Below, in pieces: positions 1 to 64,000 of a stretch of 64,000 nucleotides of DNA. The stretch's first letter is position 1. Each line of letters starts with the position of its first letter. Source of the stretch: a virus (lineage: Duplodnaviria; Heunggongvirae; Uroviricota; Caudoviricetes); the IMG/VR virus record IMGVR_UViG_3300024246_000004, positions 27,446 to 91,445 of that record; one strand, 5' to 3'. A model generated the notes under the pieces. That model was not told the origin of the DNA. It was given only the letters and a program-made list of their open reading frames with translations, and made no database searches. Position numbers and translations under genes: made by a program.

Positions 1-1
1 A

Positions 2-298
2 GAGCAGAACCTGCCGGGTGTGCCGAGCTCCGGCATCCCGACGCTGGTGGACGGAACATCGGTCTCCAACACCTTGTGGCGTCCCGCGACGGTGTACCTC
101 AGCGGCGGCACGAACGTCACGACGGTGGCCGTCTCCCGGCTCGCTGGAGGCGTCAACACGGTCGCCGTGTCCACCGTGGTCAGCCAGGCCGCTGGCGCCC
201 TCCCCGCGAACACCCCGATCCGGCTCGGGCCGGGCCAATGGATCAAGGTCACGACGAGTACCGGGACCTTGCCGACCGCCGTGTGGGTCCTCGACTAA
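2..298 (+). CDS. C-terminal fragment of an ORF entering from upstream of the window, hypothetical (Thr/Val/Ala-rich, possibly structural)
   Basis: Open frame from nt 2 with no upstream stop; ends TAA 296-298; followed 10 nt later by the next gene. Confidence 0.45.
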   Translation, partial: EQNLPGVPSSGIPTLVDGTSVSNTLWRPATVYLSGGTNVTTVAVSRLAGGVNTVAVSTVVSQAAGALPANTPIRLGPGQWIKVTTSTGTLPTAVWVLD

Positions 299-307
299 GG
301 AGAGCGC

Positions 308-847
308 GTGGAATCGCTGCTGGGCCAGATCGAGCGTGTCGCGATCTCCTCGCTCCAGCTCTACCCCGGCAACCCGAACCAGGGCGACGTGGTGGGCATC
401 GCGGAGTCGCTACACGAGAACAAGCAGTTCCTCCCGGTGGTGGTGGACCGAGCGACGCGCAAGATCCTGTCCGGCAACCACACGGTGATCGCTGCCGCAG
501 GCCTGGGCTGGACGGAAATCGACGCGGTTCTGGTGGACGTGGACGAGGACGCCGGACGCCGGATCCTGCTGGCCGCCAACCGGTTGCGGGACCGGGCGAC
601 GACGGACACGGACGCGCTGGCCGAGTTCCTGTCCTACCTGGACGGCGACTACAGCGGCACCGGATATACAGAATATGACGTCAATGTCCTGCTGGACGTC
701 TCGGTGCTGGACCCCAAGGGTATCGTGACGATCGGCGACGACCTGGTGGACTTCGCGAATGCGCAGCCCGCGACGCAGCAGCGCGGGCACCTGTGTCCAA
801 AATGTGGGTACGACACCCGCAACGACCCCGAGGGTTTCCGGGTGTAG
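308..847 (+). CDS. ParB-like nuclease domain protein with C-terminal CxxC Zn-ribbon
   Basis: ParB N-terminal-domain-like segment (...PGNPNQGDV...LSGNHTVIAAAGLGW...LLAANRL...) plus CPKCGY motif. Confidence 0.6.
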   Translation: MESLLGQIERVAISSLQLYPGNPNQGDVVGIAESLHENKQFLPVVVDRATRKILSGNHTVIAAAGLGWTEIDAVLVDVDEDAGRRILLAANRLRDRATTDTDALAEFLSYLDGDYSGTGYTEYDVNVLLDVSVLDPKGIVTIGDDLVDFANAQPATQQRGHLCPKCGYDTRNDPEGFRV

Positions 848-1092
848 ACTGTTCCCGGCAGCCAACATCGTACCGTTCTCCAAAGTGTGGTCGCTGCCAG
901 CGTGTGGTGTGTCCTTCCGGCGGCCAGCCGTGCGGCGAACCCCATTGTATCTGCACCGTCGGTTGCGATACGTTAGTCTCGCTCGGGTAGCCGGTTCCCA
1001 CACGGCTCCGGCTACCTGGGCAGACCAACTCGCCAAAGGGAACTCGAAACCCTGGAGTTCAACGCGAGGATCTGGTAAAGTACCAAATACGA

Positions 1093-1166
1093 CGCGGGGT
1101 AGAGCAGCTCGGTAGCTCGTTGGGCTCATAACCCAAAAGTCGCAGGTTCAAATCCTGCCCCCGCTA
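1093..1166 (+). tRNA. tRNA-Met(CAT), initiator-like
   Basis: Cloverleaf with anticodon loop CTCATAA; GGG/CCC pairs closing the anticodon stem; unpaired 1:72 (C.U); T-arm GCAGG-TTCAAAT-CCTGC. Confidence 0.7.
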
Positions 1167-1215
1167 CTAACCGTCAGGTTCATAATCTGTCGGTGCGATC
1201 GAATACCTTGACCGC

Positions 1216-1566
1216 ATGCCGTACAAAGATCCAGAGGCCCGTAACGCCTATGCGCGAGCCTGGTACGCGAAGAATCAAGAAACGCATGCAGAGCTCGTGC
1301 GCCGTAACCGGGCGCGAGTAAAGGCTGAGGTGACGGAGTACCTCGGGAAGGTTAAGTCACATCCCTGCACAGATTGTGGCGGAACGTTCGACGCAGAGGT
1401 CATGGATTTCGATCATGTTTCGGGCGTGAAGTCGTTCAACATCAGCTCCGCGAAACAAGTTGGATACAGCCTGAGTCGCGTAAAAAAAGAAGTGGCGAAG
1501 TGCGAGCTAGTGTGCTCGAATTGTCATCGTCTACGCACGAAAGCCCGTAGAACGGCTACCGAATAG
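1216..1566 (+). CDS. HNH homing endonuclease
   Basis: HNH motif ...DFDHVSGVK...CELVCSNCH...; sits between tRNA genes. Confidence 0.75.
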   Translation: MPYKDPEARNAYARAWYAKNQETHAELVRRNRARVKAEVTEYLGKVKSHPCTDCGGTFDAEVMDFDHVSGVKSFNISSAKQVGYSLSRVKKEVAKCELVCSNCHRLRTKARRTATE

Positions 1567-1572
1567 CCTAAT

Positions 1573-1645
1573 TCCCCGTTGGAGTAACTGGCAACGTCAC
1601 CGCGCTCTGGACGCGGAGTTCGAGGTTCGAATCCTCGGCGGGGAG
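1573..1645 (+). tRNA. tRNA-Gln(CTG) (D-arm weak)
   Basis: Acceptor TCCCCGT/GCGGGGA, anticodon arm CCGCG-CTCTGGA-CGCGG, T-arm CGAGG-TTCGAAT-CCTCG. Confidence 0.5.
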
Positions 1646-1746
1646 CGAGTGCAGGGGCAAACGCCTGCCAGCGTGCGTCTCGGGTTCGGAGTAAGGATGG
1701 CAGTCCCCTCCGGATCAGGTGGGCGCCTCAATCAAAGCCCACCACA

Positions 1747-1821
1747 TGGCCCGGTATCCCAACGGAAGTAGGAGCTCGGCTCAGACCCGAGTAATGTGTG
1801 GGTTCGAATCCCACTCGGGCT
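1747..1821 (+). tRNA. Atypical tRNA with anticodon CAG (Leu-type anticodon, short variable arm, A73)
   Basis: Acceptor GGCCCGG/TCGGGCT, conserved D-region TATCCCAACGGAAGTAGGA, anticodon loop CTCAGAC, T-arm GTGGG-TTCGAAT-CCCAC. Confidence 0.5.
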
Positions 1822-1822
1822 A

Positions 1823-1907
1823 CGCGGTTGTGCTGGAATGGGAGACAGGCTGGCTTGAGGTGCCAGTGTCCCGCAAGGGGCGTGGGGGTTCGACTCCCCT
1901 CAACCGC
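1823..1907 (+). tRNA. tRNA-Leu(GAG), long variable arm
   Basis: Acceptor GCGGTTG/CAACCGC, anticodon loop TTGAGGT, variable-arm hairpin GTCCC-GCAA-GGGGC, T-loop TTCGACT. Confidence 0.75.
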
Positions 1908-1982
1908 ACTCCACGGCTAGATTCAGAACGAAACCCAGACACCACGCGCCGTGGCCACTGTCCGCCAACGAAAGGGGAGGTA

Positions 1983-2156
1983 ATGGCTAGGGAACATAAG
2001 GCCGACCTGACCGCCATCAAGGGCGCGCTTCAGGCGAACATCAACATCAAGCTCGCTGAAGCGGAGCTGGACGAGCGCAACGACAACCCCGTCGAGGCCA
2101 GGAACACTCGGCGTATCGCCGCCGAGTGGCAGAAGGTCCACGACGGCACCACCTGA
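1983..2156 (+). CDS. Small hypothetical protein (57 aa)
   Basis: Strong SD AAAGGGGAGG 6 nt before the ATG; the upstream part of the 145-aa track ORF overlaps tRNA genes and is discounted. Confidence 0.5.
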   Translation: MAREHKADLTAIKGALQANINIKLAEAELDERNDNPVEARNTRRIAAEWQKVHDGTT

Positions 2157-2209
2157 TCGGCTCGGCGGCCACATACAGCACGAAACCCAGATACGTGCGC
2201 CGCTGTCCG

Positions 2210-2282
2210 CCCGCATAGTCCAACCGGCAGAGGCACCCGATTTAAGTCCGGGGAGTTGTGCGTTCGAATCGCACTGCGGGCA
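2210..2282 (+). tRNA. Atypical tRNA with anticodon TAA (Leu-type, short variable arm, A73)
   Basis: Acceptor GCCCGCA/TGCGGGC perfect; D-region TAGTCCAACCGGCAGAGG; anticodon loop TTTAAGT closed by an A.C mismatch; T-arm GTGCG-TTCGAAT-CGCAC. Confidence 0.45.
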
Positions 2283-2283
2283 C

Positions 2284-2356
2284 GCCCAGGTATCCCAAGG
2301 GAAGAGGAAGCGGCTTCAAGTACCGCTAGTTGTGGGTTCGAATCCCACTCTGGGCA
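2284..2356 (+). tRNA. Atypical tRNA with anticodon CAA (Leu-type, short variable arm, A73)
   Basis: Acceptor GCCCAGG/TCTGGGC; D-region TATCCCAAGGGAAGAGGA; anticodon loop TTCAAGT closed by a C.A mismatch; T-arm identical to the 1747 element. Confidence 0.5.
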
Positions 2357-2357
2357 C

Positions 2358-2430
2358 GGCCGTGTAGCTCAGCTGGTAGAGCATCCCGCTCATAACGGGA
2401 AGGTCGCAGGATCAAGACCTGCCACGGCTA
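2358..2430 (+). tRNA. tRNA-Met(CAT) elongator-type (or Ile-lysidine)
   Basis: GGCCGTG-TA-GCTC-AGCTGGTAG-AGC; anticodon loop CTCATAA; unusual T-loop ATCAAGA. Confidence 0.65.
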
Positions 2431-2436
2431 CGGTGC

Positions 2437-2480
2437 GACAGCTAGGCTTCCCCCGGGCCCCACGCCCGCCTAGCTGTCGT
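2437..2480 (+). other. Stable hairpin (11-bp stem CGACAGCTAGG / CCTAGCTGTCG)
   Basis: Perfect inverted repeat seen directly in the sequence. Confidence 0.5.
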
Positions 2481-2550
2481 GCTACGCTAACACGGCACCG
2501 CCTGGCGGCCGAGAGTAGCTCGAAACCCGTATAAGTCCCGCCGCCAGTAC

Positions 2551-2575
2551 CGGCTTGTAGCTCAATGGCTCAACG
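2551..2575 (+). pseudogene. tRNA 5-prime-half fragment (acceptor plus D-arm, GGCTTGTAGCTCAATGG...)
   Basis: Matches the 5-prime half of tRNA-Thr-like genes in this array; no anticodon arm, T-arm or acceptor 3-prime strand follows; the HNH gene starts 19 nt downstream. Confidence 0.45.
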
Positions 2576-2593
2576 TTGTGGTAGGGTTGAGCT

Positions 2594-3178
2594 GTGAAGC
2601 AGAGCTGGAATGACGATGATCTGCGCCATGCAGTAGCTCAAGCAACTTCATGGCGTCAGGTCTCTCGTATTCTCGGCCTACAAGGGACCAATCCAACTCG
2701 GCTGCGCACAAGAGCTCAAGTTGCTGGCGTAGATTTCTCGCACTTCAAGGGGAGCAGATCCTTTTCCGATGAAGAGCTTCGGGATGCGGTCGCTGAGTCA
2801 GCAACTCCTTTCGAGGTGCAAAAGCGCCTAGGGAGGGGTGCGTGGCATTCAATTCAGAGGCGCATAAGGGAGTTGGGGCTAGAGTTTGGCCTGCCAGCAC
2901 CTGACTCGCGTCGAAAAAGTCTCAACCTAGTACTGACCCCCAACTCGACCTACCAGTCTGACAGGACACGCAAACGCCTCGTCGAAGCCGGACTAAAGGA
3001 GGAGAGGTGCGAGGGATGCGGCCTGGCGGAATGGCTAAATGGCCCGATACCCCTTCATCTCGACCACATTAATGGCGTGCACAATGATAACCGCCTAGAG
3101 AACCTTCGTATCCTCTGCCCCAACTGCCACTCCCTCACTCCCACGTGGGGAAACCGCAAGCGACCTTTGGCCTCCTAG
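2594..3178 (+). CDS. HNH homing endonuclease (paralog of 5554..6066)
   Basis: C-terminal CEGCG...HLDHINGVHNDNRLENLRILCPNCHSLT; about 50% identical to the 5554 ORF over its length. Confidence 0.75.
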   Translation: MKQSWNDDDLRHAVAQATSWRQVSRILGLQGTNPTRLRTRAQVAGVDFSHFKGSRSFSDEELRDAVAESATPFEVQKRLGRGAWHSIQRRIRELGLEFGLPAPDSRRKSLNLVLTPNSTYQSDRTRKRLVEAGLKEERCEGCGLAEWLNGPIPLHLDHINGVHNDNRLENLRILCPNCHSLTPTWGNRKRPLAS

Positions 3179-3240
3179 CTCAGTGGTAGAGCGCTTCTTT
3201 CACACAGAAGAGGTCCCGAGTCCGATTCTCGGGGAGGCTA
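3169..3240 (+). tRNA. tRNA-Val(CAC)
   Basis: Acceptor GGCCTCC/GGAGGCT; anticodon arm CTTCT-TTCACAC-AGAAG; T-arm CCGAG-TCCGATT-CTCGG; its 5-prime end overlaps the HNH stop codon TAG. Confidence 0.7.
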
Positions 3241-3348
3241 CGCGTCCGCCAACCCTAGAGAACTGCTGCAATGTGGCAGGGCACGGGAGAAGCAGCTCCC
3301 ACGCCCAGGCGGATGCCCCTGGGGCACCTAGGAAGGCCGCTGGGGTTA

Positions 3349-3423
3349 CAGCCTATGGCGCAGCTTGGCAGCGCGCCTGGTCGGGGACCAGGAGGTCGCC
3401 AGTTCAAATCTGGCTAGGCTGAC
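3349..3423 (+). tRNA. tRNA-Pro(GGG)
   Basis: C1-G72 acceptor CAGCCTA/TAGGCTG with A73 (bacterial Pro signature); D-arm GCGC-AGCTTGGCA-GCGC; anticodon loop TCGGGGA; T-arm GCCAG-TTCAAAT-CTGGC. Confidence 0.65.
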
Positions 3424-3476
3424 GTTGTGGTGGTCACGTAGCGTACGAGACCTATACCAAGCACACCGCCACGCAC

Positions 3477-3548
3477 CGCCTCGTAGCTCAGCGGCAGAGC
3501 GCCCGCCCGACACGCGGGAGGCCGGACGATCAACACGTCCCGAGGCGA
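3477..3548 (+). tRNA. tRNA-Val(GAC)
   Basis: CGCCTCG-TA-GCTC-AGCGGCA-GAGC; anticodon arm CCCGC-CCGACAC-GCGGG; unusual T-loop ATCAACA. Confidence 0.6.
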
Positions 3549-3583
3549 CGATCATCGGCAGGATGCGACAGGAGACGGACACC

Positions 3584-3760
3584 ATGGATACGGCAGCAGC
3601 CGAAACGAAGACCGCGCTTTCCACGGGGATCCTGGATGCGCGCGCCGTGCCGCTCGGGCGCCTTGCCCAGGAGGGCAACGGCTCGGAGGGAATGTCCCGC
3701 GTGCTGCCCGGCTTCGACGCCAAGAGGGTCGCGGTCGCGTCGTTCCAGTCCTCGGTCTAG
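3584..3760 (+). CDS. FxsA-like small protein with FXSXX-COOH C-terminus (...ASFQSSV)
   Basis: SD AGGAGA 7 nt upstream; C-terminal F-Q-S-S-V; paralogous to the next ORF. Confidence 0.55.
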   Translation: MDTAAAETKTALSTGILDARAVPLGRLAQEGNGSEGMSRVLPGFDAKRVAVASFQSSV

Positions 3761-3792
3761 CGGTCGCGATCCTCGACAGGAAGCAGTGGGAG

Positions 3793-3960
3793 ATGGACAG
3801 CACGGACGTGCTAGTGTCTGAGGTTCCCGACCTCAGGATGATGAGCCTCGCCGATCTTGCGCGGCTGCATTCGGGGAGGGCTCTGCAGAAGGTCGTCGCG
3901 GAGGCCCTGGAGCCCTCCGCCCGGCAGGTCTCCGTGGCGGCGTTCAACTCGTCCATCTAG
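3793..3960 (+). CDS. FxsA-like small protein with FXSXX-COOH C-terminus (...AAFNSSI)
   Basis: 55 aa; leader-like segment LPDLRMMSLADLARL...ALQKVVAEALE followed by AAFNSSI-COOH, the hallmark of the actinobacterial FXSXX-COOH (FxsA) family. Confidence 0.6.
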   Translation: MDSTDVLVSEVPDLRMMSLADLARLHSGRALQKVVAEALEPSARQVSVAAFNSSI

Positions 3961-3966
3961 TTTCAC

Positions 3967-4040
3967 GCGCCCGTAGCTCAGCGGATAGAGCGCCGCCGTC
4001 CTAAGGCGGGCCGTCGCTGGTTCGAATCCAGCCGGGCGCA
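3967..4040 (+). tRNA. tRNA-Arg(CCT)
   Basis: GCGCCCG-TA-GCTC-AGCGGATAG-AGC; anticodon loop GTCCTAA; T-arm GCTGG-TTCGAAT-CCAGC. Confidence 0.8.
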
Positions 4041-4159
4041 CCGTCTCTGGCCATTGTGGATGCGAAAACCTTGCGGTACCCGCCGGGGGCGTGATACGTT
4101 AATCGAGTCGGCAGCCGAAAAGGGTGCGGAAACCCGGATCTCATCGCCGCCGACGCACG

Positions 4160-4345
4160 ACCGATCGGATCCGCTCCAAGGTTGGACGTCTTCCTGTCTC
4201 GGCCCTTGGCGACCGACCGGCGTACCACAAGCACCACCCGGCGATCGTGGCTCGAACTCGAAGTGAGTCCCGAGTCGCCGGTAGCACGGATCGGCGGCTT
4301 CAAGGTTGGGTTTCTGGACTTCTTAGCCCTTGGCCGTCGATCATA
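4160..4345 (+). repeat. Two ~60-nt direct repeats (about 4160-4215 and 4285-4345) sharing GATCGG...CAAGGTTGG...GCCCTTGGC
   Basis: Seen by eye; each copy contains the CCAAGG/CCTTGG inverted pair; no cloverleaf could be folded. Confidence 0.4.
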
Positions 4346-4417
4346 GGTGGGTAGCTCAACTGGTAGAGCGCAGGTCTCCAAAACCTGTCGTTGGGGGTTC
4401 AAGTCCCTCCCCACCTG
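4345..4417 (+). tRNA. tRNA-Trp(CCA)
   Basis: AGGTGGG-TA-GCTC-AACTGGTAG-AGC; anticodon loop CTCCAAA; T-loop TTCAAGT. Confidence 0.8.
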
Positions 4418-4419
4418 CG

Positions 4420-4491
4420 GTGAGTATGGCCGAGCGGCTTAGGCACCGGTTTGTGGAACCGGGCAGACGGGTTCGACCCCCGTTACTCACA
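4420..4491 (+). tRNA. tRNA-His(GTG)
   Basis: Perfect acceptor GTGAGTA/TACTCAC; anticodon arm CCGGT-TTGTGGA-ACCGG; T-arm ACGGG-TTCGACC-CCCGT; a G at position -1. Confidence 0.65.
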
Positions 4492-4631
4492 CGTTCCGTA
4501 GCGTCAGCCTGGTGAGCGGCTACGGAGTTCGGCGAGCGGCACTGACCAACGTCCCAGTACCCAGAAATGGGGATAGAAACAGTCGCCGAATACACGAACG
4601 ACCTGCCCCGACGCGCACGCGGGCAGGCGGT

Positions 4632-4661
4632 CCGCCGAGCCCGATCACTCGGCGGACCGGG
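4632..4661 (+). other. Strong hairpin (11-bp stem GGTCCGCCGAG / CTCGGCGGACC)
   Basis: Perfect inverted repeat in a non-coding spacer of the tRNA array. Confidence 0.45.
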
Positions 4662-4735
4662 AAGTCTGGCGACGGAGTTGGGCCAGACCGGGCGGGCTGA
4701 CGTGGGTTAGGCCTTCCACAAAGTAAACTGAATAC

Positions 4736-4808
4736 GCGCCTGTAGCTCAGCGGAGAGAGCGCCTCACTACGGATGAGGAGGCCGGGGGTTCGAATCCCTC
4801 CAGGCGCA
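4736..4808 (+). tRNA. tRNA-Arg(ACG)
   Basis: GCGCCTG-TA-GCTC-AGCGGAGAG-AGC; anticodon arm CCTCA-CTACGGA-TGAGG; T-loop TTCGAAT. Confidence 0.85.
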
Positions 4809-4809
4809 C

Positions 4810-5545
4810 GAGCGATCGCCGTAGCTCAAAGGCCCGAGAGGACGCCTTATCGGGAGAGCCCCGCTGTACCCCATTAAGGGTGAACGACGGGAGATCCGGC
4901 CGAACCGGCGACGATCCTCCGGGTGTGCTGTACGCCCGGCCAAAAGAGGGACCATGGCCCTCGGCAGCGGCAAGGAGCGAAGGAAGCCTCATCGGGAGGT
5001 GTCTTGACGGCTGGTGATGTGAATGACGAGCCGTCACGTGGGCGAGGGAGCAGATCACACTGTAGCCCGAGCCCTGGAGGTTCGACCCCTCCCCTTTGCA
5101 CGGCAGGTGGCCGCCAGAACCCTTACCTGGCGGACGGAGAGGCCAACCCGGGACAGTGGTACGCGTAGCGGAATGCTCCCCGAGTAAGATCTCCGTACTC
5201 GTAGTAGCGGGCCCTGCGCTTTGACGGGTGGTCGGTTGAGGCAACCACACCGGAGCGTTTGGGGTCGCTCCCCCTCCGGAGATACTGGTTCGAATCCAGT
5301 CCCGTCAGCGCTCCGGCGATTGCAAGCGCCGGTGATGGACACGCGGGTGCGCACTCGTGTGGAATGGTGTACGTGGAGACGGTACGGATAGGGCCCCCTG
5401 AAGGGCCTGATTCCGGGACGGGCGGGTTCGAGTCCCGCAACACCGCGAACGACAGCCAAACAGGGCCCGGTATCCAACATGGGTGCGCTGTCGGTCATGG
5501 CGCCTTAGCTCAGTTGGAAGAGTCTGTCGGACCTGAGCTATATTG
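4810..5545 (+). ncRNA. Zone of tRNA-like elements and fragments that do not fold into standard cloverleaves
   Basis: Three canonical T-arm motifs (GGAGG-TTCGACC-CCTCC near 5085; ACTGG-TTCGAAT-CCAGT near 5295 with a perfect 7-bp acceptor TGACGGG/CCCGTCA spanning 5223-5313; GGCGGG-TTCGAGT-CCCGC near 5445), plus 5-prime fragments GGCCCGGTATCCAAC (5466) and GGCGCCTTAGCTCAGTTGGAAGAG (5499-5535). Confidence 0.35.
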
Positions 5546-5553
5546 TTTCCCGT

Positions 5554-6066
5554 ATGGCTCGATACAGCAAGAATCGGTGCAGATGGACGGATGAACAACT
5601 CAGGGAAGCGGTCGCCAGCAGTCAATCGATCCGCCAGGTCATCGGGATACTCGGCCTGTCGGTGACGGCGGCCGGGAACTGGGGTACGGTCAAAAAGCAT
5701 GTGAGTCGGCTCGGGCTGGACACCTCCCACTGGACGGGGCAATCCTGGGTGGGAACCCGCGAAAACCACCCGGCACGACTCCCTCTTGAACAGATATTGG
5801 TACCAGGTTCAACGTACAGAACTTCTGCGCTTCGAGACCGCCTCATCGGAGCTGGACTCAAAGAATGGCGATGCGAAAGGTGCTTGCGGATCGACTGGGA
5901 GGGGGATCGCATTCCCCTTGAGGTGGATCATGCGAATGGAGTGCCGGACGACCATAGGATCGAGAATCTGCGCTTGCTCTGCCCCAATTGCCATGCGTTA
6001 ACGCCGACATGGCGCGGGCGCAAGAACGCTAGATCATACCACGGCAACGTAGCTGAGAAGGATTAG
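5554..6066 (+). CDS. HNH homing endonuclease (paralog of 2594..3178)
   Basis: C-terminal CERCL...EVDHANGVPDDHRIENLRLLCPNCHALT; preceded directly by a tRNA 5-prime fragment. Confidence 0.75.
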   Translation: MARYSKNRCRWTDEQLREAVASSQSIRQVIGILGLSVTAAGNWGTVKKHVSRLGLDTSHWTGQSWVGTRENHPARLPLEQILVPGSTYRTSALRDRLIGAGLKEWRCERCLRIDWEGDRIPLEVDHANGVPDDHRIENLRLLCPNCHALTPTWRGRKNARSYHGNVAEKD

Positions 6067-6248
6067 CGAGGCTCTGAAAAAGCCTAGAGGCTGGATCGTT
6101 ACCAGTCGTTGCCACGCGGTACAAGCCTGCAAGAAGGCGAGTGCGCAGCTTCGTGTCATAGGCTGCCGAAGACCGATGGCCCTATCGGATGCCATGCTGG
6201 TCGGCTAAGCGAAGCCGCGTCCCCGGCTCGTACCCGGGGGCCGTACCT

Positions 6249-6339
6249 GGAGAGGTCGCCTAGTCCGGTCTATGGCGCCGACCTGCTAAGTCGGTGGGTT
6301 CCGCAAGGGGCCTCATGGGTTCGAATCCCATCCTCTCCG
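6249..6339 (+). tRNA. tRNA-Ser(GCT), long variable arm
   Basis: GGAGAGG/CCTCTCC; anticodon arm CCGAC-CTGCTAA-GTCGG; T-arm ATGGG-TTCGAAT-CCCAT. Confidence 0.8.
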
Positions 6340-6419
6340 CGCAAAACAGTTGGACAGCCCAGCGTGGATGAGATACGTTAGTTCTCGCAGGGGTTCGAGC
6401 CAGGGATAAGCTAGGCGGG

Positions 6420-6466
6420 CCTGTAAAGCCCTACCTTGGAGGTTCGAATCCTCCCGGGCCCACCAA
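6420..6466 (+). pseudogene. tRNA-like minihelix (acceptor GGGCCTG/CGGGCCC plus T-arm GGAGG-TTCGAAT-CCTCC) lacking D and anticodon arms
   Basis: Only 13 nt lie between the acceptor 5-prime strand and the T-arm. Confidence 0.35.
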
Positions 6467-6488
6467 ACCGAGCGAAAGGAGAGTACTG

Positions 6489-6671
6489 ATGGCCAGCAGA
6501 GAGACCAAGGAGCTCCTCGCGGCACTGGACCGGCACCGGGAGTACACGGCGGAGCAGGAACGGATCGCGCACGACAACCTGTTCCGCGTCACGGACCCCG
6601 TCGAGGGAGCCGTCTCGGTGAAGGACACCGGCAAGATCAAGAGGATCCTCAAGCGAACGCGGAACGGCTAG
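6489..6671 (+). CDS. Small hypothetical protein (60 aa)
   Basis: SD GAAAGGAGAG 7 nt upstream of the ATG. Confidence 0.55.
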   Translation: MASRETKELLAALDRHREYTAEQERIAHDNLFRVTDPVEGAVSVKDTGKIKRILKRTRNG

Positions 6672-6717
6672 CACTACCCGTAGTACGCTAATTGACAACT
6701 CCAGAGTGACGCGAAAT

Positions 6718-6788
6718 GCGGATGTAGCTCAATGGTAGAGCGCTACCTTGCCATGGTAGATACGCGAGTTCGATTCTCGTCATCCGCT
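6718..6788 (+). tRNA. tRNA-Gly(GCC)
   Basis: GCGGATG-TA-GCTC-AATGGTAG-AGC; anticodon loop TTGCCAT; U73. Confidence 0.85.
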
Positions 6789-6888
6789 CAACCCGGCGGC
6801 CAGTCTCAGCTCGAAACCCAGAGACCCAACGTCGCCGGACGAGGTGCCCAAGTACCCTCCGAGACTCAAACTCCTCGCGGCACCGCAT

Positions 6889-6963
6889 GTCCCCGTCGTC
6901 TAGCGGTTCCAGGACATCACCCTCTCAAGGTGAAAATCGCCGGTTCGAATCCGGTCGGGGATA
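6889..6963 (+). tRNA. tRNA-Glu(CTC)
   Basis: Glu-type D-arm GTCTAGCGGTTCCAGGAC; anticodon arm TCACC-CTCTCAA-GGTGA. Confidence 0.8.
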
Positions 6964-7017
6964 CTCTCCGGCAGCCAGAATGAGCAGGAAACCCAAGTAC
7001 AGTTCGCTGCCGGACAT

Positions 7018-7091
7018 GGCCCGTTCGTCTAGCGGCCGAGGATCCCACCCCTTCAAGGTGCGAGGCACGGGTTCGAATCCCGTACGGGCTA
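7018..7091 (+). tRNA. tRNA-Glu(TTC)
   Basis: Glu-type D-arm GTCTAGCGGCCGAGGAT; anticodon loop CCTTCAA; T-arm ACGGG-TTCGAAT-CCCGT. Confidence 0.75.
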
Positions 7092-7154
7092 CGGCGTCGC
7101 GGCCACGGCGACAATCGCGGTAGTGGGCGAGCAAGATGCCCGCACAGTGGCAGT

Positions 7155-7228
7155 GCTGTAGTGGCTCAATATGGCGGAGCGTCGCGCTTCCAACGCGAAG
7201 GTCGCAGGTTCGAACCCTGTCTACAGCG
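7155..7228 (+). tRNA. tRNA-Gly(TCC)
   Basis: GCTGTAG/CTACAGC; anticodon arm TCGCG-CTTCCAA-CGCGA. Confidence 0.8.
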
Positions 7229-7229
7229 C

Positions 7230-7301
7230 CGGAATGTGGGGTAATGGTCGCCCGCCTGCCTTGGGAGCAGGTCCACGCAGGTTCGATTCCTGTCATTCCG
7301 A
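7230..7301 (+). tRNA. tRNA-Pro(TGG)
   Basis: C1-G72 acceptor CGGAATG/CATTCCG with A73; anticodon arm CCTGC-CTTGGGA-GCAGG. Confidence 0.75.
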
Positions 7302-7416
7302 CGATCCAAGGGCAAGGATGAGAAGCGGGAACCCAAGGGTAGCGGACATGGTGAATGTATCTAGCCGAGCCGCTGAACTTTCCGTCGGCCAGATACGCCG
7401 GGGGAGCCGCAATCAA

Positions 7417-7490
<74 letters not shown>

Positions 7491-7500
7491 CGTACACTAT

Positions 7501-7573
7501 GCACCTGTGGCCGAGAGGCGAGGCGCTTCCCTGCAAAGGAAGAATGACCCCGGTTCAAATCCGGGCAGGTGCT
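7501..7573 (+). tRNA. tRNA-Cys(GCA)
   Basis: Perfect acceptor GCACCTG/CAGGTGC with U73; anticodon arm CTTCC-CTGCAAA-GGAAG. Confidence 0.8.
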
Positions 7574-7628
7574 CGATTCGGTGGCCATATACGGTACGAG
7601 ATCCACGCCAAGGCTCGCCACCGGACAC

Positions 7629-7699
7629 GCCCTTGTAGCTCAATGGCAGAGCACTCGTTTCGTAATCGAGGGACCGGCGTCCGATTCGTCGCAGGGGCT
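7629..7699 (+). tRNA. tRNA-Thr(CGT)
   Basis: GCCCTTG-TA-GCTC-AATGGCA-GAGC; anticodon loop TTCGTAA; T-loop TCCGATT. Confidence 0.65.
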
Positions 7700-7753
7700 C
7701 AGATCGGCAGCAATGTAGCTTTCGAAGACCATAACCGGCTCGCTGTCGGTCAT

Positions 7754-7826
7754 GGGGGTGTAGCTCAGGGGTTAGAGCGCTTCCCTGATAAGGAAGAGGT
7801 CGGAGGTTCAAATCCTCCCATCCCCA
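7754..7826 (+). tRNA. tRNA-Ile(GAT)
   Basis: GGGGGTG-TA-GCTC-AGGGGTTAG-AGC; anticodon arm CTTCC-CTGATAA-GGAAG. Confidence 0.85.
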
Positions 7827-7830
7827 CTTA

Positions 7831-7905
7831 GGGCCCGTAGCTCAGTCAGGTTAGAGCAGCTTCCTTTTAAGTAGCGGGTCGCAGGTTCGAATCCTGTCGG
7901 GCCCA
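7831..7905 (+). tRNA. tRNA-Lys(TTT)
   Basis: GGGCCCG/CGGGCCC; anticodon loop CTTTTAA; T-arm GCAGG-TTCGAAT-CCTGT. Confidence 0.75.
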
Positions 7906-7922
7906 CCCGCTAGACTCTTGCT

Positions 7923-8363
7923 GTGATCACCGGTAAGAGCTGTGGCAAGTGCGGTGAAGTGAAGAACCTTGAAGAATTCTCAAGGAACTCGCGTAGAAAA
8001 GATGGCCGCCAAACATGGTGCAAGAAATGTGCCCATGCACGCAGAAATGAATGGGCCAAAGAGAATCGCGATAAATGTCGGACTTACCGCCTCTACGACG
8101 CCCATGGAATCCGTATCGCCGACAAGCAGCGCATGTATGAAGAGCAAGGCGGCCTCTGTGCGGCCTGCCAGAAGAAGGAAGCTGTCGTAGTCGATCACGA
8201 CCATTCCTGCTGCCCCAACAACCGGGGCGGCTGTGGGAAGTGCGTGCGAGCGCTCCTTTGTAACCGCTGCAACCTCCTCGCGGGGTTCTTTGAGACCGAC
8301 CCGGAGGCTTGCGAGAGCGTCCAGGCGTATCTTTTGCGGTACAGTAAGACCAACCCTCCGTAA
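7923..8363 (+). CDS. Endonuclease VII-like (T4 gp49-type) nuclease
   Basis: N-terminal CGKCG Zn motif, central VVDHDHSCCP, then CNRCNLLAG: the signature of the Endonuclease_7 family. Confidence 0.7.
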   Translation: MITGKSCGKCGEVKNLEEFSRNSRRKDGRQTWCKKCAHARRNEWAKENRDKCRTYRLYDAHGIRIADKQRMYEEQGGLCAACQKKEAVVVDHDHSCCPNNRGGCGKCVRALLCNRCNLLAGFFETDPEACESVQAYLLRYSKTNPP

Positions 8364-8426
8364 CTCAGCGGCCAGAGTTGCGCCCTCTTAAGGCGAAGGT
8401 CGCCGGTTCGAATCCGGCCGGGGGGA
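8354..8426 (+). tRNA. tRNA-Lys(CTT)
   Basis: Acceptor CCCTCCG/CGGGGGG; D-arm ACTC-AGCGGCCA-GAGT; anticodon loop CTCTTAA; T-arm GCCGG-TTCGAAT-CCGGC; its 5-prime end overlaps the last codons of the endonuclease VII gene. Confidence 0.6.
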
Positions 8427-8529
8427 CGAGGCGTGCGGCACGCCGCGCGGAGATTAGGGCTAGCCCCCCAGGGGAGCCCCTCCAAAAAGCCAACTCCCTA
8501 TACTAGTTCGGGACGAGGCAGCCGCATAA

Positions 8530-8602
8530 GGGCCCGTAGCTCAGCTGGTAGAGCACTCGCCTCGCACGCGAGAGGTCCGGGGTTCGACTCCCCGCCGGTC
8601 CA
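8530..8602 (+). tRNA. tRNA-Ala(CGC)
   Basis: G3.U70 wobble in the acceptor (Ala identity element); anticodon arm CTCGC-CTCGCAC-GCGAG; T-loop TTCGACT. Confidence 0.75.
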
Positions 8603-8669
8603 CGATGCGTAGCGGCGCGCAACGGGCTAAGTAACCCGGAAGCCATGCTAGCCACTGGCAGCCGCGTAA

Positions 8670-8740
8670 GGGGTTGTAGCTCAACGGTGAGCACCTCGTT
8701 TGCATCGAGGCGGACGCGGGTTCGAATCCCGTCAACTCCA
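8670..8740 (+). tRNA. tRNA-Ala(TGC)
   Basis: G3.U70; anticodon arm CCTCG-TTTGCAT-CGAGG. Confidence 0.8.
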
Positions 8741-8876
8741 CTGGGCGGCATGCGGCATGCCGTGGGGAGCGCAGCTAGGAACTGCGCCGTCTGAATGAAG
8801 ACCACTCCCCGGAAGACGAAGGTAGGCAACCGCAAGGGTCCTAGCCTGAAGTGGGGAATCTGGAGTCAGCCGCATT

Positions 8877-8952
8877 GGGCCTATAGCTCAGCCCGGCAGA
8901 GCGCCCGCTCGGCAGGCGGGAGGTTTCGTCGGTTCGAATCCGACTAGGTCCA
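8877..8952 (+). tRNA. tRNA-Ala(GGC)
   Basis: G3.U70; anticodon arm CCCGC-TCGGCAG-GCGGG; T-arm GTCGG-TTCGAAT-CCGAC. Confidence 0.65.
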
Positions 8953-9160
8953 CTACCGCCGCGTGGTCGGCGGGGAGCGACGCATGTCGGAGATTGCGCG
9001 CTCGCAGGACAAGGCTTACCCGTGTTGGATTCCGACTAGGCACGGGAGGTAGCGTGTCCATCCGCACCGCCCCGCAACGGGCTGCCGGACCGGGTTGTGC
9101 CGGTTAGGCTGCAATACCGAGTGAGTCGCCCGGCACTCGTTAATCCCTACCGGCGAACCT

Positions 9161-9248
9161 GGAGAGGTCGGCCCCGCTGGCGGAGGCACTGTCCTGGAAT
9201 GGCAGCGGCCGTTGATTCGGTTCGTGGGTTCGATTCCCACTCTCTCCG
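9161..9248 (+). tRNA. tRNA-Ser(GGA), long variable arm
   Basis: GGAGAGG/TCTCTCC; anticodon arm CTGTC-CTGGAAT-GGCAG; T-loop TTCGATT. Confidence 0.7.
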
Positions 9249-9547
9249 CGAACTCGGCGACCAGTCTTGGAACGCAGCTCACTCTGCCTTCGTTGCCGAG
9301 TCTCACTGTCCGACAGCCAAGCGGTTCCGCGCACCATGTGCCGGGCGCTGTCGGGCTCCATGCGGGCCCTGGGGAGGTAACCTGACGGTCCACGGTGCAC
9401 CAGCGACCGTCAGCAGCTCCGTCCACTCGGAGCGCCCGCTCGATCGACAGCCATAGTGGCCTCGCACCCCGCGCTCCCTACGCTGTCGAGCTCAACCCGG
9501 TGGCCATAGCGAGAACCCTCCCACAGGACACTCCCGCCGCCGGTCGT

Positions 9548-9621
9548 GGTCCTGTAGAGCAGCTGGAGTGCTCGCCACCCTGTCAAGGTGGAGGTCGCGG
9601 GTTCAAGTCCCGTCAGGACCG
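9548..9621 (+). tRNA. tRNA-Asp(GTC)
   Basis: GGTCCTG/CAGGACC with G73; anticodon arm CCACC-CTGTCAA-GGTGG; T-loop TTCAAGT. Confidence 0.85.
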
Positions 9622-9625
9622 CTAA

Positions 9626-9698
9626 GGCGACGTAGCTCAGCGGATAGAGCGCTTCCCTCCGAAGGAAGAGGCCGTGGGTTCAAATCCCACCGTCGCCA
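9626..9698 (+). tRNA. tRNA-Arg(CCG)
   Basis: GGCGACG/CGTCGCC; anticodon arm CTTCC-CTCCGAA-GGAAG. Confidence 0.8.
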
Positions 9699-9699
9699 C

Positions 9700-9782
9700 G
9701 GAAGGTCCGACACTGGTGCGTCAAGCGTCTTCGAAAGGCGTGGCGGTGAAAGCCGTTAGCGGTTCGAGTCCGCTACCTTCCG
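9700..9782 (+). tRNA. tRNA-Ser(CGA), long variable arm
   Basis: GGAAGGT/ACCTTCC; anticodon loop TTCGAAA; T-arm AGCGG-TTCGAGT-CCGCT. Confidence 0.65.
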
Positions 9783-9834
9783 CTACCAGCAGCCGAGGTC
9801 AACGCGTATCCCAAAATCGTTCTGCTGCTGGTTT

Positions 9835-9918
9835 GGAGAGTTGCCGGAACGGTAACGGCGCCGCCTTGAAAGCGGACGGCAGGGAAACCTGGAGCAGGTT
9901 CGACCCCTGCACTCTCCG
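9835..9918 (+). tRNA. tRNA-Ser(TGA), long variable arm
   Basis: GGAGAGT/ACTCTCC; anticodon loop CTTGAAA; variable-arm hairpin CAGG-GAAA-CCTG; T-loop TTCGACC. Confidence 0.7.
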
Positions 9919-9923
9919 CGCGG

Positions 9924-9994
9924 TCCCCGCTAGTTCAATGGCAGAACGCTCGACTGTTAATCGAGAAGTACCTGGATCGATACCAGGGCGGGGA
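9924..9994 (+). tRNA. tRNA-Asn(GTT)
   Basis: TCCCCGC/GCGGGGA; anticodon arm CTCGA-CTGTTAA-TCGAG; unusual T-loop ATCGATA. Confidence 0.65.
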
Positions 9995-10012
9995 GCATGA
10001 AAGGGGGCGGTT

Positions 10013-10450
10013 GTGGCCCCCTCACATCTCAAGAAGATCGAGGAACTCGGCGCGGCGTGCCACCTGTGCGGCAAGACCGAGAAGCTCGTGCTCCAGGGCC
10101 GCGCTCCCGACGGCGCCCATGTGCATTGGAGTAAGCCGGGGAGCAAGTCTGCGGACGTCGCGTGGCGCGTGATCTGTTTGTTCTGCAAGAACGCTAGGCC
10201 GTCGGGGCCCGAGAAGCACAACTGGGCCGCTTACGTGCACGGTTGCCGGTGTGGTGTGTGCACGAAGGCGATGGCCGACTACGGCTACACACGGCAGCGG
10301 CACCTGAACGGTCCGCCTAAGCGGTACAGGCCGCGCCGGTTGTACGACGATACGGTTCCCCCACCTGAGGAGCGCCCGTTCTGGGGTGTTCCTTCGGACG
10401 TTATCCCGGTTCCGGCAACGGGATGGTGGACGGACCTCGGCAGGGAATGA
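10013..10450 (+). CDS. Cys/His-rich Zn-finger protein, possibly HNH-like
   Basis: GTG start preceded by AAAGGGGGCGG; CHLCGK...CLFCKNARP...HGCRCGVC motifs. Confidence 0.45.
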   Translation: MAPSHLKKIEELGAACHLCGKTEKLVLQGRAPDGAHVHWSKPGSKSADVAWRVICLFCKNARPSGPEKHNWAAYVHGCRCGVCTKAMADYGYTRQRHLNGPPKRYRPRRLYDDTVPPPEERPFWGVPSDVIPVPATGWWTDLGRE

Positions 10451-10519
10451 TACGTTAAGCTTTCGGTGCCCAGAGGACTAACGTCACCCGCTGAACACGC
10501 GGCACCGCGAGGAGCTTCC

Positions 10520-10849
10520 GTGCACGTCGTTATGGTAATGGGCGAGGGCGAGGTAGCCCTCCAGGTCTACGGGCCGTACACCACTGCGGGCGAGGCCGAG
10601 GGGGCACGCTCCACCATCGAGCAGCTGCTCGCCCCCTTCCATACTGGAGCCTCAGTGGAGGTCGTGCCGCTGCGCACGATCAACGTCTCGCCGGTGCAGG
10701 TGCCGCACATCTGCCCACCCGTGGTGGTGTTCCCGCAGTGGCAGTACCCGGCATCCCCATGGGTTTCCAACCCTTACGCCCCCTACCGCGTCACTCTGAG
10801 TGCAGGCCCAGGCAGCAGCCCAGGCCTCTACCTGGGAGACGCCGAATGA
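10520..10849 (+). CDS. Hypothetical protein
   Basis: GTG start with GAGGAG SD 8 nt upstream; stop overlaps the next start (ATGA). Confidence 0.45.
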   Translation: MHVVMVMGEGEVALQVYGPYTTAGEAEGARSTIEQLLAPFHTGASVEVVPLRTINVSPVQVPHICPPVVVFPQWQYPASPWVSNPYAPYRVTLSAGPGSSPGLYLGDAE

Positions 10850-11325
10850 TGCCGCAGGACGAGCAGGAGCGCCGCAAACTGGAGCTGGGCAACGCCGCCC
10901 TCCAGGCCCTCGCCGCCCTTCAACCGGTGCGCGACGGCTCGGCCCACTGGCTCGTCGCGGTGCGCTGCCTGAGCGAACTGGGGGACGCGGCGGCGCGCTT
11001 CATGGCCGACTACTACGACGCCATGACCGCCGAGGAGATGGACGTGGAGCTCACCGAGAGCGGGTCGGTACAGATCGAGGCGCCGCGCGGCGAGCCGAAG
11101 ATCGGTTTCTGGTGCGGCTTCACGCGGGCGGAGATGAGAGAGATCAAGGAGTGGGACAACAAGGCCTATACCGGCGACGTCGTGCATGACGCGGCGCTGC
11201 GATGGATCCGCGAGGCTGAGGGTATGCGAATTGCGCTGGCCAAACTCAAAGGTTCCGCGCCGACGCGCGCGGAGATCCTCACGGGCTTGATGCTGGACGA
11301 GACCCCTCCAGGTGCGGTGGAGTAA
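10846..11325 (+). CDS. Hypothetical protein (160 aa)
   Basis: ATGATG start coupled to the upstream stop; codon usage matches its neighbours. Confidence 0.5.
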   Translation: MMPQDEQERRKLELGNAALQALAALQPVRDGSAHWLVAVRCLSELGDAAARFMADYYDAMTAEEMDVELTESGSVQIEAPRGEPKIGFWCGFTRAEMREIKEWDNKAYTGDVVHDAALRWIREAEGMRIALAKLKGSAPTRAEILTGLMLDETPPGAVE

Positions 11326-11843
11326 TGCCGTCTTGGGCCCGCTACCGCGTATTCGCGTGGGATGAATTCCTGCGCCTGTGGTGCGAGGACTGCTACACCG
11401 AGGGCAACGAGCTGGGCTTTTGGTCGGAAGTCGAGCCGGTTCCCGTCAGCGAGATGATCGGCTTGATCGTCCAGCACGAGCTCGCCGTCCACCGGGACCC
11501 TCCTTCGTCGCCGACCAAACTGGTGCGAGACGGCGTGCCTGACGCGATCAGGGCCAACGGCCAGATTCCGATCACCCGTACCGCCGACACCGAGGAGTAC
11601 GTCAAGCTCCTGCGTGAGAAGCTGCTGGAGGAAGTCGGGGAGTTTCTGGACGCCGGGCCGGAGGGCGAGGCGGAGGAGCTGGCTGACGTACTTGAGGTGG
11701 TCTTCGCGCTTGCGCGGCTCACAGGCTTGGGTGCCGTCCTGGCGGCGCGCACTGAGAAGCGCAAGCGCCTTGGTACGTTCATGGACCGCGTGGTCTGGGA
11801 GGGCAACTTCGAAACCGCACGGAAGGAGGGTTCTGATGCTTGA
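11325..11843 (+). CDS. MazG-like nucleotide pyrophosphohydrolase domain protein
   Basis: C-terminal ...EEVGEFLDA...EELADVLEVVFALARLTGL...KRKRLG; start couples to the upstream stop (TAATG). Confidence 0.6.
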   Translation: MPSWARYRVFAWDEFLRLWCEDCYTEGNELGFWSEVEPVPVSEMIGLIVQHELAVHRDPPSSPTKLVRDGVPDAIRANGQIPITRTADTEEYVKLLREKLLEEVGEFLDAGPEGEAEELADVLEVVFALARLTGLGAVLAARTEKRKRLGTFMDRVVWEGNFETARKEGSDA

Positions 11844-11934
11844 GGGTTTGCAGGCGCTGTTCGACATGCTTGTGGAACTGTGCGCGAGCTGCCACGGATT
11901 CTGACGGTCACCCTCCTTCCCGGGCAGCTCCTTA

Positions 11935-12100
11935 AAGCTCGTCGGCCTAAGTCGTTCAAGGCTCCTTCGCGCGCGTTCGCCCATTTCATTCGAGGCTCCT
12001 TCAGTAATTCCTTGATTCAATTCAGTCGGGGCTCCTTCAGGCTCCTTCAGAATGTGTGCGTATCATTTGATTGAGGCTCCTTCTGGGCTCCTTCATGCAA
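11935..12100. repeat. Cluster of about 8 copies of GGCTCCTTC (minus-strand GAAGGAGCC) with irregular spacing
   Basis: Copies near 11957, 11991, 12032, 12041, 12075 and 12086, plus degenerate copies at 11915 and 11935; sits at the convergent junction of the rightward and leftward gene blocks. Confidence 0.6.
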
Positions 12101-12574
12101 TGTGCCCATATTATTCGCTCCGGCCCCCGTCCCTCCCGGCCGCCCCTCCATGATCGTCACGGGCTGTCGGCCGGTGCCGTCCCACGCCCATCCATGTCCG
12201 ATCATCAACCCGTTGACACGTAGGATGCTCGACGCCGCAGCAGCATGGCTGTGCGTCAACGGCAGTACATCCAGGCGGCGCGGTTCAGTGTCGTACATCC
12301 ACGCGCTCGGCCGGTAGCCCACCTGCGCCACGCGGTCTATGTAACCGAGTGGATGCGCGGTGCGTGATTCGAGCATGAGGAACCAGCGGGCCTGCCCGCC
12401 GCGACGCGTCTTGCGTACCGTGAGCCGTGGACCGTGCTCGGCGCACAAGTGCGCCACGGCAGCGTCATAGGCGCCGGAGAGCGAGCGGGAGCGTCCCCCG
12501 TGGGGGCGCGGAGCGGAGCATTTCCAGAACCACAGGACCCCGAACGGGTAGACGCGTGCGCGTTCGCGCGGCAT
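12047..12574 (-). CDS. Hypothetical protein; the C-terminus runs into the repeat cluster, so extent is uncertain
   Basis: Long open frame in the same orientation as the downstream block; no motif recognised. Confidence 0.3.
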   Translation of the reverse strand: MPRERARVYPFGVLWFWKCSAPRPHGGRSRSLSGAYDAAVAHLCAEHGPRLTVRKTRRGGQARWFLMLESRTAHPLGYIDRVAQVGYRPSAWMYDTEPRRLDVLPLTHSHAAAASSILRVNGLMIGHGWAWDGTGRQPVTIMEGRPGGTGAGANNMGTLHEGAQKEPQSNDTHTF

Positions 12575-12690
12575 GAGTTCGATCGGCGTGGGACTCCCCT
12601 TCCGTTGGACGGTTGGTTGACGGCTCGCACAGCGCCACAGAGCGCTGTTGACGGCCGGTTGGGCATCACCTTACCGGGGGACGCCCGGTA

Positions 12691-12716
12691 GCGCCGTAGG
12701 GACGTCCCTACGGCGC
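12691..12716. promoter_or_regulatory. 26-bp perfect palindrome GCGCCGTAGGGACGTCCCTACGGCGC next to a TTGACTAACGTAGCG promoter-like element
   Basis: Self-complementarity checked by hand. Confidence 0.55.
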
Positions 12717-12720
12717 TACG

Positions 12721-12954
12721 TTAGTCAAGCCTCCGGGCGAGCAGGCGCACGAACGCACGCAACTCGCCTGCTTCACGGCACCAAGTGGCATGCCGGAACA
12801 ACCCGGCCTTGCACCATGGTCCTGTATCGAACACGCATATAGCGCACATCTCGGTGTGCTCGACATAGTGTCTGCGAGACTCGGCGAGATGCGCCTTGAG
12901 AGCGGCGAGTTGCTCTAATGCTTGCTGACGCGTCATGCGCGGGGGTACGGCCAT
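12721..12954 (-). CDS. Hypothetical small protein (77 aa)
   Basis: ORF in operon orientation. Confidence 0.45.
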   Translation of the reverse strand: MAVPPRMTRQQALEQLAALKAHLAESRRHYVEHTEMCAICVFDTGPWCKAGLFRHATWCREAGELRAFVRLLARRLD

Positions 12955-13035
12955 ACACTCCCCTTCCGTTCGGTTCGGGTCCGGCGGACATGCCGCAACG
13001 CGCTCCGTGGAGCGCGCCGCAGCAAACCCGCCGGA

Positions 13036-13728
13036 CTACTGGCGGAACGCGACCCACGCGGCCCGGAAGCGCGCCGCGAGCCGCTTGTGCCACGCGGGCA
13101 CGGGGAGCGGCTCCGGCTCCGGCGGAGTCCACCCGTAGTCCATCACGCGGTACGTGCCCGGGTGCATCTCCGTGAGCGGCATGTGGGCCCACCCCATGCC
13201 GGGATAGGGCGTGTGCATGATCAGGTACGGGTCGCCTCCGTCCTCCGGCTCGATCTGCCGCACGGTGAACGCGAACGCGCCGCGCGGGTCGCCCACGCTG
13301 ATTGAAACGGTGACCGCGTCCGACTCCGCGTCGAGGTGGATACCGGCGCTGTTGACCCACGATAGGGGCGTGGACTCTGGGACGTGCACGGGCTTGACGG
13401 GCACGATGCCGTGGCACTGCAAGCTGTCGCACTCGTTCGCGGCGTTCGGGCAGTCATCGGCGCACAGGTGGACCCCGTCGCACTCTTCGCCGTCCGGGTC
13501 GCTGCCGTCCGCGTAGTCGTCCAGCGGACGGCCGCACTCGCCGCACCGGCTGTCGCACACCTCGGAGCCGTCCTCAGCCGTGCCGTCTTCGTCCACGTTC
13601 TCACGGCAGTGCACGCACTGGGACCGGTAGGTGTCGTCCGTGTCGAATTCCACGGTGACGTACTCCGGCGCTTCCGGGGAGTCGTCGTGCTCGACGCTGG
13701 TACCGTCTACGTTCACGCTTGCGTACAT
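13036..13728 (-). CDS. Cys-rich acidic hypothetical protein
   Basis: Start MYASVNVDG with SD GAGGAGAAACGATC-ATG; several CxxC motifs. Confidence 0.55.
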   Translation of the reverse strand: MYASVNVDGTSVEHDDSPEAPEYVTVEFDTDDTYRSQCVHCRENVDEDGTAEDGSEVCDSRCGECGRPLDDYADGSDPDGEECDGVHLCADDCPNAANECDSLQCHGIVPVKPVHVPESTPLSWVNSAGIHLDAESDAVTVSISVGDPRGAFAFTVRQIEPEDGGDPYLIMHTPYPGMGWAHMPLTEMHPGTYRVMDYGWTPPEPEPLPVPAWHKRLAARFRAAWVAFRQ

Positions 13729-13816
13729 GATCGTTTCTCCTCTGTTCGCCGTTCGGCTTGCCCGACCGGAGAGCGCGACCCACGGCCGTAACCGCGCGTC
13801 ACGCGAACCGTTCGGT

Positions 13817-14272
13817 TTACTTGACATCCCTGGTCTGTACGTAGTGCTGACGCTCGGCCGCGCGGCTCTTGACGCTGGCAATGAGCTTGCGGTCGGTAAA
13901 CGTCCGGCATCGTACGACGCCAACGACCCCACCTCTGTTGCCGACGTTGAACCCTGGCTCGTTACTGAATTCCCAGAGCTCGACCGTCGATTGAGCGACG
14001 CGGTATCTGCACTCGGTGCGGCTCAGAAAGCCGTACGTCTCGCTGTAAGACGTGTTCGCCCTTTCCAGGGCCACACCGTAGGTACGCTCTATCGCGCGCT
14101 TCAACGCGGATACTTCGGCTGCGCGGACGCGGCGGTTTTCGGTGCTGTCGCTACGCAGCACGACGAAATGCATGTCGCCAGCGAATGCCATATCCAGGCA
14201 ATCGGATACGGCCATGCTGCTTAGATGCGGCATGTAGGCGCAGTAATCGGTCTCGTTCAGTTCCGCCGTCAT
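13817..14272 (-). CDS. Hypothetical protein
   Basis: GAGGAG SD followed by tandem ATGs; exact start uncertain (14272-14299). Confidence 0.45.
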   Translation of the reverse strand: MTAELNETDYCAYMPHLSSMAVSDCLDMAFAGDMHFVVLRSDSTENRRVRAAEVSALKRAIERTYGVALERANTSYSETYGFLSRTECRYRVAQSTVELWEFSNEPGFNVGNRGGVVGVVRCRTFTDRKLIASVKSRAAERQHYVQTRDVK

Positions 14273-14352
14273 CGTCATCATCTCCTCGGCTTGTCTCATT
14301 CAGCGCCGTGCGCGCCACGCACGGTCAGACCGGCCGGAGCCGGTTTCGACGT

Positions 14353-15498
14353 TCAGGAGAGCTTGCAGCGGGTCAGGACGGTGGCCTTGACGCCGTTGTA
14401 CTCGTCAAGCTTCTTCACGGTGCCCGTGATCGTCACCATGACGCCCGTCTCTTCGCCGAGCGCGGGACGCGACGCAAACCACTTCACGATGTTGCCGGTC
14501 TCCGCGTTGCGCAGCATGTAGAGCGCCGTGCTGCCAAAGTCGGTGGAGATCCACCGGAGCGACTCAATCACGCCCGTGAAGGTGATCTTGTCCTTTTCCG
14601 CGCCGATCCACTCGGATGGCCGCGACCGCTCGGCGCGGCGAACCAAGTCACGCTCTTGGCTGCGGGCCCACGCCTGGGGCGCGGACGCCAGGATGCCGAT
14701 ATAGCGGGGGTTGACGGCTTGCGCACCGGCAAGCGACTTCAGGTTGAGCACGTAATCCGAATCGCCGCCAAACGCGTCAGAGAGCAGGAACGCCTGCAAT
14801 TCCCGTGCGCGCTCCGTGGCCTCCGCAGCAAGCGGCCGGATCATCGCGGCAAACTCGCGGGTCCACTTGTCGCGGCCCGGGTAGAGCGCCGTACGCACGT
14901 TCTGCGCCGTCGAATCGATCATGCGGCTAGGCCGGAAACCGTACGCCTTGACGACGGCCCACGCGACCGCGAGCACGGTTTCGGCGCTGTACTCGAAAAC
15001 GCCACCGGCTCCGCACCAATCGCCCAGTTCGGACTCTTCCGGGGCGTCCAGCCACGCGATGGAAGCCGACCAGCCCAGGAAGTCCTTAAGGCACGTGCCG
15101 CCCACCTGCAACTGACGGCCGGTGACATCGCTGCGTACCAGGTACGTGTTGTTGCGCACGCGCGCCGTCTTGCAGTGGTCGCACCATCCCTCACGCAGGG
15201 TGCTGCGGTCCACGCGGTCGATACCGGGCGCCGAGTTGACGATCAGTCCGGCGCTGGCGTCCCAGTCGAGCCGCGCGAGGAACGTCCACTCGCCGTACTT
15301 GGGCGCGTCGCCCGTGATCAGGCAGTCGAAAGCGTCGTACTCCACGGTGAAGCCGAGCGCGTTGGTCTCGACCACATGCACCGGCTCCGCCGTCAGGACG
15401 AGCCGACCGGCCAGACCGCGCTTTTCGGCCCGCGCGTTGATCTTGGCGAACTTCTCGCGTGTGGCCTCGACTTGCTCGGCGTTGAGTCGGACGGTCAT
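14353..15498 (-). CDS. Hypothetical protein (381 aa)
   Basis: SD AAAGGAACGATC-ATG; long clean frame; a leftward promoter sits just upstream. Confidence 0.55.
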   Translation of the reverse strand: MTVRLNAEQVEATREKFAKINARAEKRGLAGRLVLTAEPVHVVETNALGFTVEYDAFDCLITGDAPKYGEWTFLARLDWDASAGLIVNSAPGIDRVDRSTLREGWCDHCKTARVRNNTYLVRSDVTGRQLQVGGTCLKDFLGWSASIAWLDAPEESELGDWCGAGGVFEYSAETVLAVAWAVVKAYGFRPSRMIDSTAQNVRTALYPGRDKWTREFAAMIRPLAAEATERARELQAFLLSDAFGGDSDYVLNLKSLAGAQAVNPRYIGILASAPQAWARSQERDLVRRAERSRPSEWIGAEKDKITFTGVIESLRWISTDFGSTALYMLRNAETGNIVKWFASRPALGEETGVMVTITGTVKKLDEYNGVKATVLTRCKLS

Positions 15499-15526
15499 GA
15501 TCGTTCCTTTCGGGTAGCGGACTGAC

Positions 15527-15562
15527 ACGGGCTACGTTAGTCGCCTGCGCGTTATGCGTCAA
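15527..15562 (-). promoter_or_regulatory. Sigma70-like promoter TTGACGCATAAC-N-ACTAACGTAGC (-35 TTGACG, 17-nt spacer, -10 TAACGT)
   Basis: Member of a family of 6 near-identical elements upstream of leftward genes. Confidence 0.6.
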
Positions 15563-15936
15563 CTCCGCTTGCGCAGGCGCAGCCTGACCAGATCACCGTT
15601 GTCCGCTTGATACCGGCCGTACCAGCGCCGTCCGTCCGGAGTGACCGCGTAGACGCTGGTGAGGTGAAGCGGCAGGCCGTACGTGCTGTAACGCTTCCGG
15701 CTGGTCGCGGTGTCCGTCACGGTGGCCAGAGGTCCGCCGGTCCACGTCGTGATCCGGCCGTGCTGAACGTAACCGCCGAACACGGTGGTTTCGGGGCTGA
15801 GCACGTGCGCGAGTTCCCGCGCGTCGCAACAGGCGTAGCAGAGCCGCTCGCCCGTGGCCTCCCACGTGCCGTAGCCGGTGCCGATTCCCGCGTTGAGAGT
15901 CGGAGCGTGCCCGCAGTCCAGAATGATCTCAGTCAT
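15559..15936 (-). CDS. Hypothetical protein
   Basis: ORF; stop overlaps the downstream start. Confidence 0.45.
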   Translation of the reverse strand: MTEIILDCGHAPTLNAGIGTGYGTWEATGERLCYACCDARELAHVLSPETTVFGGYVQHGRITTWTGGPLATVTDTATSRKRYSTYGLPLHLTSVYAVTPDGRRWYGRYQADNGDLVRLRLRKRS

Positions 15937-16390
15937 TGTCGTTGCCTTCCATGCGTAGGTTGATCATGTAGTCTGTCGGGTACAGCGCTTCCCGGATGCG
16001 CTGCGGATTCGGCGTATACGGGCCATTGCAGAGTCCTGAGATCTCATCGCGGATCAGGCTGAGCGTCGCTTCCGCGCGCAGCGCGCGGGCCCGGTAGTCC
16101 TCCATGAGGCTGGTCGCTATGGACAGGTTGTCCTGCGCGCTGGCCAGCATGAGCGTGGTCGCAAGTGGCTGCACGTTCGCCGGAAGGTCCCAGATATCAA
16201 CGTCGGCCGTCCCGTCCCCGCTTTCGTTGTACGACTCCGCGCACAGTTCGCAGACGTACCCGCCGGGTACTCGGTACTTACGAGTGTTGGGAAGGTTCTG
16301 CATGCGGCACTCGGCGCACGTGAAGTGAGAAGTCGGCTCCGGCTCTGGCGCGCCATCCGGCCACGGCGGACCCACGTATTCGCTGGTCAC
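15929..16390 (-). CDS. Hypothetical Cys-containing protein
   Basis: ORF; coupled ATGACTGA junction. Confidence 0.45.
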   Translation of the reverse strand: MTSEYVGPPWPDGAPEPEPTSHFTCAECRMQNLPNTRKYRVPGGYVCELCAESYNESGDGTADVDIWDLPANVQPLATTLMLASAQDNLSIATSLMEDYRARALRAEATLSLIRDEISGLCNGPYTPNPQRIREALYPTDYMINLRMEGNDND

Positions 16391-16392
16391 GG

Positions 16393-16713
16393 TCAGTAGT
16401 CCTTTCCGTTGGCGCGGAGCCTGTCCGCGTACCGGTCAAGCACGGTGCCGAACGCCGCGAGATCTTCCACGGTGACCGTGCCGTCATCCAGCATGTCCTG
16501 AATGTCGCTGTCCGGGTAGTCAGCGCTGTTCCCGTCACATCCCGCGCCGTGGCGGAACTGCCACGCGTCCGGGACCATGTCCGGGTCGGCGTGCCAGAGC
16601 ACGTCCGCCACGCCGAACTGCCATCCCATGACGGACCCCCACGTGTCGGCGGGGTCGAACGCCATGTCGAAGTCTGCGCGCAGCGCTTGGTATCCCTCGG
16701 TGTGCATGTCCAT
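16393..16713 (-). CDS. Hypothetical acidic protein
   Basis: SD AGGAG then ATGATCATG. Confidence 0.45.
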   Translation of the reverse strand: MDMHTEGYQALRADFDMAFDPADTWGSVMGWQFGVADVLWHADPDMVPDAWQFRHGAGCDGNSADYPDSDIQDMLDDGTVTVEDLAAFGTVLDRYADRLRANGKDY

Positions 16714-16787
16714 GATCATCTCCTGTGTCAGAGCCCTGAGCGGGCACGGCCGGAGCCGGGTACGGGGCCCGGCTCCGCCGAATCGGC

Positions 16788-18041
16788 TCAGAACTCGTCG
16801 AGCGCGGACCGGTACGGCAGGCAGATACGGCACTGCTGCACGTGCTCTCCGATTTCGTCCCGGTCGGGGGTCGCGTTCACGTGCCGCGCTGTGTCGAAGA
16901 TCAAGAAGATCTCTTCGCAGTCACTCGTGGGGAGTGCATCCTCCAAACCCGCGAGGCAGAACCGCTCATATCGCGCGGTGAGAGCGTCCCACGCGAATTG
17001 CGCCGCCGCTTCGGTCCCGTACTGGTCCACGGTCACGAAACCCAGGCTGTCCGTGGCCAGAACGGCGCACTCGGCACGGAACAGCGAGTAGTGCCCGAAA
17101 CCGTCCGTGTCGCCCATGGTGTCATCCGGGAAATCGGAGTCGTGCAGCCGCTCGGCCAGGCCGTTGCTGAACTTCTCGGAGGTCGCAGGCCACTGCATCG
17201 CGTCCGCCAGCTTCCGCCACTCGTTATCTGTGACGATGATGCCCGTTCCGCCGTTCGCGCACGTCTCGGGACGGTATCCAGCCGCGTAGAGCGACAGACC
17301 GTCTTCCCATTCGACGAAATCGACTTGCGTACCGTCCGACGCGCGGTAGACAGCGCAACCGGCCGTCACTCCGTTGGAGACCTTGACCACGCGGGTATCG
17401 ACGTCGCCCCAGTAGGGATTGGGCGTGAAATCGTCCGTGACGGCCGGAGCCGGTGCGGGGGCGGCGTTGCCCGCCGGTACCTCGGAATGGGCCGCAGCGT
17501 CGCTCTGCGGCTCGCCCTGGGGCATGTGCGGGTCGGCCGGGCCGAACGGGTCACCCATCATCGCCCGGTACGCCTCGGACGCCGCCTGATCGGGCGACAG
17601 GTGACGCTGCGCATAGTGCTCGCGGGCCATGGCGTAAGCGTCGCGCGCCACGGCCGCAGCACCGATCAGCGCGCCGTTGAAGAAAGCGGCGCAACCTCCA
17701 CCGTTCACGGACTCGATCGAGTAGCGGCCGTCACCCTCGCGGGCAGACTCCCCCGTACCGACCACCGGCCGGATATCGATCCCGGTGCGGCCGTTGACGG
17801 TGACCCGGTCGGCCCGAGCGAGCAAGTACGGGCCGTCCAAGATCTTGAAATAGGCGATGCGGTTACGAACCCACCCGCCATGCTCGACGTAGCCGGACCT
17901 GATACCGGCCGTGGCGCCCATGCTCCACGTGATGACGCCGTAATCGTCCGAGATGGCGAAGCGGACGCTGTAACCGCCGCCCAGCATGCTGTAGTCATGC
18001 AGTTGCTCGCCGCGCGCGTTGAACGCGTGCAATTGGTACAT
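16788..18041 (-). CDS. Hypothetical protein (417 aa)
   Basis: SD AGGGAG 10 nt upstream of the ATG; long frame. Confidence 0.55.
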   Translation of the reverse strand: MYQLHAFNARGEQLHDYSMLGGGYSVRFAISDDYGVITWSMGATAGIRSGYVEHGGWVRNRIAYFKILDGPYLLARADRVTVNGRTGIDIRPVVGTGESAREGDGRYSIESVNGGGCAAFFNGALIGAAAVARDAYAMAREHYAQRHLSPDQAASEAYRAMMGDPFGPADPHMPQGEPQSDAAAHSEVPAGNAAPAPAPAVTDDFTPNPYWGDVDTRVVKVSNGVTAGCAVYRASDGTQVDFVEWEDGLSLYAAGYRPETCANGGTGIIVTDNEWRKLADAMQWPATSEKFSNGLAERLHDSDFPDDTMGDTDGFGHYSLFRAECAVLATDSLGFVTVDQYGTEAAAQFAWDALTARYERFCLAGLEDALPTSDCEEIFLIFDTARHVNATPDRDEIGEHVQQCRICLPYRSALDEF

Positions 18042-18122
18042 GGTGTCAACTCCCTGAGTTGTCTCGTTCAGCGCCGTGGGAATCACCCACGGACGGACGG
18101 GGGATCACTCCCCCGTTTCGAC

Positions 18123-18374
18123 CTAGCGGGAGAGATGCGCGGGGGCGGTCAGCGCGCGGTACTTGTCGAGCGCCGTCTCATACCAGCGCTCGGTGCGCTG
18201 GGTGATACCCGCGCCGTCCGCCAGTTGCGCCGCCACCTGCGCGCTGGTCTCCCACGCGCTCCCGGCCACGGCGGACACGGTGTCCTGCCACGCCTGCCGG
18301 AAGGTGCGGGTCGGGGCGCTGCTGCGGCGCGGCGCGTTGCCGCCGGTGAGGGCGTTGCCATTCCTGCGAACCAT
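18123..18374 (-). CDS. Hypothetical protein
   Basis: SD GAGGTAACGATC-ATG. Confidence 0.5.
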   Translation of the reverse strand: MVRRNGNALTGGNAPRRSSAPTRTFRQAWQDTVSAVAGSAWETSAQVAAQLADGAGITQRTERWYETALDKYRALTAPAHLSR

Positions 18375-18403
18375 GATCGTTACCTCTTTCGTGTCGGTGT
18401 GCT

Positions 18404-18441
18404 GTACGTACGCTAGTACCGGATGTGCGATGCGTCAACTA
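18404..18441 (-). promoter_or_regulatory. Sigma70-like promoter TTGACGCATCGCACATCCGGTACTAGCGTAC
   Basis: Same family; -35 TTGACG, 17-nt spacer, -10 TAGCGT. Confidence 0.6.
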
Positions 18442-18695
18442 CACCGGTCGAGCCAGTAGTTCAGCCCGAACGGCGTGGCCGTGGCGTCCGCCAGGTACTT
18501 GTGAGCCAGCTCTGACGTGTTGAACGGGCCCACGGCACCCAACCTGTCCACGGCGCCGTACCGGATTTCGATGATCTTGCGTACGGTTTCCTCGGTGTGC
18601 GGAGCGCGGTCGCCATCGGTCACGGTGACCGTTCCGGAACCCTCGGTTCCCCGGAGGAACAGAACGGCCCAGTAAGCCAACGTGTTGTCAGCCAT
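18435..18695 (-). CDS. Hypothetical protein
   Basis: ORF. Confidence 0.4.
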   Translation of the reverse strand: MADNTLAYWAVLFLRGTEGSGTVTVTDGDRAPHTEETVRKIIEIRYGAVDRLGAVGPFNTSELAHKYLADATATPFGLNYWLDRCS

Positions 18696-18912
18696 TGCGG
18701 AGCATCCTCTCCGTGTCGCCGGTGATCGCGTCCGTCCGTTCGGCTATCTCGCATACAATGCCTTCCGCGTAGAACGACGGCCCGAACCCTTCCCCGTCCC
18801 ACGCGCCGATAGCGTCAGAGGCCTGAGACTGCCAGTCCCGTAGCGCCCGTTCGATCTCGCATACGCCGTTCGCCAGACGTACCCGCGCGCGATCTTGCGG
18901 AGTGTCGCTCAC
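18688..18912 (-). CDS. Hypothetical protein
   Basis: ORF with an overlapping start/stop. Confidence 0.4.
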   Translation of the reverse strand: MSDTPQDRARVRLANGVCEIERALRDWQSQASDAIGAWDGEGFGPSFYAEGIVCEIAERTDAITGDTERMLRNG

Positions 18913-19133
18913 GACCCACCCCCGTAGGTTTCGACACGGGCCGCGTACTCATTGAGCGAGTCCGCGAGAGAGCGCGCCTGCGCGGGGGTGAACTGCGCGT
19001 GAATCCGCCGCCCCGCATTCGGCTCCGGTTGCCCGGTCACGGTGAGATCCAGATTCACGTAGTACGTACGGTCCCGCGAATCCCACCCCATGCCGCTCGC
19101 CGCGAGCACGGCCGTCCAGATCTTCCGGTACAT
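18909..19133 (-). CDS. Hypothetical protein (75 aa)
   Basis: Internal ATG chosen; upstream frame extension is Gly/Arg-rich. Confidence 0.35.
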   Translation of the reverse strand: MYRKIWTAVLAASGMGWDSRDRTYYVNLDLTVTGQPEPNAGRRIHAQFTPAQARSLADSLNEYAARVETYGGGS

Positions 19134-19135
19134 GC

Positions 19136-19567
19136 TCAGCCCTCCCGCCGGACATAGAGGGTGGTGAACTCTTCCACGGTGCGTGCGCCACGGTCGCAGG
19201 AACCGAATTCGTTGAACGTCACGCTGTAGGCCACACACGGGATGCCCGTACCGTCCAGATAGAGCGCGTCCACCCGCACACGCGTCGTATGTCCCGCGCG
19301 CTTCCATGATTCGCCCGGCAGGGGCGTACGGACCGGCTCCGGCCATTCGGGCGACGCGATCGCGAGGTACGGCGCGAACGGCGCGGTTCCCACCCGCAGA
19401 CTAGACAGGACCACCGTGTCCCGCTCGGCACTCGCAGCGCTTTGCAGTACGGGCACGCCGTCGCACGACTCGCGACGCCACACGGCGCCGTCATAGGCGC
19501 ACACGTGCGTCCCCTCGGGCAGGGCGAGCAACTCGCCGTAAGTCCACAGTTCACGCGGCTTGCTCAC
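19136..19567 (-). CDS. Hypothetical protein
   Basis: GTG start 2 nt after the upstream stop; the N-terminal part of the 244-aa track ORF is low-complexity. Confidence 0.35.
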   Translation of the reverse strand: MSKPRELWTYGELLALPEGTHVCAYDGAVWRRESCDGVPVLQSAASAERDTVVLSSLRVGTAPFAPYLAIASPEWPEPVRTPLPGESWKRAGHTTRVRVDALYLDGTGIPCVAYSVTFNEFGSCDRGARTVEEFTTLYVRREG

Positions 19568-19569
19568 GG

Positions 19570-19812
19570 TCAGGCTCCGAGCGCGGAGCGACCGGCGATC
19601 GTCAGCACGACGCGCCGACCGGCGCGGCCGTTGGACAGCCGGGTACGGGACGCGCCGTTGACCCGCACGACGCCGCGCGCCAGCAGGGACCGGAAGGTCT
19701 GCGCGGTGACCTGCGCGCCGTACACGCGTCCCGCGTTGTCCACGTAGACCTTGACGGTCCGGACGGCCGCGAGCGCGGAGGCCTGGACGGGGGACAGTTT
19801 GGTCGAGCTCAT
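19570..19812 (-). CDS. Hypothetical protein (80 aa)
   Basis: SD GGAG followed by ATGATGATCATG. Confidence 0.5.
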   Translation of the reverse strand: MSSTKLSPVQASALAAVRTVKVYVDNAGRVYGAQVTAQTFRSLLARGVVRVNGASRTRLSNGRAGRRVVLTIAGRSALGA

Positions 19813-19898
19813 GATCATCATCTCCAGGATTTAAGGGTGTTGTCCGGCTGAGTACCGGCGGGTAGAGCACGGGCTAGCCGCACTCCCCCGTCTGGCGA

Positions 19899-20600
19899 TC
19901 AGTAGGTCAGCAGGTTGCGCAAGCCGTCCAAACCGTCGTCTGCGTCGAAGGTGACGGGGTTCGCCGTGCCGTGTGCGGCCACCGTGGCGTCCGTGAGGGC
20001 ACCGGCGGCAACGTCCGCGTCCTGCGCCGCCATCTCGGCCTGGTGAGCCTCGTACGCGTCCGCGACCGCGTCGGCCGCAGTCTCATCGATCCACAGGCCG
20101 TCACGCATGATCCGGGTGACGGGGAAGGTACGCGAGCGGCGGGAAACCCACTCCTCAGCGTCCGCACGGCGGGCGAAATGCATGTCGTTGCGACCCTCGC
20201 TGCGGAACGTGCGCCACTCGCCTCCGGCCGTCCGGTACTGCGCGGTGAACGGCTTGAACGCGTTCTCGAAGGCCTCCGCCGTGTCGTACGCGTCGCCCAT
20301 GGCGTTGAACAACCGGTCGCAGGTGGCGCAGTCGTTGCCGGAGTCGAACCCCTTGCACCGCGACTGGTGGAGGTAGCGCTTGTCATCCGCCGCGCCGTGC
20401 TCGGCCCATAGCGCGGCGGACGCCTCGGCCCGGTCCACCCACACCCGGCCGGTGGTCAGGCTGCGATCGATCAGGCCACGGTCCAGCAGCGCCGTGAAGG
20501 TGGCGAACCGGATGTCGGCGGCCTTGACCCATTCGTCTGCGGCCTCGGCGCGCGCGAGCGTCATCAGGACTTTGAGCTGGGGTGCGGTGATCTTCGCCAT
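19899..20600 (-). CDS. Hypothetical protein (233 aa)
   Basis: SD GAGGAGACGGCC-ATG; a leftward promoter sits upstream. Confidence 0.55.
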   Translation of the reverse strand: MAKITAPQLKVLMTLARAEAADEWVKAADIRFATFTALLDRGLIDRSLTTGRVWVDRAEASAALWAEHGAADDKRYLHQSRCKGFDSGNDCATCDRLFNAMGDAYDTAEAFENAFKPFTAQYRTAGGEWRTFRSEGRNDMHFARRADAEEWVSRRSRTFPVTRIMRDGLWIDETAADAVADAYEAHQAEMAAQDADVAAGALTDATVAAHGTANPVTFDADDGLDGLRNLLTY

Positions 20601-20627
20601 GGCCGTCTCCTCGGTGGGTCGGTGCGT

Positions 20628-20668
20628 GGGGGATACGTTAGTCCCCGGGATGTGATGCGTCAACCCTG
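20628..20668 (-). promoter_or_regulatory. Sigma70-like promoter TTGACGCATCACATCCCGGGGACTAACGTATCC
   Basis: Same family. Confidence 0.6.
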
Positions 20669-20857
20669 GGAGTCGTGCTCTCCCATGGCCCAGCCGAGCG
20701 CGACCACGGCGAGCACGGTGAGCGCCGCGACCAGGACGCCCGCGCCGACGCAGAGCAGATAGAGCCAGTCCGCGCCGGTGAGCGGCGCGTGCGGGCACGG
20801 CGCGTGGCAGTAACCGCCGCCGCCCCCTTTGATCACAGGTCCGCGCGGGTTGGGCAT
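20660..20857 (-). CDS. Small membrane protein
   Basis: Hydrophobic C-terminal half; start uncertain. Confidence 0.35.
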   Translation of the reverse strand: MPNPRGPVIKGGGGGYCHAPCPHAPLTGADWLYLLCVGAGVLVAALTVLAVVALGWAMGEHDSQG

Positions 20858-21099
20858 CAGGACACCCGCCCGGTCTCGCGGTACGTCTCCCACGCGTCCG
20901 ACAGGGTCGGGCGGGTACGCAGGTCGCCTGCGTAGTACGCCGTGACCGCGTCCACGTAGGACTGCGCGAACTCGGTGGGCACCGGCGCGTCCATACGCGT
21001 CAGCTCCGGCATCGCGTCGCGCCGTCCGGACGCGTAGCCCAGCGCGAGCATGCGGGAACGGAATTCGTCGGGGGTGTCGGCAGGGTAGGCCTGGGCCAT
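20857..21099 (-). CDS. Hypothetical protein
   Basis: SD GAAAGGCCGTGACC-ATG. Confidence 0.45.
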   Translation of the reverse strand: MAQAYPADTPDEFRSRMLALGYASGRRDAMPELTRMDAPVPTEFAQSYVDAVTAYYAGDLRTRPTLSDAWETYRETGRVS

Positions 21100-21101
21100 G
21101 G

Positions 21102-21338
21102 TCACGGCCTTTCGATCAGCGATGCGGGAGCGTCCGCGCGCCATGCCCGGCAGGCCAGGCACGCACACGTCTCGGGGGTGTGGTCGCGTTCCACCGTGTC
21201 AATCAGGGTGTCCCACGCGGTTTGCTCGGCGCGGTCGAACCGGGCCCATTGCGCGGTGTCGCTCATGCGCTGTTGCGTGCGGTAGGCCACGGCCCACGCG
21301 TCGAACAGCGCGCGGCCTTCGGCGATCTTGCTCGGCAT
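21102..21338 (-). CDS. Hypothetical protein
   Basis: SD AAGGACACAGCC-ATG. Confidence 0.5.
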   Translation of the reverse strand: MPSKIAEGRALFDAWAVAYRTQQRMSDTAQWARFDRAEQTAWDTLIDTVERDHTPETCACLACRAWRADAPASLIERP

Positions 21339-21348
21339 GGCTGTGTCC

Positions 21349-21744
21349 TTAGATGTAGCGGGCGTGGGACGGGCGGCGGGCGGGCATCCGCAGGCGCGGC
21401 ATGCTCGGGCGGCTCGCCACCGGCAGGCGGCGGTACCAGCGCACGCCCAGGAACAGGTACACGGGCACGGAGAAGTAGAACGCGGGGAGGATCAGGAACA
21501 GCAGCGAGACTTTCAGCCGCTTCGCTGCGACCGCGTGGCGCTGATTGAACGTCGGGCGCGGCGGGGCCACGGCGAACAGTCCGCGCCCGCCGACCGCGTT
21601 CACCTGGTACCCGGCGGAGGCGAGCAGCATGTGCGCCTGCCCGCTGACCACCGTGTTGGGGAACGCGAGCACGTATCCGCCGTTGGGGGACAGGCTCGCC
21701 TGGTGTGCGATGCCGAGTTCCGCGAGGATCCTCATCTGGGCCAT
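21349..21744 (-). CDS. Membrane protein
   Basis: SD GGAAGGCAACGATC-ATG; hydrophobic segments. Confidence 0.5.
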   Translation of the reverse strand: MAQMRILAELGIAHQASLSPNGGYVLAFPNTVVSGQAHMLLASAGYQVNAVGGRGLFAVAPPRPTFNQRHAVAAKRLKVSLLFLILPAFYFSVPVYLFLGVRWYRRLPVASRPSMPRLRMPARRPSHARYI

Positions 21745-21774
21745 GATCGTTGCCTTCCGTGTGAGCGGTGCGTG

Positions 21775-21815
21775 AGCGCTACGTTAGTACCAGGTGTGTG
21801 ATGCGTCAAGCGTCA
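21775..21815 (-). promoter_or_regulatory. Sigma70-like promoter TTGACGCATCACACACCTGGTACTAACGTAGCG
   Basis: Same family. Confidence 0.6.
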
Positions 21816-22115
21816 GTTGGAGCCGGTGAACCATCCGGGGGTGCCGTACACCTCGTAGCCGAACGTCCAGTTCTCCGGCGTGAGCGGGGTGTGCCAGAAG
21901 TAGCCGCCGTTCAAGGCGGAGCCGTAGCCGTAGCGGTGCACCGACAGGGCGACCACGGCCAGAGCGACCGCCAGCGCGGCCCACAGCGCCACCGTGACGG
22001 CCTTGCGGTAGTCGCGCGCCGCACGGTGCCTGGGCTCGGCGGACGGGCGCCACACGGCGCTGTGCGCGGTCGCCGTGGTCGCGGCGTCGTTCAGGATCAT
22101 CTCGTCGCTCGGCAT
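21813..22115 (-). CDS. Membrane protein
   Basis: ORF with a hydrophobic core. Confidence 0.4.
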   Translation of the reverse strand: MPSDEMILNDAATTATAHSAVWRPSAEPRHRAARDYRKAVTVALWAALAVALAVVALSVHRYGYGSALNGGYFWHTPLTPENWTFGYEVYGTPGWFTGSN

Positions 22116-22210
22116 GGGGAAACCTCCAGGATCGGTAGGGACCGGCTGAGTACCGGACGCTGCGGCCCGTGCGAGACGGACCGCGCGCTCTGGCGATCAG
22201 AGATGGACGC

Positions 22211-22408
22211 CTACACCCGTGAGCGCGAGCCTTGAACGATGGCGACCAGGGACGCGGCGAACGCGAACAGCGCCATACCGAAGATCACACCGGCCCACAC
22301 GTCGGCCTGAGCGAGCACGGCCATTGCGGCGACCAGCGCCACGCCGGTGCACAGGAACAGCACGGCGACCAACATCATTTCAACCATCTGGACGACTGCG
22401 GCGACCAT
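22211..22408 (-). CDS. Small membrane protein (65 aa)
   Basis: SD GGAAGGTTTGGATC-ATG; two hydrophobic helices. Confidence 0.5.
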   Translation of the reverse strand: MVAAVVQMVEMMLVAVLFLCTGVALVAAMAVLAQADVWAGVIFGMALFAFAASLVAIVQGSRSRV

Positions 22409-22482
22409 GATCCAAACCTTCCGGTAGAGGGGTGTTGCCGAGTAGCCGCGCGCCGATCCGCGAGCGCACGCGCGGCCGGGTG

Positions 22483-22725
22483 CTACCGGACGGGAACGGT
22501 GAGCGCGATGCGGGGCAGGCGCGCCGCCACGTCCGCGTCGATCTCGGACTGCGGGCGCACGCGGTGCACGTCGAAACGCGCCATCCCGAGGCTCGCGGCC
22601 AGACGCCGCACCTCGCGCAGCGCTTCGGCGTCATCGGCCGCTTCGAACGGGATGTGCCGCACGGGGGCGTTGGACGGCATCAGGATGGCGACATAGTCCA
22701 CGGTGGGCCCGTATGCGTCGTTCAT
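22483..22725 (-). CDS. Hypothetical protein
   Basis: SD GAGAGGACCGACC-ATG. Confidence 0.5.
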   Translation of the reverse strand: MNDAYGPTVDYVAILMPSNAPVRHIPFEAADDAEALREVRRLAASLGMARFDVHRVRPQSEIDADVAARLPRIALTVPVR

Positions 22726-22754
22726 GGTCGGTCCTCTCGGTCGGGGGTGCGGGG

Positions 22755-22795
22755 GATACGCTAGCGCGGTACGTGTGATGCGTCAAGCTCACCAG
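22755..22795 (-). promoter_or_regulatory. Sigma70-like promoter TTGACGCATCACACGTACCGCGCTAGCGTATCC
   Basis: Same family. Confidence 0.6.
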
Positions 22796-23427
22796 CCCTG
22801 CCGAATCTCCTCATCCGTGGCGTAGTGCGCGGGGCCCATGCACAGCGCAAGCGACATGCCGTGCTCGCACTGCGGATACAGCCGCTTGACCAGCCGCCCG
22901 CAGGCGTCCGGAACCGGCTCCGATTCCACCTCGGCGAAGTAGCGCCCCGGGTGGGCATCCATGTACGCGAGCACCTGGTCTTGCGTGGCGAACCGGACAC
23001 GGTAGGACATCCACGGGCCGGAGCCGGAACCCCGAACGTCAAGGACGATCGGCGTAGCGGCATCCGAGGCGTCCAGCGCAGCGCGCTCGGCGGCGAGCCG
23101 GACGTCAAGCAAGCGGAAGTACTCGGCCCACAGGTGAGCGGCCGTGTCTTCCAAGATCTCGTCGTGCGGGAAAGCGTTCGCCGCGTCCTGCGCGTCCTGC
23201 GCTGCCACGTAAGCCGCGTGAGACGCATCGTAAGCCGCGACGTGCGCCGTGCGCAGTTCGGCCAGCACGGCGGCTTTGCCGGGCGTGTAAAGCCGGGAGA
23301 GAGCGTCGGTGCCGTTGCGCTCGGCCGTGCGGCGGCAGTTCAAGCACACGGGCACGTTGTAGTCGTACGCAGGCTGTCCGCAGTGCTTGCACGGGCCGCC
23401 GTAGCGGTGCGCGATGTCGCTTGCCAT
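22789..23427 (-). CDS. Cys-rich hypothetical protein (212 aa)
   Basis: SD GAAAGGCTGATC-ATG; CKHCGQ...CLNCRR motifs. Confidence 0.55.
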   Translation of the reverse strand: MASDIAHRYGGPCKHCGQPAYDYNVPVCLNCRRTAERNGTDALSRLYTPGKAAVLAELRTAHVAAYDASHAAYVAAQDAQDAANAFPHDEILEDTAAHLWAEYFRLLDVRLAAERAALDASDAATPIVLDVRGSGSGPWMSYRVRFATQDQVLAYMDAHPGRYFAEVESEPVPDACGRLVKRLYPQCEHGMSLALCMGPAHYATDEEIRQGW

Positions 23428-23451
23428 GATCAGCCTTTCGGTCGGAAGCGG

Positions 23452-23492
23452 AACAAGGGCGAGACTAGTACTCGGCGCGTGATGCGTCAACC
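23452..23492 (-). promoter_or_regulatory. Sigma70-like promoter TTGACGCATCACGCGCCGAGTACTAGTC
   Basis: Same family; first promoter of the leftward block, divergent from the terminase operon. Confidence 0.55.
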
Positions 23493-23512
23493 GTGCAGGT
23501 GGAAGGGAAGAA

Positions 23513-24031
23513 ATGGCAGCACTACCCGCCGACGCCAAAGCCATGACACAGGTCGAGCGGCGCCACAAAGCCATCGAGATGCGCCGCGTCGGCATCCCCT
23601 GGGAGAAAATCGCCGAAGAATGCGGCTACTCCACCCCCGCCGTCGCAGCGGCCGACATCTACAAAGTACTCAGCGACCGCGTCCGGGAAATGGGCGACGC
23701 CGTCTCCGCGCTGCGCTCTTTGGAAGCCGACAAACTCGACGCCATGGAACGCGTCATCATCAACGTGATGCGCAAACCCCATATCCTTGCGCAGCAAGGC
23801 CGCATCATCATCGACCCCGCCACCGGGAAACCGGCAGAGGATCCGGGCCCCGTCTTCCAATGCGTAGACCGGCTCCTGCGCATCGCCGAACGCAGAGCGA
23901 AACTCCTCGGAATCGACAACCCCGTCAAAACGCAAGTCGAAATCAAGGCGGTGGGCGTTGACGCCGAAATTGCCGGAATCCTGGCAGGAATGGTCACCGG
24001 AAGAGAAGAAGAAACTCCTCGCGACGCTTAA
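23513..24031 (+). CDS. Terminase small subunit (putative)
   Basis: Position directly upstream of the large terminase; HTH-like N-terminus, oligomerisation-like C-terminus. Confidence 0.55.
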   Translation: MAALPADAKAMTQVERRHKAIEMRRVGIPWEKIAEECGYSTPAVAAADIYKVLSDRVREMGDAVSALRSLEADKLDAMERVIINVMRKPHILAQQGRIIIDPATGKPAEDPGPVFQCVDRLLRIAERRAKLLGIDNPVKTQVEIKAVGVDAEIAGILAGMVTGREEETPRDA

Positions 24032-25379
24032 ATTCGCCCAATGGCGTCAAGCCGCCCGCACCGACCAGCTACCCCCGCGCGGCCCGTGGGTCACCCTCTA
24101 CCTGCGCGGCGGACGCGGAAGCGGCAAAACATGGTCCGGAGGCCATATCCTCCTGGAGCGCGTCCTAGCCGACCCCGAACCGGGAGAATGGGCGGTCGTC
24201 GCACCGACGTACGAAGATGCGTGGGCCACCTGCTGCGAAGGCCCCAGCGGCATCCTCGCGGCACTGGGAACCAACGCCGTGCAGGTCAAACAGCACGACT
24301 CGCCCCTCGTACGGTACTGGAACCGCACCATGGGCGAACTACGCATGCGCAACGGACACCTCATCCGGTTCGCCTCCGCCGACGACGGAGCGCTGAGGAT
24401 CCAGGGCAAGAACCTCAAAGGCGTATGGGCCGACGAAATCGGCCTCTGGGACAAATGGCAGACCGCCTGGGACGAATCCATCCAATACGCGGTACGCATG
24501 GGCGACGCGATCCGCATCGTCACCGGCACACCCAAATCGAGCCGCAAAGCCCGCGAACTGATCAAACGGCTCATGCTCGACCCCGCCGTACACGTGCAAG
24601 TCCTGCGCACCGTAGACAACGCCGCCAACCTGAGCCCCGCGTTCATGGCCTCCGTCGTCGCCGCCGCGAAAGGCACCCGGCTAGAGCGGCAAGAACTCGA
24701 AGGAGAACTCCTCGAAGATGTAGACGGCGCACTGTGGACCCTGGAGATGATCGAACGCGGACGCGTAGACGAACACCCCGAACTGAGCCGCATCGTCGTC
24801 GCCGTAGACCCCGCCGTCACCGGCAGCGAAACCAGCGACGAATCGGGAATCGTCGTCGTCGGAGAACACCAAGGCCACGGCTACGTACTCGCCGACTACT
24901 CCATGGTCGGCTCACCCCAAGAAGTCATGGAGAAAGTCGTCTGGGCCTACCACGAACACCAAGCGGATAGGGTGCTCGCCGAAGTCAACAACGGCGGCGA
25001 CTACATCGGCACCCTGCTGCGCGTCGTCGATTCCTCCGTGCCCTACCAGGCCGTGAGGGCGACCAGAGGCAAACTGCTGCGCGCCGAACCGGTAGCGGCG
25101 CTCTACGAACAAGGCCGCATGCACCACGTCGGACGGTACCTCGATCTTGAAGAACAGATGATCGTCTGGCACCCCGACAGCTCGAAAAGCCCCGACCGCC
25201 TAGACGCATTGGCATGGGCCGTAGCAGGACTACGCACCCTCACCGCAGGATCATGGGCACAAGCCCACGGCATCGTCTACTGCGACGAATGCCAACAGCC
25301 ATTCATGATCAAACTACACCCGCTGAACTGCCCCAACTGCCGCACAACACACGGAAAAGGCACCGAAATAGGGAGCTGA
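23958..25379 (+). CDS. Terminase large subunit
   Basis: Walker A-like GGRGSGKT near the N-terminus and a nuclease-type C-terminal half; TTG start overlaps terS by 74 nt. Confidence 0.7.
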   Translation: MTPKLPESWQEWSPEEKKKLLATLKFAQWRQAARTDQLPPRGPWVTLYLRGGRGSGKTWSGGHILLERVLADPEPGEWAVVAPTYEDAWATCCEGPSGILAALGTNAVQVKQHDSPLVRYWNRTMGELRMRNGHLIRFASADDGALRIQGKNLKGVWADEIGLWDKWQTAWDESIQYAVRMGDAIRIVTGTPKSSRKARELIKRLMLDPAVHVQVLRTVDNAANLSPAFMASVVAAAKGTRLERQELEGELLEDVDGALWTLEMIERGRVDEHPELSRIVVAVDPAVTGSETSDESGIVVVGEHQGHGYVLADYSMVGSPQEVMEKVVWAYHEHQADRVLAEVNNGGDYIGTLLRVVDSSVPYQAVRATRGKLLRAEPVAALYEQGRMHHVGRYLDLEEQMIVWHPDSSKSPDRLDALAWAVAGLRTLTAGSWAQAHGIVYCDECQQPFMIKLHPLNCPNCRTTHGKGTEIGS

Positions 25380-25640
25380 ATGGCCACCCTCACCTACAAC
25401 GGCGGACCCGCCCACGGCACCCAACACACCGTGCCCGGGAAACCACCCAACACCCGGTACTACGCACCCCCAGGCGACCGAGCACAAGCCGGGCAATGGT
25501 TACAACTAGGGCGTTATAGCCTGAAATGGAAACAAGCAGACGGAACGTATACGTATACGTTCAGCGGATATTCGGACGTCCTAGGACCCAAACCGGCCGT
25601 CGGAGCGAACGGGGGAGAGCCGATCGAGGGGTGGTCATAG
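25380..25640 (+). CDS. Hypothetical protein
   Basis: ATG abuts the terL stop (TGAATG). Confidence 0.45.
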   Translation: MATLTYNGGPAHGTQHTVPGKPPNTRYYAPPGDRAQAGQWLQLGRYSLKWKQADGTYTYTFSGYSDVLGPKPAVGANGGEPIEGWS

Positions 25641-26640
25641 TCGCACGTTTATGCAGGTGGCACTACATAAAGGCCTGTTTGGCAGTGTGTTGACTCACTG
25701 GGAAGTACGTCTATTCCGGGCATTGCGGGCGCGAATCAGGGTTCAACTACATGCGCCGACGGGGGGCGCGACGTCACGACCTGCGCAAAGTCACCTTCGC
25801 TCACCGGCGGGTAAGCAACGGAGGCGTGAGCGACTGGAGTAGGCCGGTGGCGGGCATCCCCTCAGTACCGCGTACGCGTGCCTGCGTTCCGCGCGTACGA
25901 ACGCAGGCACGCGAGACTGGGGTACTCCAGTAGGCGCCCCCCAAGGGCCCTCCCTGCGCTTGTGCTGCATAAGAGTGATTATGCATGAGATGGAATGCCC
26001 ACATAGGGCGCAATACGGGCATCACGTTCCATGATTCGCTCACATGTGCGACTGGCGCACTCCAGTGGAAGCCCCCTACGGGCCGCTGTGCCACTGGCAC
26101 ACCCCAGTAGGCGCTGTGTACCGAGGCACGGGTGTACGGCGCTCCACGGTGCCCTACAGGGCCAGGAATCGCACTCCACTGGGCTACTCCACTGGCACAC
26201 TCCAGTGGAAACACCCCCCACCCCACTGGAGTATTCCAGTATTGAGGTACTCCACTTGGGCACATACATGCAGGTGGGGCCACTGGTGTACCCCAGTAGG
26301 GGGCCTACATATAGGCATGCATACACACTGGGGTACCACAGTAGGGCCACCTGTGTACGTACGGGTGTGTGCACTGTGGGTGTACACACATAGGCCCCCA
26401 TGGGACAGGCACACGGGGGTCCTACGTACATCCATGCATGGGCATGCCGCCTAGGTGCGTGCACGTTCACGTGTGGGCATGCGGGGGTGGCACCGGCTCT
26501 CACCTGCATGTGCCCGTGCGTGTGTCAACCTGTGAGTTCGCGCACGTCAAGGGGATGATAACTCAACCTCAAGGGGCTGATGTGGGCACCGCGCGGCGTC
26601 CCCCCGTTCTACGTGGTTCCCCCATCCGCCCTTCAGCTTA
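25641..26640. repeat. About 1 kb non-coding, lower-GC, repeat-dense region (CCACTGG/CCAGTGG, CCCAGTAGG, TTATGCA motifs; 14-bp-stem hairpin at 25871-25908)
   Basis: More than 12 copies of (A/C)CTCCAGTGG / CCACTGG within 26040-26350; no credible ORF. Confidence 0.55.
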
Positions 26641-26664
26641 ACGTATCCGTGTTACACTTCCCCC

Positions 26665-26919
26665 GTGCCCGACTCCCAGATCCGCAGCGAGCTCATCACC
26701 CGCCTCGCGTACGCCATCCGCAACCGGATGCCCGACGCCCCGGATCCGGAGCTGCTGGCACGGGTGTCCCTGGATGCGTTGCCGGACGGCACGCAGTGGC
26801 TGATGCGCATGGCGGAGCACTACCAGGCGCGGGCGGATGCGGCGGAGGCGCTGCTGGTGGCGAGGGTTGAGCCTGTGAGGCACAATCCGCTGTGTCGGCT
26901 GTTGTTGCGGCGCCGCTAG
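26665..26919 (+). CDS. Hypothetical protein
   Basis: GTG start 17 nt downstream of a TTAACGTATCC motif. Confidence 0.4.
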   Translation: MPDSQIRSELITRLAYAIRNRMPDAPDPELLARVSLDALPDGTQWLMRMAEHYQARADAAEALLVARVEPVRHNPLCRLLLRRR

Positions 26920-26922
26920 GGC

Positions 26923-27123
26923 TTACCACCCTTGGGGCGTGCTGTGCCTGCGTGCACGCCTGCACACCGTGCATTCTACGGGCGCCAGCCCTCCGTAGGC
27001 CGCTGGCCGGTTCTCGTGCCCCCCGGTGCACTTCCACGCGGCTTTGGGGCAGTCGGGCAGGTGGTCGGCTTCCCCTTCGGCGAACCATTCCTCGCAGATG
27101 CAGTCGTTCCCCCAGATTCTCAC
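26923..27123 (-). CDS. Cys-rich small protein
   Basis: GTG directly after a GATACGTTAAGC motif (leaderless-like); CICEEW...CPKAAWKC...CTVC. Confidence 0.35.
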   Translation of the reverse strand: MRIWGNDCICEEWFAEGEADHLPDCPKAAWKCTGGHENRPAAYGGLAPVECTVCRRARRHSTPQGW

Positions 27124-27137
27124 GCTTAACGTATCCC

Positions 27138-27455
27138 CTACCCCAGTCTGCGGATCCCGGTGACGATGTCCACGGCGACGAGGTAGGTGATGCTGCCGTC
27201 TTCGCGTTCGCAGGTGTAGTACTCGGTGTCGCCTTCTTGGGCGGTCGTCACGTCGAGTTGGAAGCTTTTCGGGGAGTCCTCGGTGGCGTGTGCGTGCACG
27301 GTGACGCCCCTGGTCCAGGTGTGTCCGTGGACGCGCTGGGTGGAGGCGAGCAGTTCCCCTGTGGCGGCGTGTGTGGTGTGCAGGTAGACGTCGTACGCGG
27401 TGAGTTCCTGGTCGTCGTCGCGCCGGGGGTACCACAGGGATTGTACGGTGGGCAT
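27138..27455 (-). CDS. Hypothetical protein
   Basis: SD TAAGGAC-ATG preceded by GATACGTTAAAC. Confidence 0.5.
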   Translation of the reverse strand: MPTVQSLWYPRRDDDQELTAYDVYLHTTHAATGELLASTQRVHGHTWTRGVTVHAHATEDSPKSFQLDVTTAQEGDTEYYTCEREDGSITYLVAVDIVTGIRRLG

Positions 27456-27464
27456 GTCCTTAGT

Positions 27465-27632
27465 TTAACGTATCCGGTCTTCCGGCAGCACTGTCCAGCT
27501 CATCCCGTCGGGCACTTCGAGGACGTCCCGGTAGTCGCACCGGTGGCACCACCAGCTCCATACGGTGAACGCGAAACGCTTGTGGTTCGCGGTGAAGTGG
27601 GAGCGGTGCCCTGTGACTTTGACTTTGCTCAC
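27465..27632 (-). CDS. Hypothetical small protein
   Basis: SD GGAGAGGG then GTG; coupled GTGA with the upstream gene. Confidence 0.4.
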   Translation of the reverse strand: MSKVKVTGHRSHFTANHKRFAFTVWSWWCHRCDYRDVLEVPDGMSWTVLPEDRIR

Positions 27633-27823
27633 GCGTCCCTCTCCGGTTCCTCGCTGCGCGTCGAGGGCCCCAAGCACCAGGTGGTCTCCACCTTCGCCCA
27701 CAGCTGCCGCGTGTTCTCGCCTTCGGCGTCGGGCCAGCCGCAGGTGCAGGCTAGTTCGCCGCCGTCGCGGTACATGATCCCGACGGTGCCGTCCAGGTGC
27801 AGGGCGAGGGCTTCAAGGTCCAC
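27629..27823 (-). CDS. Hypothetical small protein
   Basis: ORF. Confidence 0.4.
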   Translation of the reverse strand: MDLEALALHLDGTVGIMYRDGGELACTCGWPDAEGENTRQLWAKVETTWCLGPSTRSEEPERDA

Positions 27824-28016
27824 GGCCGATCCATTCGTCCAGGATGATCATGACGAGCGAGTAGTCGTCGCAGGGCTGCGCCATGCAGTGCCACTGCCAG
27901 TTGCGTTCCCAGTCGATGCCCCCGGCGGGGTCGTCGCGGAACGCCAGCCGCCCGCCGATCTTGTGGACGCAGGCGTCCCAGCCGTGGCAGGGGCAGGTGG
28001 GCCGCTCGTTTTCCAT
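27813..28016 (-). CDS. Cys/His-rich small protein
   Basis: ORF; first gene of the leftward unit that starts at the 28.05-28.30 kb control region. Confidence 0.4.
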   Translation of the reverse strand: MENERPTCPCHGWDACVHKIGGRLAFRDDPAGGIDWERNWQWHCMAQPCDDYSLVMIILDEWIGRGP

Positions 28017-28089
28017 GGCTCCAGGGTAGCGCTCCGCGCCCGCTTAACGTAGCCGCCTGAAAGGCCCTTCGGGTTCGGCTCGGACAGGG

Positions 28090-28300
28090 GCCCTCTTTAT
28101 ATATAAGGAATTTGCCCGGAACGTGCCGTTGACCTGGGAACTTACGGTACCGTAAGTTACGACGTGGCGTAACAAATACTGCAACGGATCGTATATGCGG
28201 GCCTCGGTGGTTTAGGCCAGTATACACGGTGCCGCCCTCGCGCAGACATGCTCTAGACTGTATGCCAGTTTACGAATCCTCGTAAGTTGACGGCGGCGCG
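28090..28300. promoter_or_regulatory. Divergent AT-richer control region: 20-bp perfect palindrome AACTTACGGTACCGTAAGTT (28139-28158), a further CGTAAGTT copy at 28281, TTGACC at 28128, and CTTTATATATAAGG
   Basis: Palindrome checked by hand; leftward genes start at 28016 and the winged-helix gene at 28306. Confidence 0.6.
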
Positions 28301-28305
28301 GAGCG

Positions 28306-28779
28306 GTGATGGCGGAAGTCAACGAGAAGGACTACTATGTCGTCCTCAACCCACGCACCGGCGAACTGGCGAAGCCCAAGAAGAAGAAGCCGGGAAGGTA
28401 TGGTTATCGCATGGGCCAGTACGTCACGGTCGGCCAGTTGGACGCGGAGGCGCTGGCGGACCTGAACCTCACCGCGATGGAGTGGCGCACTTTCTGGCTG
28501 ATCGTCGCGAAGTGCGAGGTGCACGGCTGGACCCCCTTCGTGGCCACGAAGCTAGCCGAACGGCTGGGGACCACGCAGCCCTACATGTCCCGCGTCCTGA
28601 AGAGGCTTGTGGATGTCGGGCTGCTGCTGCGCGCGGAGTACGGGGACGGCCATTCGCACCGCTACCGCCTCAACCCCGCGCACGTCTTCAAGGGCGACAC
28701 CCAGCAGCACCAAGATGCCCTGCGCGAGACCGACGCACGCCCCGTCTCCGCACCGCGCCCGGCGGCCCCACCGGCTTAA
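28306..28779 (+). CDS. Winged-helix / HTH DNA-binding protein (candidate early regulator or replication-control protein)
   Basis: ...TKLAERLGTTQPYMSRVLKRLVDVGLLLR... has an HTH-like pattern; first gene after the palindromic control region. Confidence 0.5.
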   Translation: MMAEVNEKDYYVVLNPRTGELAKPKKKKPGRYGYRMGQYVTVGQLDAEALADLNLTAMEWRTFWLIVAKCEVHGWTPFVATKLAERLGTTQPYMSRVLKRLVDVGLLLRAEYGDGHSHRYRLNPAHVFKGDTQQHQDALRETDARPVSAPRPAAPPA

Positions 28780-28800
28780 CGTATCTGCTACACTCTCCCC

Positions 28801-28908
28801 ATGAAAACTCCCCGCACTCCCCTCGGCGCGTGGATGGCGTCCATCGCGGTCGCCGTCGTCGCCGCAGCGGTCGGCGCCGCCCTCCAGCTGACGGTCCTGA
28901 GCCGGTGA
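28801..28908 (+). CDS. Small membrane peptide (35 aa)
   Basis: TTAACGTATC motif 16 nt upstream; hydrophobic helix; stop overlaps the next GTG. Confidence 0.4.
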   Translation: MKTPRTPLGAWMASIAVAVVAAAVGAALQLTVLSR

Positions 28909-29768
28909 GCCGCCTCACCCGCTCCCAGATCGCGCAGATCGAGCAGCACCTTCAGGCCGCGATCAACGACTACCCCGTGGCCGCCGAGCACTACGCCTAC
29001 GTCTCCACCCTGCTGGCGCACATCCAGGCCGACTTCTCCCAGCTACTCGCGGAGTTCCCCTTCGACGCTCCGGCCGAGGCACAGATCCATTCCAGTTACT
29101 CCTTGATCGTCGCCGCCGTCCTGCGCACGCAGAACCCGTTCGAGCAGACCCCGGAGGAGCGCGCCGCGCAGATCGTCGAGGCTTTGCCCCGTGCCGAGGC
29201 GCAGGAGATCGCGCGCCTGAAGGCGGAGCTGAAGAAGGCCGGGAAGGCGTACGGCAGGGCCTCTGCCGCGATCGGGAGCCTGCGCCGCGATCTGGCGATG
29301 GCGCGCCTCTACAGCGTCTACTGGAGGCAGTGCCAGGAGTCCGAGTGCGTGCGCTGCCGCACCGTCTTCGCCGAGACCCCCTTCTACGAACGCCTGCCCA
29401 GCGCCGAGGAGATCGCCAACGCCCCCCGCCGGAAGATCAAGCTCCCGGACGCTCCGGTGGTCGGCAAGGGCCAGTTCGAGGACCCCGGCAGCCTGGAGGC
29501 CCTCCAGCGTGAACGCTCCCGCACGCGTCCATGGAGCACCTTCGCCGCCGCGATCGAGGATGACGCCGAGGCGGACGCGGTGATGGCGCAGGAGCTGGCC
29601 GACGACGGGGTGCGCATCTGCGCCGCCGCGTACACCGACTCCGGCCGCGACACCGGCCACGCCCTGTGCGGCTCTGCCGAGGGCCCGCTCGCGGTGGACA
29701 ACAACACGGTCAGCTGCCTGGACTGCGTGCGCCTGCTGGAGGACGGCTGGGCCGTGGAGGAGGACTGA
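28905..29768 (+). CDS. Hypothetical protein with C-terminal Cys cluster
   Basis: GTG coupled to the upstream stop; CVRCR...C...C...CLDC. Confidence 0.45.
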   Translation: MSRLTRSQIAQIEQHLQAAINDYPVAAEHYAYVSTLLAHIQADFSQLLAEFPFDAPAEAQIHSSYSLIVAAVLRTQNPFEQTPEERAAQIVEALPRAEAQEIARLKAELKKAGKAYGRASAAIGSLRRDLAMARLYSVYWRQCQESECVRCRTVFAETPFYERLPSAEEIANAPRRKIKLPDAPVVGKGQFEDPGSLEALQRERSRTRPWSTFAAAIEDDAEADAVMAQELADDGVRICAAAYTDSGRDTGHALCGSAEGPLAVDNNTVSCLDCVRLLEDGWAVEED

Positions 29769-29962
29769 TGCGCAACTGGCGTACGGGTACTTTGGGCTAC
29801 TGGGACAGGATGCCGAACGGCAACCATGTCTTTGAGCCGAACCTGAACGGCGCCGTGCAGATGGTCGAGGTGATGGATGACACGGGCAACGAGGCGACGG
29901 TCGTGCAGGAAGTAGACGAAGAGGGCTTCACGGTCCTCGTGTGGCGCGTCCAGATCGACTAG
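29768..29962 (+). CDS. Hypothetical small protein
   Basis: ATG overlaps the upstream stop (TGATG). Confidence 0.45.
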   Translation: MRNWRTGTLGYWDRMPNGNHVFEPNLNGAVQMVEVMDDTGNEATVVQEVDEEGFTVLVWRVQID

Positions 29963-30245
29963 CGTACCCCAAACCAGCCGTCCGCCATGGTGTCCGGGGA
30001 GAACCCGGAACGGGGTTCCTGGTGTACTGCCCCTCATGAAACAGCGGGCGGCGTTCTCATCTCCACGATGCGACAGCAACGGTTGCATGTACGCGCCTCG
30101 ACGACCCGCGCCCAGTTGAGGCTTCGCCAGTCGCCGGGGTCATGCCTGCGCGGGCACGGGTCAAGGCAGAGCCTGATCGCATGCATCCGCATCCGGTGCC
30201 AGCGGTTGTGCACCTGCTTGCGGCTGCCGCCCGTGAAGTACCTGA

Positions 30246-30755
30246 TCACCACTGCGCCAGCTCCTGGAGTGCCGTGTGGTCGTCGATCGCGTACTGCGGT
30301 TCGACCTCGCAGAGGTCTCCGTGGAAGCTCCAGCCGACCTCGAACAGCTCGATGCACTGCGCGCCAGGCCACTCGTCCGCCCGGAACCAGGGCATGATCA
30401 CGCGCGGGAGCCTGCCGCCGACCACCTTCCACGGGTTCTTCTCCTGCGGCGGCATGTTCGCCGGATCCTGGACGACGCTGACCTCGGTGACCTCCATGCG
30501 CCCACCCCGCTCGACGCCCCCCATGCTCAGTGACGGACAGACCATGAGCGTGAGCAGGCCGTTCCGGCTCACGACGATCTCCGTCGCGACCCCCAGCGCG
30601 CCGCCCGGCTCGTGGACCAGGGTGACGACCTTCCCGATGGGATACAGGCGTGGGCTGTGGTTGACGCGCAGCGTCGTGTCCGGCCAGAACATGGTCGAGA
30701 ATTCGCGCCCCCCGGGCGGTCGCACGCTCCCGAAGATGGTCAGCTCCCCGAACAT
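30246..30755 (-). CDS. Hypothetical protein (169 aa)
   Basis: SD GGGGGGTGG then ATG; protein-like composition. Confidence 0.45.
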   Translation of the reverse strand: MFGELTIFGSVRPPGGREFSTMFWPDTTLRVNHSPRLYPIGKVVTLVHEPGGALGVATEIVVSRNGLLTLMVCPSLSMGGVERGGRMEVTEVSVVQDPANMPPQEKNPWKVVGGRLPRVIMPWFRADEWPGAQCIELFEVGWSFHGDLCEVEPQYAIDDHTALQELAQW

Positions 30756-31068
30756 CAGCCCACCACCCCCCGGTGGATGCGTCGCCACGCGTACTGCCCG
30801 CACGCGAAACACGTCGAGCCGAGGATTCCCGGGCTTACCGGGGGGACCGTCCCGTGTCTCCACAGGTGCCGGTCCGACACGACGCTGTGCCGTCTGCGCC
30901 GCACGCAGTTGCCGTCGGTGCAGTGTTCGCGCACCGCGCGGCCGATCTCCTCCAGGATGACGTCCGCGCAGCAGTCGAACTCGTCGCGCGGCAACCCCTG
31001 CGGGTCAATGTGTGTAGGCGGCTGGTGCTCACGCAGCACTCTCGCCAGCCGCACTCTCAGATCCTGCA

Positions 31069-31464
31069 TCAGTCCTCTTCCACCCATTGCCCGTTACGGC
31101 GTATCTCGACCTTGATGTCTGTGGCCTGTGCGGGCTTGTCGTTGCGCACCCACCGGCCGCCCTCAAACTTCCAGGCGTATCCCCGGTTCGCGCCCTCGCC
31201 GCCCTCATGCAGTTGGCGGTTCAACCACAGCTTGAACTTCGGGTGCGCCGCCATCCGCTTGAACGCGGCCCTCCGGTTTTGCAGCTGGCTGCGTTCCTCC
31301 CGACTTTCGCCGACCGCACCAGAGGGCTCATGCACGATCCTGATGCCGGTGTTGCGCTTGTTCTGGTTCTGGCCGCCGGGACCGCCGGAGCGGAACTCGT
31401 CCACCCGGCAGTCGCTGATCTTGACACTGAGTACCAGTTTACGTTCGTTCACGCCGCCCATCAT
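31069..31464 (-). CDS. ArfB-like peptidyl-tRNA hydrolase (RF-1 domain, GGQ motif)
   Basis: FRSGGPGGQNQNKRNTGIRIVHEPSG matches the class-I release-factor / ArfB catalytic GGQ region; about 130 aa with a basic C-terminal tail, as in ArfB. Confidence 0.7.
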   Translation of the reverse strand: MMGGVNERKLVLSVKISDCRVDEFRSGGPGGQNQNKRNTGIRIVHEPSGAVGESREERSQLQNRRAAFKRMAAHPKFKLWLNRQLHEGGEGANRGYAWKFEGGRWVRNDKPAQATDIKVEIRRNGQWVEED

Positions 31465-31888
31465 CGCACGGGTGGTGGCCGTAGGCGAAGAACCACTTGT
31501 TGGCCTTGCGGAACTTCCCGTTCAGCCAGAAACCCCAGGAGCGCCTCGGGCGGCCGGTGACCAGGACCGTCCACGCCCCGCCCGCGTCCGGCACGACCGT
31601 GTGGCGGTGCAGTGCCGGGCGATACCGCACTGAGCCCGCCCGCAGGTGCTCGTCGCCGTCAGGGTTCTTATCTACGTACCCCCCGCGCAGCACTAGCGTA
31701 ACAAACCACCACGGGTGATCATGGAAGGCCCGGTCGTCGTCGGGACCCAGCCAGTGGTGGACGCGCAGCGAGCCGAGCGGCGTTTCCAGGCGCCAGCGGA
31801 TGACGTACGGGCATTCCGGCAGGCCGAGCTTCTCGGCCCACCTCACCAGTCCCAGGGGATGATTTCGAGTCACCGACCTCTGCTTCAT
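31439..31888 (-). CDS. Hypothetical protein
   Basis: ORF (HDHPWWF...); overlaps the ArfB start. Confidence 0.4.
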   Translation of the reverse strand: MKQRSVTRNHPLGLVRWAEKLGLPECPYVIRWRLETPLGSLRVHHWLGPDDDRAFHDHPWWFVTLVLRGGYVDKNPDGDEHLRAGSVRYRPALHRHTVVPDAGGAWTVLVTGRPRRSWGFWLNGKFRKANKWFFAYGHHPCDDGRRERT

Positions 31889-31956
31889 CTGAGCAGCGCT
31901 CTGCCTCTGAGCTACCCTGAGTCGCCGCACACCTCCGTGGCGCGTCGGCTCCCACC

Positions 31957-32319
31957 CTAGCACGGCTTGGCTGCCGCACGCCGCGAAGCCCAGTGCGCCA
32001 GGCAGTTCGGCCGTGCGCACACCACCGCGAGCAGCAGGTTGCCGTGGCTGGACGGCACCCATTGCACGATCGCGACGCTCGGGATGTCCGTGCCCAGCAC
32101 CTCGGACCCACAGGTCGCGCACTTCGTGTCGTCCACGGGCGCGGGCCAGCGCGTCCCCTCGTGCCGTGAGAGCCGGTGGGCGCGGCGTTCCTTCATTCGC
32201 TCCAGCCGCTGCTCGTCGGTGGGCTCGACGTACTGGTGCCAGCCGAGCCCCTGACTCCACAGGCCGGGATGGCTGCGCTTGAGCACCCCGCAGTGCCTGC
32301 ACCCGTTCGGCTCAGTCAC
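31957..32319 (-). CDS. Zn-finger-like hypothetical protein
   Basis: CRHCG...CATCG...CARPNC. Confidence 0.4.
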   Translation of the reverse strand: MTEPNGCRHCGVLKRSHPGLWSQGLGWHQYVEPTDEQRLERMKERRAHRLSRHEGTRWPAPVDDTKCATCGSEVLGTDIPSVAIVQWVPSSHGNLLLAVVCARPNCLAHWASRRAAAKPC

Positions 32320-32578
32320 CGTCCACCACCGCCCACCGCTTCATCCCCGCGAACCACTCGACTCCGGTGACGTGCCAGCGGTTGCCGCGCAGCCATGTCA
32401 GTTCGTAGCCGCCCTCGGGATCCACCTCGCTGGGGGTGATCTGGACGCCCAGCTCGTACGCCCTGTTCAGTAGGGCTGCGAAGTCGCGGGCGATCCCTTC
32501 TGCGGCCCTATCCACGAAGGCCTGGAACCGTGCTTCGAGTTCGAGTGCGGACGGCGCTGGTTTCACTGGCTTCTGCAT
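32312..32578 (-). CDS. Hypothetical protein
   Basis: GATCTACGTTAGG motif 13 nt upstream of the ATG on the coding strand. Confidence 0.45.
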   Translation of the reverse strand: MQKPVKPAPSALELEARFQAFVDRAAEGIARDFAALLNRAYELGVQITPSEVDPEGGYELTWLRGNRWHVTGVEWFAGMKRWAVVDGD

Positions 32579-32668
32579 GCGCCCAGCCTAACGTAGATCG
32601 TGCTACGCTGCCACAGCGCCCACGATGACACCGAAACCCATAATGCGTACGGCGCCCAAGGAGAACCT

Positions 32669-32983
32669 GTGGACCTCTTCGCGGACATCGCCGCAATCAA
32701 CGCCTGGCTGGACCGCAGCAACCCGCACGACGAGCACGAGGACTCGATGCGCGTCATGAAACTCGCGGAGGAATGCGGCGAGGCTATCGGCGCCTACATC
32801 GGCATGGTCGGCCAGAACCCCCGCAAGGGCAAGACACACACCATGGAGGACCTGCTGGGCGAGCTGGCGGACGTTGCGGTGACCGCGCTGTGCGCCATCC
32901 AGCACTTCACTCTCGACGCGGAGCTCGCCGAGCGCCTCGTGACGCACAAGGCGACCATGATCAAGGCGCGCGCAGGCCTCTAG
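32669..32983 (+). CDS. MazG-like nucleotide pyrophosphohydrolase (second copy)
   Basis: SD AAGGAGAACC then GTG; ...KLAEECGEA...DLLGELADVAVTAL... Confidence 0.55.
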   Translation: MDLFADIAAINAWLDRSNPHDEHEDSMRVMKLAEECGEAIGAYIGMVGQNPRKGKTHTMEDLLGELADVAVTALCAIQHFTLDAELAERLVTHKATMIKARAGL

Positions 32984-33230
32984 GCCTCCTCGCCGATCTG
33001 GCGCAGGTATTCCCGCGCCGTCGGCACGGTGCTGCGATGGTTCATGATGTCGCCCAGCACCGTGCCGCAGCGGTGCTCGCACGGGGCCTGTGGGTCGGCG
33101 CCCACGAACGCGTGGTACTGGCCGCGCGGGCACCGCACCGGGTCCAGTTCGTTCAGCCGCCGCATCCTGGTCGCCTGCCAGCAGTCGTACGGCTGCGTGT
33201 GCGCACCTGCGCACCATTCCTCGTGCCCCG

Positions 33231-33620
33231 TCACAGCAGCTCCTTGACTACCCGGAACGTCCCGCACGGCCACTCCACGGTCCCTTCGCCATAGTAGTCG
33301 CAGGCACAGCACTCGTTGCAGGTGATGGCGGTGCCGTTGTCCAGCACCGGCGCATGCAGGCCGAGGACGGCGAACGCCACGGTCTCCAGCTGCCGCTCGG
33401 CCTTGGCTCGCTGCTCGCGCCAGTCGGATTCGGCCGTCTCCAGGGCGTCCAGCATCGCCCGCTCGCGCCTTTCCCGCTCCAGCTGCCGGTCAGTGCGCGC
33501 CATGCGCTGGGCGTGCGTCTCCGGCGTTCCCGGCAGCGGCGCCGCGAAGGGCTGAAGGGCCGGGTACACCAGCTGTGCGGGCACTTCGAGGTCGAAAGGT
33601 GCAAAACCCTTGTCATCCAT
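33231..33620 (-). CDS. Hypothetical protein
   Basis: ORF. Confidence 0.45.
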   Translation of the reverse strand: MDDKGFAPFDLEVPAQLVYPALQPFAAPLPGTPETHAQRMARTDRQLERERRERAMLDALETAESDWREQRAKAERQLETVAFAVLGLHAPVLDNGTAITCNECCACDYYGEGTVEWPCGTFRVVKELL

Positions 33621-33885
33621 CGCACACCAACTCGTAGGTCTCGGCGAACACGCCCTCGTCGCAGGGGTAGAACTCGCCCCGCACGCCCTTGAGCACCCAG
33701 TCCCCGAGCTTCACCCTGATCCAGGTTCCGTGCAGCTCGTCGTAGATCCCTGCGACGCATCGGGGGTACTCAAGGAAGTGCTCCGGATAGAAGCACTTGT
33801 CAGCAAACCGCCAGACGTCCTCGGCGTTGTCGCCGGTCCACTGCACGGCTTCCACGTCCACGGGCTTCTTGCGGTAGAGGGCCAT
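33613..33885 (-). CDS. Hypothetical protein
   Basis: ORF; motif plus about 45-nt leader upstream. Confidence 0.45.
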   Translation of the reverse strand: MALYRKKPVDVEAVQWTGDNAEDVWRFADKCFYPEHFLEYPRCVAGIYDELHGTWIRVKLGDWVLKGVRGEFYPCDEGVFAETYELVCDG

Positions 33886-34002
33886 TCCCGGATTCTAGCG
33901 CGCCGCTGGACATCCCCACGAGACTAACGTATATTGTCCCCGGAGCCCATCGCACTCGCGGAACCCATGCGCGACCCGGCTCCCTCATCCGAAGGAGGCT
34001 TC

Positions 34003-34089
34003 ATGCGCAGTCGAGTTCTGTTGTGGATCGCCCGTACTTGCGAGGCGGGCGCCGGTGTGATTCTCGCCAACTGGCTGGTGCACCGATGA
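34003..34089 (+). CDS. Leader micro-ORF (28 aa, hydrophobic), translationally coupled to the next gene
   Basis: Strong SD GAAGGAGG 5 nt upstream; stop TGA overlaps the next ATG (ATGA). Confidence 0.45.
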   Translation: MRSRVLLWIARTCEAGAGVILANWLVHR

Positions 34090-34463
34090 CCGAGTGGTCC
34101 AAGTACGGTGCCCGGTCGGGCAACCATGCGCCCGACGTCATCCTGGTGGCCCGCGCCGACAGCGGCGCCATCACCTCCGCCGACCACGACGACCTGAAGA
34201 TGCGCTTGAACGCCGACGTCCCCGCCACGCTGGAGGTCGCGTCCCGGTTCGCCGGAATCGACGGGGACCACCACAAGCAGTGGGTCATCGACCAGATGGT
34301 CCGGCGCCTGACCGGCTGCCCCACCATCCTGGGCACCGCGATCCACGTCAACGGCCAGCCGTACACCTTCACCCGCCTCGGCGAATCCCCCGAGTACCTC
34401 GCCTGGATCGCCGAGTACAACCAGCCTGGCTACGACGACTGGGACGAAGGGATCGCTCCGTAG
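34086..34463 (+). CDS. Hypothetical protein
   Basis: ORF coupled to the leader peptide. Confidence 0.5.
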   Translation: MTEWSKYGARSGNHAPDVILVARADSGAITSADHDDLKMRLNADVPATLEVASRFAGIDGDHHKQWVIDQMVRRLTGCPTILGTAIHVNGQPYTFTRLGESPEYLAWIAEYNQPGYDDWDEGIAP

Positions 34464-34465
34464 TT

Positions 34466-34897
34466 TCACGGTGGCGGCGGAATTTCCTGTCGGGTGGTGA
34501 TCACCGGTGGCCGCACCGTCCAGCGTGGGTAGGCACCTCGGCCCTCCCACATCGCCTTGGACCGCTCGTTCTCGCGGTGCATCGGTGTGTCCTGCGGCAC
34601 CTTCGTGAGCGTGTACGCCAAACGCCACGTTGGCGGCCGTTCGGTACGCGAACGCCTCCAGCCGACGCCGTCCACCTCGTCCCAGAGGATCAGAACCCTG
34701 TTCCGGTGGGGGAGCTGCGCGGGCTCCACCTCTAGAACGGTCGCCAAGTCCCACGCCGCCTTCACCCGGTCGCCCGGCTGGAAGCTGTAGCGCTCCTGGC
34801 TCTGCCGCATACCGTCGGCCATCGCCTGTGGCATCCCCTCGGCGGCTTTGAGCAGCCTCTTCGATGGCGAACGCCACGGTAGCCAGTTCATCAGCAC
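34466..34897 (-). CDS. Hypothetical protein
   Basis: ORF. Confidence 0.45.
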   Translation of the reverse strand: MLMNWLPWRSPSKRLLKAAEGMPQAMADGMRQSQERYSFQPGDRVKAAWDLATVLEVEPAQLPHRNRVLILWDEVDGVGWRRSRTERPPTWRLAYTLTKVPQDTPMHRENERSKAMWEGRGAYPRWTVRPPVITTRQEIPPPP

Positions 34898-35370
34898 ACC
34901 GGGTACTTGAATGCGCGCGGTGAGCGCCGGAAGAACGGATGGCCTTCGTTCGGCATCTGCACGTCCACGGGTTTGATGTCGGCGAGCTCCCCGAAGAGGC
35001 TCGGGTTGACGTGCCGGTCGGTGAAGTCGCGCCGGTCCTCGTGCAGCCTCTTAGTCACGGCCCGCAGCCTCTCCCGGGCCAGCGCCGCCTCGGCACGCGC
35101 CTGCCCGATCTTCGCGGACATCTCGCCGTACATCTTGTTGTGCCGCTTGCCCGCGCCCTTCCAATACTCCAGCTCTTTGCGCAGCGTGGCGATACCGACC
35201 TCGTGCCACGCCAGAGCGTTCGCGGCGCCGGTGAGCTCCGCAGCGAGCCACGCCAGGTCGTCTTGTGCCTGCACCATCTCCTCGGCGCTCCACGGCCCGT
35301 CGTGCGCCGCCGCGACGCGTGCTTTGACCGCGTCGAAGCGCTCTTTGCGCATGGCTTCCGGGGTCGTCAT
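34891..35370 (-). CDS. Hypothetical protein
   Basis: GGTATACGTTAAGC motif 14 nt upstream. Confidence 0.5.
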   Translation of the reverse strand: MTTPEAMRKERFDAVKARVAAAHDGPWSAEEMVQAQDDLAWLAAELTGAANALAWHEVGIATLRKELEYWKGAGKRHNKMYGEMSAKIGQARAEAALARERLRAVTKRLHEDRRDFTDRHVNPSLFGELADIKPVDVQMPNEGHPFFRRSPRAFKYPVC

Positions 35371-35399
35371 GCCCCAAGCTTAACGTATACCCTCTGTGC

Positions 35400-35846
35400 A
35401 TGGATATCTTCGGCCGCGAGAACCTCGGCCTGAACTACACGGTTCAGACCAACCCCCACGGCTACCCGATGAGCTACTCGACGGCCACCGGTGAGTTCAC
35501 GATCCACGACGGCAAGACTCCGCTGGAGCCACGACCCGACTTCGGATTCTTCTACCTGCTGCCCTGGCTCGCCGGGTACGCGGGTCAGGGCTGGGAGAAG
35601 GTCATCCTGGTCGCCACCGACCACATCTACAGCAACCTGATCGAGCGGTTCGGCTTCTACGGCGACCTCACCGTGATCGCGATGCCCGTGATCGATGCGA
35701 CGTTCCTGTTCTACGCAATCCCCTTCCCTCGCGAGGAGCCGAAGCCCGAGCGGAAGCCTCGGCCCGCCCCCGGCTTCGTGGGCATCGCAAGGGAGAGCAC
35801 GTTCAGCACCCCGGTCGTGCCGACGACCTTCCTGCCGATGGACTAG
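35400..35846 (+). CDS. Hypothetical protein
   Basis: Divergent from 35370; shares the single motif at 35377-35390 (TAACGT is 16 nt upstream of the ATG). Confidence 0.5.
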   Translation: MDIFGRENLGLNYTVQTNPHGYPMSYSTATGEFTIHDGKTPLEPRPDFGFFYLLPWLAGYAGQGWEKVILVATDHIYSNLIERFGFYGDLTVIAMPVIDATFLFYAIPFPREEPKPERKPRPAPGFVGIARESTFSTPVVPTTFLPMD

Positions 35847-36040
35847 CCGCCGCAGTCGATCAGCATGCCGTCGCCGGTACCACATACGAAGCACCACCGG
35901 ATCTTGGTGCACAGCAGGTGGTTGTTCTCGGTATCGTGCCGGAGGGTGACGTTGAGCGGTTCGTCGCGTCCATGCCGCGCACACTCGGCGCACTTGTCGT
36001 CGTCGGGCGCTGCCAGGGCCGTCTTTTTCTTCACCGCCAT
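35843..36040 (-). CDS. Zn-ribbon small protein
   Basis: CAEC...C..C pattern; start uncertain. Confidence 0.35.
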   Translation of the reverse strand: MAVKKKTALAAPDDDKCAECARHGRDEPLNVTLRHDTENNHLLCTKIRWCFVCGTGDGMLIDCGG

Positions 36041-36076
36041 CGTACTAACATAACGTAGCTGTAGTATCATGTCCAC

Positions 36077-36160
36077 ATGACAGATACTCATAAGATCGCC
36101 GTCTTCTGCGCCGCCGTGGTGGCCTGCGCGACCGCCTTCGCGGAACTGATGGGCCGCTGA
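36077..36160 (+). CDS. Leader micro-ORF (27 aa, hydrophobic), coupled to the next gene
   Basis: Stop TGA overlaps the ATG of 36160 (TGATG). Confidence 0.35.
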   Translation: MTDTHKIAVFCAAVVACATAFAELMGR

Positions 36161-36630
36161 TGGATCTCACTGTGACCCTCGACGACGGCACCACCCTCCC
36201 CCTGGCCGAATGCGACTGGGCGTTGCTGCGGCCCTGCGGATGCGCCGAAGCGATCAGCCTGGCAGTGGTGGACGACGACGAGGTGCTCGCCACCGCGCAG
36301 ATGGCCTTCGCCGGGTTCGAGCCGACCGCCCGCAAGCGCGAGAGCATGATCGGGAACGGCTACACGGTCAAGCTCATGCGCCGCCACGAGGCATCAGACC
36401 TCTTCCTGGCGAAGTGCGTACACGAAAGCATCTTCCGCTCCGTCGTCACCTGCACGGGGCCCGACGGCAGCAGCTGGACGAACGTCTACGGCCCCTATCG
36501 TACCCGCAACACGGCCCGGGGCGTGGCGACGCTGAAAAACCGATCGCGCAATCGCTGGGGGATTGAGGACCCGGTGAAGCGCGAGACTGTGATCCAGCGT
36601 GCCACGGTCTCCTGGGAAGACCTTCCGTGA
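36160..36630 (+). CDS. Hypothetical protein
   Basis: ORF; followed by three translationally coupled genes. Confidence 0.5.
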   Translation: MDLTVTLDDGTTLPLAECDWALLRPCGCAEAISLAVVDDDEVLATAQMAFAGFEPTARKRESMIGNGYTVKLMRRHEASDLFLAKCVHESIFRSVVTCTGPDGSSWTNVYGPYRTRNTARGVATLKNRSRNRWGIEDPVKRETVIQRATVSWEDLP

Positions 36631-36833
36631 CGGAGATCAAAGCGCGGTTCGCAGTCGGCGACCGTGTGGCGCTTACCGAGTGCCCCTCGGTCGGCACGAT
36701 CGTGGACGCCGAGCTGGAGGACCGCCCGGTGCGCCCCGGCGTCCGTGCGCAGCGATGGTTCTACCTGATCGACTGGCCCGAGTTCACCAACGACCACGGC
36801 TGGCATCCCGAAGACGAGCTGGTGACGCCGTGA
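36627..36833 (+). CDS. Hypothetical protein
   Basis: GTG overlaps the upstream stop (GTGA). Confidence 0.45.
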   Translation: MTEIKARFAVGDRVALTECPSVGTIVDAELEDRPVRPGVRAQRWFYLIDWPEFTNDHGWHPEDELVTP

Positions 36834-37171
36834 CCGACGAGGACTTCGAGGAGCGCGTCCAGCGCAACATCGAGCGCGTGCGTCCAGCTTTGGAGCGCAT
36901 GGCACGCGGCCCGTATCCGCTGGAGCAGCAGTGCCCGCACTGGCTGACGCGCCAGCCGAGGAAAGGGCTGGTGACGCGGTACCTGTGCCGCCGTTGCGAG
37001 GGCTACCACGATCAGTGGTGGGATCCAGCCTTCAAGACCATGGAGGGTATGGACGTGCACGTGGAGGCCGTCACCGGCGGCGAGGTGCTGTCCATGCGGG
37101 TACGGCCCCTGGGGGAGGGTGAGATCGACCCGACGTGGGATCAGGGGCCCGGAAAAGAACCCTTGGCATAA
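36830..37171 (+). CDS. Hypothetical Cys-containing protein
   Basis: GTG overlaps the upstream stop. Confidence 0.45.
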   Translation: MTDEDFEERVQRNIERVRPALERMARGPYPLEQQCPHWLTRQPRKGLVTRYLCRRCEGYHDQWWDPAFKTMEGMDVHVEAVTGGEVLSMRVRPLGEGEIDPTWDQGPGKEPLA

Positions 37172-37222
37172 CGTATCCTGCACGCTATGCTGACCCCACG
37201 AACCTAGCGAAAGGGGTCAGCC

Positions 37223-37372
37223 ATGCAGATCTTCATCTCCGGCGTAGTGATCGTCGTGTCCTACCTGGGCGCCGACGCCCTGCACGACCGCTTCCCGCGC
37301 CCCGCACCCTACGACTGGCCGGTGTGGGTCTACCGCCTGCGGCTCGCGGTGCGCTCCCGGCTCTCGCGCTAA
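37223..37372 (+). CDS. Small membrane peptide (49 aa)
   Basis: SD GAAAGGGG 7 nt upstream of the ATG. Confidence 0.4.
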   Translation: MQIFISGVVIVVSYLGADALHDRFPRPAPYDWPVWVYRLRLAVRSRLSR

Positions 37373-37659
37373 CCCTCGCTCTTGTCGTCGTGCCCGCACG
37401 GCTGGTTGAAGAACCACACGAACCCGCCGACCAGCGGCACGACCACCAGCTTCGAAGCGCGCTCGCCGTCGCAGGCGTCCATCCAGGCGAACTTCCAGGG
37501 ACTGCTACACGCCCACGGCGGCCAGTACTGCCAGCGCTCCATGTAGACCGTCATCCAGCCACCCCAGCTGTACGGCCTACACCACTCGTAGTTCTCGTAG
37601 TCATGGTTCGGCCGCTTCCACATCACCGCGCGCCGGAACGGCTCCTCGTCCCCGATCAT
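37369..37659 (-). CDS. Trp-rich hypothetical protein
   Basis: SD GGAGGGAAGA then ATG. Confidence 0.4.
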   Translation of the reverse strand: MIGDEEPFRRAVMWKRPNHDYENYEWCRPYSWGGWMTVYMERWQYWPPWACSSPWKFAWMDACDGERASKLVVVPLVGGFVWFFNQPCGHDDKSEG

Positions 37660-38102
37660 TCTTCCCTCCATTTGATCCGGCAGCGTTTGCGGCCCTTCGC
37701 GTGCGCGAGCCACAGGTGCCGGGGGAAGACCGCCCACGTGGCCGAAACTGTTTCGTGGTACTTGCCATGCACCGCAGTGCACCCCTCTACGTCGTGCAGG
37801 CACACCACGCAGTACGCCGTGCGTGGAGGGCGGTAGAGCCCGCGAGCCTCCCAGGATCCCTGGACGGATGTCCAGATCCTCGGATTCTCGTCGTCCAGGA
37901 GCCACTTGGCCGAACGCTCATAGTCGTGGAAGTCGGTCATGCCCCGAGTGTTGCCGCCTTGGGCGAAACTGGAGAACGGCCGCACCATCAGGCCCCAGGT
38001 CGGGGTGTGGAGGGTGATCTGGATCGGGCAGCCGTACATGTGGTGGTCCACGTCCCACCAGGGGATCCAGAAGATGTGCGCTTGAACGAAGGGGATCTTC
38101 AC
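37656..38102 (-). CDS. Hypothetical protein
   Basis: GTG coupled to the upstream stop. Confidence 0.4.
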   Translation of the reverse strand: MKIPFVQAHIFWIPWWDVDHHMYGCPIQITLHTPTWGLMVRPFSSFAQGGNTRGMTDFHDYERSAKWLLDDENPRIWTSVQGSWEARGLYRPPRTAYCVVCLHDVEGCTAVHGKYHETVSATWAVFPRHLWLAHAKGRKRCRIKWREE

Positions 38103-38509
38103 TCGTCGTGGTTCTCCGGGTGGCAGCAGTTCGCGCCGTCGCAGGTGCATGTCTCCATGTGGTTGCCGAACACGCAGCACTGGCAGGTGGCTGCGTCGAG
38201 TTCTCCGCTCAGCCGCTGGACCTCCTCCAGCTCCTCGGTAGCGCCCTCGTGGTCGTCGATCCATTGCTCCAGGCCGGTGGACTCGATGAGACGCTCGTAG
38301 GCCACGATCAGGCGCATCTGGAGCTCGCCGAGCGCCCGCTCGTGCCGGTGCAGAGCCCGAACACCCTCCACTACCTCCGTCCACGTCCCCCCGTAGACCG
38401 TGAGAACCTCTGCGAGCGCGGTCATCACCGAGCCGGTCGCCGAGTGCTCTTTCCCGGCGGCGCGGTCGATGATCTCTTTGATCTCCGCCGGGATCATCTC
38501 GGGCTTCAC
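38099..38509 (-). CDS. Hypothetical acidic, Cys-containing protein
   Basis: ORF. Confidence 0.4.
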   Translation of the reverse strand: MKPEMIPAEIKEIIDRAAGKEHSATGSVMTALAEVLTVYGGTWTEVVEGVRALHRHERALGELQMRLIVAYERLIESTGLEQWIDDHEGATEELEEVQRLSGELDAATCQCCVFGNHMETCTCDGANCCHPENHDE

Positions 38510-38871
38510 AGGTCGAGAGCCTTCCGTGCCCGCTCCACACGCTTCCCGGCCTCCTGGTAGCGATGAGCCCATTCGACGTCACCACTCGGGATCATCCCGG
38601 TGGCGTATGCCAGCTGCGCCCACGCCTCGTCGAGTTCCTCGATCAAGCTGCTGGGATAGCACTTCTCGCCGTTGATCCAGACTTCGCCGTCGCTGATCAC
38701 AGTGCCGGAGTTGCTGCTGATCGAAATACTGCGCGCCGCCTGGATGTTGGTGCCGCCGCCACTGGCACGCTGGCTGGTCCCCACCCCGCCGAGCGCCACC
38801 CGCACGGAGTCCAGTGCCCGCAGCCCCGCCGCCAGCGCCGCGCTGGCGTCGCCACCGTGCTTCTCTTTCAC
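38506..38871 (-). CDS. Hypothetical protein
   Basis: SD GGAGGA then GTG. Confidence 0.4.
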   Translation of the reverse strand: MKEKHGGDASAALAAGLRALDSVRVALGGVGTSQRASGGGTNIQAARSISISSNSGTVISDGEVWINGEKCYPSSLIEELDEAWAQLAYATGMIPSGDVEWAHRYQEAGKRVERARKALDL

Positions 38872-39191
38872 TCGCCGTCCTCCGGCTCGTAGGGCGCCCA
38901 TACCTGGTAGTCCGTGGGCACGCGCAGCGCCCGCCGAGGATGCGCGTGGGCGATGACGGCCGCCTGGGCCTTCGCGCGCATGCAGCGGTCGCAGACGTTA
39001 ATCATCAGGTATTGACCGCTCATCTCGTCGAATACCGTGGAGCCGTACTGTCCGTGGGACGTGAAAGCCGTGGCACCGTAAGGCTGCCAGTTCATGTCGT
39101 CTTCGGGAAAGCCGGTGGGGAAGACCAGCTCCGGCTTGTGGCCGCAGACGATGCAGGGCAGCGGGAACTCCGGCTCTGCGGGTTCACTCAC
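38868..39191 (-). CDS. Zn-finger-like hypothetical protein
   Basis: CIVCGH...CDRC. Confidence 0.45.
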   Translation of the reverse strand: MSEPAEPEFPLPCIVCGHKPELVFPTGFPEDDMNWQPYGATAFTSHGQYGSTVFDEMSGQYLMINVCDRCMRAKAQAAVIAHAHPRRALRVPTDYQVWAPYEPEDGE

Positions 39192-39420
39192 AGTCGAGTT
39201 CCCCTTCCCCGTCCAGCCACCGGTCCAGGTTGTCCACGGACTTCTTGGCAGTGTCGAAGTCCAGGACCCACACCCACGGCCCGTTCTCGTGGAACTTGTC
39301 GGGTTTGGCCTTCGTGACGCGGTAGATGTCGTCCAGGGGGCCGTCCAGGCGCGGGTCCCAGGCGACGACTTCGCGCTCGGGGTCGCGCTTCAGGATCTCG
39401 ATCAGTTCAGACGCTTTCAC
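39184..39420 (-). CDS. Hypothetical protein
   Basis: SD GGAGGCACC then GTG. Confidence 0.45.
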   Translation of the reverse strand: MKASELIEILKRDPEREVVAWDPRLDGPLDDIYRVTKAKPDKFHENGPWVWVLDFDTAKKSVDNLDRWLDGEGELDCE

Positions 39421-39442
39421 GGTGCCTCCGGCTTGGCGTTGG

Positions 39443-39892
39443 TTAGCGCTTACTGTACTGCGGGGCCTTGCGCGCCTTCTTGAGACCGGCCTTCTTGCGC
39501 TCGATGACGCGCGAGTCGCGGGTCAGCAGCCCCGCCGCCTTGAGCGCGGGCCGGTTCGCGTCACGGTCCGCCGCGTTCAGCGCGCGGGCGATGCCGAGGC
39601 GCAGGGCGTCCGCCTGGCCGGAGATGCCGCCGCCGTCGATCCGGGCGACGACGTGGCATGTGCCGTCCAGCCCGAGCAGGCGCAGCGCGGTGCGGGCGCT
39701 CTGCTGGTGCACCTTGTTCGGGAAGTACTCCTCCAGGGAGCGCCCGTTGATCTTCCAGGTGCCGTAGCCGGGCATCACCCAGACGCGGGCCACGGCCTCC
39801 TTGCGGCGGCCCGTGCCGTACGACGCGGTGAGCAGCGAGCCGGTCGGCGTCGCGGCGTCCTCGACGGGGGTTTCAGTGACGTAAGTTTCCAT
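39443..39892 (-). CDS. rpsI: Ribosomal protein uS9 homolog
   Basis: ...[18 protein letters not shown]...C-terminal ...[18 protein letters not shown] is the canonical S9 pattern; SD AGTAAGGATGATC-ATG. Confidence 0.8.
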
Positions 39893-39900
39893 GATCATCC

Positions 39901-40320
39901 TTACTGCGCGACCTGGGACAGCTGGTACGGCTCGGGGCGCTGTGCGGCGTGCGGGTGCTCCGGGCCGCCGTAGACCTTGAGCTTCTTCAGCACCTGGCGG
40001 CCGAGGGTGTTCTTGGGGAGCATGCCGCGCACGGCCTTCTCGACGGCCTTGCGGGAGTCCTTGTCGATCAGCTCGCCGTACTTGACCGAGCGCAGACCGC
40101 CCGGGTAGCCGGAGTGCCGGTAGGCCAGCTTGTCCTCGCGCTTGTTGCCGGACAGGTAGACCTTGTCGGCGTTGATGATGACCACGAAGTCGCCGGTGTC
40201 CACGTGCGGGGCGAACTGCGGCTTGTGCTTTCCGCGCAGCAGGATGGCAGTCTGGCTGGCCAAGCGGCCGAGCGGGATGTCGGCGGCGTCGATGACGCGC
40301 CAGGTCTGTTCGGCAGACAT
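39901..40320 (-). CDS. rplM: Ribosomal protein uL13 homolog
   Basis: [54 protein letters not shown]... is the canonical L13 pattern; SD GGAAGGAAGATC-ATG; stop abuts the rpsI start, as in the bacterial rplM-rpsI operon. Confidence 0.8.
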
Positions 40321-40354
40321 GATCTTCCTTCCGGATTGTCGGACTAACGTATCA

Positions 40355-40525
40355 CTAGTCGTGGAAGATCGCAGCCAGCAGGACCATGGCGAAGATCCAG
40401 GTGACGAAGAGTCCGACGGCCAGGCCACCGAGGACCGCGAGCGCCATCGCGGGCGCCGACAGGTGGAACAGCACCAGCGGCAGCATCGTGCACACCCCGA
40501 TGAACACCCCGGCCAATACGATCAT
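40355..40525 (-). CDS. Small membrane protein (56 aa)
   Basis: SD AAAGGAG; two hydrophobic helices. Confidence 0.5.
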
Positions 40526-40586
40526 GGGCCTACTCCTTTCGAGTCCCGACTTGCCAAGCGGCTGACGTCTATGTCTACATGGTTAT

Positions 40587-41099
40587 ATGAACGAGACACG
40601 GGAGACCGCACTGAACGCCGCGATCGGCGTCTGGGCGATCGAGCGCGGCCCGGCCGACGCTTCGCGTGCCGACGTCCGGCGCATCCTGCGTATCGCGGAC
40701 CGGTTCGCCGCATGGCTGGACTGGCCCAACCCCGCAGTGGCTCTCGCCTTCGCCGTCGGCGAGGTTCGGCCCATCACTGAAAGGCACTCCAGCATGGCAC
40801 TCCAGGTTCCCGTCGGCTACGAGTTCGACATCGTGGTCTCGCCGACCGACATCGAGGGCAACGCGGTCCCGGACGCCCTCACGTGGACGATCTCCGACAC
40901 GACCAACACGACCCTCGCGGTGGACGACGCCACCACGCTGAAGGTCACCATCCAGGTTCTCGCGCCGTCCACCGGCGTCGTGGTCACCGCCACCGACGCG
41001 ACCGGCCTGACGGGCACGCTCGACTTCGACGCAGTGCCGGACGTCGTCACGGCGCTGGCGCTCGCCCCCTCCACGCCGGTCAAGATCCCGGCCGCCTGA
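40587..41099 (+). CDS. Hypothetical protein with Ig-like (Thr/Val-rich beta) C-terminal half
   Basis: ORF; the opposite-strand frame is Gly/Arg-rich junk. Confidence 0.45.
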   Translation: MNETRETALNAAIGVWAIERGPADASRADVRRILRIADRFAAWLDWPNPAVALAFAVGEVRPITERHSSMALQVPVGYEFDIVVSPTDIEGNAVPDALTWTISDTTNTTLAVDDATTLKVTIQVLAPSTGVVVTATDATGLTGTLDFDAVPDVVTALALAPSTPVKIPAA

Positions 41100-41143
41100 T
41101 GCGCAGCCGCCCCGGAGGCCGGGCAACCTCCGGGGCGGCCCGC

Positions 41144-41392
41144 TCATTCGCCGTTCCAGTCCAGCCCGGGGGACCCCACGCCCGCGCACTCATAGGGCTT
41201 GCCACTTCCGTCGGCCTTCACGGTCTCGTGCCAGAGGACGACGCGTTCCGCAGTCGCGCAGCGCGGCGTGCCGCAGGTTTCGCACAGCAGCGTAAGCGGG
41301 GCGTGACGGGCGATGGGCGGCGCGAGGGGTGTGGTTTCCCAGACGCGCCGGGTGCGCCGTGCGGAACCCTCGATGTTGGATAGTGCTGCCAC
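41144..41392 (-). CDS. Cys-containing hypothetical protein
   Basis: SD AAAGGAGGAG then GTG, preceded by GATACGTTAATC. Confidence 0.5.
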   Translation of the reverse strand: MAALSNIEGSARRTRRVWETTPLAPPIARHAPLTLLCETCGTPRCATAERVVLWHETVKADGSGKPYECAGVGSPGLDWNGE

Positions 41393-41420
41393 CGCTCCTC
41401 CTTTTGTTGCGATTAACGTA

Positions 41421-41831
41421 TCATATCTTGGTGCAGTTCTGGAGCGCCAGAGTCCCCAGGACCTCCCTCAAGTCGGCGCGGTCGTACCACGTGCCCACCA
41501 GGACGTACTTCTGGCCACGGAAGCCGCGCACCCGCCACACGTCGCTCACGTACACCGCGTCGTGGTAACGGTTCAAGCCGAGCTCGGCGCAATACTGCTC
41601 GTATTGGCGGTACGTGCCCGCCACCACCAGGAGCTTGAACCTCGGCTCCTGGTACTTCGGGATGCGTTCGGTGACCTGTTCGTCGGGGAGTCTCCTGCGT
41701 GGCCGCCAGCCGAAGATCATACGCCAGCTGCCCCATAAGGCCGTGACGCCACCCAGGCCCCCGAAGATCAGCGCGCCCAACTGCTCCGTGTTCGCATTCA
41801 CCGGCGCTCCAGCCCGCAGTAGCCCCAGCAC
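41421..41831 (-). CDS. Hypothetical protein
   Basis: ORF. Confidence 0.45.
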   Translation of the reverse strand: MLGLLRAGAPVNANTEQLGALIFGGLGGVTALWGSWRMIFGWRPRRRLPDEQVTERIPKYQEPRFKLLVVAGTYRQYEQYCAELGLNRYHDAVYVSDVWRVRGFRGQKYVLVGTWYDRADLREVLGTLALQNCTKI

Positions 41832-41986
41832 ATGCGGTTATGCTTCTGGCAGTAGCCGTCGTAGGCCATGCCGCGCAAGCAGCTGCGCCGGTGCGTCCAG
41901 TGTCCACGGTGGCGGCAGCGCCGCCAGTACCCGCGCCGCAGGAGCATGTCGATGAGGTTCACGGCGACCTCGTGGGTACCGTGCAT
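41798..41986 (-). CDS. Cys/His-rich small protein
   Basis: ORF. Confidence 0.35.
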   Translation of the reverse strand: MHGTHEVAVNLIDMLLRRGYWRRCRHRGHWTHRRSCLRGMAYDGYCQKHNRMCWGYCGLERR

Positions 41987-42153
41987 ACGTTCGCCTTACG
42001 GGCTGCGCTATAGGACCAGGTACCCCCCTTGGCGTTGCAGGCGTGCTTCTGCGAGTTCTCCTCGCTACCTAGCCAAATGAGGAACGCGGCGAATCCGGCG
42101 GCAAACGCCACCAGCACGGCAGCGGCTCCAAAATCGAGCAGCTTTTCCCTCAC
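41959..42153 (-). CDS. Small membrane protein
   Basis: ORF with a hydrophobic helix. Confidence 0.4.
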   Translation of the reverse strand: MREKLLDFGAAAVLVAFAAGFAAFLIWLGSEENSQKHACNAKGGTWSYSAARKANVCTVPTRSP

Positions 42154-42572
42154 ACCGCCCTGCCGATCCCCGCCAGCGCCGCAGGGGGCGCTTCTCCGCG
42201 TGTCGCGGCCACCGGGTACCAGCCCTGCTGGCGGGCATCAAGCCCCACCTGGCCCAGGAACGCGTACTTCCTCGGCGGCAGGTACACGACCAGCGACCGT
42301 GCGTAGCGCAGGCTCTCCAACCATACGCAGCTAGGATCCCCGACGTAATCGCCCGGCGATTTCGCGGTGCACAGCAATGGCGTATTGGCGCGGATCCAGA
42401 GCAATCCCCAGGGGTCGGCCGCGAGGTTGTAGTCGGCGACTCCGTGCCCGTCGGACCAGAACCAGCCCCAGCTGTCCTCGAAGGAGACACCGCCCAGGCC
42501 GTACTGGAGCTGCGCCACCGTAGGGGCTTTCTTCCACTCCGGAAGATTCCACATGTATGCTTGATCGCTCAT
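42150..42572 (-). CDS. Trp-rich hypothetical protein
   Basis: ORF. Confidence 0.45.
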   Translation of the reverse strand: MSDQAYMWNLPEWKKAPTVAQLQYGLGGVSFEDSWGWFWSDGHGVADYNLAADPWGLLWIRANTPLLCTAKSPGDYVGDPSCVWLESLRYARSLVVYLPPRKYAFLGQVGLDARQQGWYPVAATRGEAPPAALAGIGRAV

Positions 42573-42575
42573 CGT

Positions 42576-42788
42576 TCAACCTCCGTAGCTGTTGGCGACC
42601 CCCCAATACATGCGGTGGAGGAGCGCGACGATCGTCTTTTCGGGTATTCCGGATTGCACTAACAAAAGGGCGGTTTGTTCGAATACCGCATGGCCGTCTT
42701 GTGTGAGCCAGCCGTTTTCGCCGGGGATTTCTTCGATTTTCCACTGCAACCCCGGGCTGATGCGCTGAGGGGCGCTTCCCTGTTCCAT
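42576..42788 (-). CDS. Hypothetical protein
   Basis: ORF. Confidence 0.4.
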   Translation of the reverse strand: MEQGSAPQRISPGLQWKIEEIPGENGWLTQDGHAVFEQTALLLVQSGIPEKTIVALLHRMYWGVANSYGG

Positions 42789-42822
42789 GACTCTCCCTAC
42801 GAACCGAAGGGGGTCTAAAGTA

Positions 42823-43158
42823 TCACGGAACGCGGGGTTTCCGGTCCCTGCCTACGGGGTTGCGCCGATTCTTGACCACCGATTCGGGGTCGTATCCGAG
42901 AGCCGCGATCTCTCCCAGATAAATCTGCTCGTACTCCTCGTAATGGCGCCGCCGCAGGATACCCAGCGCCCGGTCGCGCGCCTGGCACAGCGCTTGCGTC
43001 CGCGCCATGCGGGCTTGGACGACTGCGGCGCCTGGGCCCTTGCGTTCCTTGAGGCGGCACTCGTAGCAGAGGGTCTGGTCCCCCTGGTACTCGCGCAGCG
43101 GCCGGTCGGCGAAGCACCTGCTGCACGACTGGGTCTGCGGCTCCCCGCGCCCCTGCAT
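42823..43158 (-). CDS. Zn-finger-like hypothetical protein
   Basis: CSRCF...CYEC; start uncertain. Confidence 0.35.
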   Translation of the reverse strand: MQGRGEPQTQSCSRCFADRPLREYQGDQTLCYECRLKERKGPGAAVVQARMARTQALCQARDRALGILRRRHYEEYEQIYLGEIAALGYDPESVVKNRRNPVGRDRKPRVP

Positions 43159-43838
43159 CACGCCGCCCCCCAGTAGTGCCTGCGCACCCGCAGCAGCCAC
43201 GCCTGAGCCGCCAGCGCGTCCGGCTCAGGCGGCAGCGCCGGTGTAGCGCTGTCGAACAGCATGCTGTAGGCCTCGACCATCTTGCGCGCCTTCTCGATGT
43301 CGCCCCCCGCCACGGCATCGCCGAACGCGTGATAGTCCTGCGGGTTCTCCAGCCTGATCGGCAGGCTGCCGGTCGTGTACAGGTGGAGGCCCTGGTGGCA
43401 CAGCCGCATCAGGTGCCGGGCGTGCTTCGCGACCCGGCGCTCCGGGATGTCCGCGTCGAGAGACGTGCCGCCGCGCTGCTCCAGCCGGTGGAACTGCGCT
43501 CTGGCGTACCCGAGGTACCGGTAGCGCACCTGCCCGGCGCTCAGGAACGCCTCCCGAATGTCCACCAGATCGGCGCCCAGCGGGTTGATGATCTCGTACT
43601 CCCCGAGGAACATCAGCTCCAGGACGGTGGGGTTGCACTCCAGGGCGAGCCGCACGTACTTCGCGGCCTCGTGGAACGCGACGTCCGGGTTATGGCCGTC
43701 CAGCGTCTCCTTGGGCCTGCCCAGACCGAGGATCAGCTGGGTGGGGTAGGCGAACACCCCGAGCCGGTCCACATCCGAACCCGGTCCGGCCAGGCCGTAT
43801 GCGGTCGAGCCCACGACCCCCGAGAGCAGGACCTTCAT
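43158..43838 (-). CDS. Pol-beta-superfamily nucleotidyltransferase
   Basis: N-terminal GSTAYGLAGPGSDVDRLGVF fits the hG[GS]...[DE]h[DE] minimal NTase motif; the upstream 120 codons of the track ORF are low-complexity and excluded. Confidence 0.5.
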   Translation of the reverse strand: MKVLLSGVVGSTAYGLAGPGSDVDRLGVFAYPTQLILGLGRPKETLDGHNPDVAFHEAAKYVRLALECNPTVLELMFLGEYEIINPLGADLVDIREAFLSAGQVRYRYLGYARAQFHRLEQRGGTSLDADIPERRVAKHARHLMRLCHQGLHLYTTGSLPIRLENPQDYHAFGDAVAGGDIEKARKMVEAYSMLFDSATPALPPEPDALAAQAWLLRVRRHYWGAA

Positions 43839-43840
43839 GT

Positions 43841-44383
43841 CTAGTTCGTTGGACACCCGGTCACCCCCACCTCGGTCCCGATCACGGGGTAGTCGATGCT
43901 GCGGCCGTCGGACGTGAGGCCGGTGATCAGGTAGTCCAGTTCGTACGTTCCGTTCGTGCAGGTCGGGGCGTTCACGATGTACTGCCACGCGGCGCCCGGA
44001 CCCACGCCCGGCGGGTACTCGACCGTGGAACTGGCGATTTCCGTCAGCTTCTTGCCCTCGATCTTGGCCAGGGTCAGTTCGGTCGTCTGCTGGCCCGGGA
44101 TCTGGGCCGGGGTGTCGCAGTAGATGTCCACGCGCCCTTGGATCTGCGGGTACACGTCCGTGGTGACGGAGATCCCCGAAGGGAACGGAACGGGTTTGTC
44201 GTGGCACTCGTAGTGCGGGTCCGGTCCGGGCGCGGCGTCTGCTTTGGTCACCGGCGCGGGAGCGGCCCCGCCGACGGTGGCGTGCGCACTGGCGCTAGCC
44301 CCGGAGTGGTTGACGAGTTGGCTGGTGCAGCCGGTCAGCGCCAGAGCCAACGCGACCGCCATGATCTTGGTCCTGATCTTCAT
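43841..44383 (-). CDS. Lipoprotein (signal peptide plus lipobox LTGC)
   Basis: SD AAGGAGGACC then ATG; MKIRTKIMAVALALALTGCTS... Confidence 0.6.
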   Translation of the reverse strand: MKIRTKIMAVALALALTGCTSQLVNHSGASASAHATVGGAAPAPVTKADAAPGPDPHYECHDKPVPFPSGISVTTDVYPQIQGRVDIYCDTPAQIPGQQTTELTLAKIEGKKLTEIASSTVEYPPGVGPGAAWQYIVNAPTCTNGTYELDYLITGLTSDGRSIDYPVIGTEVGVTGCPTN

Positions 44384-44391
44384 GGTCCTCC

Positions 44392-44772
44392 TTAGTCCCA
44401 CCAGCGTGGGAAGTGTTCGGCGAAGCGCATCATCGCGTCCTTCGCCTCCTCGCGGACCCGCAACTGGGTCTCCACGTCGCGCTTGAACTTGTCCTGGGCG
44501 TATTCCATGAGCGGCCGGGCGATGCCGATGAAGTATTCCCGGGTGCCCTCCTCGCCCATCTCCTCGAAGTAGCCGGAGCCCTCGTGGGCGAACTTGAGAG
44601 CCGCCCGCGCGACGACCTCGGCGATGTACTGGTCGAAGGCCCACCAGTCGAAGACGGAGAACCCGTCCTCGGCCCGCTGGGTGCGATGTTTCGCCACGTC
44701 GGCCGCAGTCCAGTCTTCGGGCTGCTCGCGGTCGCCGTGGAAGTCGGGCACGCCGTACAGGGTGTCGGTCAC
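44392..44772 (-). CDS. Hypothetical protein
   Basis: SD AAGGAGAACGAGAGGCC then GTG. Confidence 0.45.
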   Translation of the reverse strand: MTDTLYGVPDFHGDREQPEDWTAADVAKHRTQRAEDGFSVFDWWAFDQYIAEVVARAALKFAHEGSGYFEEMGEEGTREYFIGIARPLMEYAQDKFKRDVETQLRVREEAKDAMMRFAEHFPRWWD

Positions 44773-45209
44773 GGCCTCTCGTTCTCCTTGGCCATCTCGC
44801 CCAGCTGCTTCTCCAGGTCCGCGACGTACGCGGCGTCGGCAGCGGCTTTCTTCTTGCGGGCTGCTTCGACCTCGGCCGGAGCTAGCGGCGGATCGTCGGT
44901 GACGAACACGTAGATGCCGTAGCCGACCAGCGCGACCGGCCAGAAGAACCCGTGGAAGATGGCGATCCTCGTCAGGGCGTCGTTGCTGTAAACGCGGCCC
45001 GATTCGACGCCGTCCTTCTCCTCCCACCACAGGACGTTGTAGCGGCACTTCGTGCAGTTGCCGTTGTGGTTGCGCATGGTCTGGCGCTTCGGGCAGGCCG
45101 ACTTCTTGGCTTCGTGGAGTCGGTAGCGGCGGTAGAGCAGCCGGGACGCGTAGGCCCAGAGCACCAGGTCGAGCAGCGGGATTGCGACCCCCAGTACGGC
45201 TGCGACCAT
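44769..45209 (-). CDS. Membrane protein with Cys cluster
   Basis: ORF; hydrophobic segments. Confidence 0.45.
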   Translation of the reverse strand: MVAAVLGVAIPLLDLVLWAYASRLLYRRYRLHEAKKSACPKRQTMRNHNGNCTKCRYNVLWWEEKDGVESGRVYSNDALTRIAIFHGFFWPVALVGYGIYVFVTDDPPLAPAEVEAARKKKAAADAAYVADLEKQLGEMAKENERP

Positions 45210-45424
45210 TATCGCACCCCCTTTTCTTCCAGTTCGCGGATATTGCGCCTGATCGATGAGAGCGTGTTCAAGCTGCTGCGCACGTCGGAGGGTGACGTGG
45301 ATATAGGCCCCACGTAGACCCCCTTGAAGGTTACGCGCAGGTGCTTGCCGCGTTTGTGGTGCGTGATCTCGCAGCCCATCTCTCTGATGGTTGCAACGAG
45401 GTCGCGATCGATGTGACGGGACAT
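45209..45424 (-). CDS. Small basic protein, possibly HicA-like
   Basis: ...GCEITHHKRGKHLRVTFKG... loosely resembles HicA/YcfA mRNA-interferase folds. Confidence 0.3.
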   Translation of the reverse strand: MSRHIDRDLVATIREMGCEITHHKRGKHLRVTFKGVYVGPISTSPSDVRSSLNTLSSIRRNIRELEEKGVR

Positions 45425-45436
45425 GGGCCTGCCCTT

Positions 45437-45478
45437 CTCGGGTGGGGTGTACGGGACTAACGTATCACGTACACCCCA
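45437..45478 (-). terminator. 13-bp-stem hairpin GGTGGGGTGTACG / CGTACACCCCACC enclosing the ACTAACGTATCAC motif in its loop
   Basis: Seen directly; lies between the pnkp stop and the next leftward gene. Confidence 0.5.
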
Positions 45479-45490
45479 CCAGCGCCAGGC

Positions 45491-46390
45491 CTAGAAGGCT
45501 CCGAAAGCCACCTGCGGACAGAAGATGCCCATGCCGCGCCACAGCCTGACCAGTCGGTTGCGGTCGTCCAGCATCGCCTGGAAGTTGTAGCGGTGCCGCA
45601 CGAACTTGTCAAACATCTCCAACTTCACCACGTCGTCAGGTCGGTCGTCGCCCGGCTCGCGTGTGTGGAACTCGCGGTAGAACAGGCCGTTTTTCGCCAA
45701 CCAGCGTTCGCGCTGCTCCTTGAACTCGCCCTTGCCGCCCGACAGGAGCAATACGTCGAAACCCGCGTCGCGGTACAGCCCCAGCAGGTGCGCCACCGGC
45801 ACGTTGACCGCGTCCGTCTCGATCTTGTCGAACTCGAAAGGCCCGCGCGCCACATGTAGCGCCAGCGTCCCGTCGAGGTCGCAGCCGACCGCCTTGGGCA
45901 GCGACTCGTCGGGCACGTACGGCAGCGCCACCGGCCGGTCGTTCATCCACTCGGTGGTCAGCCGCCAGCCGCCCTTGCGAGCGCCTTCCATATCCTTGGC
46001 GAGCTTATGGATCACATCCCTGCCGACGGTGCCGGTCCGACGCATCATGTCGCGTCGGACGCACTCCTCGACCGGCACATCCGTCAAGTCGTGCACCTCG
46101 AAGCGCGCCTCGGGCAGCAGGATGAAGTTGTCCTTGTAGAGCCGGGGCAGCTTGCGGTTCAGGTGCGTATTGTCGAGCACGATGTCGCTTCCCGCGCGGG
46201 CGACCGCCAGCGCGCCCTCCAGCATCGCTGTGACGGCCAGGCGCTCCCGGTCCCTCGACCAGTTTTCGCCGGTGAAACCGAGCATCGCCCTGTACTCGTC
46301 CAGGTTGAAACGCGGCACGCCCAGCGACCGCGCTAGAGTGGTCTTCCCGGACGCCGGGAGCCCTGTCGTCACATGCAGAGTTTGTGCCAT
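45491..46390 (-). CDS. Polynucleotide kinase-phosphatase (Pnkp: P-loop 5-prime kinase plus HAD 3-prime phosphatase)
   Basis: N-terminal Walker A GLPASGKTT; C-terminal HAD motif I DLDGTLA; SD GAAGGAGAGTG-ATG. Confidence 0.75.
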   Translation of the reverse strand: MAQTLHVTTGLPASGKTTLARSLGVPRFNLDEYRAMLGFTGENWSRDRERLAVTAMLEGALAVARAGSDIVLDNTHLNRKLPRLYKDNFILLPEARFEVHDLTDVPVEECVRRDMMRRTGTVGRDVIHKLAKDMEGARKGGWRLTTEWMNDRPVALPYVPDESLPKAVGCDLDGTLALHVARGPFEFDKIETDAVNVPVAHLLGLYRDAGFDVLLLSGGKGEFKEQRERWLAKNGLFYREFHTREPGDDRPDDVVKLEMFDKFVRHRYNFQAMLDDRNRLVRLWRGMGIFCPQVAFGAF

Positions 46391-47517
46391 CACTCTCCTT
46401 CGGTGGACGAGAACGTCGCGGTGCCGCTCGGCTTGACCATCTTCCACGCCATCTCCTCGATACTCTTGCCGTCGTACAGCCGGAACAGCATGGAGCTCAG
46501 GCCGGTCGGAATCGCCTCCTGCGCGAACTCCTTGCGCAGCGCCTTGTTCGTGATCGCCGCGTAGGCCACGTTCGCGGCCAGCACCTTCTCGGCGTGCGCC
46601 TGCCGCAGCCGGTCCGCGACGTCCTGCACCCAGCGCATGAACTCGTCCGGCACGTTGGCGAGCAGGTCGTCCAGCGAACCGCCGTTGGCGAGCACCTCCC
46701 AGATGGTGCGCTCGTTCATGCCGGTCAAGATCGCATGCATGCGGATGTACTCCGTGAGTTTGATCTTCACTCGCCGACCCGAGCGGTATCGCAGGACGTA
46801 GCCCTCCATGTCCGTGCCGGTGCGTACCATGCCGTGGATGTCGGCGCTGCGACCCGCGAGCTCGACCAGGACATCCAGCGGCATCTGCGGCCAGCTGCGC
46901 ACCACGGAGCCGATCGACATCCAGTCCACCATCAGGGCGTCCAGCGGGAGCTCGTCGCCCAGCCTGCCGTACACGCCGAGCAGGACCAGGTCGCGCCTGT
47001 TGCCGTGGTTGACGACGATCCGGTTTTCCGGGTAGACAATCTCGGCGAGGTAGGTGCTGCCCACACACAGGCGACTGGAGACCGGACGCCCGAACTCGTC
47101 GGCCCGGTCGATCCACGCCTGCGCCCACTGGGCCTGCTCGGAGGCGAACGAGCCGCGCGAAGCGGCGCGCCAGCGCTCCTGGCGGCGGTCCCAGAAGACG
47201 ATGCCCAGCGACCCGTCCACCTTGTCGTAGACCGTGAACGGCTCGTCCGGCAGGTCCGGCGCCCACGGGTTGCCGTGGCCGTGCTCCGAATGGTTGAAGA
47301 ACTTCGGGAACGGCCACGCGAGGATCTCGCCAGTCACGTCGTCCGCGATCAGGCCCCGGCAGCGCAGCGTCACCTCGTTCCAGTGGTGGCCGTACTGGCA
47401 GGTCTCCGTGTAGTTGAAGATCGACAGGCCGTCGCCGGAGCGTCCGCGCCGGACGCGGCCCGCGTCGATCTCCTCCTGGAGCCGTCCAGGGCCGAACAGC
47501 TCGTCGAGCGTGGTCAT
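46390..47517 (-). CDS. RNA ligase (Rnl1-like, KxDG nucleotidyltransferase)
   Basis: Motif I YDKVDGSLG; SD GAAGGGGGCAGTC-ATG; stop overlaps the pnkp start (TGATG). Confidence 0.6.
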   Translation of the reverse strand: MTTLDELFGPGRLQEEIDAGRVRRGRSGDGLSIFNYTETCQYGHHWNEVTLRCRGLIADDVTGEILAWPFPKFFNHSEHGHGNPWAPDLPDEPFTVYDKVDGSLGIVFWDRRQERWRAASRGSFASEQAQWAQAWIDRADEFGRPVSSRLCVGSTYLAEIVYPENRIVVNHGNRRDLVLLGVYGRLGDELPLDALMVDWMSIGSVVRSWPQMPLDVLVELAGRSADIHGMVRTGTDMEGYVLRYRSGRRVKIKLTEYIRMHAILTGMNERTIWEVLANGGSLDDLLANVPDEFMRWVQDVADRLRQAHAEKVLAANVAYAAITNKALRKEFAQEAIPTGLSSMLFRLYDGKSIEEMAWKMVKPSGTATFSSTEGE

Positions 47518-47597
47518 GACTGCCCCCTTCATGGATTGCGGCGTGAGGATCATGGGTTTCGAGAGTACTGTGGCCGCAATGGGGACTAACGTATACC

Positions 47598-47632
47598 AGA
47601 AAGGAGCTGGACGCTACACGATATCGTCCAGC
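47598..47632 (-). terminator. 11-bp-stem hairpin GGAGCTGGACG / CGTCCAGCTCC, followed on the coding strand by GGTATACGTTAGTCC
   Basis: Seen directly; a terminator-then-promoter arrangement between the HTH gene and the rnl-pnkp operon. Confidence 0.5.
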
Positions 47633-47814
47633 TCCTCGCCCCGCGCCATGCCCTTCACGAGAAGACCCATGATCATTGAGCGGGCGAAGCGGTACTGGCC
47701 GCCTGGAGTCAAACACGTCGGCTCAAGCTGGCCGCGCTTCACCCACGCGCACACGGTCTTCGTGCTCACGCCGAACAGCTCCGCCACCTCGCCGGAGCGC
47801 ATGAGCTTATCCAC
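47614..47814 (-). CDS. MerR/Xis-family HTH DNA-binding protein
   Basis: GEVAELFGVSTKTVCAWVKRGQL helix-turn-helix. Confidence 0.6.
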   Translation of the reverse strand: MDKLMRSGEVAELFGVSTKTVCAWVKRGQLEPTCLTPGGQYRFARSMIMGLLVKGMARGEELDDIV

Positions 47815-47820
47815 CGTCGC

Positions 47821-48129
47821 CTACTCTCCAGGGTGGATGGCCGCAGCAGCATCCCTCAGCTTGCGCGCCAGACCGCTGCGCACCGCCGTCAGGTCGCTCG
47901 CCAGCTGCTCCTTGACCAGGCGCCCCTGCTCGCGCAGGTCGTCCATGGCGGACGGCGCGGCGTCCTGGGGCTGGATCTCCGCCAACCGCCTCTCCAGCTC
48001 CTCGACCTCGGGGATCAAGGTCTTGAGGGACACGGCGATGGCCCTGAGGGTGCTGGCGGGCGCGGTGCTCGGTCCATCGGCCAGTTCCAGGACGATCTCA
48101 AGCTTCGCGCTTGTCGTAACGAGTCCCAC
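47821..48129 (-). CDS. Hypothetical protein
   Basis: ORF. Confidence 0.45.
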   Translation of the reverse strand: MGLVTTSAKLEIVLELADGPSTAPASTLRAIAVSLKTLIPEVEELERRLAEIQPQDAAPSAMDDLREQGRLVKEQLASDLTAVRSGLARKLRDAAAAIHPGE

Positions 48130-48147
48130 GACAACTCCTTTCGATAG

Positions 48148-48199
48148 GGCCCGGCGGCGGGGCGAGGTAGGTCGTCGAGTCCTCCTTGGCCGCCGGGCC
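48148..48199 (-). terminator. 11-bp GC-rich hairpin GGCCCGGCGGC / GCCGCCGGGCC adjacent to a CTTCTAACGTACTAC motif
   Basis: Seen directly. Confidence 0.45.
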
Positions 48200-48211
48200 G
48201 CTTCTAACGTA

Positions 48212-48523
48212 CTACGAGACGTTCAAGTGGGCCGCTTCCACGGCCGCGTCCGACTTCGCCTGGAGGAGGTCTTCCTCCCAGGCGAATGTCGGTCTGTGCG
48301 CCGTGGAGACGAACCGGAAGTTCTGGCGGCCGACACGGCTGCCCTGCACATCACGGTACAGGTACACCATGACGCCGCCCTCCACCGGCTCGCTGGCCGC
48401 CTTCCATAGCGCGCGGTCGGTTTCCTTGCGCATCCTGTCTTGGCGTGAACCCCGGATGACCAGCATCATGGCGAACACCACGATGCCGATCACCGGGACC
48501 GCCACGATGACGGCGTCGCCCAT
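48212..48523 (-). CDS. Membrane protein
   Basis: N-terminal hydrophobic helix. Confidence 0.45.
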   Translation of the reverse strand: MGDAVIVAVPVIGIVVFAMMLVIRGSRQDRMRKETDRALWKAASEPVEGGVMVYLYRDVQGSRVGRQNFRFVSTAHRPTFAWEEDLLQAKSDAAVEAAHLNVS

Positions 48524-48526
48524 GGC

Positions 48527-49570
48527 TTACTGAGTCGCCAGATTCAGGCCGCTGCCGCTACCGAGAGATAGCAGCCCCTTCGGGAGCGCGCCCAGTTCGT
48601 CGATCGTCTGGCACGCCGGGCAGTTCTTGTAGCCCGCCTCCTTGGCCGCGTTCGCCTCGGCCTGGAGCTGCGCCTGCTTGACCAGGGCCTGCTGCTTCGA
48701 GACCTCCGCGTACGCCGCCTGTGCGTCGTTGACCGCGCCCTGCACGTTGCTCGGCAGCGAGACGCGCACGATCGTGAACCGCACGCCGGTCAGGAACTGG
48801 AACGGCTTGCCGCCGTGCTTGGCGAGGTCCGAAGCGTCCACCGCCGTGTTCAGCTGAGTGTCCAAGTCCTGCTGCAACGTGGCGTTGATCTTGTCCTGCA
48901 CGGCCGCGATGTTGCCGTTGTTGTTCACGCCGCCGGTGACCACGGCCGCCTGCTGCGTCGAGTTCTGCACCAGCGCACACGCGCTGTCCAGCTCGGCGCA
49001 GGACGTCTGCGCCACGAGCTCGCGCAGGTCGTTGTTCAGGATCGGCCGTACCGCCACGTCGATGAACGCGCCCCACCCCTGGTCACCGTCGTAGGCGTGG
49101 AACGCGTTGCCGTTGTCGGTGTAGGTGCGGGTGCCGTACAGATTGTCGAACACGCCGAGGGTCTGGTGGTCGAGGTTCAGGCTGTAGTACAGAGTGCCCT
49201 CGATGCCCATCTCCACGCCGTCGGAGCTCGGCGTCTGCACGACGTCCACGCCCACCTTGTCGCCCTGGTTCGGGTCGGCCGAGATCGTGTACGTACGCTG
49301 CTGCGCCGGGTACGTGTGGATCGTGGAGTAGATGCCCGTGTTGGTCATGCTGCTCTGCGGATCCAGGAAGCCGCGCTCGTTGGAGTTCGAGAACCAGCCT
49401 CCGTTGCGCTCCACGCCGATGTGTCCCGCGTCCATGCTCTGGAACGCACCGATCCACGGGAACAGGAAGATCATCCCGACGGTGACGCCGACGACGCCCA
49501 GCAGGCCGCAGCCGACGAGCTTCGCCGAAACCTCCGGCACGCCGGACGTGTTGCGCGAGTAACCGCTCAT
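48527..49570 (-). CDS. Membrane-anchored protein, possibly SPFH/band-7-like, with C-terminal coiled coil
   Basis: N-terminal TM helix, beta-rich middle, Ala/Gln-rich C-terminus; SD GGAGGGGTGT-ATG. Confidence 0.4.
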   Translation of the reverse strand: MSGYSRNTSGVPEVSAKLVGCGLLGVVGVTVGMIFLFPWIGAFQSMDAGHIGVERNGGWFSNSNERGFLDPQSSMTNTGIYSTIHTYPAQQRTYTISADPNQGDKVGVDVVQTPSSDGVEMGIEGTLYYSLNLDHQTLGVFDNLYGTRTYTDNGNAFHAYDGDQGWGAFIDVAVRPILNNDLRELVAQTSCAELDSACALVQNSTQQAAVVTGGVNNNGNIAAVQDKINATLQQDLDTQLNTAVDASDLAKHGGKPFQFLTGVRFTIVRVSLPSNVQGAVNDAQAAYAEVSKQQALVKQAQLQAEANAAKEAGYKNCPACQTIDELGALPKGLLSLGSGSGLNLATQ

Positions 49571-49598
49571 ACACCCCTCCATTCATTCGATGCTTCTC

Positions 49599-50498
49599 TT
49601 ATCCCCCGGGCGCGTTCACCGTGACTTTCGCGCTGAATAAGGCCCGGAAGTTCAATCGCGGCGGCTGGATGATGGGTTCCGGTTCACCTTTGGCCGCGAA
49701 GCCTGTGTGCCAGCCGTGGAACTCGCTGGGGCGCGGCTCCTGCACGGCTGGGGCCTCCTCGAACGAGGGCAGCGGCGGAATGTGCCTCGCCAGCCACGCA
49801 TCCGGAGCGGCGGTCATCGAGGGAGCGTCCTGCATGAGCCACCGGACATCGACGCTGCCGAGTTCCTGGCGTACACAGACCCGGCCGTAGCGGAACGCCT
49901 TCGGCTCGTCGATCCAGTAGACGCCCTTCTCCTGCTCCAGTTTGTCCTCCAGTTCGACCCCGCCGAGGCCCTGGATCTCGCCGTGGGGGAAGTGTGCCCG
50001 TGCCAACATGATCTTGGAGTTGCGCTCCGTGTCGCGCTGCCGCCACGCGAAGTAGTTTGCGACTTCGACGGCGTTCGGAAGCGGGAAGACCCGTGCGTCG
50101 AACATGCCGGGGCGGCGCAGGATGACGCCGGGTTCGCGCGAGTAGCCGAGGAACGCCAGGGTGGCGATGGCGGAGCTGATGGACGCGATCTTCTGGACGC
50201 GTCCGCCGAACCACGGCTGGGTGCGGTAGTCCTCGTACCCACATACCAGGACACTGACTTCGTCGGACTGCTGGTAGGCGAATACCGCGCCGCCGATCTC
50301 GGCGCACAGCGCCTGGGCGACGTATCCCATGTACCGGGCCACGACCGTGTCGAACGGCTTGTCGGCACCGCGCAGCAGGGTGTGGAACGCCCGGCCGTCC
50401 ACGCGGATGATCGCAGGCAGGTAGCGGGGCAGGATGCTGCCGGTTGCGGCCTCGTAGGCCTTCATCCGGTCACCGAGACCAGTTCCGTCGCTCGCCAT
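49599..50498 (-). CDS. Thg1-like protein (tRNA-His guanylyltransferase family; 3-prime-5-prime polymerase for tRNA 5-prime end repair)
   Basis: MKAYEAATGSILPRYLPAIIRVDGRAFHTLLRG...FAYQQSDEVSVLV matches the Thg1/TLP N-terminal catalytic core; SD GAATGGAGGCGCT-ATG. Confidence 0.65.
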   Translation of the reverse strand: MASDGTGLGDRMKAYEAATGSILPRYLPAIIRVDGRAFHTLLRGADKPFDTVVARYMGYVAQALCAEIGGAVFAYQQSDEVSVLVCGYEDYRTQPWFGGRVQKIASISSAIATLAFLGYSREPGVILRRPGMFDARVFPLPNAVEVANYFAWRQRDTERNSKIMLARAHFPHGEIQGLGGVELEDKLEQEKGVYWIDEPKAFRYGRVCVRQELGSVDVRWLMQDAPSMTAAPDAWLARHIPPLPSFEEAPAVQEPRPSEFHGWHTGFAAKGEPEPIIQPPRLNFRALFSAKVTVNAPGG

Positions 50499-50569
50499 AG
50501 CGCCTCCATTCGTGAGCCGGGGACCGACGGCGGTCCGATCATGGGAATCGCAGTTCCTTGGGCCGTCGG

Positions 50570-50725
50570 TGTGCATAACGTATCACGTTCACTTCAGTTC
50601 TCGCAACCGCCCCCGGACGCACAGTGCACTGGGCTTCGGGTCGTCGATGGTCCGGGAGCGGCCGGTCGCGGAGGAGGGCTGGGTCTCGCTTGACCTCTGG
50701 TGACCGGCATAACGTATCACGCCTG
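50570..50725 (+). promoter_or_regulatory. Two direct copies of GGCATAACGTATCACG (50575 and 50708) in the divergent region between the Thg1-like gene and a rightward 4-gene unit
   Basis: Seen directly; 133 bp apart. Confidence 0.5.
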
Positions 50726-50834
50726 TACGCCCAAAGGAATGAACCTCCTACTATCCACACACGAAAGAGCGTATGTTGGTCGCGTAACGACGACAGGAGG
50801 CACGGTGGAGCGGGAAGAACCCGAACAGGAAGAC

Positions 50835-50972
50835 ATGATCACTCCGGCGATGCAGACCGCCATCTCGACCCACGAGATGTTCACGGCGCTGCGCCAGGCC
50901 GGGTTCTCGCGCAGCGAGGCGCTCACCATCGTCATCGGCATGCTCTCCGCGAACAGCGGATCAGGCGATTGA
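50835..50972 (+). CDS. Small hypothetical protein (45 aa)
   Basis: SD GAACAGGAAGAC-ATG. Confidence 0.4.
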   Translation: MITPAMQTAISTHEMFTALRQAGFSRSEALTIVIGMLSANSGSGD

Positions 50973-50973
50973 C

Positions 50974-51210
50974 ATGTGGCCCAACGACCTCGCCGAGGCG
51001 CAGAACCCGATCACCCGCAGCCTGGTGCGCTTCCATCCGTCAGTGCACATCGAGAACGCCGCGCAGTTCGACTACTTCTACGCCGCCTTCAAGGAATACT
51101 GCGAGGTCGCCTACCGCCTCGCGCACCTCGATCCCGGTCATATCGACGCACCTTACGGCTGGGTGCTGCCTCGTGAACCCCACATGCTTCCGGAGGAAAC
51201 CCGTGGATGA
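50974..51210 (+). CDS. Hypothetical protein
   Basis: ATG overlaps the upstream stop. Confidence 0.45.
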   Translation: MWPNDLAEAQNPITRSLVRFHPSVHIENAAQFDYFYAAFKEYCEVAYRLAHLDPGHIDAPYGWVLPREPHMLPEETRG

Positions 51211-51391
51211 GCCGATCTCCGCTTTCGGACGCCCCTATCACGCCGACGACACCCGCGTGCTGTTCTGCGGTGCCGCCGGTCCCTGGTGCGGCTGGCTGCG
51301 CACGAGCAACAACGAAGCGCAGCACACGCGGTTCGTCGCCGAGCGCGAGGAGCACCAGGACGGCTGCAAGAGCGGCCTGGTACGCCTGTGA
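51203..51391 (+). CDS. Cys-containing small protein
   Basis: SD GGAGGAAACCC then GTG. Confidence 0.45.
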   Translation: MDEPISAFGRPYHADDTRVLFCGAAGPWCGWLRTSNNEAQHTRFVAEREEHQDGCKSGLVRL

Positions 51392-51855
51392 CGACTTGGA
51401 GCAATCTGGCGCGGGTCGTCGAGGCCCGCGCTACACTCCCCAGTCCGGCCGAGCGCAGGCGGTTGCGCATCGACGCGGGCATCACGGTCAAGTCGCTGGC
51501 CCAGGTCCTCGGCATTTCCGTGAGCGCCATGAACTCGCTGGAGCGCGCGGAGAACCCCGGCGAGAAGTACCTGGTGGACTATGTTAACGCGCTCAATACG
51601 ATGCGCCGCCCCGCGCCGGAACCCGCACTCACCACGCAAGAGGCCGCTGAACTGCGCGAGCAGTGGGAGAAGTCCCCCTGCGGGGCCTGCGGAGGCCTAC
51701 ACGTCACGGCCCTGAAAACTCCCGGGGCGTGCCCGCGCATCAAGCGGATCGCCTACGACGCCCAGGGCCGTATGCTCGAAGTCGAATACTGGCCGGACGG
51801 CAAATGGCCGAAAGACGGCATCATCTGGCCGGACGGGATCATGGCGGAAGAGTAG
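51388..51855 (+). CDS. XRE-family HTH transcriptional regulator
   Basis: LRIDAGITVKSLAQVLGISVSAMNSLERAEN HTH; GTG coupled to the upstream stop. Confidence 0.6.
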   Translation: MTTWSNLARVVEARATLPSPAERRRLRIDAGITVKSLAQVLGISVSAMNSLERAENPGEKYLVDYVNALNTMRRPAPEPALTTQEAAELREQWEKSPCGACGGLHVTALKTPGACPRIKRIAYDAQGRMLEVEYWPDGKWPKDGIIWPDGIMAEE

Positions 51856-51861
51856 CCCCGG

Positions 51862-51911
51862 CGCCGCGAGCGCCCTGGTTATCGTTTTTGTCTCGGGCGC
51901 CGGGACGACTA
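51862..51911 (+). terminator. Hairpin CCCGGCGCC...GGCGCCGGG with an internal CGTTTTTGTC
   Basis: Seen directly, after the XRE gene. Confidence 0.4.
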
Positions 51912-51977
51912 AAGTAGCAGGGTCACGTGACATTGACGAGTTCTGGCGCTACGATAACCACGATGGGAGCACTGGCG

Positions 51978-52166
51978 ATGGAAATCCCCCTGCGCCGCAA
52001 GTACAAGTCCGCGAGCGCCAAGAACACGCGTTCGACCAGTAGCACCTCCGGCTCCTCGAAGCAGAAGCGCAAGGGTCAGAGCGTGAAGAACGCGCCGACC
52101 CGTATCCGCGTGCTCGTCTTGGTGGATGGACGCCGCCGCTCCTGGACTTGGCGGGACGTAAACTGA
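51978..52166 (+). CDS. Small basic Lys/Ser/Arg-rich protein (62 aa)
   Basis: SD GGGAGCACTGGCG-ATG. Confidence 0.45.
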   Translation: MEIPLRRKYKSASAKNTRSTSSTSGSSKQKRKGQSVKNAPTRIRVLVLVDGRRRSWTWRDVN

Positions 52167-52168
52167 GC

Positions 52169-52212
52169 GAACCGGCCGCCGCGCTGACCCCCGGCGGCCG
52201 GTTCTATTCTGC
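52169..52212. terminator. Strong bidirectional rho-independent terminator (12-bp stem GAACCGGCCGCC / GGCGGCCGGTTC followed by TATTCT)
   Basis: Seen directly, between convergent genes. Confidence 0.7.
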
Positions 52213-52262
52213 GGCGGATCTTGATATGGGCTACGCGCCTGTTATGGCCGCCAGGCCGCTGC

Positions 52263-53390
52263 TCACTCGTACTCCGTGCCGCCCTTGCGCTCCAGGTAGG
52301 CGTCACTCACGAACTTCAGGATGGCCCGGCCGCCGAGGATGCCCGAACGCCGCTCCGCCATCGAACGGACCACGACCCCCTCGCGCAGGGTGTCCGGGTC
52401 GAGCATGCTCTGCTTGACCTCGGCGAACGCGGCGAGCAGCCCGTAGTCGTACGGCCCCTGATACACCAAGGGTGCGCGGGGAACGCCGGTGCGGTTGGCG
52501 AACGCCCCCAGGTATCCCTCGGAAAGCCAGAACGGCTCGCCCTCCACCGGCACGAGGTACGCGTCGAACAGGGCGTAACCGAGCGTCTCGTTCCGGCTGG
52601 CGTCCGCGCCGTAATGCAAGTCCTGCACGCCTTTGCCGTACACCTCCCCGAACAAGCCGACCGCGCGCACGCCGTAGAACTCTTTGGCCGCCAGCGCGGC
52701 CTCGCGCAGCCGGTACTGGCGCGCGGCGCGCCAGTAGAGGTTGGTCTCCGACTCCTTGAGCGCCAGGCTCTTGCCGCCGAAACCCTTCGAGGAGACGTAC
52801 TCGCGGCCATCCTCGGCCAGCGTGTACAGGCAGCACGTACCGTGGATCTTCTCCGTGGCGACCACCATCTCGCCGGGCGTGAAGACCTCCGGGTAGCGCT
52901 TGACGTTCTCGATCTCGATCCAGCGGATCAAATCCGGTGCCGACTCCACTTCACCAGCCATGCCGACGGGGATTGGCGGAATCCACTTGGTGATGCCGAG
53001 GGCTTCAGCGAAGTCGCTCTCGGGCGTCCAGGGCCCCTCCGATTCCGGCATGGCGTTGGCGGCCCACTCCCACACCTCCCGCATCGCACCCCACTCGAAG
53101 GGGACGCCTTTCGGGCGGCAGACGATGCCCTGGGATAGCTCGCCGCGCAGTCGCACCGCCTTGACGCGGTTCTTCGCCGGGCCCGCGAGCCTGCCGGTCA
53201 GGCCGAGCTCCTCGATGAGCGCATCCGGCAGAACCGCCTGCTCCGGGATGTACAACGCAAGCTCGCCGTCCTTATAGACGCCCTTCGGTACGACGGCGCG
53301 GAACAGGCCCACCTGGGCGAGTTCCAGCAGATCGGCGTTGGGGTGCGGGAAGATCCGCAGCTTCTCGACTTTGACCTCGAACCCTGACAT
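52263..53390 (-). CDS. Rnl2-family RNA ligase with an N-terminal extension
   Basis: Motif I ATEKIHGTCC (KIHGT, as in T4 Rnl2-type ligases); the N-terminal 160 aa are an additional domain. Confidence 0.5.
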   Translation of the reverse strand: MSGFEVKVEKLRIFPHPNADLLELAQVGLFRAVVPKGVYKDGELALYIPEQAVLPDALIEELGLTGRLAGPAKNRVKAVRLRGELSQGIVCRPKGVPFEWGAMREVWEWAANAMPESEGPWTPESDFAEALGITKWIPPIPVGMAGEVESAPDLIRWIEIENVKRYPEVFTPGEMVVATEKIHGTCCLYTLAEDGREYVSSKGFGGKSLALKESETNLYWRAARQYRLREAALAAKEFYGVRAVGLFGEVYGKGVQDLHYGADASRNETLGYALFDAYLVPVEGEPFWLSEGYLGAFANRTGVPRAPLVYQGPYDYGLLAAFAEVKQSMLDPDTLREGVVVRSMAERRSGILGGRAILKFVSDAYLERKGGTEYE

Positions 53391-53400
53391 AAACCCCTAC

Positions 53401-54231
53401 TTACTCGTCGGTGAACGGCAGGTCCACCACCGTCCACGAGCCTTCCTTCGTGTAGCCCGCCCACTGCGCGCCGCTCGGATCGCAGTCCAGGCCGAACACC
53501 CAAGCGTGCCCACCGTCATAGGTGGGAATGCGGTCGGTGTACGGGAAGTGCAGGTGCCCGTGATACAGGCGCTTGGCCTGGAGTTCCGCCAGCGCGTGCT
53601 GGATGCGGCGCTGATTCGGCAGGCAATCGGCCAGGGCCTTGCGGTTCCACGGCGGGTTGGACCCGAACGGTTTGTCGTGACTGAAGATCACGTCCACCGG
53701 CGACGAGTCGGCGTCCATGATCGCCATGAACTGCTCGTCGGTCATCTCCTCCTCGGGGAACCACAGGGTGCCTGAGAAGTCTTTCGGGACGCCCGCCCAC
53801 TGAGCGGCGCGCTTCTCCGACTTCAGCGTGTTGACGTACTCCTCGGTGACGCGCCAGTCCTTGTCCACCGAATACGCCCCGCCGAGGGCGATGAACCGGG
53901 TGTCGGCCCACGTCCACCGGTGCCCGCGCGGCGCATAGCGGACATGCTTGCGGCAGACGAGGAAGCCCTCGTCGTCGCGGTTGTCCCCGTACTTCTCCAG
54001 CACCAGCGATGTCTTGTCGTGGTTGCCGTCGAGAAAGTACAGGATGACGCCGCTGTGCGCGGCGTGCCGCTCCACGTCGTCGAAGAACTTCACGCCGTCG
54101 GCGGTGTGTTCCCAGGCCCCGAAGTCGCCGAGCTGGAAGATCCGGTCGGCGCCAGCTTTCTTGGCCCGGCCCAGCAGGGTGATCACGTGTGTGCAATTGC
54201 CATGAACATCGCCAGCTATCAACAACTTCAC
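53401..54231 (-). CDS. Calcineurin-like metallophosphoesterase
   Basis: GDVHGN, GNHD and GHLH metal-binding motifs; SD GAAAGGGTTGCT then GTG. Confidence 0.7.
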   Translation of the reverse strand: MKLLIAGDVHGNCTHVITLLGRAKKAGADRIFQLGDFGAWEHTADGVKFFDDVERHAAHSGVILYFLDGNHDKTSLVLEKYGDNRDDEGFLVCRKHVRYAPRGHRWTWADTRFIALGGAYSVDKDWRVTEEYVNTLKSEKRAAQWAGVPKDFSGTLWFPEEEMTDEQFMAIMDADSSPVDVIFSHDKPFGSNPPWNRKALADCLPNQRRIQHALAELQAKRLYHGHLHFPYTDRIPTYDGGHAWVFGLDCDPSGAQWAGYTKEGSWTVVDLPFTDE

Positions 54232-54335
54232 AGCAACCCTTTCGTGTCGATGCCCAATGACGTTTTCTGCGTGTGCCTTGCACGGATTGTGGTCATCGAG
54301 CCGGACTAACGTATCACACGAGAAGCGGGGTGTCC

Positions 54336-57300
54336 ATGTCGAACTCCGCGCGCCGCGTACTCCAGTCGGTCAAGGCCGTGAAGCCGTCACCGGCGGTTCC
54401 GGGCTCCGGCTACGGCGTGCCCGGCGGTTCGTACGGATCCGGCATGTCCCCGCTCGTGGCCTCCTACGCCATGCCCGGCATGCCCTACGGCGAGCGGACC
54501 TACGGCACCGCGCTGCCCCGCGACCCGATGGAATTCCTGTCGGGTATGTTCTCGCCGCTCTCCCCGATCCAGCCAGTCGCCATCGACCAGCCGAAGCCCG
54601 GGTTCGATCGGCCCGAGCCGCGCCAGTTCGAGTATCCCGTCAGCTGGAACATGCCGATAGGAGTTCCCGGCTCCGAAGGCCTCAAGCTCGCTAGTTTCGC
54701 CAACCTGCGCTCCATCGCGGACATCTACTCCGTGGCGCGCGCCTGCATCAAACTGCGCATCCAGGAAATCCTCGGCCTGGAGTGGGACATCATCCCCACG
54801 AAAGACGCCGAGAAGAACATGCGCGGCGACGACAAGAAGCACTCGAATTTCCAGAAGCGCCGCAACGAGGCCATGGAATTCTGGCGCAACCCGGACCCGA
54901 ACTACGGCTCGTTCGAGTCCTGGCTCAGCGCCGTCCTTGAGGACATCCTCGTCGTCGATGCGCTCTCGCTCTACGTCCACCCGACGCGGATGCGCGGCAA
55001 GGGCCTGCTCGGCTCCGACGTGGCGTCCCTCGAAGTGATCGCGGGCGAAACCATCAGGCCCCTGCTGGACGTGTCCGGCGGACGGCCCAAGCCACCCAAC
55101 CCCGCGTTCCAGCAGTATATGTACGGGGTTCCGCGCACCGACCTGATGACGGTCATCAACGAAGAGGACCTCGACGGCCTCTCGGACGCGATGGTGGCCG
55201 AATACCGGGGCGACCAGCTGCTTTACCTGCCATATTTCCGCCGTTCTTGGACGCCGTACGGCTTCTCCCCCGTGGAGCAGGCCCTTATTCCGGCCATGAT
55301 GGGAATCCAGCGGCAGAGCTGGCAGCTGGACACCTACTCCGAGGGCACCGTCCCTGCGGTATTCATTTCCGCCGGTGACACGAATTCCACGCCGAACCAG
55401 CTGCGCGAATTGCAGGATGCACTCAACGCCATGGCCGGGGACCCGGCCTGGAAGCACAAGATCATTGTCCTGCCGGGCGGCTCGAAGATCGACCCGATGA
55501 AGCCGCAGGCCCTGGCCGACGCCTTCGATGAGATCATGATGACCCAGATGTGCATGGCGTTCGACGTCATGCCGATGGAGCTGGGCATCGCGCCGAAAGT
55601 CTCGACGACGCAGAGCCCCGGCGCCGCCAACCAGATGGCTAAGGCGAGCGAGCAGGTCAACCAGCGCAAGGCCCTGCGTCCCATGCTCAAGTGGTTGAAG
55701 GCAAGCGTCTTCGACTTCCTCTTGCAGAAGGTATGCAAGCAGGACGACATGCAGTGGATGTGGGAGGGCCTGGAGGAGGGCGTTGACGAGGAGTCCCAGG
55801 TCGGCCTCCTGATCCAGGAGATCAGCTTCGGCCTGCGCTCGATCGACGAAGCGCGCATCTCTCGCGGCGAACAGCCGTGGGGCCTGCCGCTGACCTCCGA
55901 CCCGGTCTACGCCACCCCCAACGGCCTGATGCCCATCGGTTCCATCGATCCCGCCACCGGCATGCCCGCCGCCCTCCAGCCCGAAGTCGCCCCCGGCTCC
56001 GCGCTGCCCGGCGCGAACATGCCCAACGGCGCGTTGGCCGGTACGACGCCGAGCGGCAACCAGTCCTCGACGCGCACCGTCAAGCCGGGCAAGCCGGTGC
56101 GGCTGCCGACCGCCTCCGTGCCGGGCCCCAAGGCCAAGCCGAAGCCGACCAAGCCGTCCGCCGGACCGCGCGTCTCCCCGTCGCACACCGCCCGGGGGTC
56201 CGCGTCGAAAGGTATCGACGGGAAGGCGGCCCTCAAAGAGCTCGACCTGATCCGCAGGCAGCTCAAGAGGGACCGCTCGATCGAGGACTGGCAGCCCAAG
56301 GACGTGCCGCAGCAGGTCATGGACATGCTGCGCGCCGACCTGTGGCGGATGGACGCCGCTGAGGCGATCATGAAGGCCCGCGATGGCGTGTACAAGCTGC
56401 TCAAGGAGCGCGCCGGACAGGGCACCGCCGACCGCGAGAGCGCGATCATGCACGTGCAGTCCCGCGTCGCCACCGACCTGCGCACCCTCGCAGACCAGGT
56501 GGAGAACGGGAAACTGTCCACGGCCGACTTCCTCCAGCGGGCCACCGACACGATGCGAGCCGGAATCCGCGCCGGTCTCCAGGCCGGTGCATACGCCGCT
56601 ATAGATCAGGGCCGCACCGAGAAGCACACCCAGCTGCGCATCCAGGGCGAGACGTGGTCCAACATCGTCAAGGACGACGGCGACGAGGGCGACGGCTACG
56701 ACGAGGCGCTGCACGGCGACTCGCCCTACAACGCCTACCTCGACCAGCTGGCCAGCACGGAAGCCGACCGGCAGTCCGGCTACCTCAGCGGCCTGCTGCG
56801 CGACATCCTTGGCGCGCTGGGCATGAAGGACTGGCTGGACAAGCTCGGCTCGCGCCTGGACCTGTACGCCGCCCAGGTGCGCTCCGCGTACGAACAGGGC
56901 TACGGCTACACGTACGCGGCGATGAACCCGTCCGGCTCGGTGGTCTACACCTGGTTCACCACGTCCGCCAAGCCGTGCGCACTGTGCTCGGCGAAGGACG
57001 GCCAGCAGTTCAGCGAAGACCAGCTGCCCGGTTTCCCGGGTCAGGGCGGCTTCGGCGACCCCGGCGACATCGCGGGGGCCGAACTCGCCATCTGCATGGG
57101 CGGCGTGAACTGCAAATGCTACCTCAGTGCCACCACCATCCCCGACGGAACCGGGGGCGGTGGGTTCTTCAGCGCGGCCCGCAACGCCTGGAACGCCGCG
57201 CTCAGCAGCATCCTGGGCAAATCCGCCCAGGAGATCACCAGCCACGACCACATCAGCCATTCCCACGCGGATGAGACGCACGAGGTCTATGCATACCTCG

Positions 57301-57695
57301 CGCGCCACTACCCGGCGGGTTCGCTGGAGTGGGTCAAGGCAGCGCGTTGGCATGGACCGGTGGAGATCAAGCTGGACCGGATCAACATGGGCCGCCGCGC
57401 TGGCGGGGCGAGGGATCCGAACAAGGTCAGGATGATCTCCTTCGCGATCGAGGACGGCCACAAGATCGACCCGATCGTGGTCGTGCGGGTGCCCGGGAAG
57501 AACAAGTACCAGGTCGCCGACGGCTGGCACCGCACGCTCGCCGTCAAGGACAGCGGGCGCAAGTCGATCATGGCCTGGGTCGGCGACGTGGACAGCGACT
57601 CCACCTTCTCCCCCGAGGAGATGGGCTCCGAGAAGCTGAACACCGACAAGAAGTCTCCGGGCCTTGAGAACAACCGCAAGGACTCCGGTGGCTAA
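54336..57695 (+). CDS. Portal protein fused to a MuF-like head-morphogenesis region and a C-terminal ParB-like nuclease domain (1119 aa)
   Basis: About 500-aa portal-like N-terminus first in the structural unit; Pro/Ala-rich linker; Cys-containing MuF-like segment (CALCSAKDG); C-terminal ...IVVVRVPGKNKYQVADGWHRTLAV... is ParB-N-like. Confidence 0.6.
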   Translation: MSNSARRVLQSVKAVKPSPAVPGSGYGVPGGSYGSGMSPLVASYAMPGMPYGERTYGTALPRDPMEFLSGMFSPLSPIQPVAIDQPKPGFDRPEPRQFEYPVSWNMPIGVPGSEGLKLASFANLRSIADIYSVARACIKLRIQEILGLEWDIIPTKDAEKNMRGDDKKHSNFQKRRNEAMEFWRNPDPNYGSFESWLSAVLEDILVVDALSLYVHPTRMRGKGLLGSDVASLEVIAGETIRPLLDVSGGRPKPPNPAFQQYMYGVPRTDLMTVINEEDLDGLSDAMVAEYRGDQLLYLPYFRRSWTPYGFSPVEQALIPAMMGIQRQSWQLDTYSEGTVPAVFISAGDTNSTPNQLRELQDALNAMAGDPAWKHKIIVLPGGSKIDPMKPQALADAFDEIMMTQMCMAFDVMPMELGIAPKVSTTQSPGAANQMAKASEQVNQRKALRPMLKWLKASVFDFLLQKVCKQDDMQWMWEGLEEGVDEESQVGLLIQEISFGLRSIDEARISRGEQPWGLPLTSDPVYATPNGLMPIGSIDPATGMPAALQPEVAPGSALPGANMPNGALAGTTPSGNQSSTRTVKPGKPVRLPTASVPGPKAKPKPTKPSAGPRVSPSHTARGSASKGIDGKAALKELDLIRRQLKRDRSIEDWQPKDVPQQVMDMLRADLWRMDAAEAIMKARDGVYKLLKERAGQGTADRESAIMHVQSRVATDLRTLADQVENGKLSTADFLQRATDTMRAGIRAGLQAGAYAAIDQGRTEKHTQLRIQGETWSNIVKDDGDEGDGYDEALHGDSPYNAYLDQLASTEADRQSGYLSGLLRDILGALGMKDWLDKLGSRLDLYAAQVRSAYEQGYGYTYAAMNPSGSVVYTWFTTSAKPCALCSAKDGQQFSEDQLPGFPGQGGFGDPGDIAGAELAICMGGVNCKCYLSATTIPDGTGGGGFFSAARNAWNAALSSILGKSAQEITSHDHISHSHADETHEVYAYLARHYPAGSLEWVKAARWHGPVEIKLDRINMGRRAGGARDPNKVRMISFAIEDGHKIDPIVVVRVPGKNKYQVADGWHRTLAVKDSGRKSIMAWVGDVDSDSTFSPEEMGSEKLNTDKKSPGLENNRKDSGG

Positions 57696-57702
57696 GAAGT
57701 GG

Positions 57703-57927
57703 ATGCGCCCTGCCCCGTGGCAGGCGACAGCGGAGCTGATCGAGAGGATCGGCCGCTGCGCGAGCTGCGGGGCCACCGCCGTCTGGTGCCTGGTCTCGGA
57801 GGACACCGCGTTCGCGTTCTGCGGCCCGTGCTGCTGCCGCTGGTCGCACCCCTCCTCGCCGTCCATGGACGAGGACGACCCCTACCAGTCATGCCCCGAG
57901 TGCTCCAAAGCCGAGGTCACTGCATGA
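57703..57927 (+). CDS. Cys-rich Zn-ribbon small protein
   Basis: CASCG...CGPCCC...CPEC. Confidence 0.45.
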   Translation: MRPAPWQATAELIERIGRCASCGATAVWCLVSEDTAFAFCGPCCCRWSHPSSPSMDEDDPYQSCPECSKAEVTA

Positions 57928-58133
57928 ACGTATTCAAGGTCACCTATGTCGAGAAGGACGCCTCCACGACGTCCGACCAGCAGATGGCCGTCGATTCCAT
58001 CGCAGCCCTCGACTACGAGGTGGGCACGGACTTCGTGGCCTTCCTCGGCGACAACCACCAGGTCGTTGCGGCGTACGCGGTCCACCGCGTCGTCTCCATC
58101 CTCACTGAAACCTCCGGCGCGCAGGCGTCGTAA
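57924..58133 (+). CDS. Hypothetical small protein
   Basis: ATG overlaps the upstream stop. Confidence 0.45.
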   Translation: MNVFKVTYVEKDASTTSDQQMAVDSIAALDYEVGTDFVAFLGDNHQVVAAYAVHRVVSILTETSGAQAS

Positions 58134-58163
58134 CCCATTCCCGACAGCCACCGGAGGAGATGT

Positions 58164-60875
58164 GTGGCAGTAACCGACAAGATTTACGCCTCGTTCCCCA
58201 TTGTGAAGTCCGAGACCGACGCCGACGGCAACCTGGTCGTCTACGGCAAGGCCACCAGCGGACTGGTCGATTCCGACCGCCAGATCATCGACCCCGCGTG
58301 GTCGGCCAGTGCCCTCCAGAAGTGGATGTCCAGCGGCGCGAACCTGCGGGTTCAGCACCAGGCGCGGCGGGACCCTGCGGGTAAAGGCCTGGTGGTCGAG
58401 CCGGACCGCGACGGCGACGGCGGCCACTGGCTCAAGGCCCTCGTGGTCGAGCCGGTTGCCCAGAAGCTCGTCCAGCACGGTGTGCTGCGCGCGTTCAGCG
58501 TCGGCATCTCGAACCCGGTGATCAACCGGGACATGACCGGCAAGGCCGCTGGCGGCATCATCACCGGCAACGACGAGACCGAGATCTTCGAGGTCTCCCT
58601 CGTGGACCGGCCCGCCAACAAGGAGTGCGGCTTCACGCTGGCCAAGTCGGCGGGCGACGAAGGCGACTGGGGCGACGTCGGCGACTTCGACAAGCTCCTG
58701 TTCGACGCCCAGGCCGCCAAGCTGGCCAAGAGCGAGTCGGGCGCGGCGCCGGATTCCGAGGACGACTCCACGGGCACCGACACGGACGACGGCAGCATCG
58801 CGGACGACGAGAAGGACGACGAGGAGACTCAGAAGGCTTACCAGGCCGCTCACCGCACCTGGAAGTCCGTCGAGCCGTCGCTGGCGAAGGCCGCCGGGCC
58901 CACCGAGTACCTCCAGGCCCGCGCCGCGTACCAGCGGTGGCTAGCCGAGGGTGAAGGCGAAGGCCTGGTCGAGGGCACGTACGGCACCCAGGCCGGTCTC
59001 GCGCAGTTCGTGGCGAAGCGCAACTTCGACATGGGTGTGGGCGGCGGCGTGGACCGCGACAAGATCCCGGCCGAGGACTTCGGCGACCCGGCGAACCGCA
59101 AGTACCCGATCGTTACACCAGGCGACGTGAAGGACGCGGGTGGGCTGATCGGCCACGCCGCCGACCCGGACGCCGTCAAGGCCCGGATCATCGCCATCGC
59201 CAAGCGCAAGGGCGCCGCGTTCGTCGCCCAGCTCCCGAAGGCCTGGAACGTGAAGACCGAGGAGCACGAGGACGCGCTAGAGAAGGCCAAGGGCAAGGGC
59301 AAGAAGAAGCCAGCCTTCAACGGAGCCGCCAAGCCGTTCGACGGCCAGGACGACGACGGCGACGGCAAGGACGCCGACAAGCCTGCCGAGAAGTCCGTGG
59401 ATACCGCCGAGAAGGCGGGCGGCAAGACGTGCCCGAAGTGCGGCAAGGTCTTCCACATGGACACGAAGGTCAAGGCCTGTACTTCGTGTGGCACCAAGCT
59501 GCCCAAGGGCAAGGCGATCAAGGCCGCCGAGATCGCGAACCTGATCGTGGACCTTAAGGGGCAGTCGTTCATGTCCGAGGCCGAGATGACCGACCTGGTC
59601 AAGCAGATCGGCGAACAGCTCGGCAAGAAGAAGCGCCCGCTTCCCGCCGACACCAAGCCCGCTGGCACGCACCGCGAGCCCGACGGCACCCTCGTGGAAG
59701 GACTGGAGCACATGGCGGGCATGCCCACGACGCCGGACTCCACGGCCGACCACACCCCGGCCTCCGTCAAGGACGCCGAGCCGGTCTCGTACTCGGTCAA
59801 GCGCATGCACGACGTGTTCTGTGCCGCTTACCACGAGGACGACGTGCGCGCCGAGTACCCATCCCTCAAGGGCCTGGGCGATGCGGCGGACGAGGCGTAC
59901 TGGTCGCGCGAGCTGGCCAAGGCCAACGCCGCCGGGGACGCCGAAGCCACAGCTGAACTGTCCTACATGGTGCAGGCCGCGCAGCACCTCAAGGGCGCCG
60001 ACCCGTTGGCCGTGGCCGACGGCCGCGCGCTGCTGCACAAGGCGTTCGCGGACCTCTACCCGAACACCGCCAAGCCGACGCCGACCGACATGTCCCCGGG
60101 CAAGTTCCAGCGCCCGTACCTGTCCGCCGGACGTGCGCCGCTCACCGCGACGGGCGCTTCGCCCCGAGTTCCCCCGAGCACGCACACCCCGGAGCCGCAG
60201 GACTTCCAGCGCGGCCTGATCACCTCGGGCCACCAGGCGACTCCTCCGGCCGCCAAGGGCGGCAACAACCCGAACGGCTACAACGCCCGGGACTACTACG
60301 GCCCGGCAGCCCGCGAGGCCGCGAAGAACGCCATGCAGTCGCAGCACGACCGCCTGGTGGGCTCGCAGCCGGACCTGTGCCCGATGTCCCCCAGCCGTTC
60401 CGTCATGCCGCCGGACCTGTCCGCCGGTTCCGTCCCGACGCCCGTCACGCCTCCCGCGACCAACACCGCCCCCGGCGAGAAGTCGGTGGACGGCGGCGGC
60501 GAAGTCGTCACCTTGCTCAAGGCTCTGCTCACGCAGACCGAGAAGCAGAACAAGAAGATCACCAAGGCCCTCGACGCTCAGCTCGCCGAGGCCAACGAGA
60601 AGATCGTCGAACTGTCCAAGCAGATCGATCAGCTGGGAAGCCAGCCAGATCCAGCCCAGGCCCCAGTGCGGGGAGTGGTTCGGAAGTCGGCTGTCCACGG
60701 CGAGCCCGCTCCGGTGGAGCGTCGCAGCCTCGTGGACGAGGCACAGCAGCACGTCGAGCAGGAGCGCCAGGAGCGTCTGGCCTACCTCACGCGCCTGACC
60801 AAGTCGGGAGACCCGGCCATGCGCCAGAAGGCCGAAGACGCCATCGAGCGTCTCGTGCTCGAAAAGGCCGAATAA
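58164..60875 (+). CDS. Prohead protease (HK97/S78-like) fused to a scaffold-like coiled-coil region (903 aa)
   Basis: The N-terminal 170 aa resemble caudoviral prohead proteases; the middle is acidic and Lys-rich; the C-terminal coiled coil ...LLKALLTQTEKQNKKITKALDAQLAEANEKIVELSKQIDQL is scaffold-like. Confidence 0.55.
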   Translation: MAVTDKIYASFPIVKSETDADGNLVVYGKATSGLVDSDRQIIDPAWSASALQKWMSSGANLRVQHQARRDPAGKGLVVEPDRDGDGGHWLKALVVEPVAQKLVQHGVLRAFSVGISNPVINRDMTGKAAGGIITGNDETEIFEVSLVDRPANKECGFTLAKSAGDEGDWGDVGDFDKLLFDAQAAKLAKSESGAAPDSEDDSTGTDTDDGSIADDEKDDEETQKAYQAAHRTWKSVEPSLAKAAGPTEYLQARAAYQRWLAEGEGEGLVEGTYGTQAGLAQFVAKRNFDMGVGGGVDRDKIPAEDFGDPANRKYPIVTPGDVKDAGGLIGHAADPDAVKARIIAIAKRKGAAFVAQLPKAWNVKTEEHEDALEKAKGKGKKKPAFNGAAKPFDGQDDDGDGKDADKPAEKSVDTAEKAGGKTCPKCGKVFHMDTKVKACTSCGTKLPKGKAIKAAEIANLIVDLKGQSFMSEAEMTDLVKQIGEQLGKKKRPLPADTKPAGTHREPDGTLVEGLEHMAGMPTTPDSTADHTPASVKDAEPVSYSVKRMHDVFCAAYHEDDVRAEYPSLKGLGDAADEAYWSRELAKANAAGDAEATAELSYMVQAAQHLKGADPLAVADGRALLHKAFADLYPNTAKPTPTDMSPGKFQRPYLSAGRAPLTATGASPRVPPSTHTPEPQDFQRGLITSGHQATPPAAKGGNNPNGYNARDYYGPAAREAAKNAMQSQHDRLVGSQPDLCPMSPSRSVMPPDLSAGSVPTPVTPPATNTAPGEKSVDGGGEVVTLLKALLTQTEKQNKKITKALDAQLAEANEKIVELSKQIDQLGSQPDPAQAPVRGVVRKSAVHGEPAPVERRSLVDEAQQHVEQERQERLAYLTRLTKSGDPAMRQKAEDAIERLVLEKAE

Positions 60876-60902
60876 CGAATCCCTCGGGGCCGCCACCTGA
60901 CC

Positions 60903-62774
60903 GTGGCGGCCCCTCACCCCGTAAGGAGGGGTATGGCAGTCAACGAAGTCGTCAGGGCGCTCGGAGCAGCCCCCGACGAGCGCTGGGTCGCGTCGGACAC
61001 CGACGCCACGCGCTACAGCTACGCCGCCGAGATGCTCGGCGAGAAGATGCCCACCCTGGTCAAGGGCGCCGGTTACGCCCGTCCCGGCGGCAACAAGCCG
61101 CTGAGCGACGACGACCAGATCTTCAAGGCGTCGATGAAGGCTGAGACGGCCTTCATGAAGTCGATGAAGAACGGCATCGACAACCCCGAGGGCGTCATCA
61201 AGTCGTTCTCCCCCGAGTTCGCCGGACACTTCGGCGCGTTCATGGCGGCCTCGCCGCAGAACCAGCAGATGGCCCGCATGGTGGACTCCCTGTCCGCCCA
61301 GCTGTCCACCATCCTGGACAAGTCCGTCACGCTGACAAGCCCTCTGGGCTCGGGTTTCGTGCCGTTCAACCTGGTCAGCCCCTCCCGGCTGATCTACCCG
61401 GTCTACTCGCCGATCCGCAACAAGATGCCCCGCACCCAGGGCCAGGGCACCTCGTACCGCGCGAAGGTGATCACGGGTGTCAGCGGCTCGCAGACCGGCC
61501 CGTCCGGCGGCAAGTTCCTCGACCTCGCCATCCCGGAGCTCGTGCAGGGCGGCGGCTCGTTCTCCAACTGGCCCCTGAACCTGCCCGGTGCGGGCACTCA
61601 GGACGCTGTTGACCTCAACATCCCGTACAAGTTCTTCGGCCAGTCCGAGAACCTGTCCTGGCTGGCCCAGTTCTCGGGCCAGGGCTTCGAGGACATCAGC
61701 GCGCTGGCGAACCTCCTGCTGCTCCAGGAGTTCATGCTCAACGAGGAGGCGATGTTCCTCGAAGGAACGTCCGTCGCCTACGTCGCGCCGACCAACCCGA
61801 CGCTGACGGCCCGCGCCGCGAACGCCGGTGAGACCGCCCTGACCGGCGTGACCACCAACGTGTTCGTCAAGGTCACCGGCGTCAACTACTTCGGCGAGAC
61901 GGTCGCGCAGGCCTCCGGCGCTTCCGTCGCCTGGTCCGCTGGCCAGGTCGTGGACGTCAGCCTGGTGCCGGAGTCCGGCGTCGTGTCCTACAACATCTAT
62001 GTGACCACCGGTGCGTCTGCGGGCACGTACTTCATCATGGCCTCCGGCGTCGGCGGCCTGAACTTCACCCTCCAGGGCGCGCTGCCGACCTCCGGCGCGA
62101 ACCCGCCGTCCTCGGACACCACGTCCTCGACGACGTACCGCCTCGAAGGCATCATCCCGACGCTGACCGGCCACTCCGCCGGTTCGTCCAACCCGTACCC
62201 GAGCAACTGGCAGGGCGGCTACGTCAACCAGTCGGTCGGCGACACCCTCAAGACGTCGGTCATCAACAACGCCCTCCAGGCGATGTGGGACGGCACCGGC
62301 GCGGGCATCAGCACCTACGGTTCGTTCCGCGCGGACCCGGCCGAGCTGATCGCCGAGGGCGGCGACGTCATGCGCCTGTCCAACGACATCGTGCAGACCG
62401 GCGCCAACACGAACTACCGCCTGTTCATCGACCAGGGCGAGGTCCCGGGCACGCGCCTCGGCGCGGCGGTGAGCGAGTTCCAGAACCCGATCACCCGCTC
62501 CGTCGTGCGCATCGTCGTGCACCCGTGGCTCACGCAGGGCACCGCCCTGCTCATGAGCTACACCCTGCCGATGGCGTGGTCGAACGTCAGCAACTGCTGG
62601 GAGTTCAACACCGTTCAGGACTACCTGAGCATCTCCTGGCCCGTGATCGACGCGACCTTCCGGTACTCGCTGTTCACGTACGGCGCCATGATCGCCAACG
62701 CGCCGCAGTACTCCGGTCTGCTGTCCGGCATCCAGAAGACCGACCGTTCCGGCTCTACCGGAACCTGGTCGTAA
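60903..62774 (+). CDS. Major capsid protein (putative, 623 aa)
   Basis: Sits directly after the protease-scaffold gene; large Gly/Ser/Thr-rich beta protein. Confidence 0.5.
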   Translation: MAAPHPVRRGMAVNEVVRALGAAPDERWVASDTDATRYSYAAEMLGEKMPTLVKGAGYARPGGNKPLSDDDQIFKASMKAETAFMKSMKNGIDNPEGVIKSFSPEFAGHFGAFMAASPQNQQMARMVDSLSAQLSTILDKSVTLTSPLGSGFVPFNLVSPSRLIYPVYSPIRNKMPRTQGQGTSYRAKVITGVSGSQTGPSGGKFLDLAIPELVQGGGSFSNWPLNLPGAGTQDAVDLNIPYKFFGQSENLSWLAQFSGQGFEDISALANLLLLQEFMLNEEAMFLEGTSVAYVAPTNPTLTARAANAGETALTGVTTNVFVKVTGVNYFGETVAQASGASVAWSAGQVVDVSLVPESGVVSYNIYVTTGASAGTYFIMASGVGGLNFTLQGALPTSGANPPSSDTTSSTTYRLEGIIPTLTGHSAGSSNPYPSNWQGGYVNQSVGDTLKTSVINNALQAMWDGTGAGISTYGSFRADPAELIAEGGDVMRLSNDIVQTGANTNYRLFIDQGEVPGTRLGAAVSEFQNPITRSVVRIVVHPWLTQGTALLMSYTLPMAWSNVSNCWEFNTVQDYLSISWPVIDATFRYSLFTYGAMIANAPQYSGLLSGIQKTDRSGSTGTWS

Positions 62775-62862
62775 TAAGGGCACGGGGCCGCGTCGGCGCA
62801 AGTCGATCGACGCGGCCCTTCCCTGTTCACACCTCAAAGAAAGGTCCTGAAAGGGAACCCTT

Positions 62863-63396
62863 ATGCCTACCAACACGAACTTCAACCCGCAGGGCGCCAG
62901 CACGGTACCCGGCGGTTTCGCCCAGCCGTCCCCCGGCGTCACCGAGCAGATCGAGACTCCGGCCGACCCGTCCGGCAACGCCTACGCCACGGTGCTCGCG
63001 GCGAGCGGCACCGCGATCCTGGAGACCGCGAACTACCGCGACTCCGGTGTCACGGTCCAGGTCGCCACGGCGACCACCGGCCCAGCGGCGGCGGCGGTGC
63101 TCGCGACGGTCACCCCTGGCACGGCGGGTCTCTGGGAGGTCACCGGCGAGATCTCGATCACCGGCACCAGCGTGGTGGCCGTCGAGTCGAACAACGCCGC
63201 GCTGTATCAGACCAGCACCGCGAAGCTCAACCCGATCCCGATGCCCGCGACGACCGCCGGTGTCAACCCGCCGGTCGCCATCGGTCCGGTCGTGCTGAAC
63301 CTGTCCGCTGCGGACACCGTGAACATCAAGGCCCTGGCGAACGCGACCGGCACCGCGATCTACGCGGCGTCGATCATCGCCCGCCGGGTCGGCTGA
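62863..63396 (+). CDS. Structural protein (head decoration or auxiliary capsid, putative)
   Basis: SD AAAGGGAACCCTT-ATG; Ala/Thr/Gly-rich. Confidence 0.45.
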   Translation: MPTNTNFNPQGASTVPGGFAQPSPGVTEQIETPADPSGNAYATVLAASGTAILETANYRDSGVTVQVATATTGPAAAAVLATVTPGTAGLWEVTGEISITGTSVVAVESNNAALYQTSTAKLNPIPMPATTAGVNPPVAIGPVVLNLSAADTVNIKALANATGTAIYAASIIARRVG

Positions 63397-63400
63397 TCCC

Positions 63401-63676
63401 ATGGCCGTTGGCTCACAGCAGTACACCGTGGCCACCGGCCCCACGCTGATCGCCTCTGCCCCCGGGGACGCGCTTCCCGGGGGCACGCCGTCGCCGTCGG
63501 CGTGGGTGACCGTCAACAACACCGGCGCGACTGCTTACCTCGGCGGCTCGAACGTGTCGGCTTCCAACGGGATGCCGATGCTCACCGCCACCACGCAGTC
63601 TTTCGCCCTGTTCCCCGGCGACCAGCTGTACGCGTTCTGCGCGACCAGCTCAGTGGTCTCCGTCCTCCAGACGTAG
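63401..63676 (+). CDS. Hypothetical structural protein
   Basis: ORF in the structural unit. Confidence 0.45.
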   Translation: MAVGSQQYTVATGPTLIASAPGDALPGGTPSPSAWVTVNNTGATAYLGGSNVSASNGMPMLTATTQSFALFPGDQLYAFCATSSVVSVLQT

Positions 63677-63685
63677 GAGTCGCTT

Positions 63686-63982
63686 GTGACGCGAGTTCAG
63701 CTGCCGCCCGGTTGTTACGGCGTCGAAGGAGTCAACGGCCAGAAGTACTCGGCGAGGCCCGGCGGGACGCTCGACGTCCCGCAGCACGTCGCCGACCGCA
63801 TCAGCAAGTCAACCGCTGGCGCAACCGGTGTCCTTCGCGGCGGCGAGCTGCTCTCGCTGGGCACCAAGCGCGGGCGGCTGTGCCGCGACTGCCGCCGCAT
63901 GTGGCAGGCGTGGAGCACTACCTGTCCGCGCTGCGGTGAACCCACCGAGGCGGACCACGAATCCGAAGAGGTGGAAGTATGA
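63686..63982 (+). CDS. Hypothetical protein with C-terminal Zn-ribbon
   Basis: SD AGGAGTCGCTT then GTG; CRDCRR...CPRCG. Confidence 0.45.
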   Translation: MTRVQLPPGCYGVEGVNGQKYSARPGGTLDVPQHVADRISKSTAGATGVLRGGELLSLGTKRGRLCRDCRRMWQAWSTTCPRCGEPTEADHESEEVEV

Positions 63983-64000
63983 CTATTTACGCCCCCACGG
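63979..64000 (+). CDS. 5-prime end of an ORF running out of the window
   Basis: ATG overlaps the upstream stop (ATGA). Confidence 0.3.

Follow-up and report, generated by a model that had tools for sequence, protein, structure and literature searches.

What a locus that carries, within about 9 kb, a dense series of tRNA genes, nuclease genes and tRNA-like pieces represents, and how it came to its present layout, is the question raised by the DNA analysed here (64,000 nucleotides, referred to as the window). The region is the tRNA island of a tailed actinobacteria phage that is large and high in GC and has a Streptomyces-like host; the phage hallmark genes found are those for terminase, portal and head protein. 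A phage tRNA island, repeatedly colonised by nuclease genes and containing a conserved RNA module, is very probably the right explanation of the whole.

Composition of the tRNA array

With default settings, ARAGORN finds 36 tRNA genes between positions 1093 and 9996, all on the plus strand (Table 1). The gathering score of the Rfam tRNA family (RF00005) is reached by 35 of these 36, with E-values of 1e-5 to 1e-15; for tRNA-Ser(CGA), tRNA-Sec scores best within the Rfam clan, but its 36 bits are under its threshold. A 37th gene, tRNA-Tyr(GTA), is matched by Rfam at 6391-6462 (31.5 bits) and is also called by ARAGORN with relaxed settings. Megablast and alignment match it to the tRNA-Tyr gene that Streptomyces phages of cluster BE carry, a core of 41 nt being identical in Streptomyces phage LukeCage, and it is the only one of the 37 genes with an encoded CCA. 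All 20 amino acids and the initiator are represented. The first-pass annotation, which had proposed a very large array of 35 or more genes, is borne out in this respect; tRNA-Phe and tRNA-Tyr, which it had not found and had suggested might lie in the zone 4810-5545 or outside the window, are both present in the array, and the serine tRNA genes number four, not five. The other 54 kb of the window contain no Rfam match, so the clustering of the tRNA genes far exceeds chance.

Leucine anticodons occur in four genes: the normal, long-arm GAG gene and three short genes of 74-76 nt with anticodons CAG, TAA and CAA, which are the atypical leucine tRNAs recognised earlier. The tRNA order is common to the window and all four syntenic related contigs used for comparison (L001, L050, L051 and L052), and the short CAG gene is kept in each of them.

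Table 1. Features of the tRNA island and tRNA repair genes elsewhere in the window.
Feature	Position	Strand	Evidence
tRNA island (37 tRNA genes in one orientation, four nuclease genes, small ORFs, X module)	1093-9996	+	
tRNA-Met(CAT), initiator-like: C1/U72 mismatch, GGG/CCC in anticodon stem	1093-1167	+	ARAGORN, Rfam
HNH gene 1, 116 aa	1216-1566	+	phrog_3106, 8e-29; GC3 0.60
tRNA-Gln(CTG)	1573-1646	+	ARAGORN, Rfam
Short tRNA, Leu anticodon CAG, 76 nt, without long variable arm, discriminator A73	1748-1823	+	ARAGORN, Rfam 45.7 bits
tRNA-Leu(GAG), long-arm	1824-1909	+	ARAGORN, Rfam
Short tRNA, Leu anticodon TAA, 75 nt	2209-2283	+	ARAGORN, Rfam
Short tRNA, Leu anticodon CAA, 74 nt	2284-2357	+	ARAGORN, Rfam
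tRNA-Met(CAT), second copy (elongator or Ile2-type)	2358-2431	+	ARAGORN, Rfam
Vestige of resident tRNA-Val(CAC): 5' acceptor strand and D-arm start, cut off in D-loop	2551-2569	+	
HNH gene 2, 194 aa, window-specific insertion	2594-3178	+	phrog_10822, 3e-42; GC3 0.58
tRNA-Val(CAC), replacement copy carried with HNH gene 2	3169-3241	+	ARAGORN, Rfam
tRNA-Pro(GGG)	3349-3423	+	ARAGORN, Rfam
tRNA-Val(GAC)	3477-3549	+	ARAGORN, Rfam
Small ORF ending FQSSV (FxSxx-COOH-like peptide)	3566-3760	+	NF040585, E 2e-4, below threshold
Small ORF ending FNSSI (FxSxx-COOH-like peptide)	3793-3960	+	TIGR04268, 18.6 bits (cut-off 28); GC3 0.88
tRNA-Arg(CCT)	3967-4042	+	ARAGORN, Rfam
tRNA-Trp(CCA)	4345-4418	+	ARAGORN, Rfam
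tRNA-His(GTG), discriminator A73	4420-4492	+	ARAGORN, Rfam
tRNA-Arg(ACG)	4736-4809	+	ARAGORN, Rfam
tRNA 5'-half-like fragment GCGATCGCCGTAGCTCAAAGG	4813-4833	+	Sequence reading
tRNA-like element 'a': T-arm 5076-5092, discriminator A at 5100	5042-5100	+	
X RNA, about 120 nt	5101-5221	+	CM R1, 139 bits
tRNA-like element 'b': acceptor 5222-5228/5301-5307, D-arm, T-arm 5284-5300	5222-5308	+	
Conserved hairpin, loop ATTGCAAG	5313-5332	+	
tRNA-like element 'c': acceptor GGUGU/ACACC, T-arm 5422-5438	5366-5444	+	
Vestige of resident tRNA-Phe: 5' acceptor strand and D-arm	5499-5523	+	
HNH gene 3, 170 aa, window-specific insertion	5554-6066	+	phrog_10822, 6e-39; GC3 0.65
tRNA-Phe(GAA), replacement copy	6043-6115	+	ARAGORN, Rfam 48.7 bits
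tRNA-Ser(GCT)	6249-6340	+	ARAGORN, Rfam
tRNA-Tyr(GTA), short-arm, encoded CCA	6391-6465	+	Rfam, relaxed ARAGORN, megablast, alignment
tRNA-Gly(GCC)	6718-6789	+	ARAGORN, Rfam
tRNA-Glu(CTC)	6889-6964	+	ARAGORN, Rfam
tRNA-Glu(TTC)	7018-7092	+	ARAGORN, Rfam
tRNA-Gly(TCC)	7155-7230	+	ARAGORN, Rfam
tRNA-Pro(TGG)	7230-7302	+	ARAGORN, Rfam
tRNA-Pro(CGG)	7417-7491	+	ARAGORN, Rfam
tRNA-Cys(GCA)	7501-7574	+	ARAGORN, Rfam
tRNA-Thr(CGT)	7629-7700	+	ARAGORN, Rfam
tRNA-Ile(GAT)	7754-7827	+	ARAGORN, Rfam
tRNA-Lys(TTT)	7831-7907	+	ARAGORN, Rfam
Endonuclease VII-like gene, 146 aa, window-specific insertion between two Lys tRNAs	7923-8363	+	Endonuclease_7 (PF02945), 7e-15; GC3 0.66
tRNA-Lys(CTT)	8354-8427	+	ARAGORN, Rfam
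tRNA-Ala(CGC)	8530-8603	+	ARAGORN, Rfam
tRNA-Ala(TGC)	8670-8741	+	ARAGORN, Rfam
tRNA-Ala(GGC)	8877-8953	+	ARAGORN, Rfam
tRNA-Ser(GGA)	9161-9249	+	ARAGORN, Rfam 29.8 bits, borderline
tRNA-Asp(GTC)	9548-9622	+	ARAGORN, Rfam
tRNA-Arg(CCG)	9626-9699	+	ARAGORN, Rfam
tRNA-Ser(CGA)	9700-9783	+	ARAGORN
tRNA-Ser(TGA)	9835-9919	+	ARAGORN, Rfam
tRNA-Asn(GTT)	9924-9996	+	ARAGORN, Rfam
Rnl1-type RNA ligase	46390-47553	-	PF09511, 1e-14
Thg1-like tRNA-His guanylyltransferase	49599-50576	-	PF04446, 6e-23
Second RNA ligase	52263-53390	-	PF09414, 9e-18
Metallophosphoesterase, possibly end-healing enzyme	53401-54231	-	Found in one search; slightly under Pfam cut-off in another

Nuclease genes and remodelling of the array

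The four nuclease genes read earlier in the array, three HNH and one endonuclease VII, are confirmed by phrog and Pfam matches. All four are on the tRNA strand, and each ends where the following tRNA begins or within the first part of it. HNH gene 1 stops 6 nt before tRNA-Gln, while the overlaps already noticed for tRNA-Val(CAC) and tRNA-Lys(CTT), which start 10 nt inside the ends of HNH gene 2 and the endonuclease VII gene, respectively, are evident from the coordinates. The first 24 nt of tRNA-Phe(GAA) are at the same time the final 24 nt of HNH gene 3, encoding the HNH carboxy-terminus and the stop codon. HNH genes 2 and 3 are paralogs (44% identical), and E. coli phage SP22 and Gordonia phage GodonK have homologs of the latter in their tRNA arrays, again on the same strand as the tRNAs and either directly next to the following tRNA or overlapping it. 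The GC3 of the nuclease genes, 0.58-0.66 versus 0.80-0.95, indicates a foreign codon composition.

HNH genes 2 and 3 and the endonuclease VII gene are absent from the corresponding spacers of the four relatives, which bear different nucleases, in other spacers. The spacer equivalent to that of HNH gene 2 measures 102-155 nt and lacks an ORF in all four; the interval between element 'c' and tRNA-Phe is free of HNH gene 3 in L052 and L001, and in L001 the two lysine tRNAs are 3 nt apart, with no endonuclease VII gene. L001 and L050 also carry HNH gene 1, which L052 lacks.

The tRNA 5' fragments described ahead of the two HNH paralogs are genuine, and their donors can be named. With its upstream flank, the first aligns to the 5' end of tRNA-Val(CAC) in L050, L001 and L052, and the second to the 5' half of tRNA-Phe in L052 and L001, relatives free of the respective nuclease. 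The two fragments are thus what is left of the resident tRNA-Val(CAC) and tRNA-Phe genes, to which they are orthologous; the HNH cassettes truncated the resident tRNAs in or after the D-arm and supply their own replacement. The replacement tRNA-Val(CAC) has a different acceptor stem and the T-loop TCCGATT; the replacement tRNA-Phe(GAA) has an atypical D-loop and T-loop (ATCGTTA). The putatively imported copies are not identity outliers, because identity between tRNAs of the window and those of L001 is in general only 64-85%; the case for import is made by the vestiges together with the altered acceptor stems and T-loops, not by identity alone.

The vestiges, the cassette-borne replacement tRNAs, the absence of the nucleases in relatives and the foreign codon composition support endonuclease-driven remodelling, and the suggestion of repeated insertion or rearrangement in the island gains support from the four syntenic relatives. 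Free-standing homing-type nuclease genes have colonised the island repeatedly, the two paralogous HNH cassettes replacing the resident Val-CAC and Phe genes from the D-arm on; with each came a diverged version of the tRNA it displaced, and 18-24 nt of the old 5' end stayed behind. By analogy with established homing biology, the predicted nucleases would cut nuclease-free alleles, with copying repair to follow. A tRNA island invaded by mobile nuclease genes is an already known kind of locus, and its remodelling by endonucleases is a known phenomenon, with phage T4 SegB as precedent (PMC2330249); the arrays of Felixounavirus and GodonK likewise contain HNH genes.

A conserved RNA module between the tRNA genes

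The zone 4810-5545 is a conserved module, in which a tRNA or tRNA-like element is followed by an RNA designated X and by further tRNA-like elements. The three T-arm motifs reported for it are present, one in each of the elements 'a', 'b' and 'c'. In the window, the acceptor pairing of element 'a' (5042-5048/5093-5099) is weak and not picked by the energy minimum; in other contigs, a canonical tRNA occupies its position. Element 'b' has an 18-nt loop instead of an anticodon loop and is orthologous to tRNA-Pro(TGG) of contig L045, while element 'c' has a 6-nt loop at the anticodon-loop position. The acceptor and T stems of these elements are maintained through compensatory changes. The tRNA-like pieces described earlier as non-canonical fragments do exist, but with these changes and the X RNA the zone is not merely debris.

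X is a four-stem RNA flanked by tRNA-like elements. Its parts are a closing stem (P1), hairpin P2 with the invariant loop AACCCUUAC, P3 with the invariant internal loops GAGGCCAAC and GCAAGAUC, a variable P4 and hairpin P5 (CGUAGUAGCG). CM matches were obtained in the window and 12 further contigs, 13 in all, and in three cultured phages, Streptomyces phages Satis and Frankenweenie and Gordonia phage Boopy. Covariation is strong. In the covariation alignment, which was fitted to the structure of the model so that pair counts are somewhat inflated, 94.7% of cells are paired and 15 of 28 pairs show compensatory change; none of 500 shuffles scored as high and slid controls reached at most 49.5% paired. 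The G-U pairs are compatible with the plus strand only. No Rfam family matches X, which is a conserved structured RNA family not previously described, and the invariance of its loops suggests that it has a specific partner.

In every carrier found, X starts directly 3' of a tRNA discriminator base, and often another tRNA follows immediately. From this position, X would be co-transcribed with the neighbouring tRNAs, and its ends may be cut by the enzymes that mature them, releasing a stable small RNA. The plus strand of the zone contains no terminator-like site.

Role of the array

The array would be transcribed into polycistronic precursors, on which host RNase P, 3'-end nucleases and CCA-adding enzyme presumably act to release mature tRNAs, and would supply the phage with its own decoding set. 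This role is supported by the genes for RNA ligases, a Thg1-like enzyme and a phosphoesterase that lie elsewhere in the genome. Phage tRNA arrays are currently viewed as sustaining translation when the tRNAs of the host become depleted or are cleaved, and the array and the tRNA repair genes fit this view.

Phage identity and gene context

Genes for a terminase, a portal and a head protein lie in the same window as the tRNA island, identifying its carrier as a tailed phage, with a GC content of about 62-68%. GenBank phages include no close relative and match only in single tRNAs. Comparisons were made with IMG/VR viral contigs and cultured phages, syntenic relatives being reached through the ParB-like gene located directly upstream of the array. 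One of these, L001, is a 119-kb IMG/VR contig with a ParB protein 76% identical to ours and 37 tRNAs in the same order; three further syntenic relatives (L050, L051 and L052) come from public assemblies. A tRNA-Tyr common to Streptomyces phages, together with a ParB homolog in a Streptosporangiaceae assembly, points to a probably actinobacterial, Streptomyces-like host.

Two RNA ligases, one of them of Rnl1 type, are encoded beside the portal gene in a cluster of RNA-repair-type genes, together with a Thg1-like guanylyltransferase, an SPFH/Band 7 protein and a metallophosphoesterase. The match to the terminase large subunit is confined to the open reading frame at 23958-25379, from about residue 17; the overlapping upstream frame (22825-23961) may represent the amino-terminal part, so the gene may be split or frameshifted. 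The gene following the last tRNA (10013-10450 in the window, 19564-20166 in L001) gave no family match, and its two versions have a carboxy-terminal motif ..GWW(T/N)DLGR.. in common; an HNH-like CxxC...CxxCH pattern is kept in L001 and looks degenerate in the window. Small open reading frames within the arrays end in FQSSV (window 3566-3760), FNSSI (window 3793-3960 and L001 14280-14428) or FQASL (L052 6050-6427). Both window frames cover the FxSxx-COOH cyclophane RiPP precursor profiles (TIGR04268 / NF040585) over their full length, below the cut-off (18.6 versus 28 bits for the frame at 3793-3960 with TIGR04268), and the L001 frame does not match these profiles at E-values up to 1.

Coordinates of nuclease genes, tRNA-like elements and the repair-type gene cluster in the window
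Feature	Position	Strand	Remarks
HNH 1216	1216-1566	+ (tRNA strand)	HNH gene; different family from HNH 2594 and HNH 5554
HNH 2594	2594-3178	+	HNH gene; same family as HNH 5554, 44% identical
HNH 5554	5554-6066	+	HNH gene; paralog of HNH 2594
EndoVII 7923	7923-8363	+	Endonuclease VII-like gene; Endonuclease_7 domain
Element a	5042-5100	+	tRNA-like
Element b	5222-5308	+	tRNA-like, with an 18-nt loop; ortholog of L045 tRNA-Pro(TGG)
Element c	5366-5444	+	tRNA-like
RNA-repair-type gene cluster	46390-54231	minus	Adjoins portal gene

The tRNA gene array

With default settings, ARAGORN places 36 plus-strand tRNA genes between 1093 and 9996, all but one of which (35 of 36) score at or above the gathering score of the Rfam tRNA model; that model adds a 37th at 6391-6462. 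Two independent tRNA models thus describe a phage tRNA array of many co-oriented, close-set genes, 37 in 8.9 kb, covering all 20 amino acids and including an initiator-like Met. The first-pass annotation, made by manual folding, was right about the large array and short in its count of 35. It listed five Ser genes where there are four, and missed both tRNA-Phe(GAA) at 6043-6115 and tRNA-Tyr(GTA). The three atypical Leu-anticodon tRNAs that it described are real: they are 74-76 nt long, have anticodons CAG, TAA and CAA and A73, lack a long variable arm, and are conserved in four relatives (window 1748-1823, 2209-2283 and 2284-2357). The one with anticodon TAA reads UUA, a rare, bldA-dependent codon of Streptomyces. 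The remaining 54 kb of the window contain no Rfam match at all, so two minus-strand ARAGORN calls in coding regions outside the island (21554-21655 and 31849-31921) are unsupported.

The tRNA-Tyr is called by relaxed ARAGORN at 6391-6465, in agreement with the Rfam model, and its 41-nt core is identical to that of the annotated 72-nt tRNA-Tyr of Streptomyces phage LukeCage, with compensatory changes in the stems. It alone among the 37 array tRNAs has an encoded CCA, and it differs from the long-arm Tyr of L001 and of another compared contig, L045. With a core shared with cluster BE Streptomyces phages and the sole encoded CCA, it looks like the product of a horizontal swap of a single tRNA.

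The tRNA-His (4420-4492) has a eukaryote-like discriminator A73 instead of the bacterial C73, as does that of L001. In combination with the Thg1-like enzyme (49599-50576), this suggests that G-1 would be added post-transcriptionally. Six tRNAs (2358-2431, 3169-3241, 3477-3549, 6043-6115, 7629-7700 and 9924-9996) have non-canonical T-loops, of the form ATC.. (A54) in Met2, Val-GAC, Phe and Asn and TCCGATT (C55) in Val-CAC and Thr-CGT. In phage T4, the endonuclease SegB recognises a motif in the T-arm of tRNA genes and promotes inheritance of the region it lies in, flanking sequence being carried along (PMC2330249). As the motif recognised is the canonical one, altered T-loops could protect against nucleases; against this reading, the Met2 change is identical in L001.

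The array would supply the phage with its own, nearly complete decoding set. The current view is that phage tRNAs and tRNA repair counter depletion or cleavage of host tRNAs (PMC10264068), and the RNA ligases, the Thg1-like enzyme and the metallophosphoesterase of this phage would fit such a countermeasure.

Homing-type nucleases in the array

The four nuclease genes reported inside the array, three HNH and one endonuclease VII-like, are borne out by Pfam and PHROG matches to nuclease domains of homing families. Three of them end within the following tRNA, with overlaps of 10, 24 and 10 nt (3169-3178, 6043-6066 and 8354-8363); the overlaps with Val and Lys-CTT had already been noticed. The same layout, with the stop codon inside a tRNA, occurs in L052 (10910-10919 and 12083-12121) and in the Gordonia phage GodonK locus L048 (1920-1929). 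With the stop codon placed there, the nuclease message would lose it once RNase P cuts the precursor, which may keep nuclease expression low. The possibility that the HNH genes lie in a group I intron or interrupt a split tRNA was rejected, as no Rfam intron matches and the downstream tRNAs are complete without splicing.

Comparison with the relatives reveals presence/absence polymorphism of the nucleases at a conserved locus. The spacer between Met2 and Val-CAC, which holds HNH 2594 in the window, is empty and 102-155 nt long in L001, L050, L051 and L052. In the alignment, window 2490-2569 is orthologous to the upstream flank and the first 18 nt of the relatives' tRNA-Val(CAC), the match stopping in the D-loop, while the intact Val-CAC downstream of HNH 2594 differs from theirs in its acceptor stem and has an unusual T-loop. 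At the second site, the stretch 5436-5523 of the window corresponds in alignment to the last part of element c, the spacer and the initial 24 nt of tRNA-Phe in L052 and L001. The HNH 5554 cassette starts past 5523 and ends in a divergent tRNA-Phe, the 5' part of which encodes the nuclease carboxy-terminus. The fragments at 2551 and 5499, proposed earlier to be tRNA 5' halves, can thus be assigned to the 5' ends of the relatives' tRNA-Val(CAC) and tRNA-Phe, respectively. EndoVII 7923 sits between Lys-TTT and Lys-CTT, which are 3 nt apart in L001. Identity to the L001 orthologs (64-67%) was considered as a sign of import of the Val, Phe and Lys tRNAs and dropped, being within the general 64-85% range.

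The relatives have nucleases of their own: in L001 an HNH gene lies between two Thr genes, and in L052 one HNH gene overlaps Pro-CGG, an unrelated one overlaps Lys-CTT and a PDDEXK gene abuts Arg-CCG. The L052 nuclease upstream of Lys-CTT is not homologous to the window EndoVII. Homologs of HNH 5554 are found in 137 phage records, including E. coli phage SP22 and GodonK, where they occupy tRNA arrays in the same arrangement.

Some phages use endonuclease VII and HNH proteins for housekeeping, and the genes might then be fixed, immobile phage functions, such as a packaging EndoVII resolvase or HNH terminase cofactors, located in the array by chance. Such roles, and the presence of HNH 1216 in L001 and L050 as well as in the window, speak for this; however, three of the four nucleases have no counterpart at these sites in any available relative, the relatives' arrays having unrelated nucleases at other places, two insertions are marked by tRNA vestiges, and the GC3 of the nuclease genes (0.58-0.66) is far off the phage norm (0.80-0.95 in its other genes). 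We regard fixed genes as a very improbable explanation. The suggestion of endonuclease-mediated insertion or rearrangement is strengthened by the differences between relatives, the vestiges, the replacement tRNAs and the foreign GC3. The locus appears to match what is established for free-standing homing endonucleases within clusters of tRNA genes, by which a nuclease-free allele would be cut close to the insertion site and the gene copied in along with flanking sequence. Judged by sequence comparison, the nucleases are probably selfish passengers, whose repeated invasion would account for the vestigial and replacement tRNAs and for the variation among relatives.

A conserved four-stem RNA within the array

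Between the HNH paralogs, the zone at 4810-5545 had been described as containing T-arm motifs and fragments that do not fold canonically, and a search against Rfam had been proposed. The tRNA-like pieces are present, but the zone also holds a conserved module, here called X RNA (about 120 nt, 5101-5221), and elements with covarying stems. Rfam itself was uninformative: 4805-5560 matches no family at E-values up to 1, and at up to 10 there are two chance-level matches only, both on element b. The structured RNA emerged by comparison, from blocks conserved in L001, with more copies collected via pattern scans and the ParB route.

From 5' to 3', X RNA is made up of a 5-bp closing stem, a 7-bp hairpin (P2) with the invariant loop AACCCUUAC, a 7-bp stem (P3) leading through the invariant internal loops GAGGCCAAC and GCAAGAUC into a variable apical arm, and a 5-bp hairpin, CGUAGUA(G)GCG. 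The four stems, the invariant loops (AA(C/U)CCUUAC, GAGGCCAAC, GCAAGAUC and CGUAGUA(G)GCG) and a start at a tRNA discriminator are common to the family. A covariance model built on five copies scores window 5100-5223 at 139 bits and gives full-length matches in 13 contigs, including the window. Further matches are in two cultured Streptomyces phages, Satis and Frankenweenie, and in Gordonia phage Boopy; in the records of these three the stretch is unannotated or labelled "hypothetical protein". In the 13-sequence alignment, which is fitted to the model so that the numbers are flattered, 94.7% of cells are paired and 15 of 28 pairs are changed on both sides (57 cells). None of 500 shuffles scored as high, and with slid partners pairing was at most 49.5%. 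Between subgroups stems such as P2 and P3 are nearly wholly rewritten, with the loops unchanged.

The first position of the model coincides in every copy with a discriminator base, belonging to a tRNA or a tRNA-like element. The tRNAs found upstream are Arg-ACG, Ala-TGC, Ile-GAT (three times), Tyr (twice), Leu-GAG, Pro-TGG, Thr-CGT, Arg-CCG and Val, and in L045, L058, L060, L066 and Boopy another tRNA follows 0-5 nt downstream. In the window, X RNA is flanked instead by elements a to c, which keep acceptor and T stems and lack an anticodon loop; the stems of b and c covary between relatives.

The family is absent from Rfam 15, and the paper searches made gave nothing on it. Scans of GTDB genomes for its motifs gave no match, and the metagenome scan returned only a contig already known (L044). 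Blastn of the window copy found none in GenBank phages, the more central member in contig L063 being needed as query. Matches of the 19-mer GTACTCGTAGTAGCGGGCC in 28 low-GC gut-phage contigs (L014-L043) lie inside coding sequence and were dismissed as chance. The genes around X RNA in L046 give no functional clue, and the loop complement occurs 11 times in the window, where 4.4 are expected, in no interpretable pattern. X RNA was rejected as coding sequence, since indel lengths are not divisible by three and neither strand has a conserved frame, and as the leader of a given downstream gene, as the genes after it are unrelated or are tRNAs.

The zone could also be functionless debris, with pseudo-tRNAs and spacers left to decay after tandem duplication and nuclease-induced rearrangement. 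It does contain evident fragments (a duplicate of the start of X RNA, and at 4813-4833 a piece resembling a 5' half), its length and content vary, L001 and L052 having an additional tRNA-like element of 136-185 nt that the window lacks, and the elements fold with energies no better than those of shuffles. Against debris are the compensatory changes that keep the four stems, the invariance of the loops, the occurrence of X RNA in phages of different genera behind differing tRNAs, and the covariation in acceptor and T stems of b and c. Debris as the whole explanation is therefore improbable.

The duplicate comprises the first 10 nt of X RNA (ACGGCTGGTG) and is located at 5007-5016, about 95 nt before X; GCCT(T/C)ATCGGGAG occurs twice, as a direct repeat, at 4845-4860 and 4988-5003. 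Both are signs that the zone has undergone duplication. A leader, GACGTGGGTTAGGCC..CTGAATA, precedes tRNA-Arg(ACG) in the window (4690-4735) and tRNA-like elements in L001 (around 13340 and 13690) and L052 (around 7795), which suggests that the tRNA-like elements of these relatives may have arisen by duplication of a leader and tRNA unit. The leader motif GGGTTAGGCC..CTGAATA, which in L001 and L052 seems to mark such duplicated units, was rejected as an array promoter, having one copy in the window and no sigma-70-like sites.

A released, trans-acting RNA is the most likely interpretation of X RNA. The cuts that mature its neighbours would free it as a small RNA of about 120 nt, and where it lacks an adjacent real tRNA, the tRNA-like elements would serve as processing handles. 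Less likely, and in our estimate unlikely, is that X RNA stays unreleased and acts in cis on the tRNA operon, whether by stabilising the 3' end, by insulating folding, or by signalling processing or termination. In L059, L061, L062, L063 and L065, X RNA does follow the last tRNA of a cluster (a solitary tRNA in L063) and is succeeded by a short U-containing tail and a protein gene. However, the tail lacks the form of a canonical terminator, no relation links the genes downstream, and in L058, L060, L066, Boopy, L045 and the window X RNA is internal to the array, directly followed by a tRNA or tRNA-like element.

The precise start at a discriminator, and unpaired nucleotides that stay invariant while the stems drift, as in catalytic cores, would also suit a ribozyme whose cut at its own 5' edge yields the mature 3' end of the tRNA before it; the phage-encoded phosphoesterase and RNA ligases could handle cyclic-phosphate ends. 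The theta (HDV-like) ribozymes are likewise structured RNAs directly at phage tRNA 3' ends, at most 5 nt away, with a proposed role in 3' trailer processing (PMC10879173). They belong, however, to gut phages of Bacteroidota and Bacillota and form a double pseudoknot, whereas X RNA is a four-stem junction. By eye, its order of a closing stem and three hairpins or arms cannot be mapped onto the nested HDV double pseudoknot of P1, P1.1, P2, P3 and P4 with its catalytic C in J4/2, and no Rfam ribozyme family matches even at E-values up to 10. Moreover, the other array tRNAs need no more than host enzymes for their 3' processing, and there is little reason to mature the upstream element of the window, L001 and L046, a tRNA-like structure that does not decode. 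A self-cleaving RNA analogous to theta ribozymes but of different fold is possible but unsupported, and in our estimate very doubtful. Taken more broadly, a new class of catalytic or processing RNA fused to phage tRNA 3' ends, self-cleaving or directing 3' maturation with a non-theta fold, or a decoy that binds the tRNA elbow, would be a long shot; the decoy is based on CCAAC and AACCC within the invariant loops, which could pair with GUUGG of the D-loop and GGGUU of the T-arm.

The zone could encode a tmRNA, one-piece or permuted, of the sort that cluster BE Streptomyces phages have. In its favour, relaxed ARAGORN suggests permuted forms with the tag GRQNPYLADGEANPGQWYA, a G3:U70 pair is present in element a, the upstream gene in L045 is a tRNA-Ala, and the invariant GCC AAC would read Ala-Asn, resembling many tag starts. 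Yet default ARAGORN finds no tmRNA in the window, and neither RF00023 nor the permuted Rfam families match. The "tag" region is base-paired, with covariation; indels of 32 and 1 nt between relatives break the frame, and the "tags" differ in length and ending; and other contigs have a tRNA for Arg, Ile, Tyr, Leu, Pro or Thr upstream. A tmRNA is excluded on the features tested, and we attach next to no likelihood to it.

YrlA with Ro60 (Rsr) is another tRNA-mimicking non-coding RNA linked to RNA repair genes, but X RNA and elements a to c do not match the YrlA model (RF02553), the sub-threshold, spurious matches of which fall only at tRNA-tRNA junctions and never in the zone. Two such weak matches (2327-2383 and 9593-9650) straddle junctions of directly abutting tRNAs, joining a 3' half to the next 5' half, and are an artefact of the permuted tRNA-like architecture of the model. 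A Ro60/Y RNA link was rejected for the window, where the large open reading frames scanned include no TROVE gene. A distant relative with a related ParB gene, L056, encodes Ro60 (TROVE), Rnl1, RlaP and PNKP at 3494-6099, and an adjacent 900-nt gap contains a full-length YrlA-like RNA (42 bits, below the gathering score) and tRNA-like pieces.

In E. coli, 3'ETS-leuZ is a functional RNA freed from a tRNA precursor by tRNA-processing enzymes, a short, unstructured sponge. It comes from a bacterial operon, whereas X RNA is phage-specific, conserved and four-stemmed.

Comparison with known arrays and significance

Phage T4 has a co-transcribed cluster of tRNAs and small stable RNAs, and its free-standing homing endonuclease gene segB targets tRNA genes of relatives that lack it (PMC2330249). 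The T4 region (8 tRNAs, stable RNA species I and II and segB) resembles our island as a tRNA cluster hosting a free-standing homing-type nuclease; the island has 37 tRNAs instead of 8 and four HNH/EndoVII nucleases instead of one GIY-YIG enzyme, and shows vestigial tRNA 5' ends and replacement tRNAs. Large arrays are already known in actinophages, cluster BE Streptomyces phages having 43-48 tRNAs and a tmRNA (PMC5764925). These arrays, and those of cluster BF and GodonK, are like the island in host phylum, scale and near-complete isotype coverage. With cluster BE there is no DNA similarity beyond single tRNAs such as the tRNA-Tyr with its identical 41-nt core, the GC content of BE2 is about 49% versus 62-65% here, and the window has the X module and no tmRNA. 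The HNH 5554 homologs in the arrays of the Felixounavirus SP22 and of GodonK (37-42% identity) are also on the tRNA strand with their 3' end abutting or overlapping the next tRNA, but have different neighbouring tRNAs and are known from annotation only.

A tRNA array with homing nucleases is thus a known phenomenon, of which the window is a new, well-resolved large-scale example, and the X RNA family is a new element within a known kind of locus. The vestigial 5' ends beside nuclease-linked replacement tRNAs are a clear natural example of selfish nucleases reshaping phage tRNA sets. X RNA is the more useful result, testable in cultured, tractable Streptomyces and Gordonia host-phage pairs: as it always comes directly after a tRNA, actinobacterial phage tRNA arrays carry at least one extra, dedicated non-coding RNA.

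Follow-up and report, generated by a model that had tools for sequence, protein, structure and literature searches.

Published bidirectional promoters are laid out so that the -11A of each direction is paired reciprocally with the -7T of the other (PMC10268837). We analysed a window of 64,000 bp (the whole stretch of DNA examined) from a novel phage with 65.8% GC, which carries genes for terminase, portal, capsid and tRNA repair as well as 36 tRNAs. We identified about 30 intergenic copies of the 9-mer TAACGTATC in this uncultivated high-GC phage, and the motif recurs in its relatives. From the sequence, we consider it fairly probable that the motif is the conserved -10 core of a clade-specific phage promoter family, read by a holoenzyme of the primary-sigma type (sigma-70 family). 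The reading enzyme would most likely be the host RNA polymerase holoenzyme.

Exact copies (TAACGTATC/GATACGTTA) number 16 in the window versus 0.09 expected from dinucleotide shuffles, with none of 100 shuffles reaching 16, which bears out the ubiquitous intergenic motif of the preliminary description. At one mismatch or fewer, 27 copies were found and none of them lies in predicted CDS, though coding sequence makes up 73% of the window; the gene map is our own GC3/codon-model call, partly checked against pipeline gene calls on the same contig. A first-order Markov model predicts 0.05 exact and 1.7 near-exact copies for intergenic DNA, and 0.04 exact and 2.0 near-exact copies for coding DNA, where neither kind was observed; equal frequency in coding sequence, earlier named as evidence against the motif, was not what we found. 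Each of the 22 coordinates listed previously holds a copy within a few bases, with one mismatch at 28043, 33925, 35380, 36052 and 47588 and two at 32590 (TAACGTAGA), which sits convincingly in a promoter context, and at 48203 (TAACGTACT). Five extra minus-strand copies (12715, 15531, 20632, 21778 and 22755) had not been listed. The one-mismatch match at 42816 (TAAAGTATC) is doubtful as a true copy, and 60873 (TAACGAATC) was rejected, being a stop codon with a terminator-like hairpin behind it. All copies left of 23 kb are on the minus strand and all those right of 26 kb on the plus strand. The copies had been described as often beside hairpins; this applies to only about 5 of 25 sites (967, 12715, 37169, 45458 and 47587), a minor association.

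The intergenic gaps of five related metagenomic phages are filled by the same motif (consensus gTGATACGTTAGTCc, other strand), which persists in orthologous as well as non-orthologous gaps of relatives with only 40–90% protein identity and was absent from phages with an RNA ligase at most 52% identical. Pooling this phage with the five relatives (six phages) gave 74 distinct sites.

The commonest form would be a promoter with an extended -10, whose strand reads gTG-A-TACGTT-AGTCc, with a predicted transcription start at the purine 7 nt after TACGTT, and it would drive the tRNA array and most small-gene operons. In the pooled sites, the TGn of an extended -10 appears as T at -15 (37/74) and G at -14 (63/74), the least conserved position of the 9-mer is its 'n' (A in 64, C in 9), and the seventh nucleotide after TACGTT is a purine in 52/74. 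At the place expected for a -35, the pooled logo also has T (-21) and G (-20/-19). As an unbiased check, 19 intergenic TGnTAnnnT sequences were collected from the window; TACGTT accounts for 8 of them and several more are its degenerate relatives, e.g. TGCTACTTTAGTC, the kind of graded family that promoters would form. Motif sites precede the first tRNA and fall within the tRNA array; the sites up to 13 kb are:

967–975, minus strand: exact copy, plus strand GCGATACGTTAGTCT, candidate promoter reading rightward into the tRNA array; first tRNA (1093) 117 nt downstream, TTGTAT 18 nt upstream of TACGTT, 14-bp hairpin next (981–1021).
4093–4101, minus strand: exact copy, plus strand GTGATACGTTA with a TGn-extended -10, candidate internal promoter of the array between tRNA-Arg (end 4042) and tRNA-Trp (start 4345); TTGCGG 18 nt upstream.
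6372–6380, minus strand: exact copy, plus strand GAGATACGTTAGTTCTC, candidate rightward promoter within the array; TGGACA 17 nt upstream has the top -35 score, and site and flank are conserved in a relative (L045 18084).
10449–10457, minus strand: exact copy, plus strand ATGATACGTTAAGCT, candidate rightward promoter past the array; TGGACG 18 nt upstream, plus-strand gene starts at 10466/10520.
12715–12723, minus strand: one-mismatch copy TAACGTAGC within a 14-bp hairpin (12688–12719), with no assignable gene start.

The heptad TAACGTA has a TAnnnT on each strand, and -11A is paired to -7T; this block could therefore act as a -10 for the other direction too, given a -35 on that side (TTGACR-N17-TAACGT). 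Such a use may be seen between 15.5 and 23.5 kb, where six paralogous candidate promoters TTGACGCATCACA-N10-TA[AG]CGTA are each followed by an RBS and an ATG about 30 nt on:

15531–15562, minus strand: leftward candidate promoter TTGACGCATAACG-N10-TAACGTAGC with the motif as -10 in the TAACGT register; 17 nt spacer, RBS and ATG following after about 30 nt (gene 14353–15498).
18407–18438, minus strand: member of the same family with variant -10 TAGCGTACG.
20632–20663, minus strand: leftward candidate promoter TTGACGCATCACA-N10-TAACGTATC, exact copy; GGAG and ATG 31 nt downstream.
21778–21809, minus strand: leftward candidate promoter TTGACGCATCACA-N10-TAACGTAGC.
22755–22786, minus strand: leftward candidate promoter TTGACGCATCACA-N10-TAGCGTATC.
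23459–23490, minus strand: sixth TTGACGCATCAC family member, -10 TAGTCT, motif likeness lost.

The -10 of this family thus changes gradually between the exact motif and TAGTCT with TAnnnT kept, and the last member therefore indicates that TAnnnT is the constant requirement in the TTGACGCATCAC family. Among the pooled sites, TTGACR/TGGACR at a 16–19 nt spacer was found on the TACGTT side in 11/74 and on the TAACGT side in 11/74, compared with a background of about 2 expected per side (2.8% per side) for a strong -35-like hexamer, and no site of the 74 has one on both sides. The association of TG with the side of the -35 is a trend only (p = 0.08). The 52/74 sites with a strong -35 on neither side are without independent support; actinobacterial promoters, like those with an extended -10, usually do without a strong -35. 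A scan with the E. coli consensus called none of the motif sites, because TAACGT matches TATAAT at 3/6 positions only.

The idea that one element may act as a -10 in either direction was thus supported by the equal -35-like hexamers and the reciprocal -11A/-7T; what a plain -10 leaves unexplained is a set of invariant positions. C-10, G-9, T-8 and the discriminator A-6 are nearly invariant in the pooled logo and are not known to be read by primary sigma, which suggests that a putative second, clade-specific factor likely also reads the site. Positions of the 9-mer were selected by the search itself (one mismatch or fewer), whereas the flanks were unselected, and there C-3 is strongly conserved (61/74). 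A GGCCA element 8–18 nt downstream in 17/74 sites, versus 4% background, is also unaccounted for by the -10 reading.

Right of 25 kb, the candidate promoters take further forms:

25543–25562, no strand: perfect 20-bp palindrome GAACGTATACGTATACGTTC, two overlapping inverted motif-like copies, located where a non-coding repeat region has its left edge.
26639–26647, plus strand: exact copy where the non-coding region has its right edge; TGTTACACT-6-GTG 5 nt later is a separate rightward candidate leaderless promoter (gene 26665), with an orthologous arrangement at L037 11250.
27127–27135, plus strand: exact copy, target gene uncertain (possible small leftward ORF 26923–27123).
27466–27474, plus strand: exact copy, minus strand GATACGTTAAACT-aaggac-ATG, candidate leaderless promoter (gene 27138–27455); the leaderless hexamer starts at the motif's terminal TA, and TGGACA lies 19 nt upstream of TACGTT.
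28045–28053, plus strand: one-mismatch copy TAACGTAGC; minus strand TACCCT-6-ATG 16 nt later (gene 27813–28016).
28777–28785, plus strand: exact copy overlapping the stop of a MarR-like gene; TGCTACACT-6-ATG 3 nt later is a rightward candidate leaderless promoter (ORF from 28803).
32589–32597, plus strand: two-mismatch variant TAACGTAGA, minus strand TCTACGTTAGGCT-gggcgc-ATG, candidate leaderless promoter (gene 32312–32578).
33925–33933, plus strand: one-mismatch copy TAACGTATA; TAGAAT-6-ATG 25 nt further on (leftward gene 33613–33885).
35381–35389, plus strand: TAACGTATA, flanked by divergent genes that lie 29 nt apart, conserved at L037 19569.
36051–36059, plus strand: TAACGTAGC, minus strand GCTACGTTATGTT-agtacg-ATG, candidate leaderless promoter (gene 35843–36040).
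37169–37177, plus strand: exact copy between two rightward genes; TATGCT 8 nt later.

The single copy that had been placed at 35377 as serving divergent genes was recovered at 35381, where the layout AGCTTA-ACGTA-TACCCT holds two back-to-back candidate leaderless -10 hexamers, each with an ATG at a distance of 6 nt. More generally, the TA dinucleotides at both motif ends would begin further TAnnnT hexamers 6 nt before ATG, yielding leaderless mRNAs. A T completing TAnnnT from the motif's terminal TA was found in 14 sites, with the start codon exactly 6 nt on in 8, versus 1/60 at this spacing in the remaining sites (Fisher p = 1.6e-6). The proposed leaderless transcripts agree with this geometry; the -10 there is not TAACGT or TACGTT but a third hexamer (TAAACT, TAAGCT, TATGTT, TAGGCT or TACCCT), which begins at either end TA and ends 6 nt before the ATG.

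Several rightward genes (26665 and 28803) have their own TGyTACACT-6-start candidate promoter 3–5 nt past the motif, which is therefore not their -10. All nine leaderless-geometry genes in the window have a motif within 35 nt at varying distance (overlapping, 3, 5, 16, 19 or 25 nt), a pattern more in keeping with a separate binding site than with a -10. The site may also be used by a phage-encoded binding protein. At 28777 and 37169, transcription in the common reading would run antisense into a gene, which speaks against the -10 explanation there. The sites further right are:

40345–40353, plus strand: exact copy, minus strand GTGATACGTTAGTCC, then GGAAGGAA (RBS) and ATG 24 nt on (gene 39901–40320).
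41414–41422, plus strand: exact copy, minus strand ATGATACGTTA, then GGAGGA and GTG 21 nt on (small ORF 41144–41392).
42816–42824, plus strand: doubtful one-mismatch copy TAAAGTATC, minus strand TGATACTTTAGAC.
45458–45466, plus strand: exact copy within a 13-bp hairpin (45441–45480), lying in its 14-nt loop, minus strand GTGATACGTTAGTCC.
47587–47595, plus strand: TAACGTATA, directly after a terminator-like 12-bp hairpin and TTTCT (47602–47636); minus-strand order is hairpin, TATACGTTAGTCC...CGGCCA, RNA ligase gene.
48205–48213, plus strand: two-mismatch variant TAACGTACT; the leftward genes on either side are 82 nt apart.
50576–50584, plus strand: exact copy, minus strand GTGATACGTTATGC with TTGCGA 18 nt upstream, candidate promoter of the Thg1 operon.
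50710–50718, plus strand: exact copy 134 nt upstream of the 50576 copy, probably a tandem leftward promoter.
51910–51918, plus strand: degenerate variant, minus strand TGCTACTTTAGTCGTCC.
54307–54315, plus strand: exact copy in the gap that separates gene 53401–54186 (minus strand) from the divergent portal gene (54336, plus strand).

The loop position described for the 45458 copy was confirmed, and in two relatives (L024 12480 and L047 11311) this site reads TACGTT-AGTCCC-ATG, a leaderless geometry, with the ATG of L047 coinciding with the pipeline gene start 11325. In the ortholog of 50710 (L047 6069), the TAACGT reading is broken (GAACGT) and TACGTT is kept. The region at 54307 (GACTAACGTAKCAC) has 17 invariant columns in a five-phage alignment with a mean column identity of 66%, a conservation that is confounded because the -35 overlaps the portal start codon.

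The sequence statistics show location, -35 spacing on both sides, TGn, leaderless spacing and conservation across relatives; initiation by RNA polymerase at the motif, the identity of the enzyme and sigma, and the timing in infection are what we infer. The promoter idea of the preliminary description was largely right. The copies would provide a useful expression map of the phage, but the kind of element itself is ordinary. TAACGT and TACGTT pair -11A with -7T reciprocally, like the bidirectional promoters of PMC10268837.

The motif, a 9-mer reading TAACGTATC or its complement, was counted on both strands of the window, and 16 exact copies were found against 0.09 expected from shuffled sequence. 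With up to one mismatch allowed there were 27 copies, and all 27 lay outside predicted coding sequences, though these cover 73% of the window. Under a first-order Markov model, 0.05 exact and 1.7 near-exact copies would be expected between genes, and 0.04 and 2.0 in coding DNA, where none of either kind was seen. The preliminary description had proposed a recurrent intergenic motif; the large excess over shuffled sequence and the lack of any copy in predicted coding sequences show that it is real, and every coordinate that had been listed holds a copy or a variant of it. The list had, however, overlooked five minus-strand copies between 12.7 and 22.8 kb, and the statement that copies often lie beside hairpins is true of only about 5 sites. 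Two of the 27 near-exact copies were unconvincing: the one at 42816 is doubtful, and the one at 60873, a stop codon plus a hairpin, was rejected. Copies within the window are about 0.3–4 kb apart, and the 10-kb structural-gene regions are nearly free of them. A literature search with the 9-mer returned only primers and unrelated matches.

The window has a G+C content of 65.8% and, as it carries terminase, portal and capsid genes together with a run of 36 tRNA genes, it belongs to a large tailed phage. It also encodes two RNA ligases, a Thg1-like enzyme and an SPFH protein, and the tRNA array co-occurs with a set of tRNA repair/maturation genes at 45491–53390. The gene map is our own call from a GC3/codon model and is approximate, start codons above all. 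The main features are as follows.

1093–9996, plus strand, run of 36 tRNA genes, 33 of them confirmed by Rfam
23958–25379, plus strand, large terminase subunit
31069–31464, RF-1-domain protein
45491–46318, PNKP-like gene, by homology to relatives
46390–47553, Rnl1-type ligase
49599–50498, Thg1-like gene
52263–53390, second RNA ligase
54336–57695, plus strand, portal protein
60933–62774, plus strand, capsid protein

Two additional minus-strand tRNAs were called by ARAGORN at 21554–21655 (Gly, 102 nt) and 31849–31921 (Ile), both unconfirmed by Rfam; the Gly call, which falls within a predicted gene, is probably spurious. The Rfam search returned tRNAs only. No close relative was found among GenBank phages by nucleotide and capsid-protein searches, and the sole nucleotide match to cultured phages, from a DNA-level search covering one 20-kb stretch (26000–46000), was a 60-nt stretch at 33817–33876. 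It lies within a 90-aa gene and shows 90% identity to a hypothetical gene that about 190 Cluster C-like mycobacteriophages carry. Homologs of the RNA ligase with 45–49% identity are common among Streptomyces genomes, which is a weak clue to the host group. No integrase was seen among the 60 proteins scanned, and the tRNA load also suggests a lytic phage.

The closest IMG/VR relative is a contig of 118,920 bp (sampled as loci L001/L002, L024, L037 and L045), with 40–90% protein identity to the window. It has the same block, usually as GGACTAACGTATCAC, in its intergenic gaps, including those of its own 37-tRNA array. Three further relatives, found via the protein database and taken with their flanks, also bear the motif (L047, L048 and L049, whose RNA ligases are 85%, 74% and 65% identical). 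No motif was found in L050 (ligase 52%) or in any more distant locus examined, so that the motif extends to phages with about 65% RNA-ligase identity but not to those with 52% or less. Alignment of the gap upstream of the portal gene from five phages gave a mean column identity of 66%, with 17 consecutive invariant columns around GACTAACGTAKCAC. These invariant columns and the clade-limited presence indicate that selection acts on the block as a unit and that it is restricted to a single clade.

By k-mer counting, the distant relatives yielded other lineage-specific repeats and no homolog of the motif, and each lineage appears to have its own. Two such repeats are intergenic and lie in structural regions: CAGAAATG-(hairpin)-GAGTAACAA, in 4–5 copies at L021 8139–11211, and a repeat of about 60 nt around AGCAATTCTCG, in 4 copies at L020 4690–7288. 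Nothing was found when metagenome contigs were scanned with the portal protein. Other observations on the relatives were a 1468-aa portal gene with Hint and LAGLIDADG matches in L048 (732–5138), hence probably an intein; consecutive genes for IF3 and the ribosomal proteins L35 and L20 in the same phage (12405–13546); and an IS605-type OrfB/TnpB with a Y1 transposase at 18601–20320 of the distant, motif-free L050.

We pooled 74 distinct sites from six phages and oriented them to read GATACGTTA, with the hexamer TACGTT on this strand and TAACGT on the other. The pooled consensus was g-T-G-A-T-A-C-G-T-T-A-g-t-C-c, and both hexamers, each of the form TAnnnT with A at 2 and T at 6, were present in all exact copies. 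As for an extended -10 element, T was found at -15 in 37 sites and G at -14 in 63, while the most variable position of the motif was -13, the "n" of TGn (A in 64 sites, C in 9). A weak T/G signal occurs 21–19 nt upstream of the motif, where a -35 hexamer is expected to start, and the 7th base after TACGTT, the predicted +1, is a purine in 52/74. The TGn, the upstream signal and the +1 purine fit a putative extended -10 promoter with TACGTT as its hexamer.

The -35 hexamers were scored on each side as TTGACR/TGGACR with a spacer of 16–19, at a threshold reached by 2.8% of random positions. Such a hexamer was present on the TACGTT side at 11 of the 74 sites and on the TAACGT side at another 11; no site had it on both sides, and the remaining 52 had none. 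The heptad TAACGTA/TACGTTA, read directly from the sequence, pairs the -11A of each strand with the -7T of the other. The motif would then be a -10 core usable in both directions and in three registers. The two-way -10 that had been proposed is thus favored by the reciprocal pairing and by -35s on either side, but the near-invariance of C-10, G-9, T-8 and a discriminator AGTCC does not suit a plain -10, nor do the two sites 28777 and 37169, at which transcription in the common reading would run antisense. By our crude gene calls, the nearest genes face the TACGTT direction only at 29 sites, the other direction only at 22, both at 14 and neither at 9.

The TAACGT-side group includes a six-member minus-strand family at 15531–23490 with TTGACGCATCACA-N10-TA[AG]CGTA, followed about 30 nt on by an RBS and ATG. 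Its -10 ranges from the exact motif to TAGTCT, with TAnnnT kept throughout. The 13-nt box shared by these six paralogous promoters, 10 nt upstream of TA[AG]CGTA, is longer than a -35 hexamer, and it was absent from the orthologous region of the relative (L037 1–8615). At 17/74 sites, mostly of the GTGATACGTTAGTCC type before leadered genes, (C)GGCCA occurs 8–18 nt downstream of GATACGTTA, against a background of 4%; examples are window 47565–47577, L024 7901 and L047 9186.

A scan with the E. coli promoter consensus called none of the motif sites, and its terminator calls were at chance level. We rejected an ECF-sigma reading (GGAAC-N16-17-CGTT/CGTA), as the distance of 20–21 nt from the GAC of the -35 to CGT fits a 17-nt hexamer spacing and not ECF promoters. 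A function at the RNA level was likewise rejected, because in each register the motif precedes the predicted start.

Of 96 predicted genes, nine carry a TAnnnT upstream of the start codon with its end 5–8 nt away, in eight cases exactly 6 nt away (background 1.7%), and in all nine the motif overlaps this hexamer or sits at most 35 nt upstream of it. In five of the nine, the hexamer starts with the TA at the end of the motif, four times on the TACGTT strand (TAAACT, TAGGCT, TAAGCT, TATGTT) and once on the other (TACCCT, at 35381). A T completes TAnnnT from this terminal TA in 14/74 sites, and a start codon follows exactly 6 nt later in 8 of these 14 versus 1 of the other 60 (p = 1.6e-6). Sigma-70-family promoters start transcripts 6–8 nt downstream of the -10, and in these leaderless-type sites the start codon falls exactly at that predicted +1. 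The association with putative leaderless starts suspected earlier is therefore supported, except that the hexamer concerned is mostly another TAnnnT beginning at the end of the motif. In two relatives, TACGTT is followed by AGTCCC-ATG, and in L047 that ATG is the gene start of the annotation pipeline. The rightward gene at 26665 and the ORF from 28803 have a separate putative promoter of the type TGyTACACT-6-start, 3–5 nt past the motif.

The single copy said to serve divergent genes does lie between such genes: the site at 35381 reads AGCTTA-ACGTA-TACCCT in a divergent gap of 29 nt, and it is kept in the relative at L037 19569. This leaderless pair uses two further hexamers, which places the predicted starts about 31 bp apart. 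Overall, the earlier observation is confirmed and its interpretation partly supported. The best-supported reading is that the block is the putative -10 core of a clade-specific promoter family for a primary-sigma-type holoenzyme; here we infer initiation from location, spacing statistics and conservation.

Besides the invariant positions with AGTCC and the antisense sites, the variable distance of the motif from independent leaderless hexamers does not suit a plain -10, and, together with GGCCA, these misfits suggest a second reader of the site, which may be either the main rival of the promoter reading or its complement. Proteins with HTH domains are candidates for this role.

28309–28779, MarR-like protein
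47614–47814, 66-aa HTH_17/MerR-like protein, syntenic in all motif-bearing relatives
51463–51855, XRE-type protein, ortholog 69% identical
L043 1376–1906 (in flanking sequence, 8 kb to the left of the window), 176-aa protein with a tandem pair of LuxR/GerE-type HTH domains (residues 25–89 and 105–164)

The motif could be an operator, that is, the asymmetric site of a phage-encoded DNA-binding protein that switches off or redirects many promoters together, with TAnnnT secondary. It would then resemble genome-wide switches such as the phiC31 repressor sites, or stoperators, with sites that overlap or adjoin promoters, and because the site is asymmetric the protein would probably bind as a monomer or through a tandem HTH. 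Some 12–15 positions are conserved, several of which are not known to be read by sigma, and conservation falls off sharply beyond the block; the register to the leaderless -10s varies (overlap, or 3, 5, 16, 19 or 25 nt, on either side). The use of both orientations relative to genes, the clade-specific occurrence, a perfect palindromic double copy at 25543–25562 and the existence of HTH_17, XRE-type and tandem-LuxR proteins all agree with an operator. However, the exact -35 spacing (22/74), a TG with a free "n" and the exact 6 nt to ATG would not be expected from an operator alone, and the -10 of the TTGACGCATCACA family drifts from the motif yet keeps TAnnnT. As to the candidates, only family-signature residues are conserved in the HTH_17 alignment, and identity between the tandem-LuxR orthologs is 41–43%, with the second domain the better conserved. 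A PDB sequence search with the tandem-LuxR, XRE-type and MarR-like proteins of this incomplete genome gave no match to a cluster A (L5-type) immunity repressor, of which the PDB includes a solved structure (PMC9283540). That the motif is primarily an operator is possible but rather unlikely. In L043, a motif copy with a -35 is found immediately downstream of the tandem-LuxR gene.

T4 gp55 and SPO1 gp28 recognize phage-specific -10 elements, and a phage sigma-like factor or sigma appropriator might similarly read the whole 12–15-mer, which host sigma alone would not. The invariance exceeds what a host -10 needs, most sites lack a -35, the motif is clade-specific, and generic actinobacterial-looking hexamers that could be host-read promoters (TACACT, TAGGCT, TAGAAT) adjoin it; moreover, a sigma-70 region 4-like/LuxR HTH protein is encoded upstream of the tRNA array. 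Against this, Pfam and PHROGs scans of 60 proteins, from about 74 kb of a genome of about 120 kb, found no sigma factor, including sigma region 2, and no RNA polymerase domain, and the tandem-LuxR protein matches response-regulator DNA-binding domains, not sigma factors. The -35s found are ordinary TTGACA-like hexamers with a 17-nt spacing and so imply recognition by region 4 of a primary-type sigma, and we consider a promoter for phage-modified polymerase improbable.

The copies also show a strand polarity in the window, as all those below 23 kb (9/9) lie on the minus strand and all those above 26 kb (16/16) on the plus strand, regardless of local gene direction. The flip brackets a repeat-rich non-coding stretch of 1.26 kb (25380–26640) immediately 3′ of the terminase gene, with the following elements.

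25543–25562, perfect 20-bp palindrome GAACGTATACGTATACGTTC, two inverted motif-like copies
25875–25913, perfect hairpin with 15-bp arms
25916, 26051, 26093, 26191, 26225 and 26282, ACTGG-N6-CCAGT, at least 6 copies

The relative has an equivalent repeat-rich stretch at L037 10040–11250 (e.g., ACTGGAGTACTCCAGT). The stretch at 25380–26640, with flanking motif copies pointing inward, is a candidate origin or packaging site. One could accordingly imagine a strand-polar element unrelated to transcription (priming, nicking, Chi-like or fork-related), oriented relative to the 25.4–26.6 kb region, and the turnover of cumulative GC skew between 12 and 24 kb and the spacing of the copies are in line with it. 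But the polarity is broken in the added sequence by L043 2035, L045 57, 4960 and 5960, and L002 1826, and L043 2035, L045 5960 and L002 1826 have a -35 on the matching side, which weakens a reading of polarity by genome position. Most of the pattern can be put down to gene layout: on the left the TACGTT reading runs with the rightward tRNA/early genes and on the right with the leftward small-gene operons, while the TAACGT reading serves gene blocks of opposite orientation. As such an element predicts none of the promoter geometry, and almost no copies occur across the 10-kb structural-gene regions, we regard it as highly improbable.

A -10 core and a protein site could also be one and the same. 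Tentatively, and we hold it doubtful, the 12–15-mer has a dual use as a reversible -10 module and as the single recognition sequence of an asymmetrically binding, clade-specific phage protein that chooses start points. At some 30 promoters, this protein would occupy the -10 or the spacer next to it and would select among 2–3 overlapping starts (leadered, leaderless or on the opposite strand), with the downstream GGCCA perhaps as a second contact and the 66-aa HTH_17 and tandem-LuxR-HTH proteins as candidates. If true, the motif would be a genome-wide switch of promoter direction and leader type.

Under the promoter reading, the motif gives a putative map of transcription for large, tRNA-rich phages of actinobacterial type that form an uncultivated clade, marking about 30 predicted operon starts in 64 kb, several of them within the tRNA array. 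It would be a clean natural case of one short block serving as a -10 both ways and in three registers, leaderless starts included. If host polymerase reads it, the 15-mer GTGATACGTTAGTCC may be a compact promoter part for high-GC hosts, and if a phage factor does, the sites define the regulon of that factor.

Short repeats next to genes have been described in several mycobacteriophage clusters. The SAS of Cluster K is a 13-bp asymmetric repeat, conserved across subclusters, that is found 3–7 bp upstream of the start codon and has the same orientation almost everywhere; it contains a Shine-Dalgarno core and is thought to be translational (PMC3203893). The motif is alike in being asymmetric, found next to gene starts in the non-structural half of the genome and conserved within its group. 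It is not an SAS, however, as it has no AGGAG/Shine-Dalgarno core, lies from 5 to >100 nt (to about 120) from starts and occurs in both orientations. With the 17-bp dyad repeats of Cluster O (TGTTCGGNNNCCGAACA), which are palindromic, present in >30 invariant copies per genome and in many cases inside genes (PMC4351075), it shares its shortness, clade specificity and many copies; nevertheless, it is asymmetric, strictly intergenic and promoter-shaped, while the dyad repeats lack TAnnnT, and we rejected this assignment also.

The stoperators of Cluster A are 13-bp asymmetric sites of the L5-type immunity repressor whose orientation follows transcription (PMC9283540). The motif is similarly asymmetric, of about 13 bp, clade-conserved and present in 20–30 copies at promoters and in short intergenic gaps genome-wide. 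It differs in that its orientation does not follow genes (29 one way, 22 the other and 14 both, by crude gene calls), and stoperators lack the promoter geometry.

A closer likeness is to actinobacterial extended -10/leaderless promoters. In Cluster O mycobacteriophages, leaderless transcripts are expressed from SigA-like promoters, which were predicted by their resemblance to the sigma-70 consensus (PMC4351075). The motif sites likewise have TGnTAnnnT with a weak or absent -35, and TAnnnT 6 nt before ATG with no Shine-Dalgarno, in the AT-richer gaps of a GC-rich phage. Unlike those of Cluster O, their hexamers are unusual and nearly invariant, with the conserved discriminator AGTCC and often GGCCA downstream, and they fail the sigma-70 consensus.

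In bidirectional promoters with a symmetric -10, the reciprocal -11A/-7T arrangement is the commonest configuration and sets the divergent starts at a distance of 18 bp (Warman et al. 2021, as summarized in PMC10268837). The heptad of the motif has the same pairing, with -35s at the right spacing on either side, and 14/74 sites face genes on both sides. Such promoters are defined by divergent starts 7–25 bp apart at the same site. No motif site has a strong -35 on both sides, and the leaderless pair at 35381 has predicted starts about 31 bp apart rather than 18. Most sites, besides, lie between co-directional genes, and the motif is far more invariant than symmetry requires. Given the mostly co-directional use and the lack of a site with a good -35 on both sides, the symmetry seems to be a reusable module rather than a device for simultaneous divergent transcription.

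Conserved promoter-like motifs are routine in phage genomes and, as a conserved phage promoter/operator motif, this element is of a familiar kind, although its sequence is new, as is the clade, and its reuse across several registers makes it a neat case. Among the systems compared, the best-supported parallel, judged from sequence, is that the motif may work like both an extended -10/leaderless actinobacterial promoter and a symmetric bidirectional -10.
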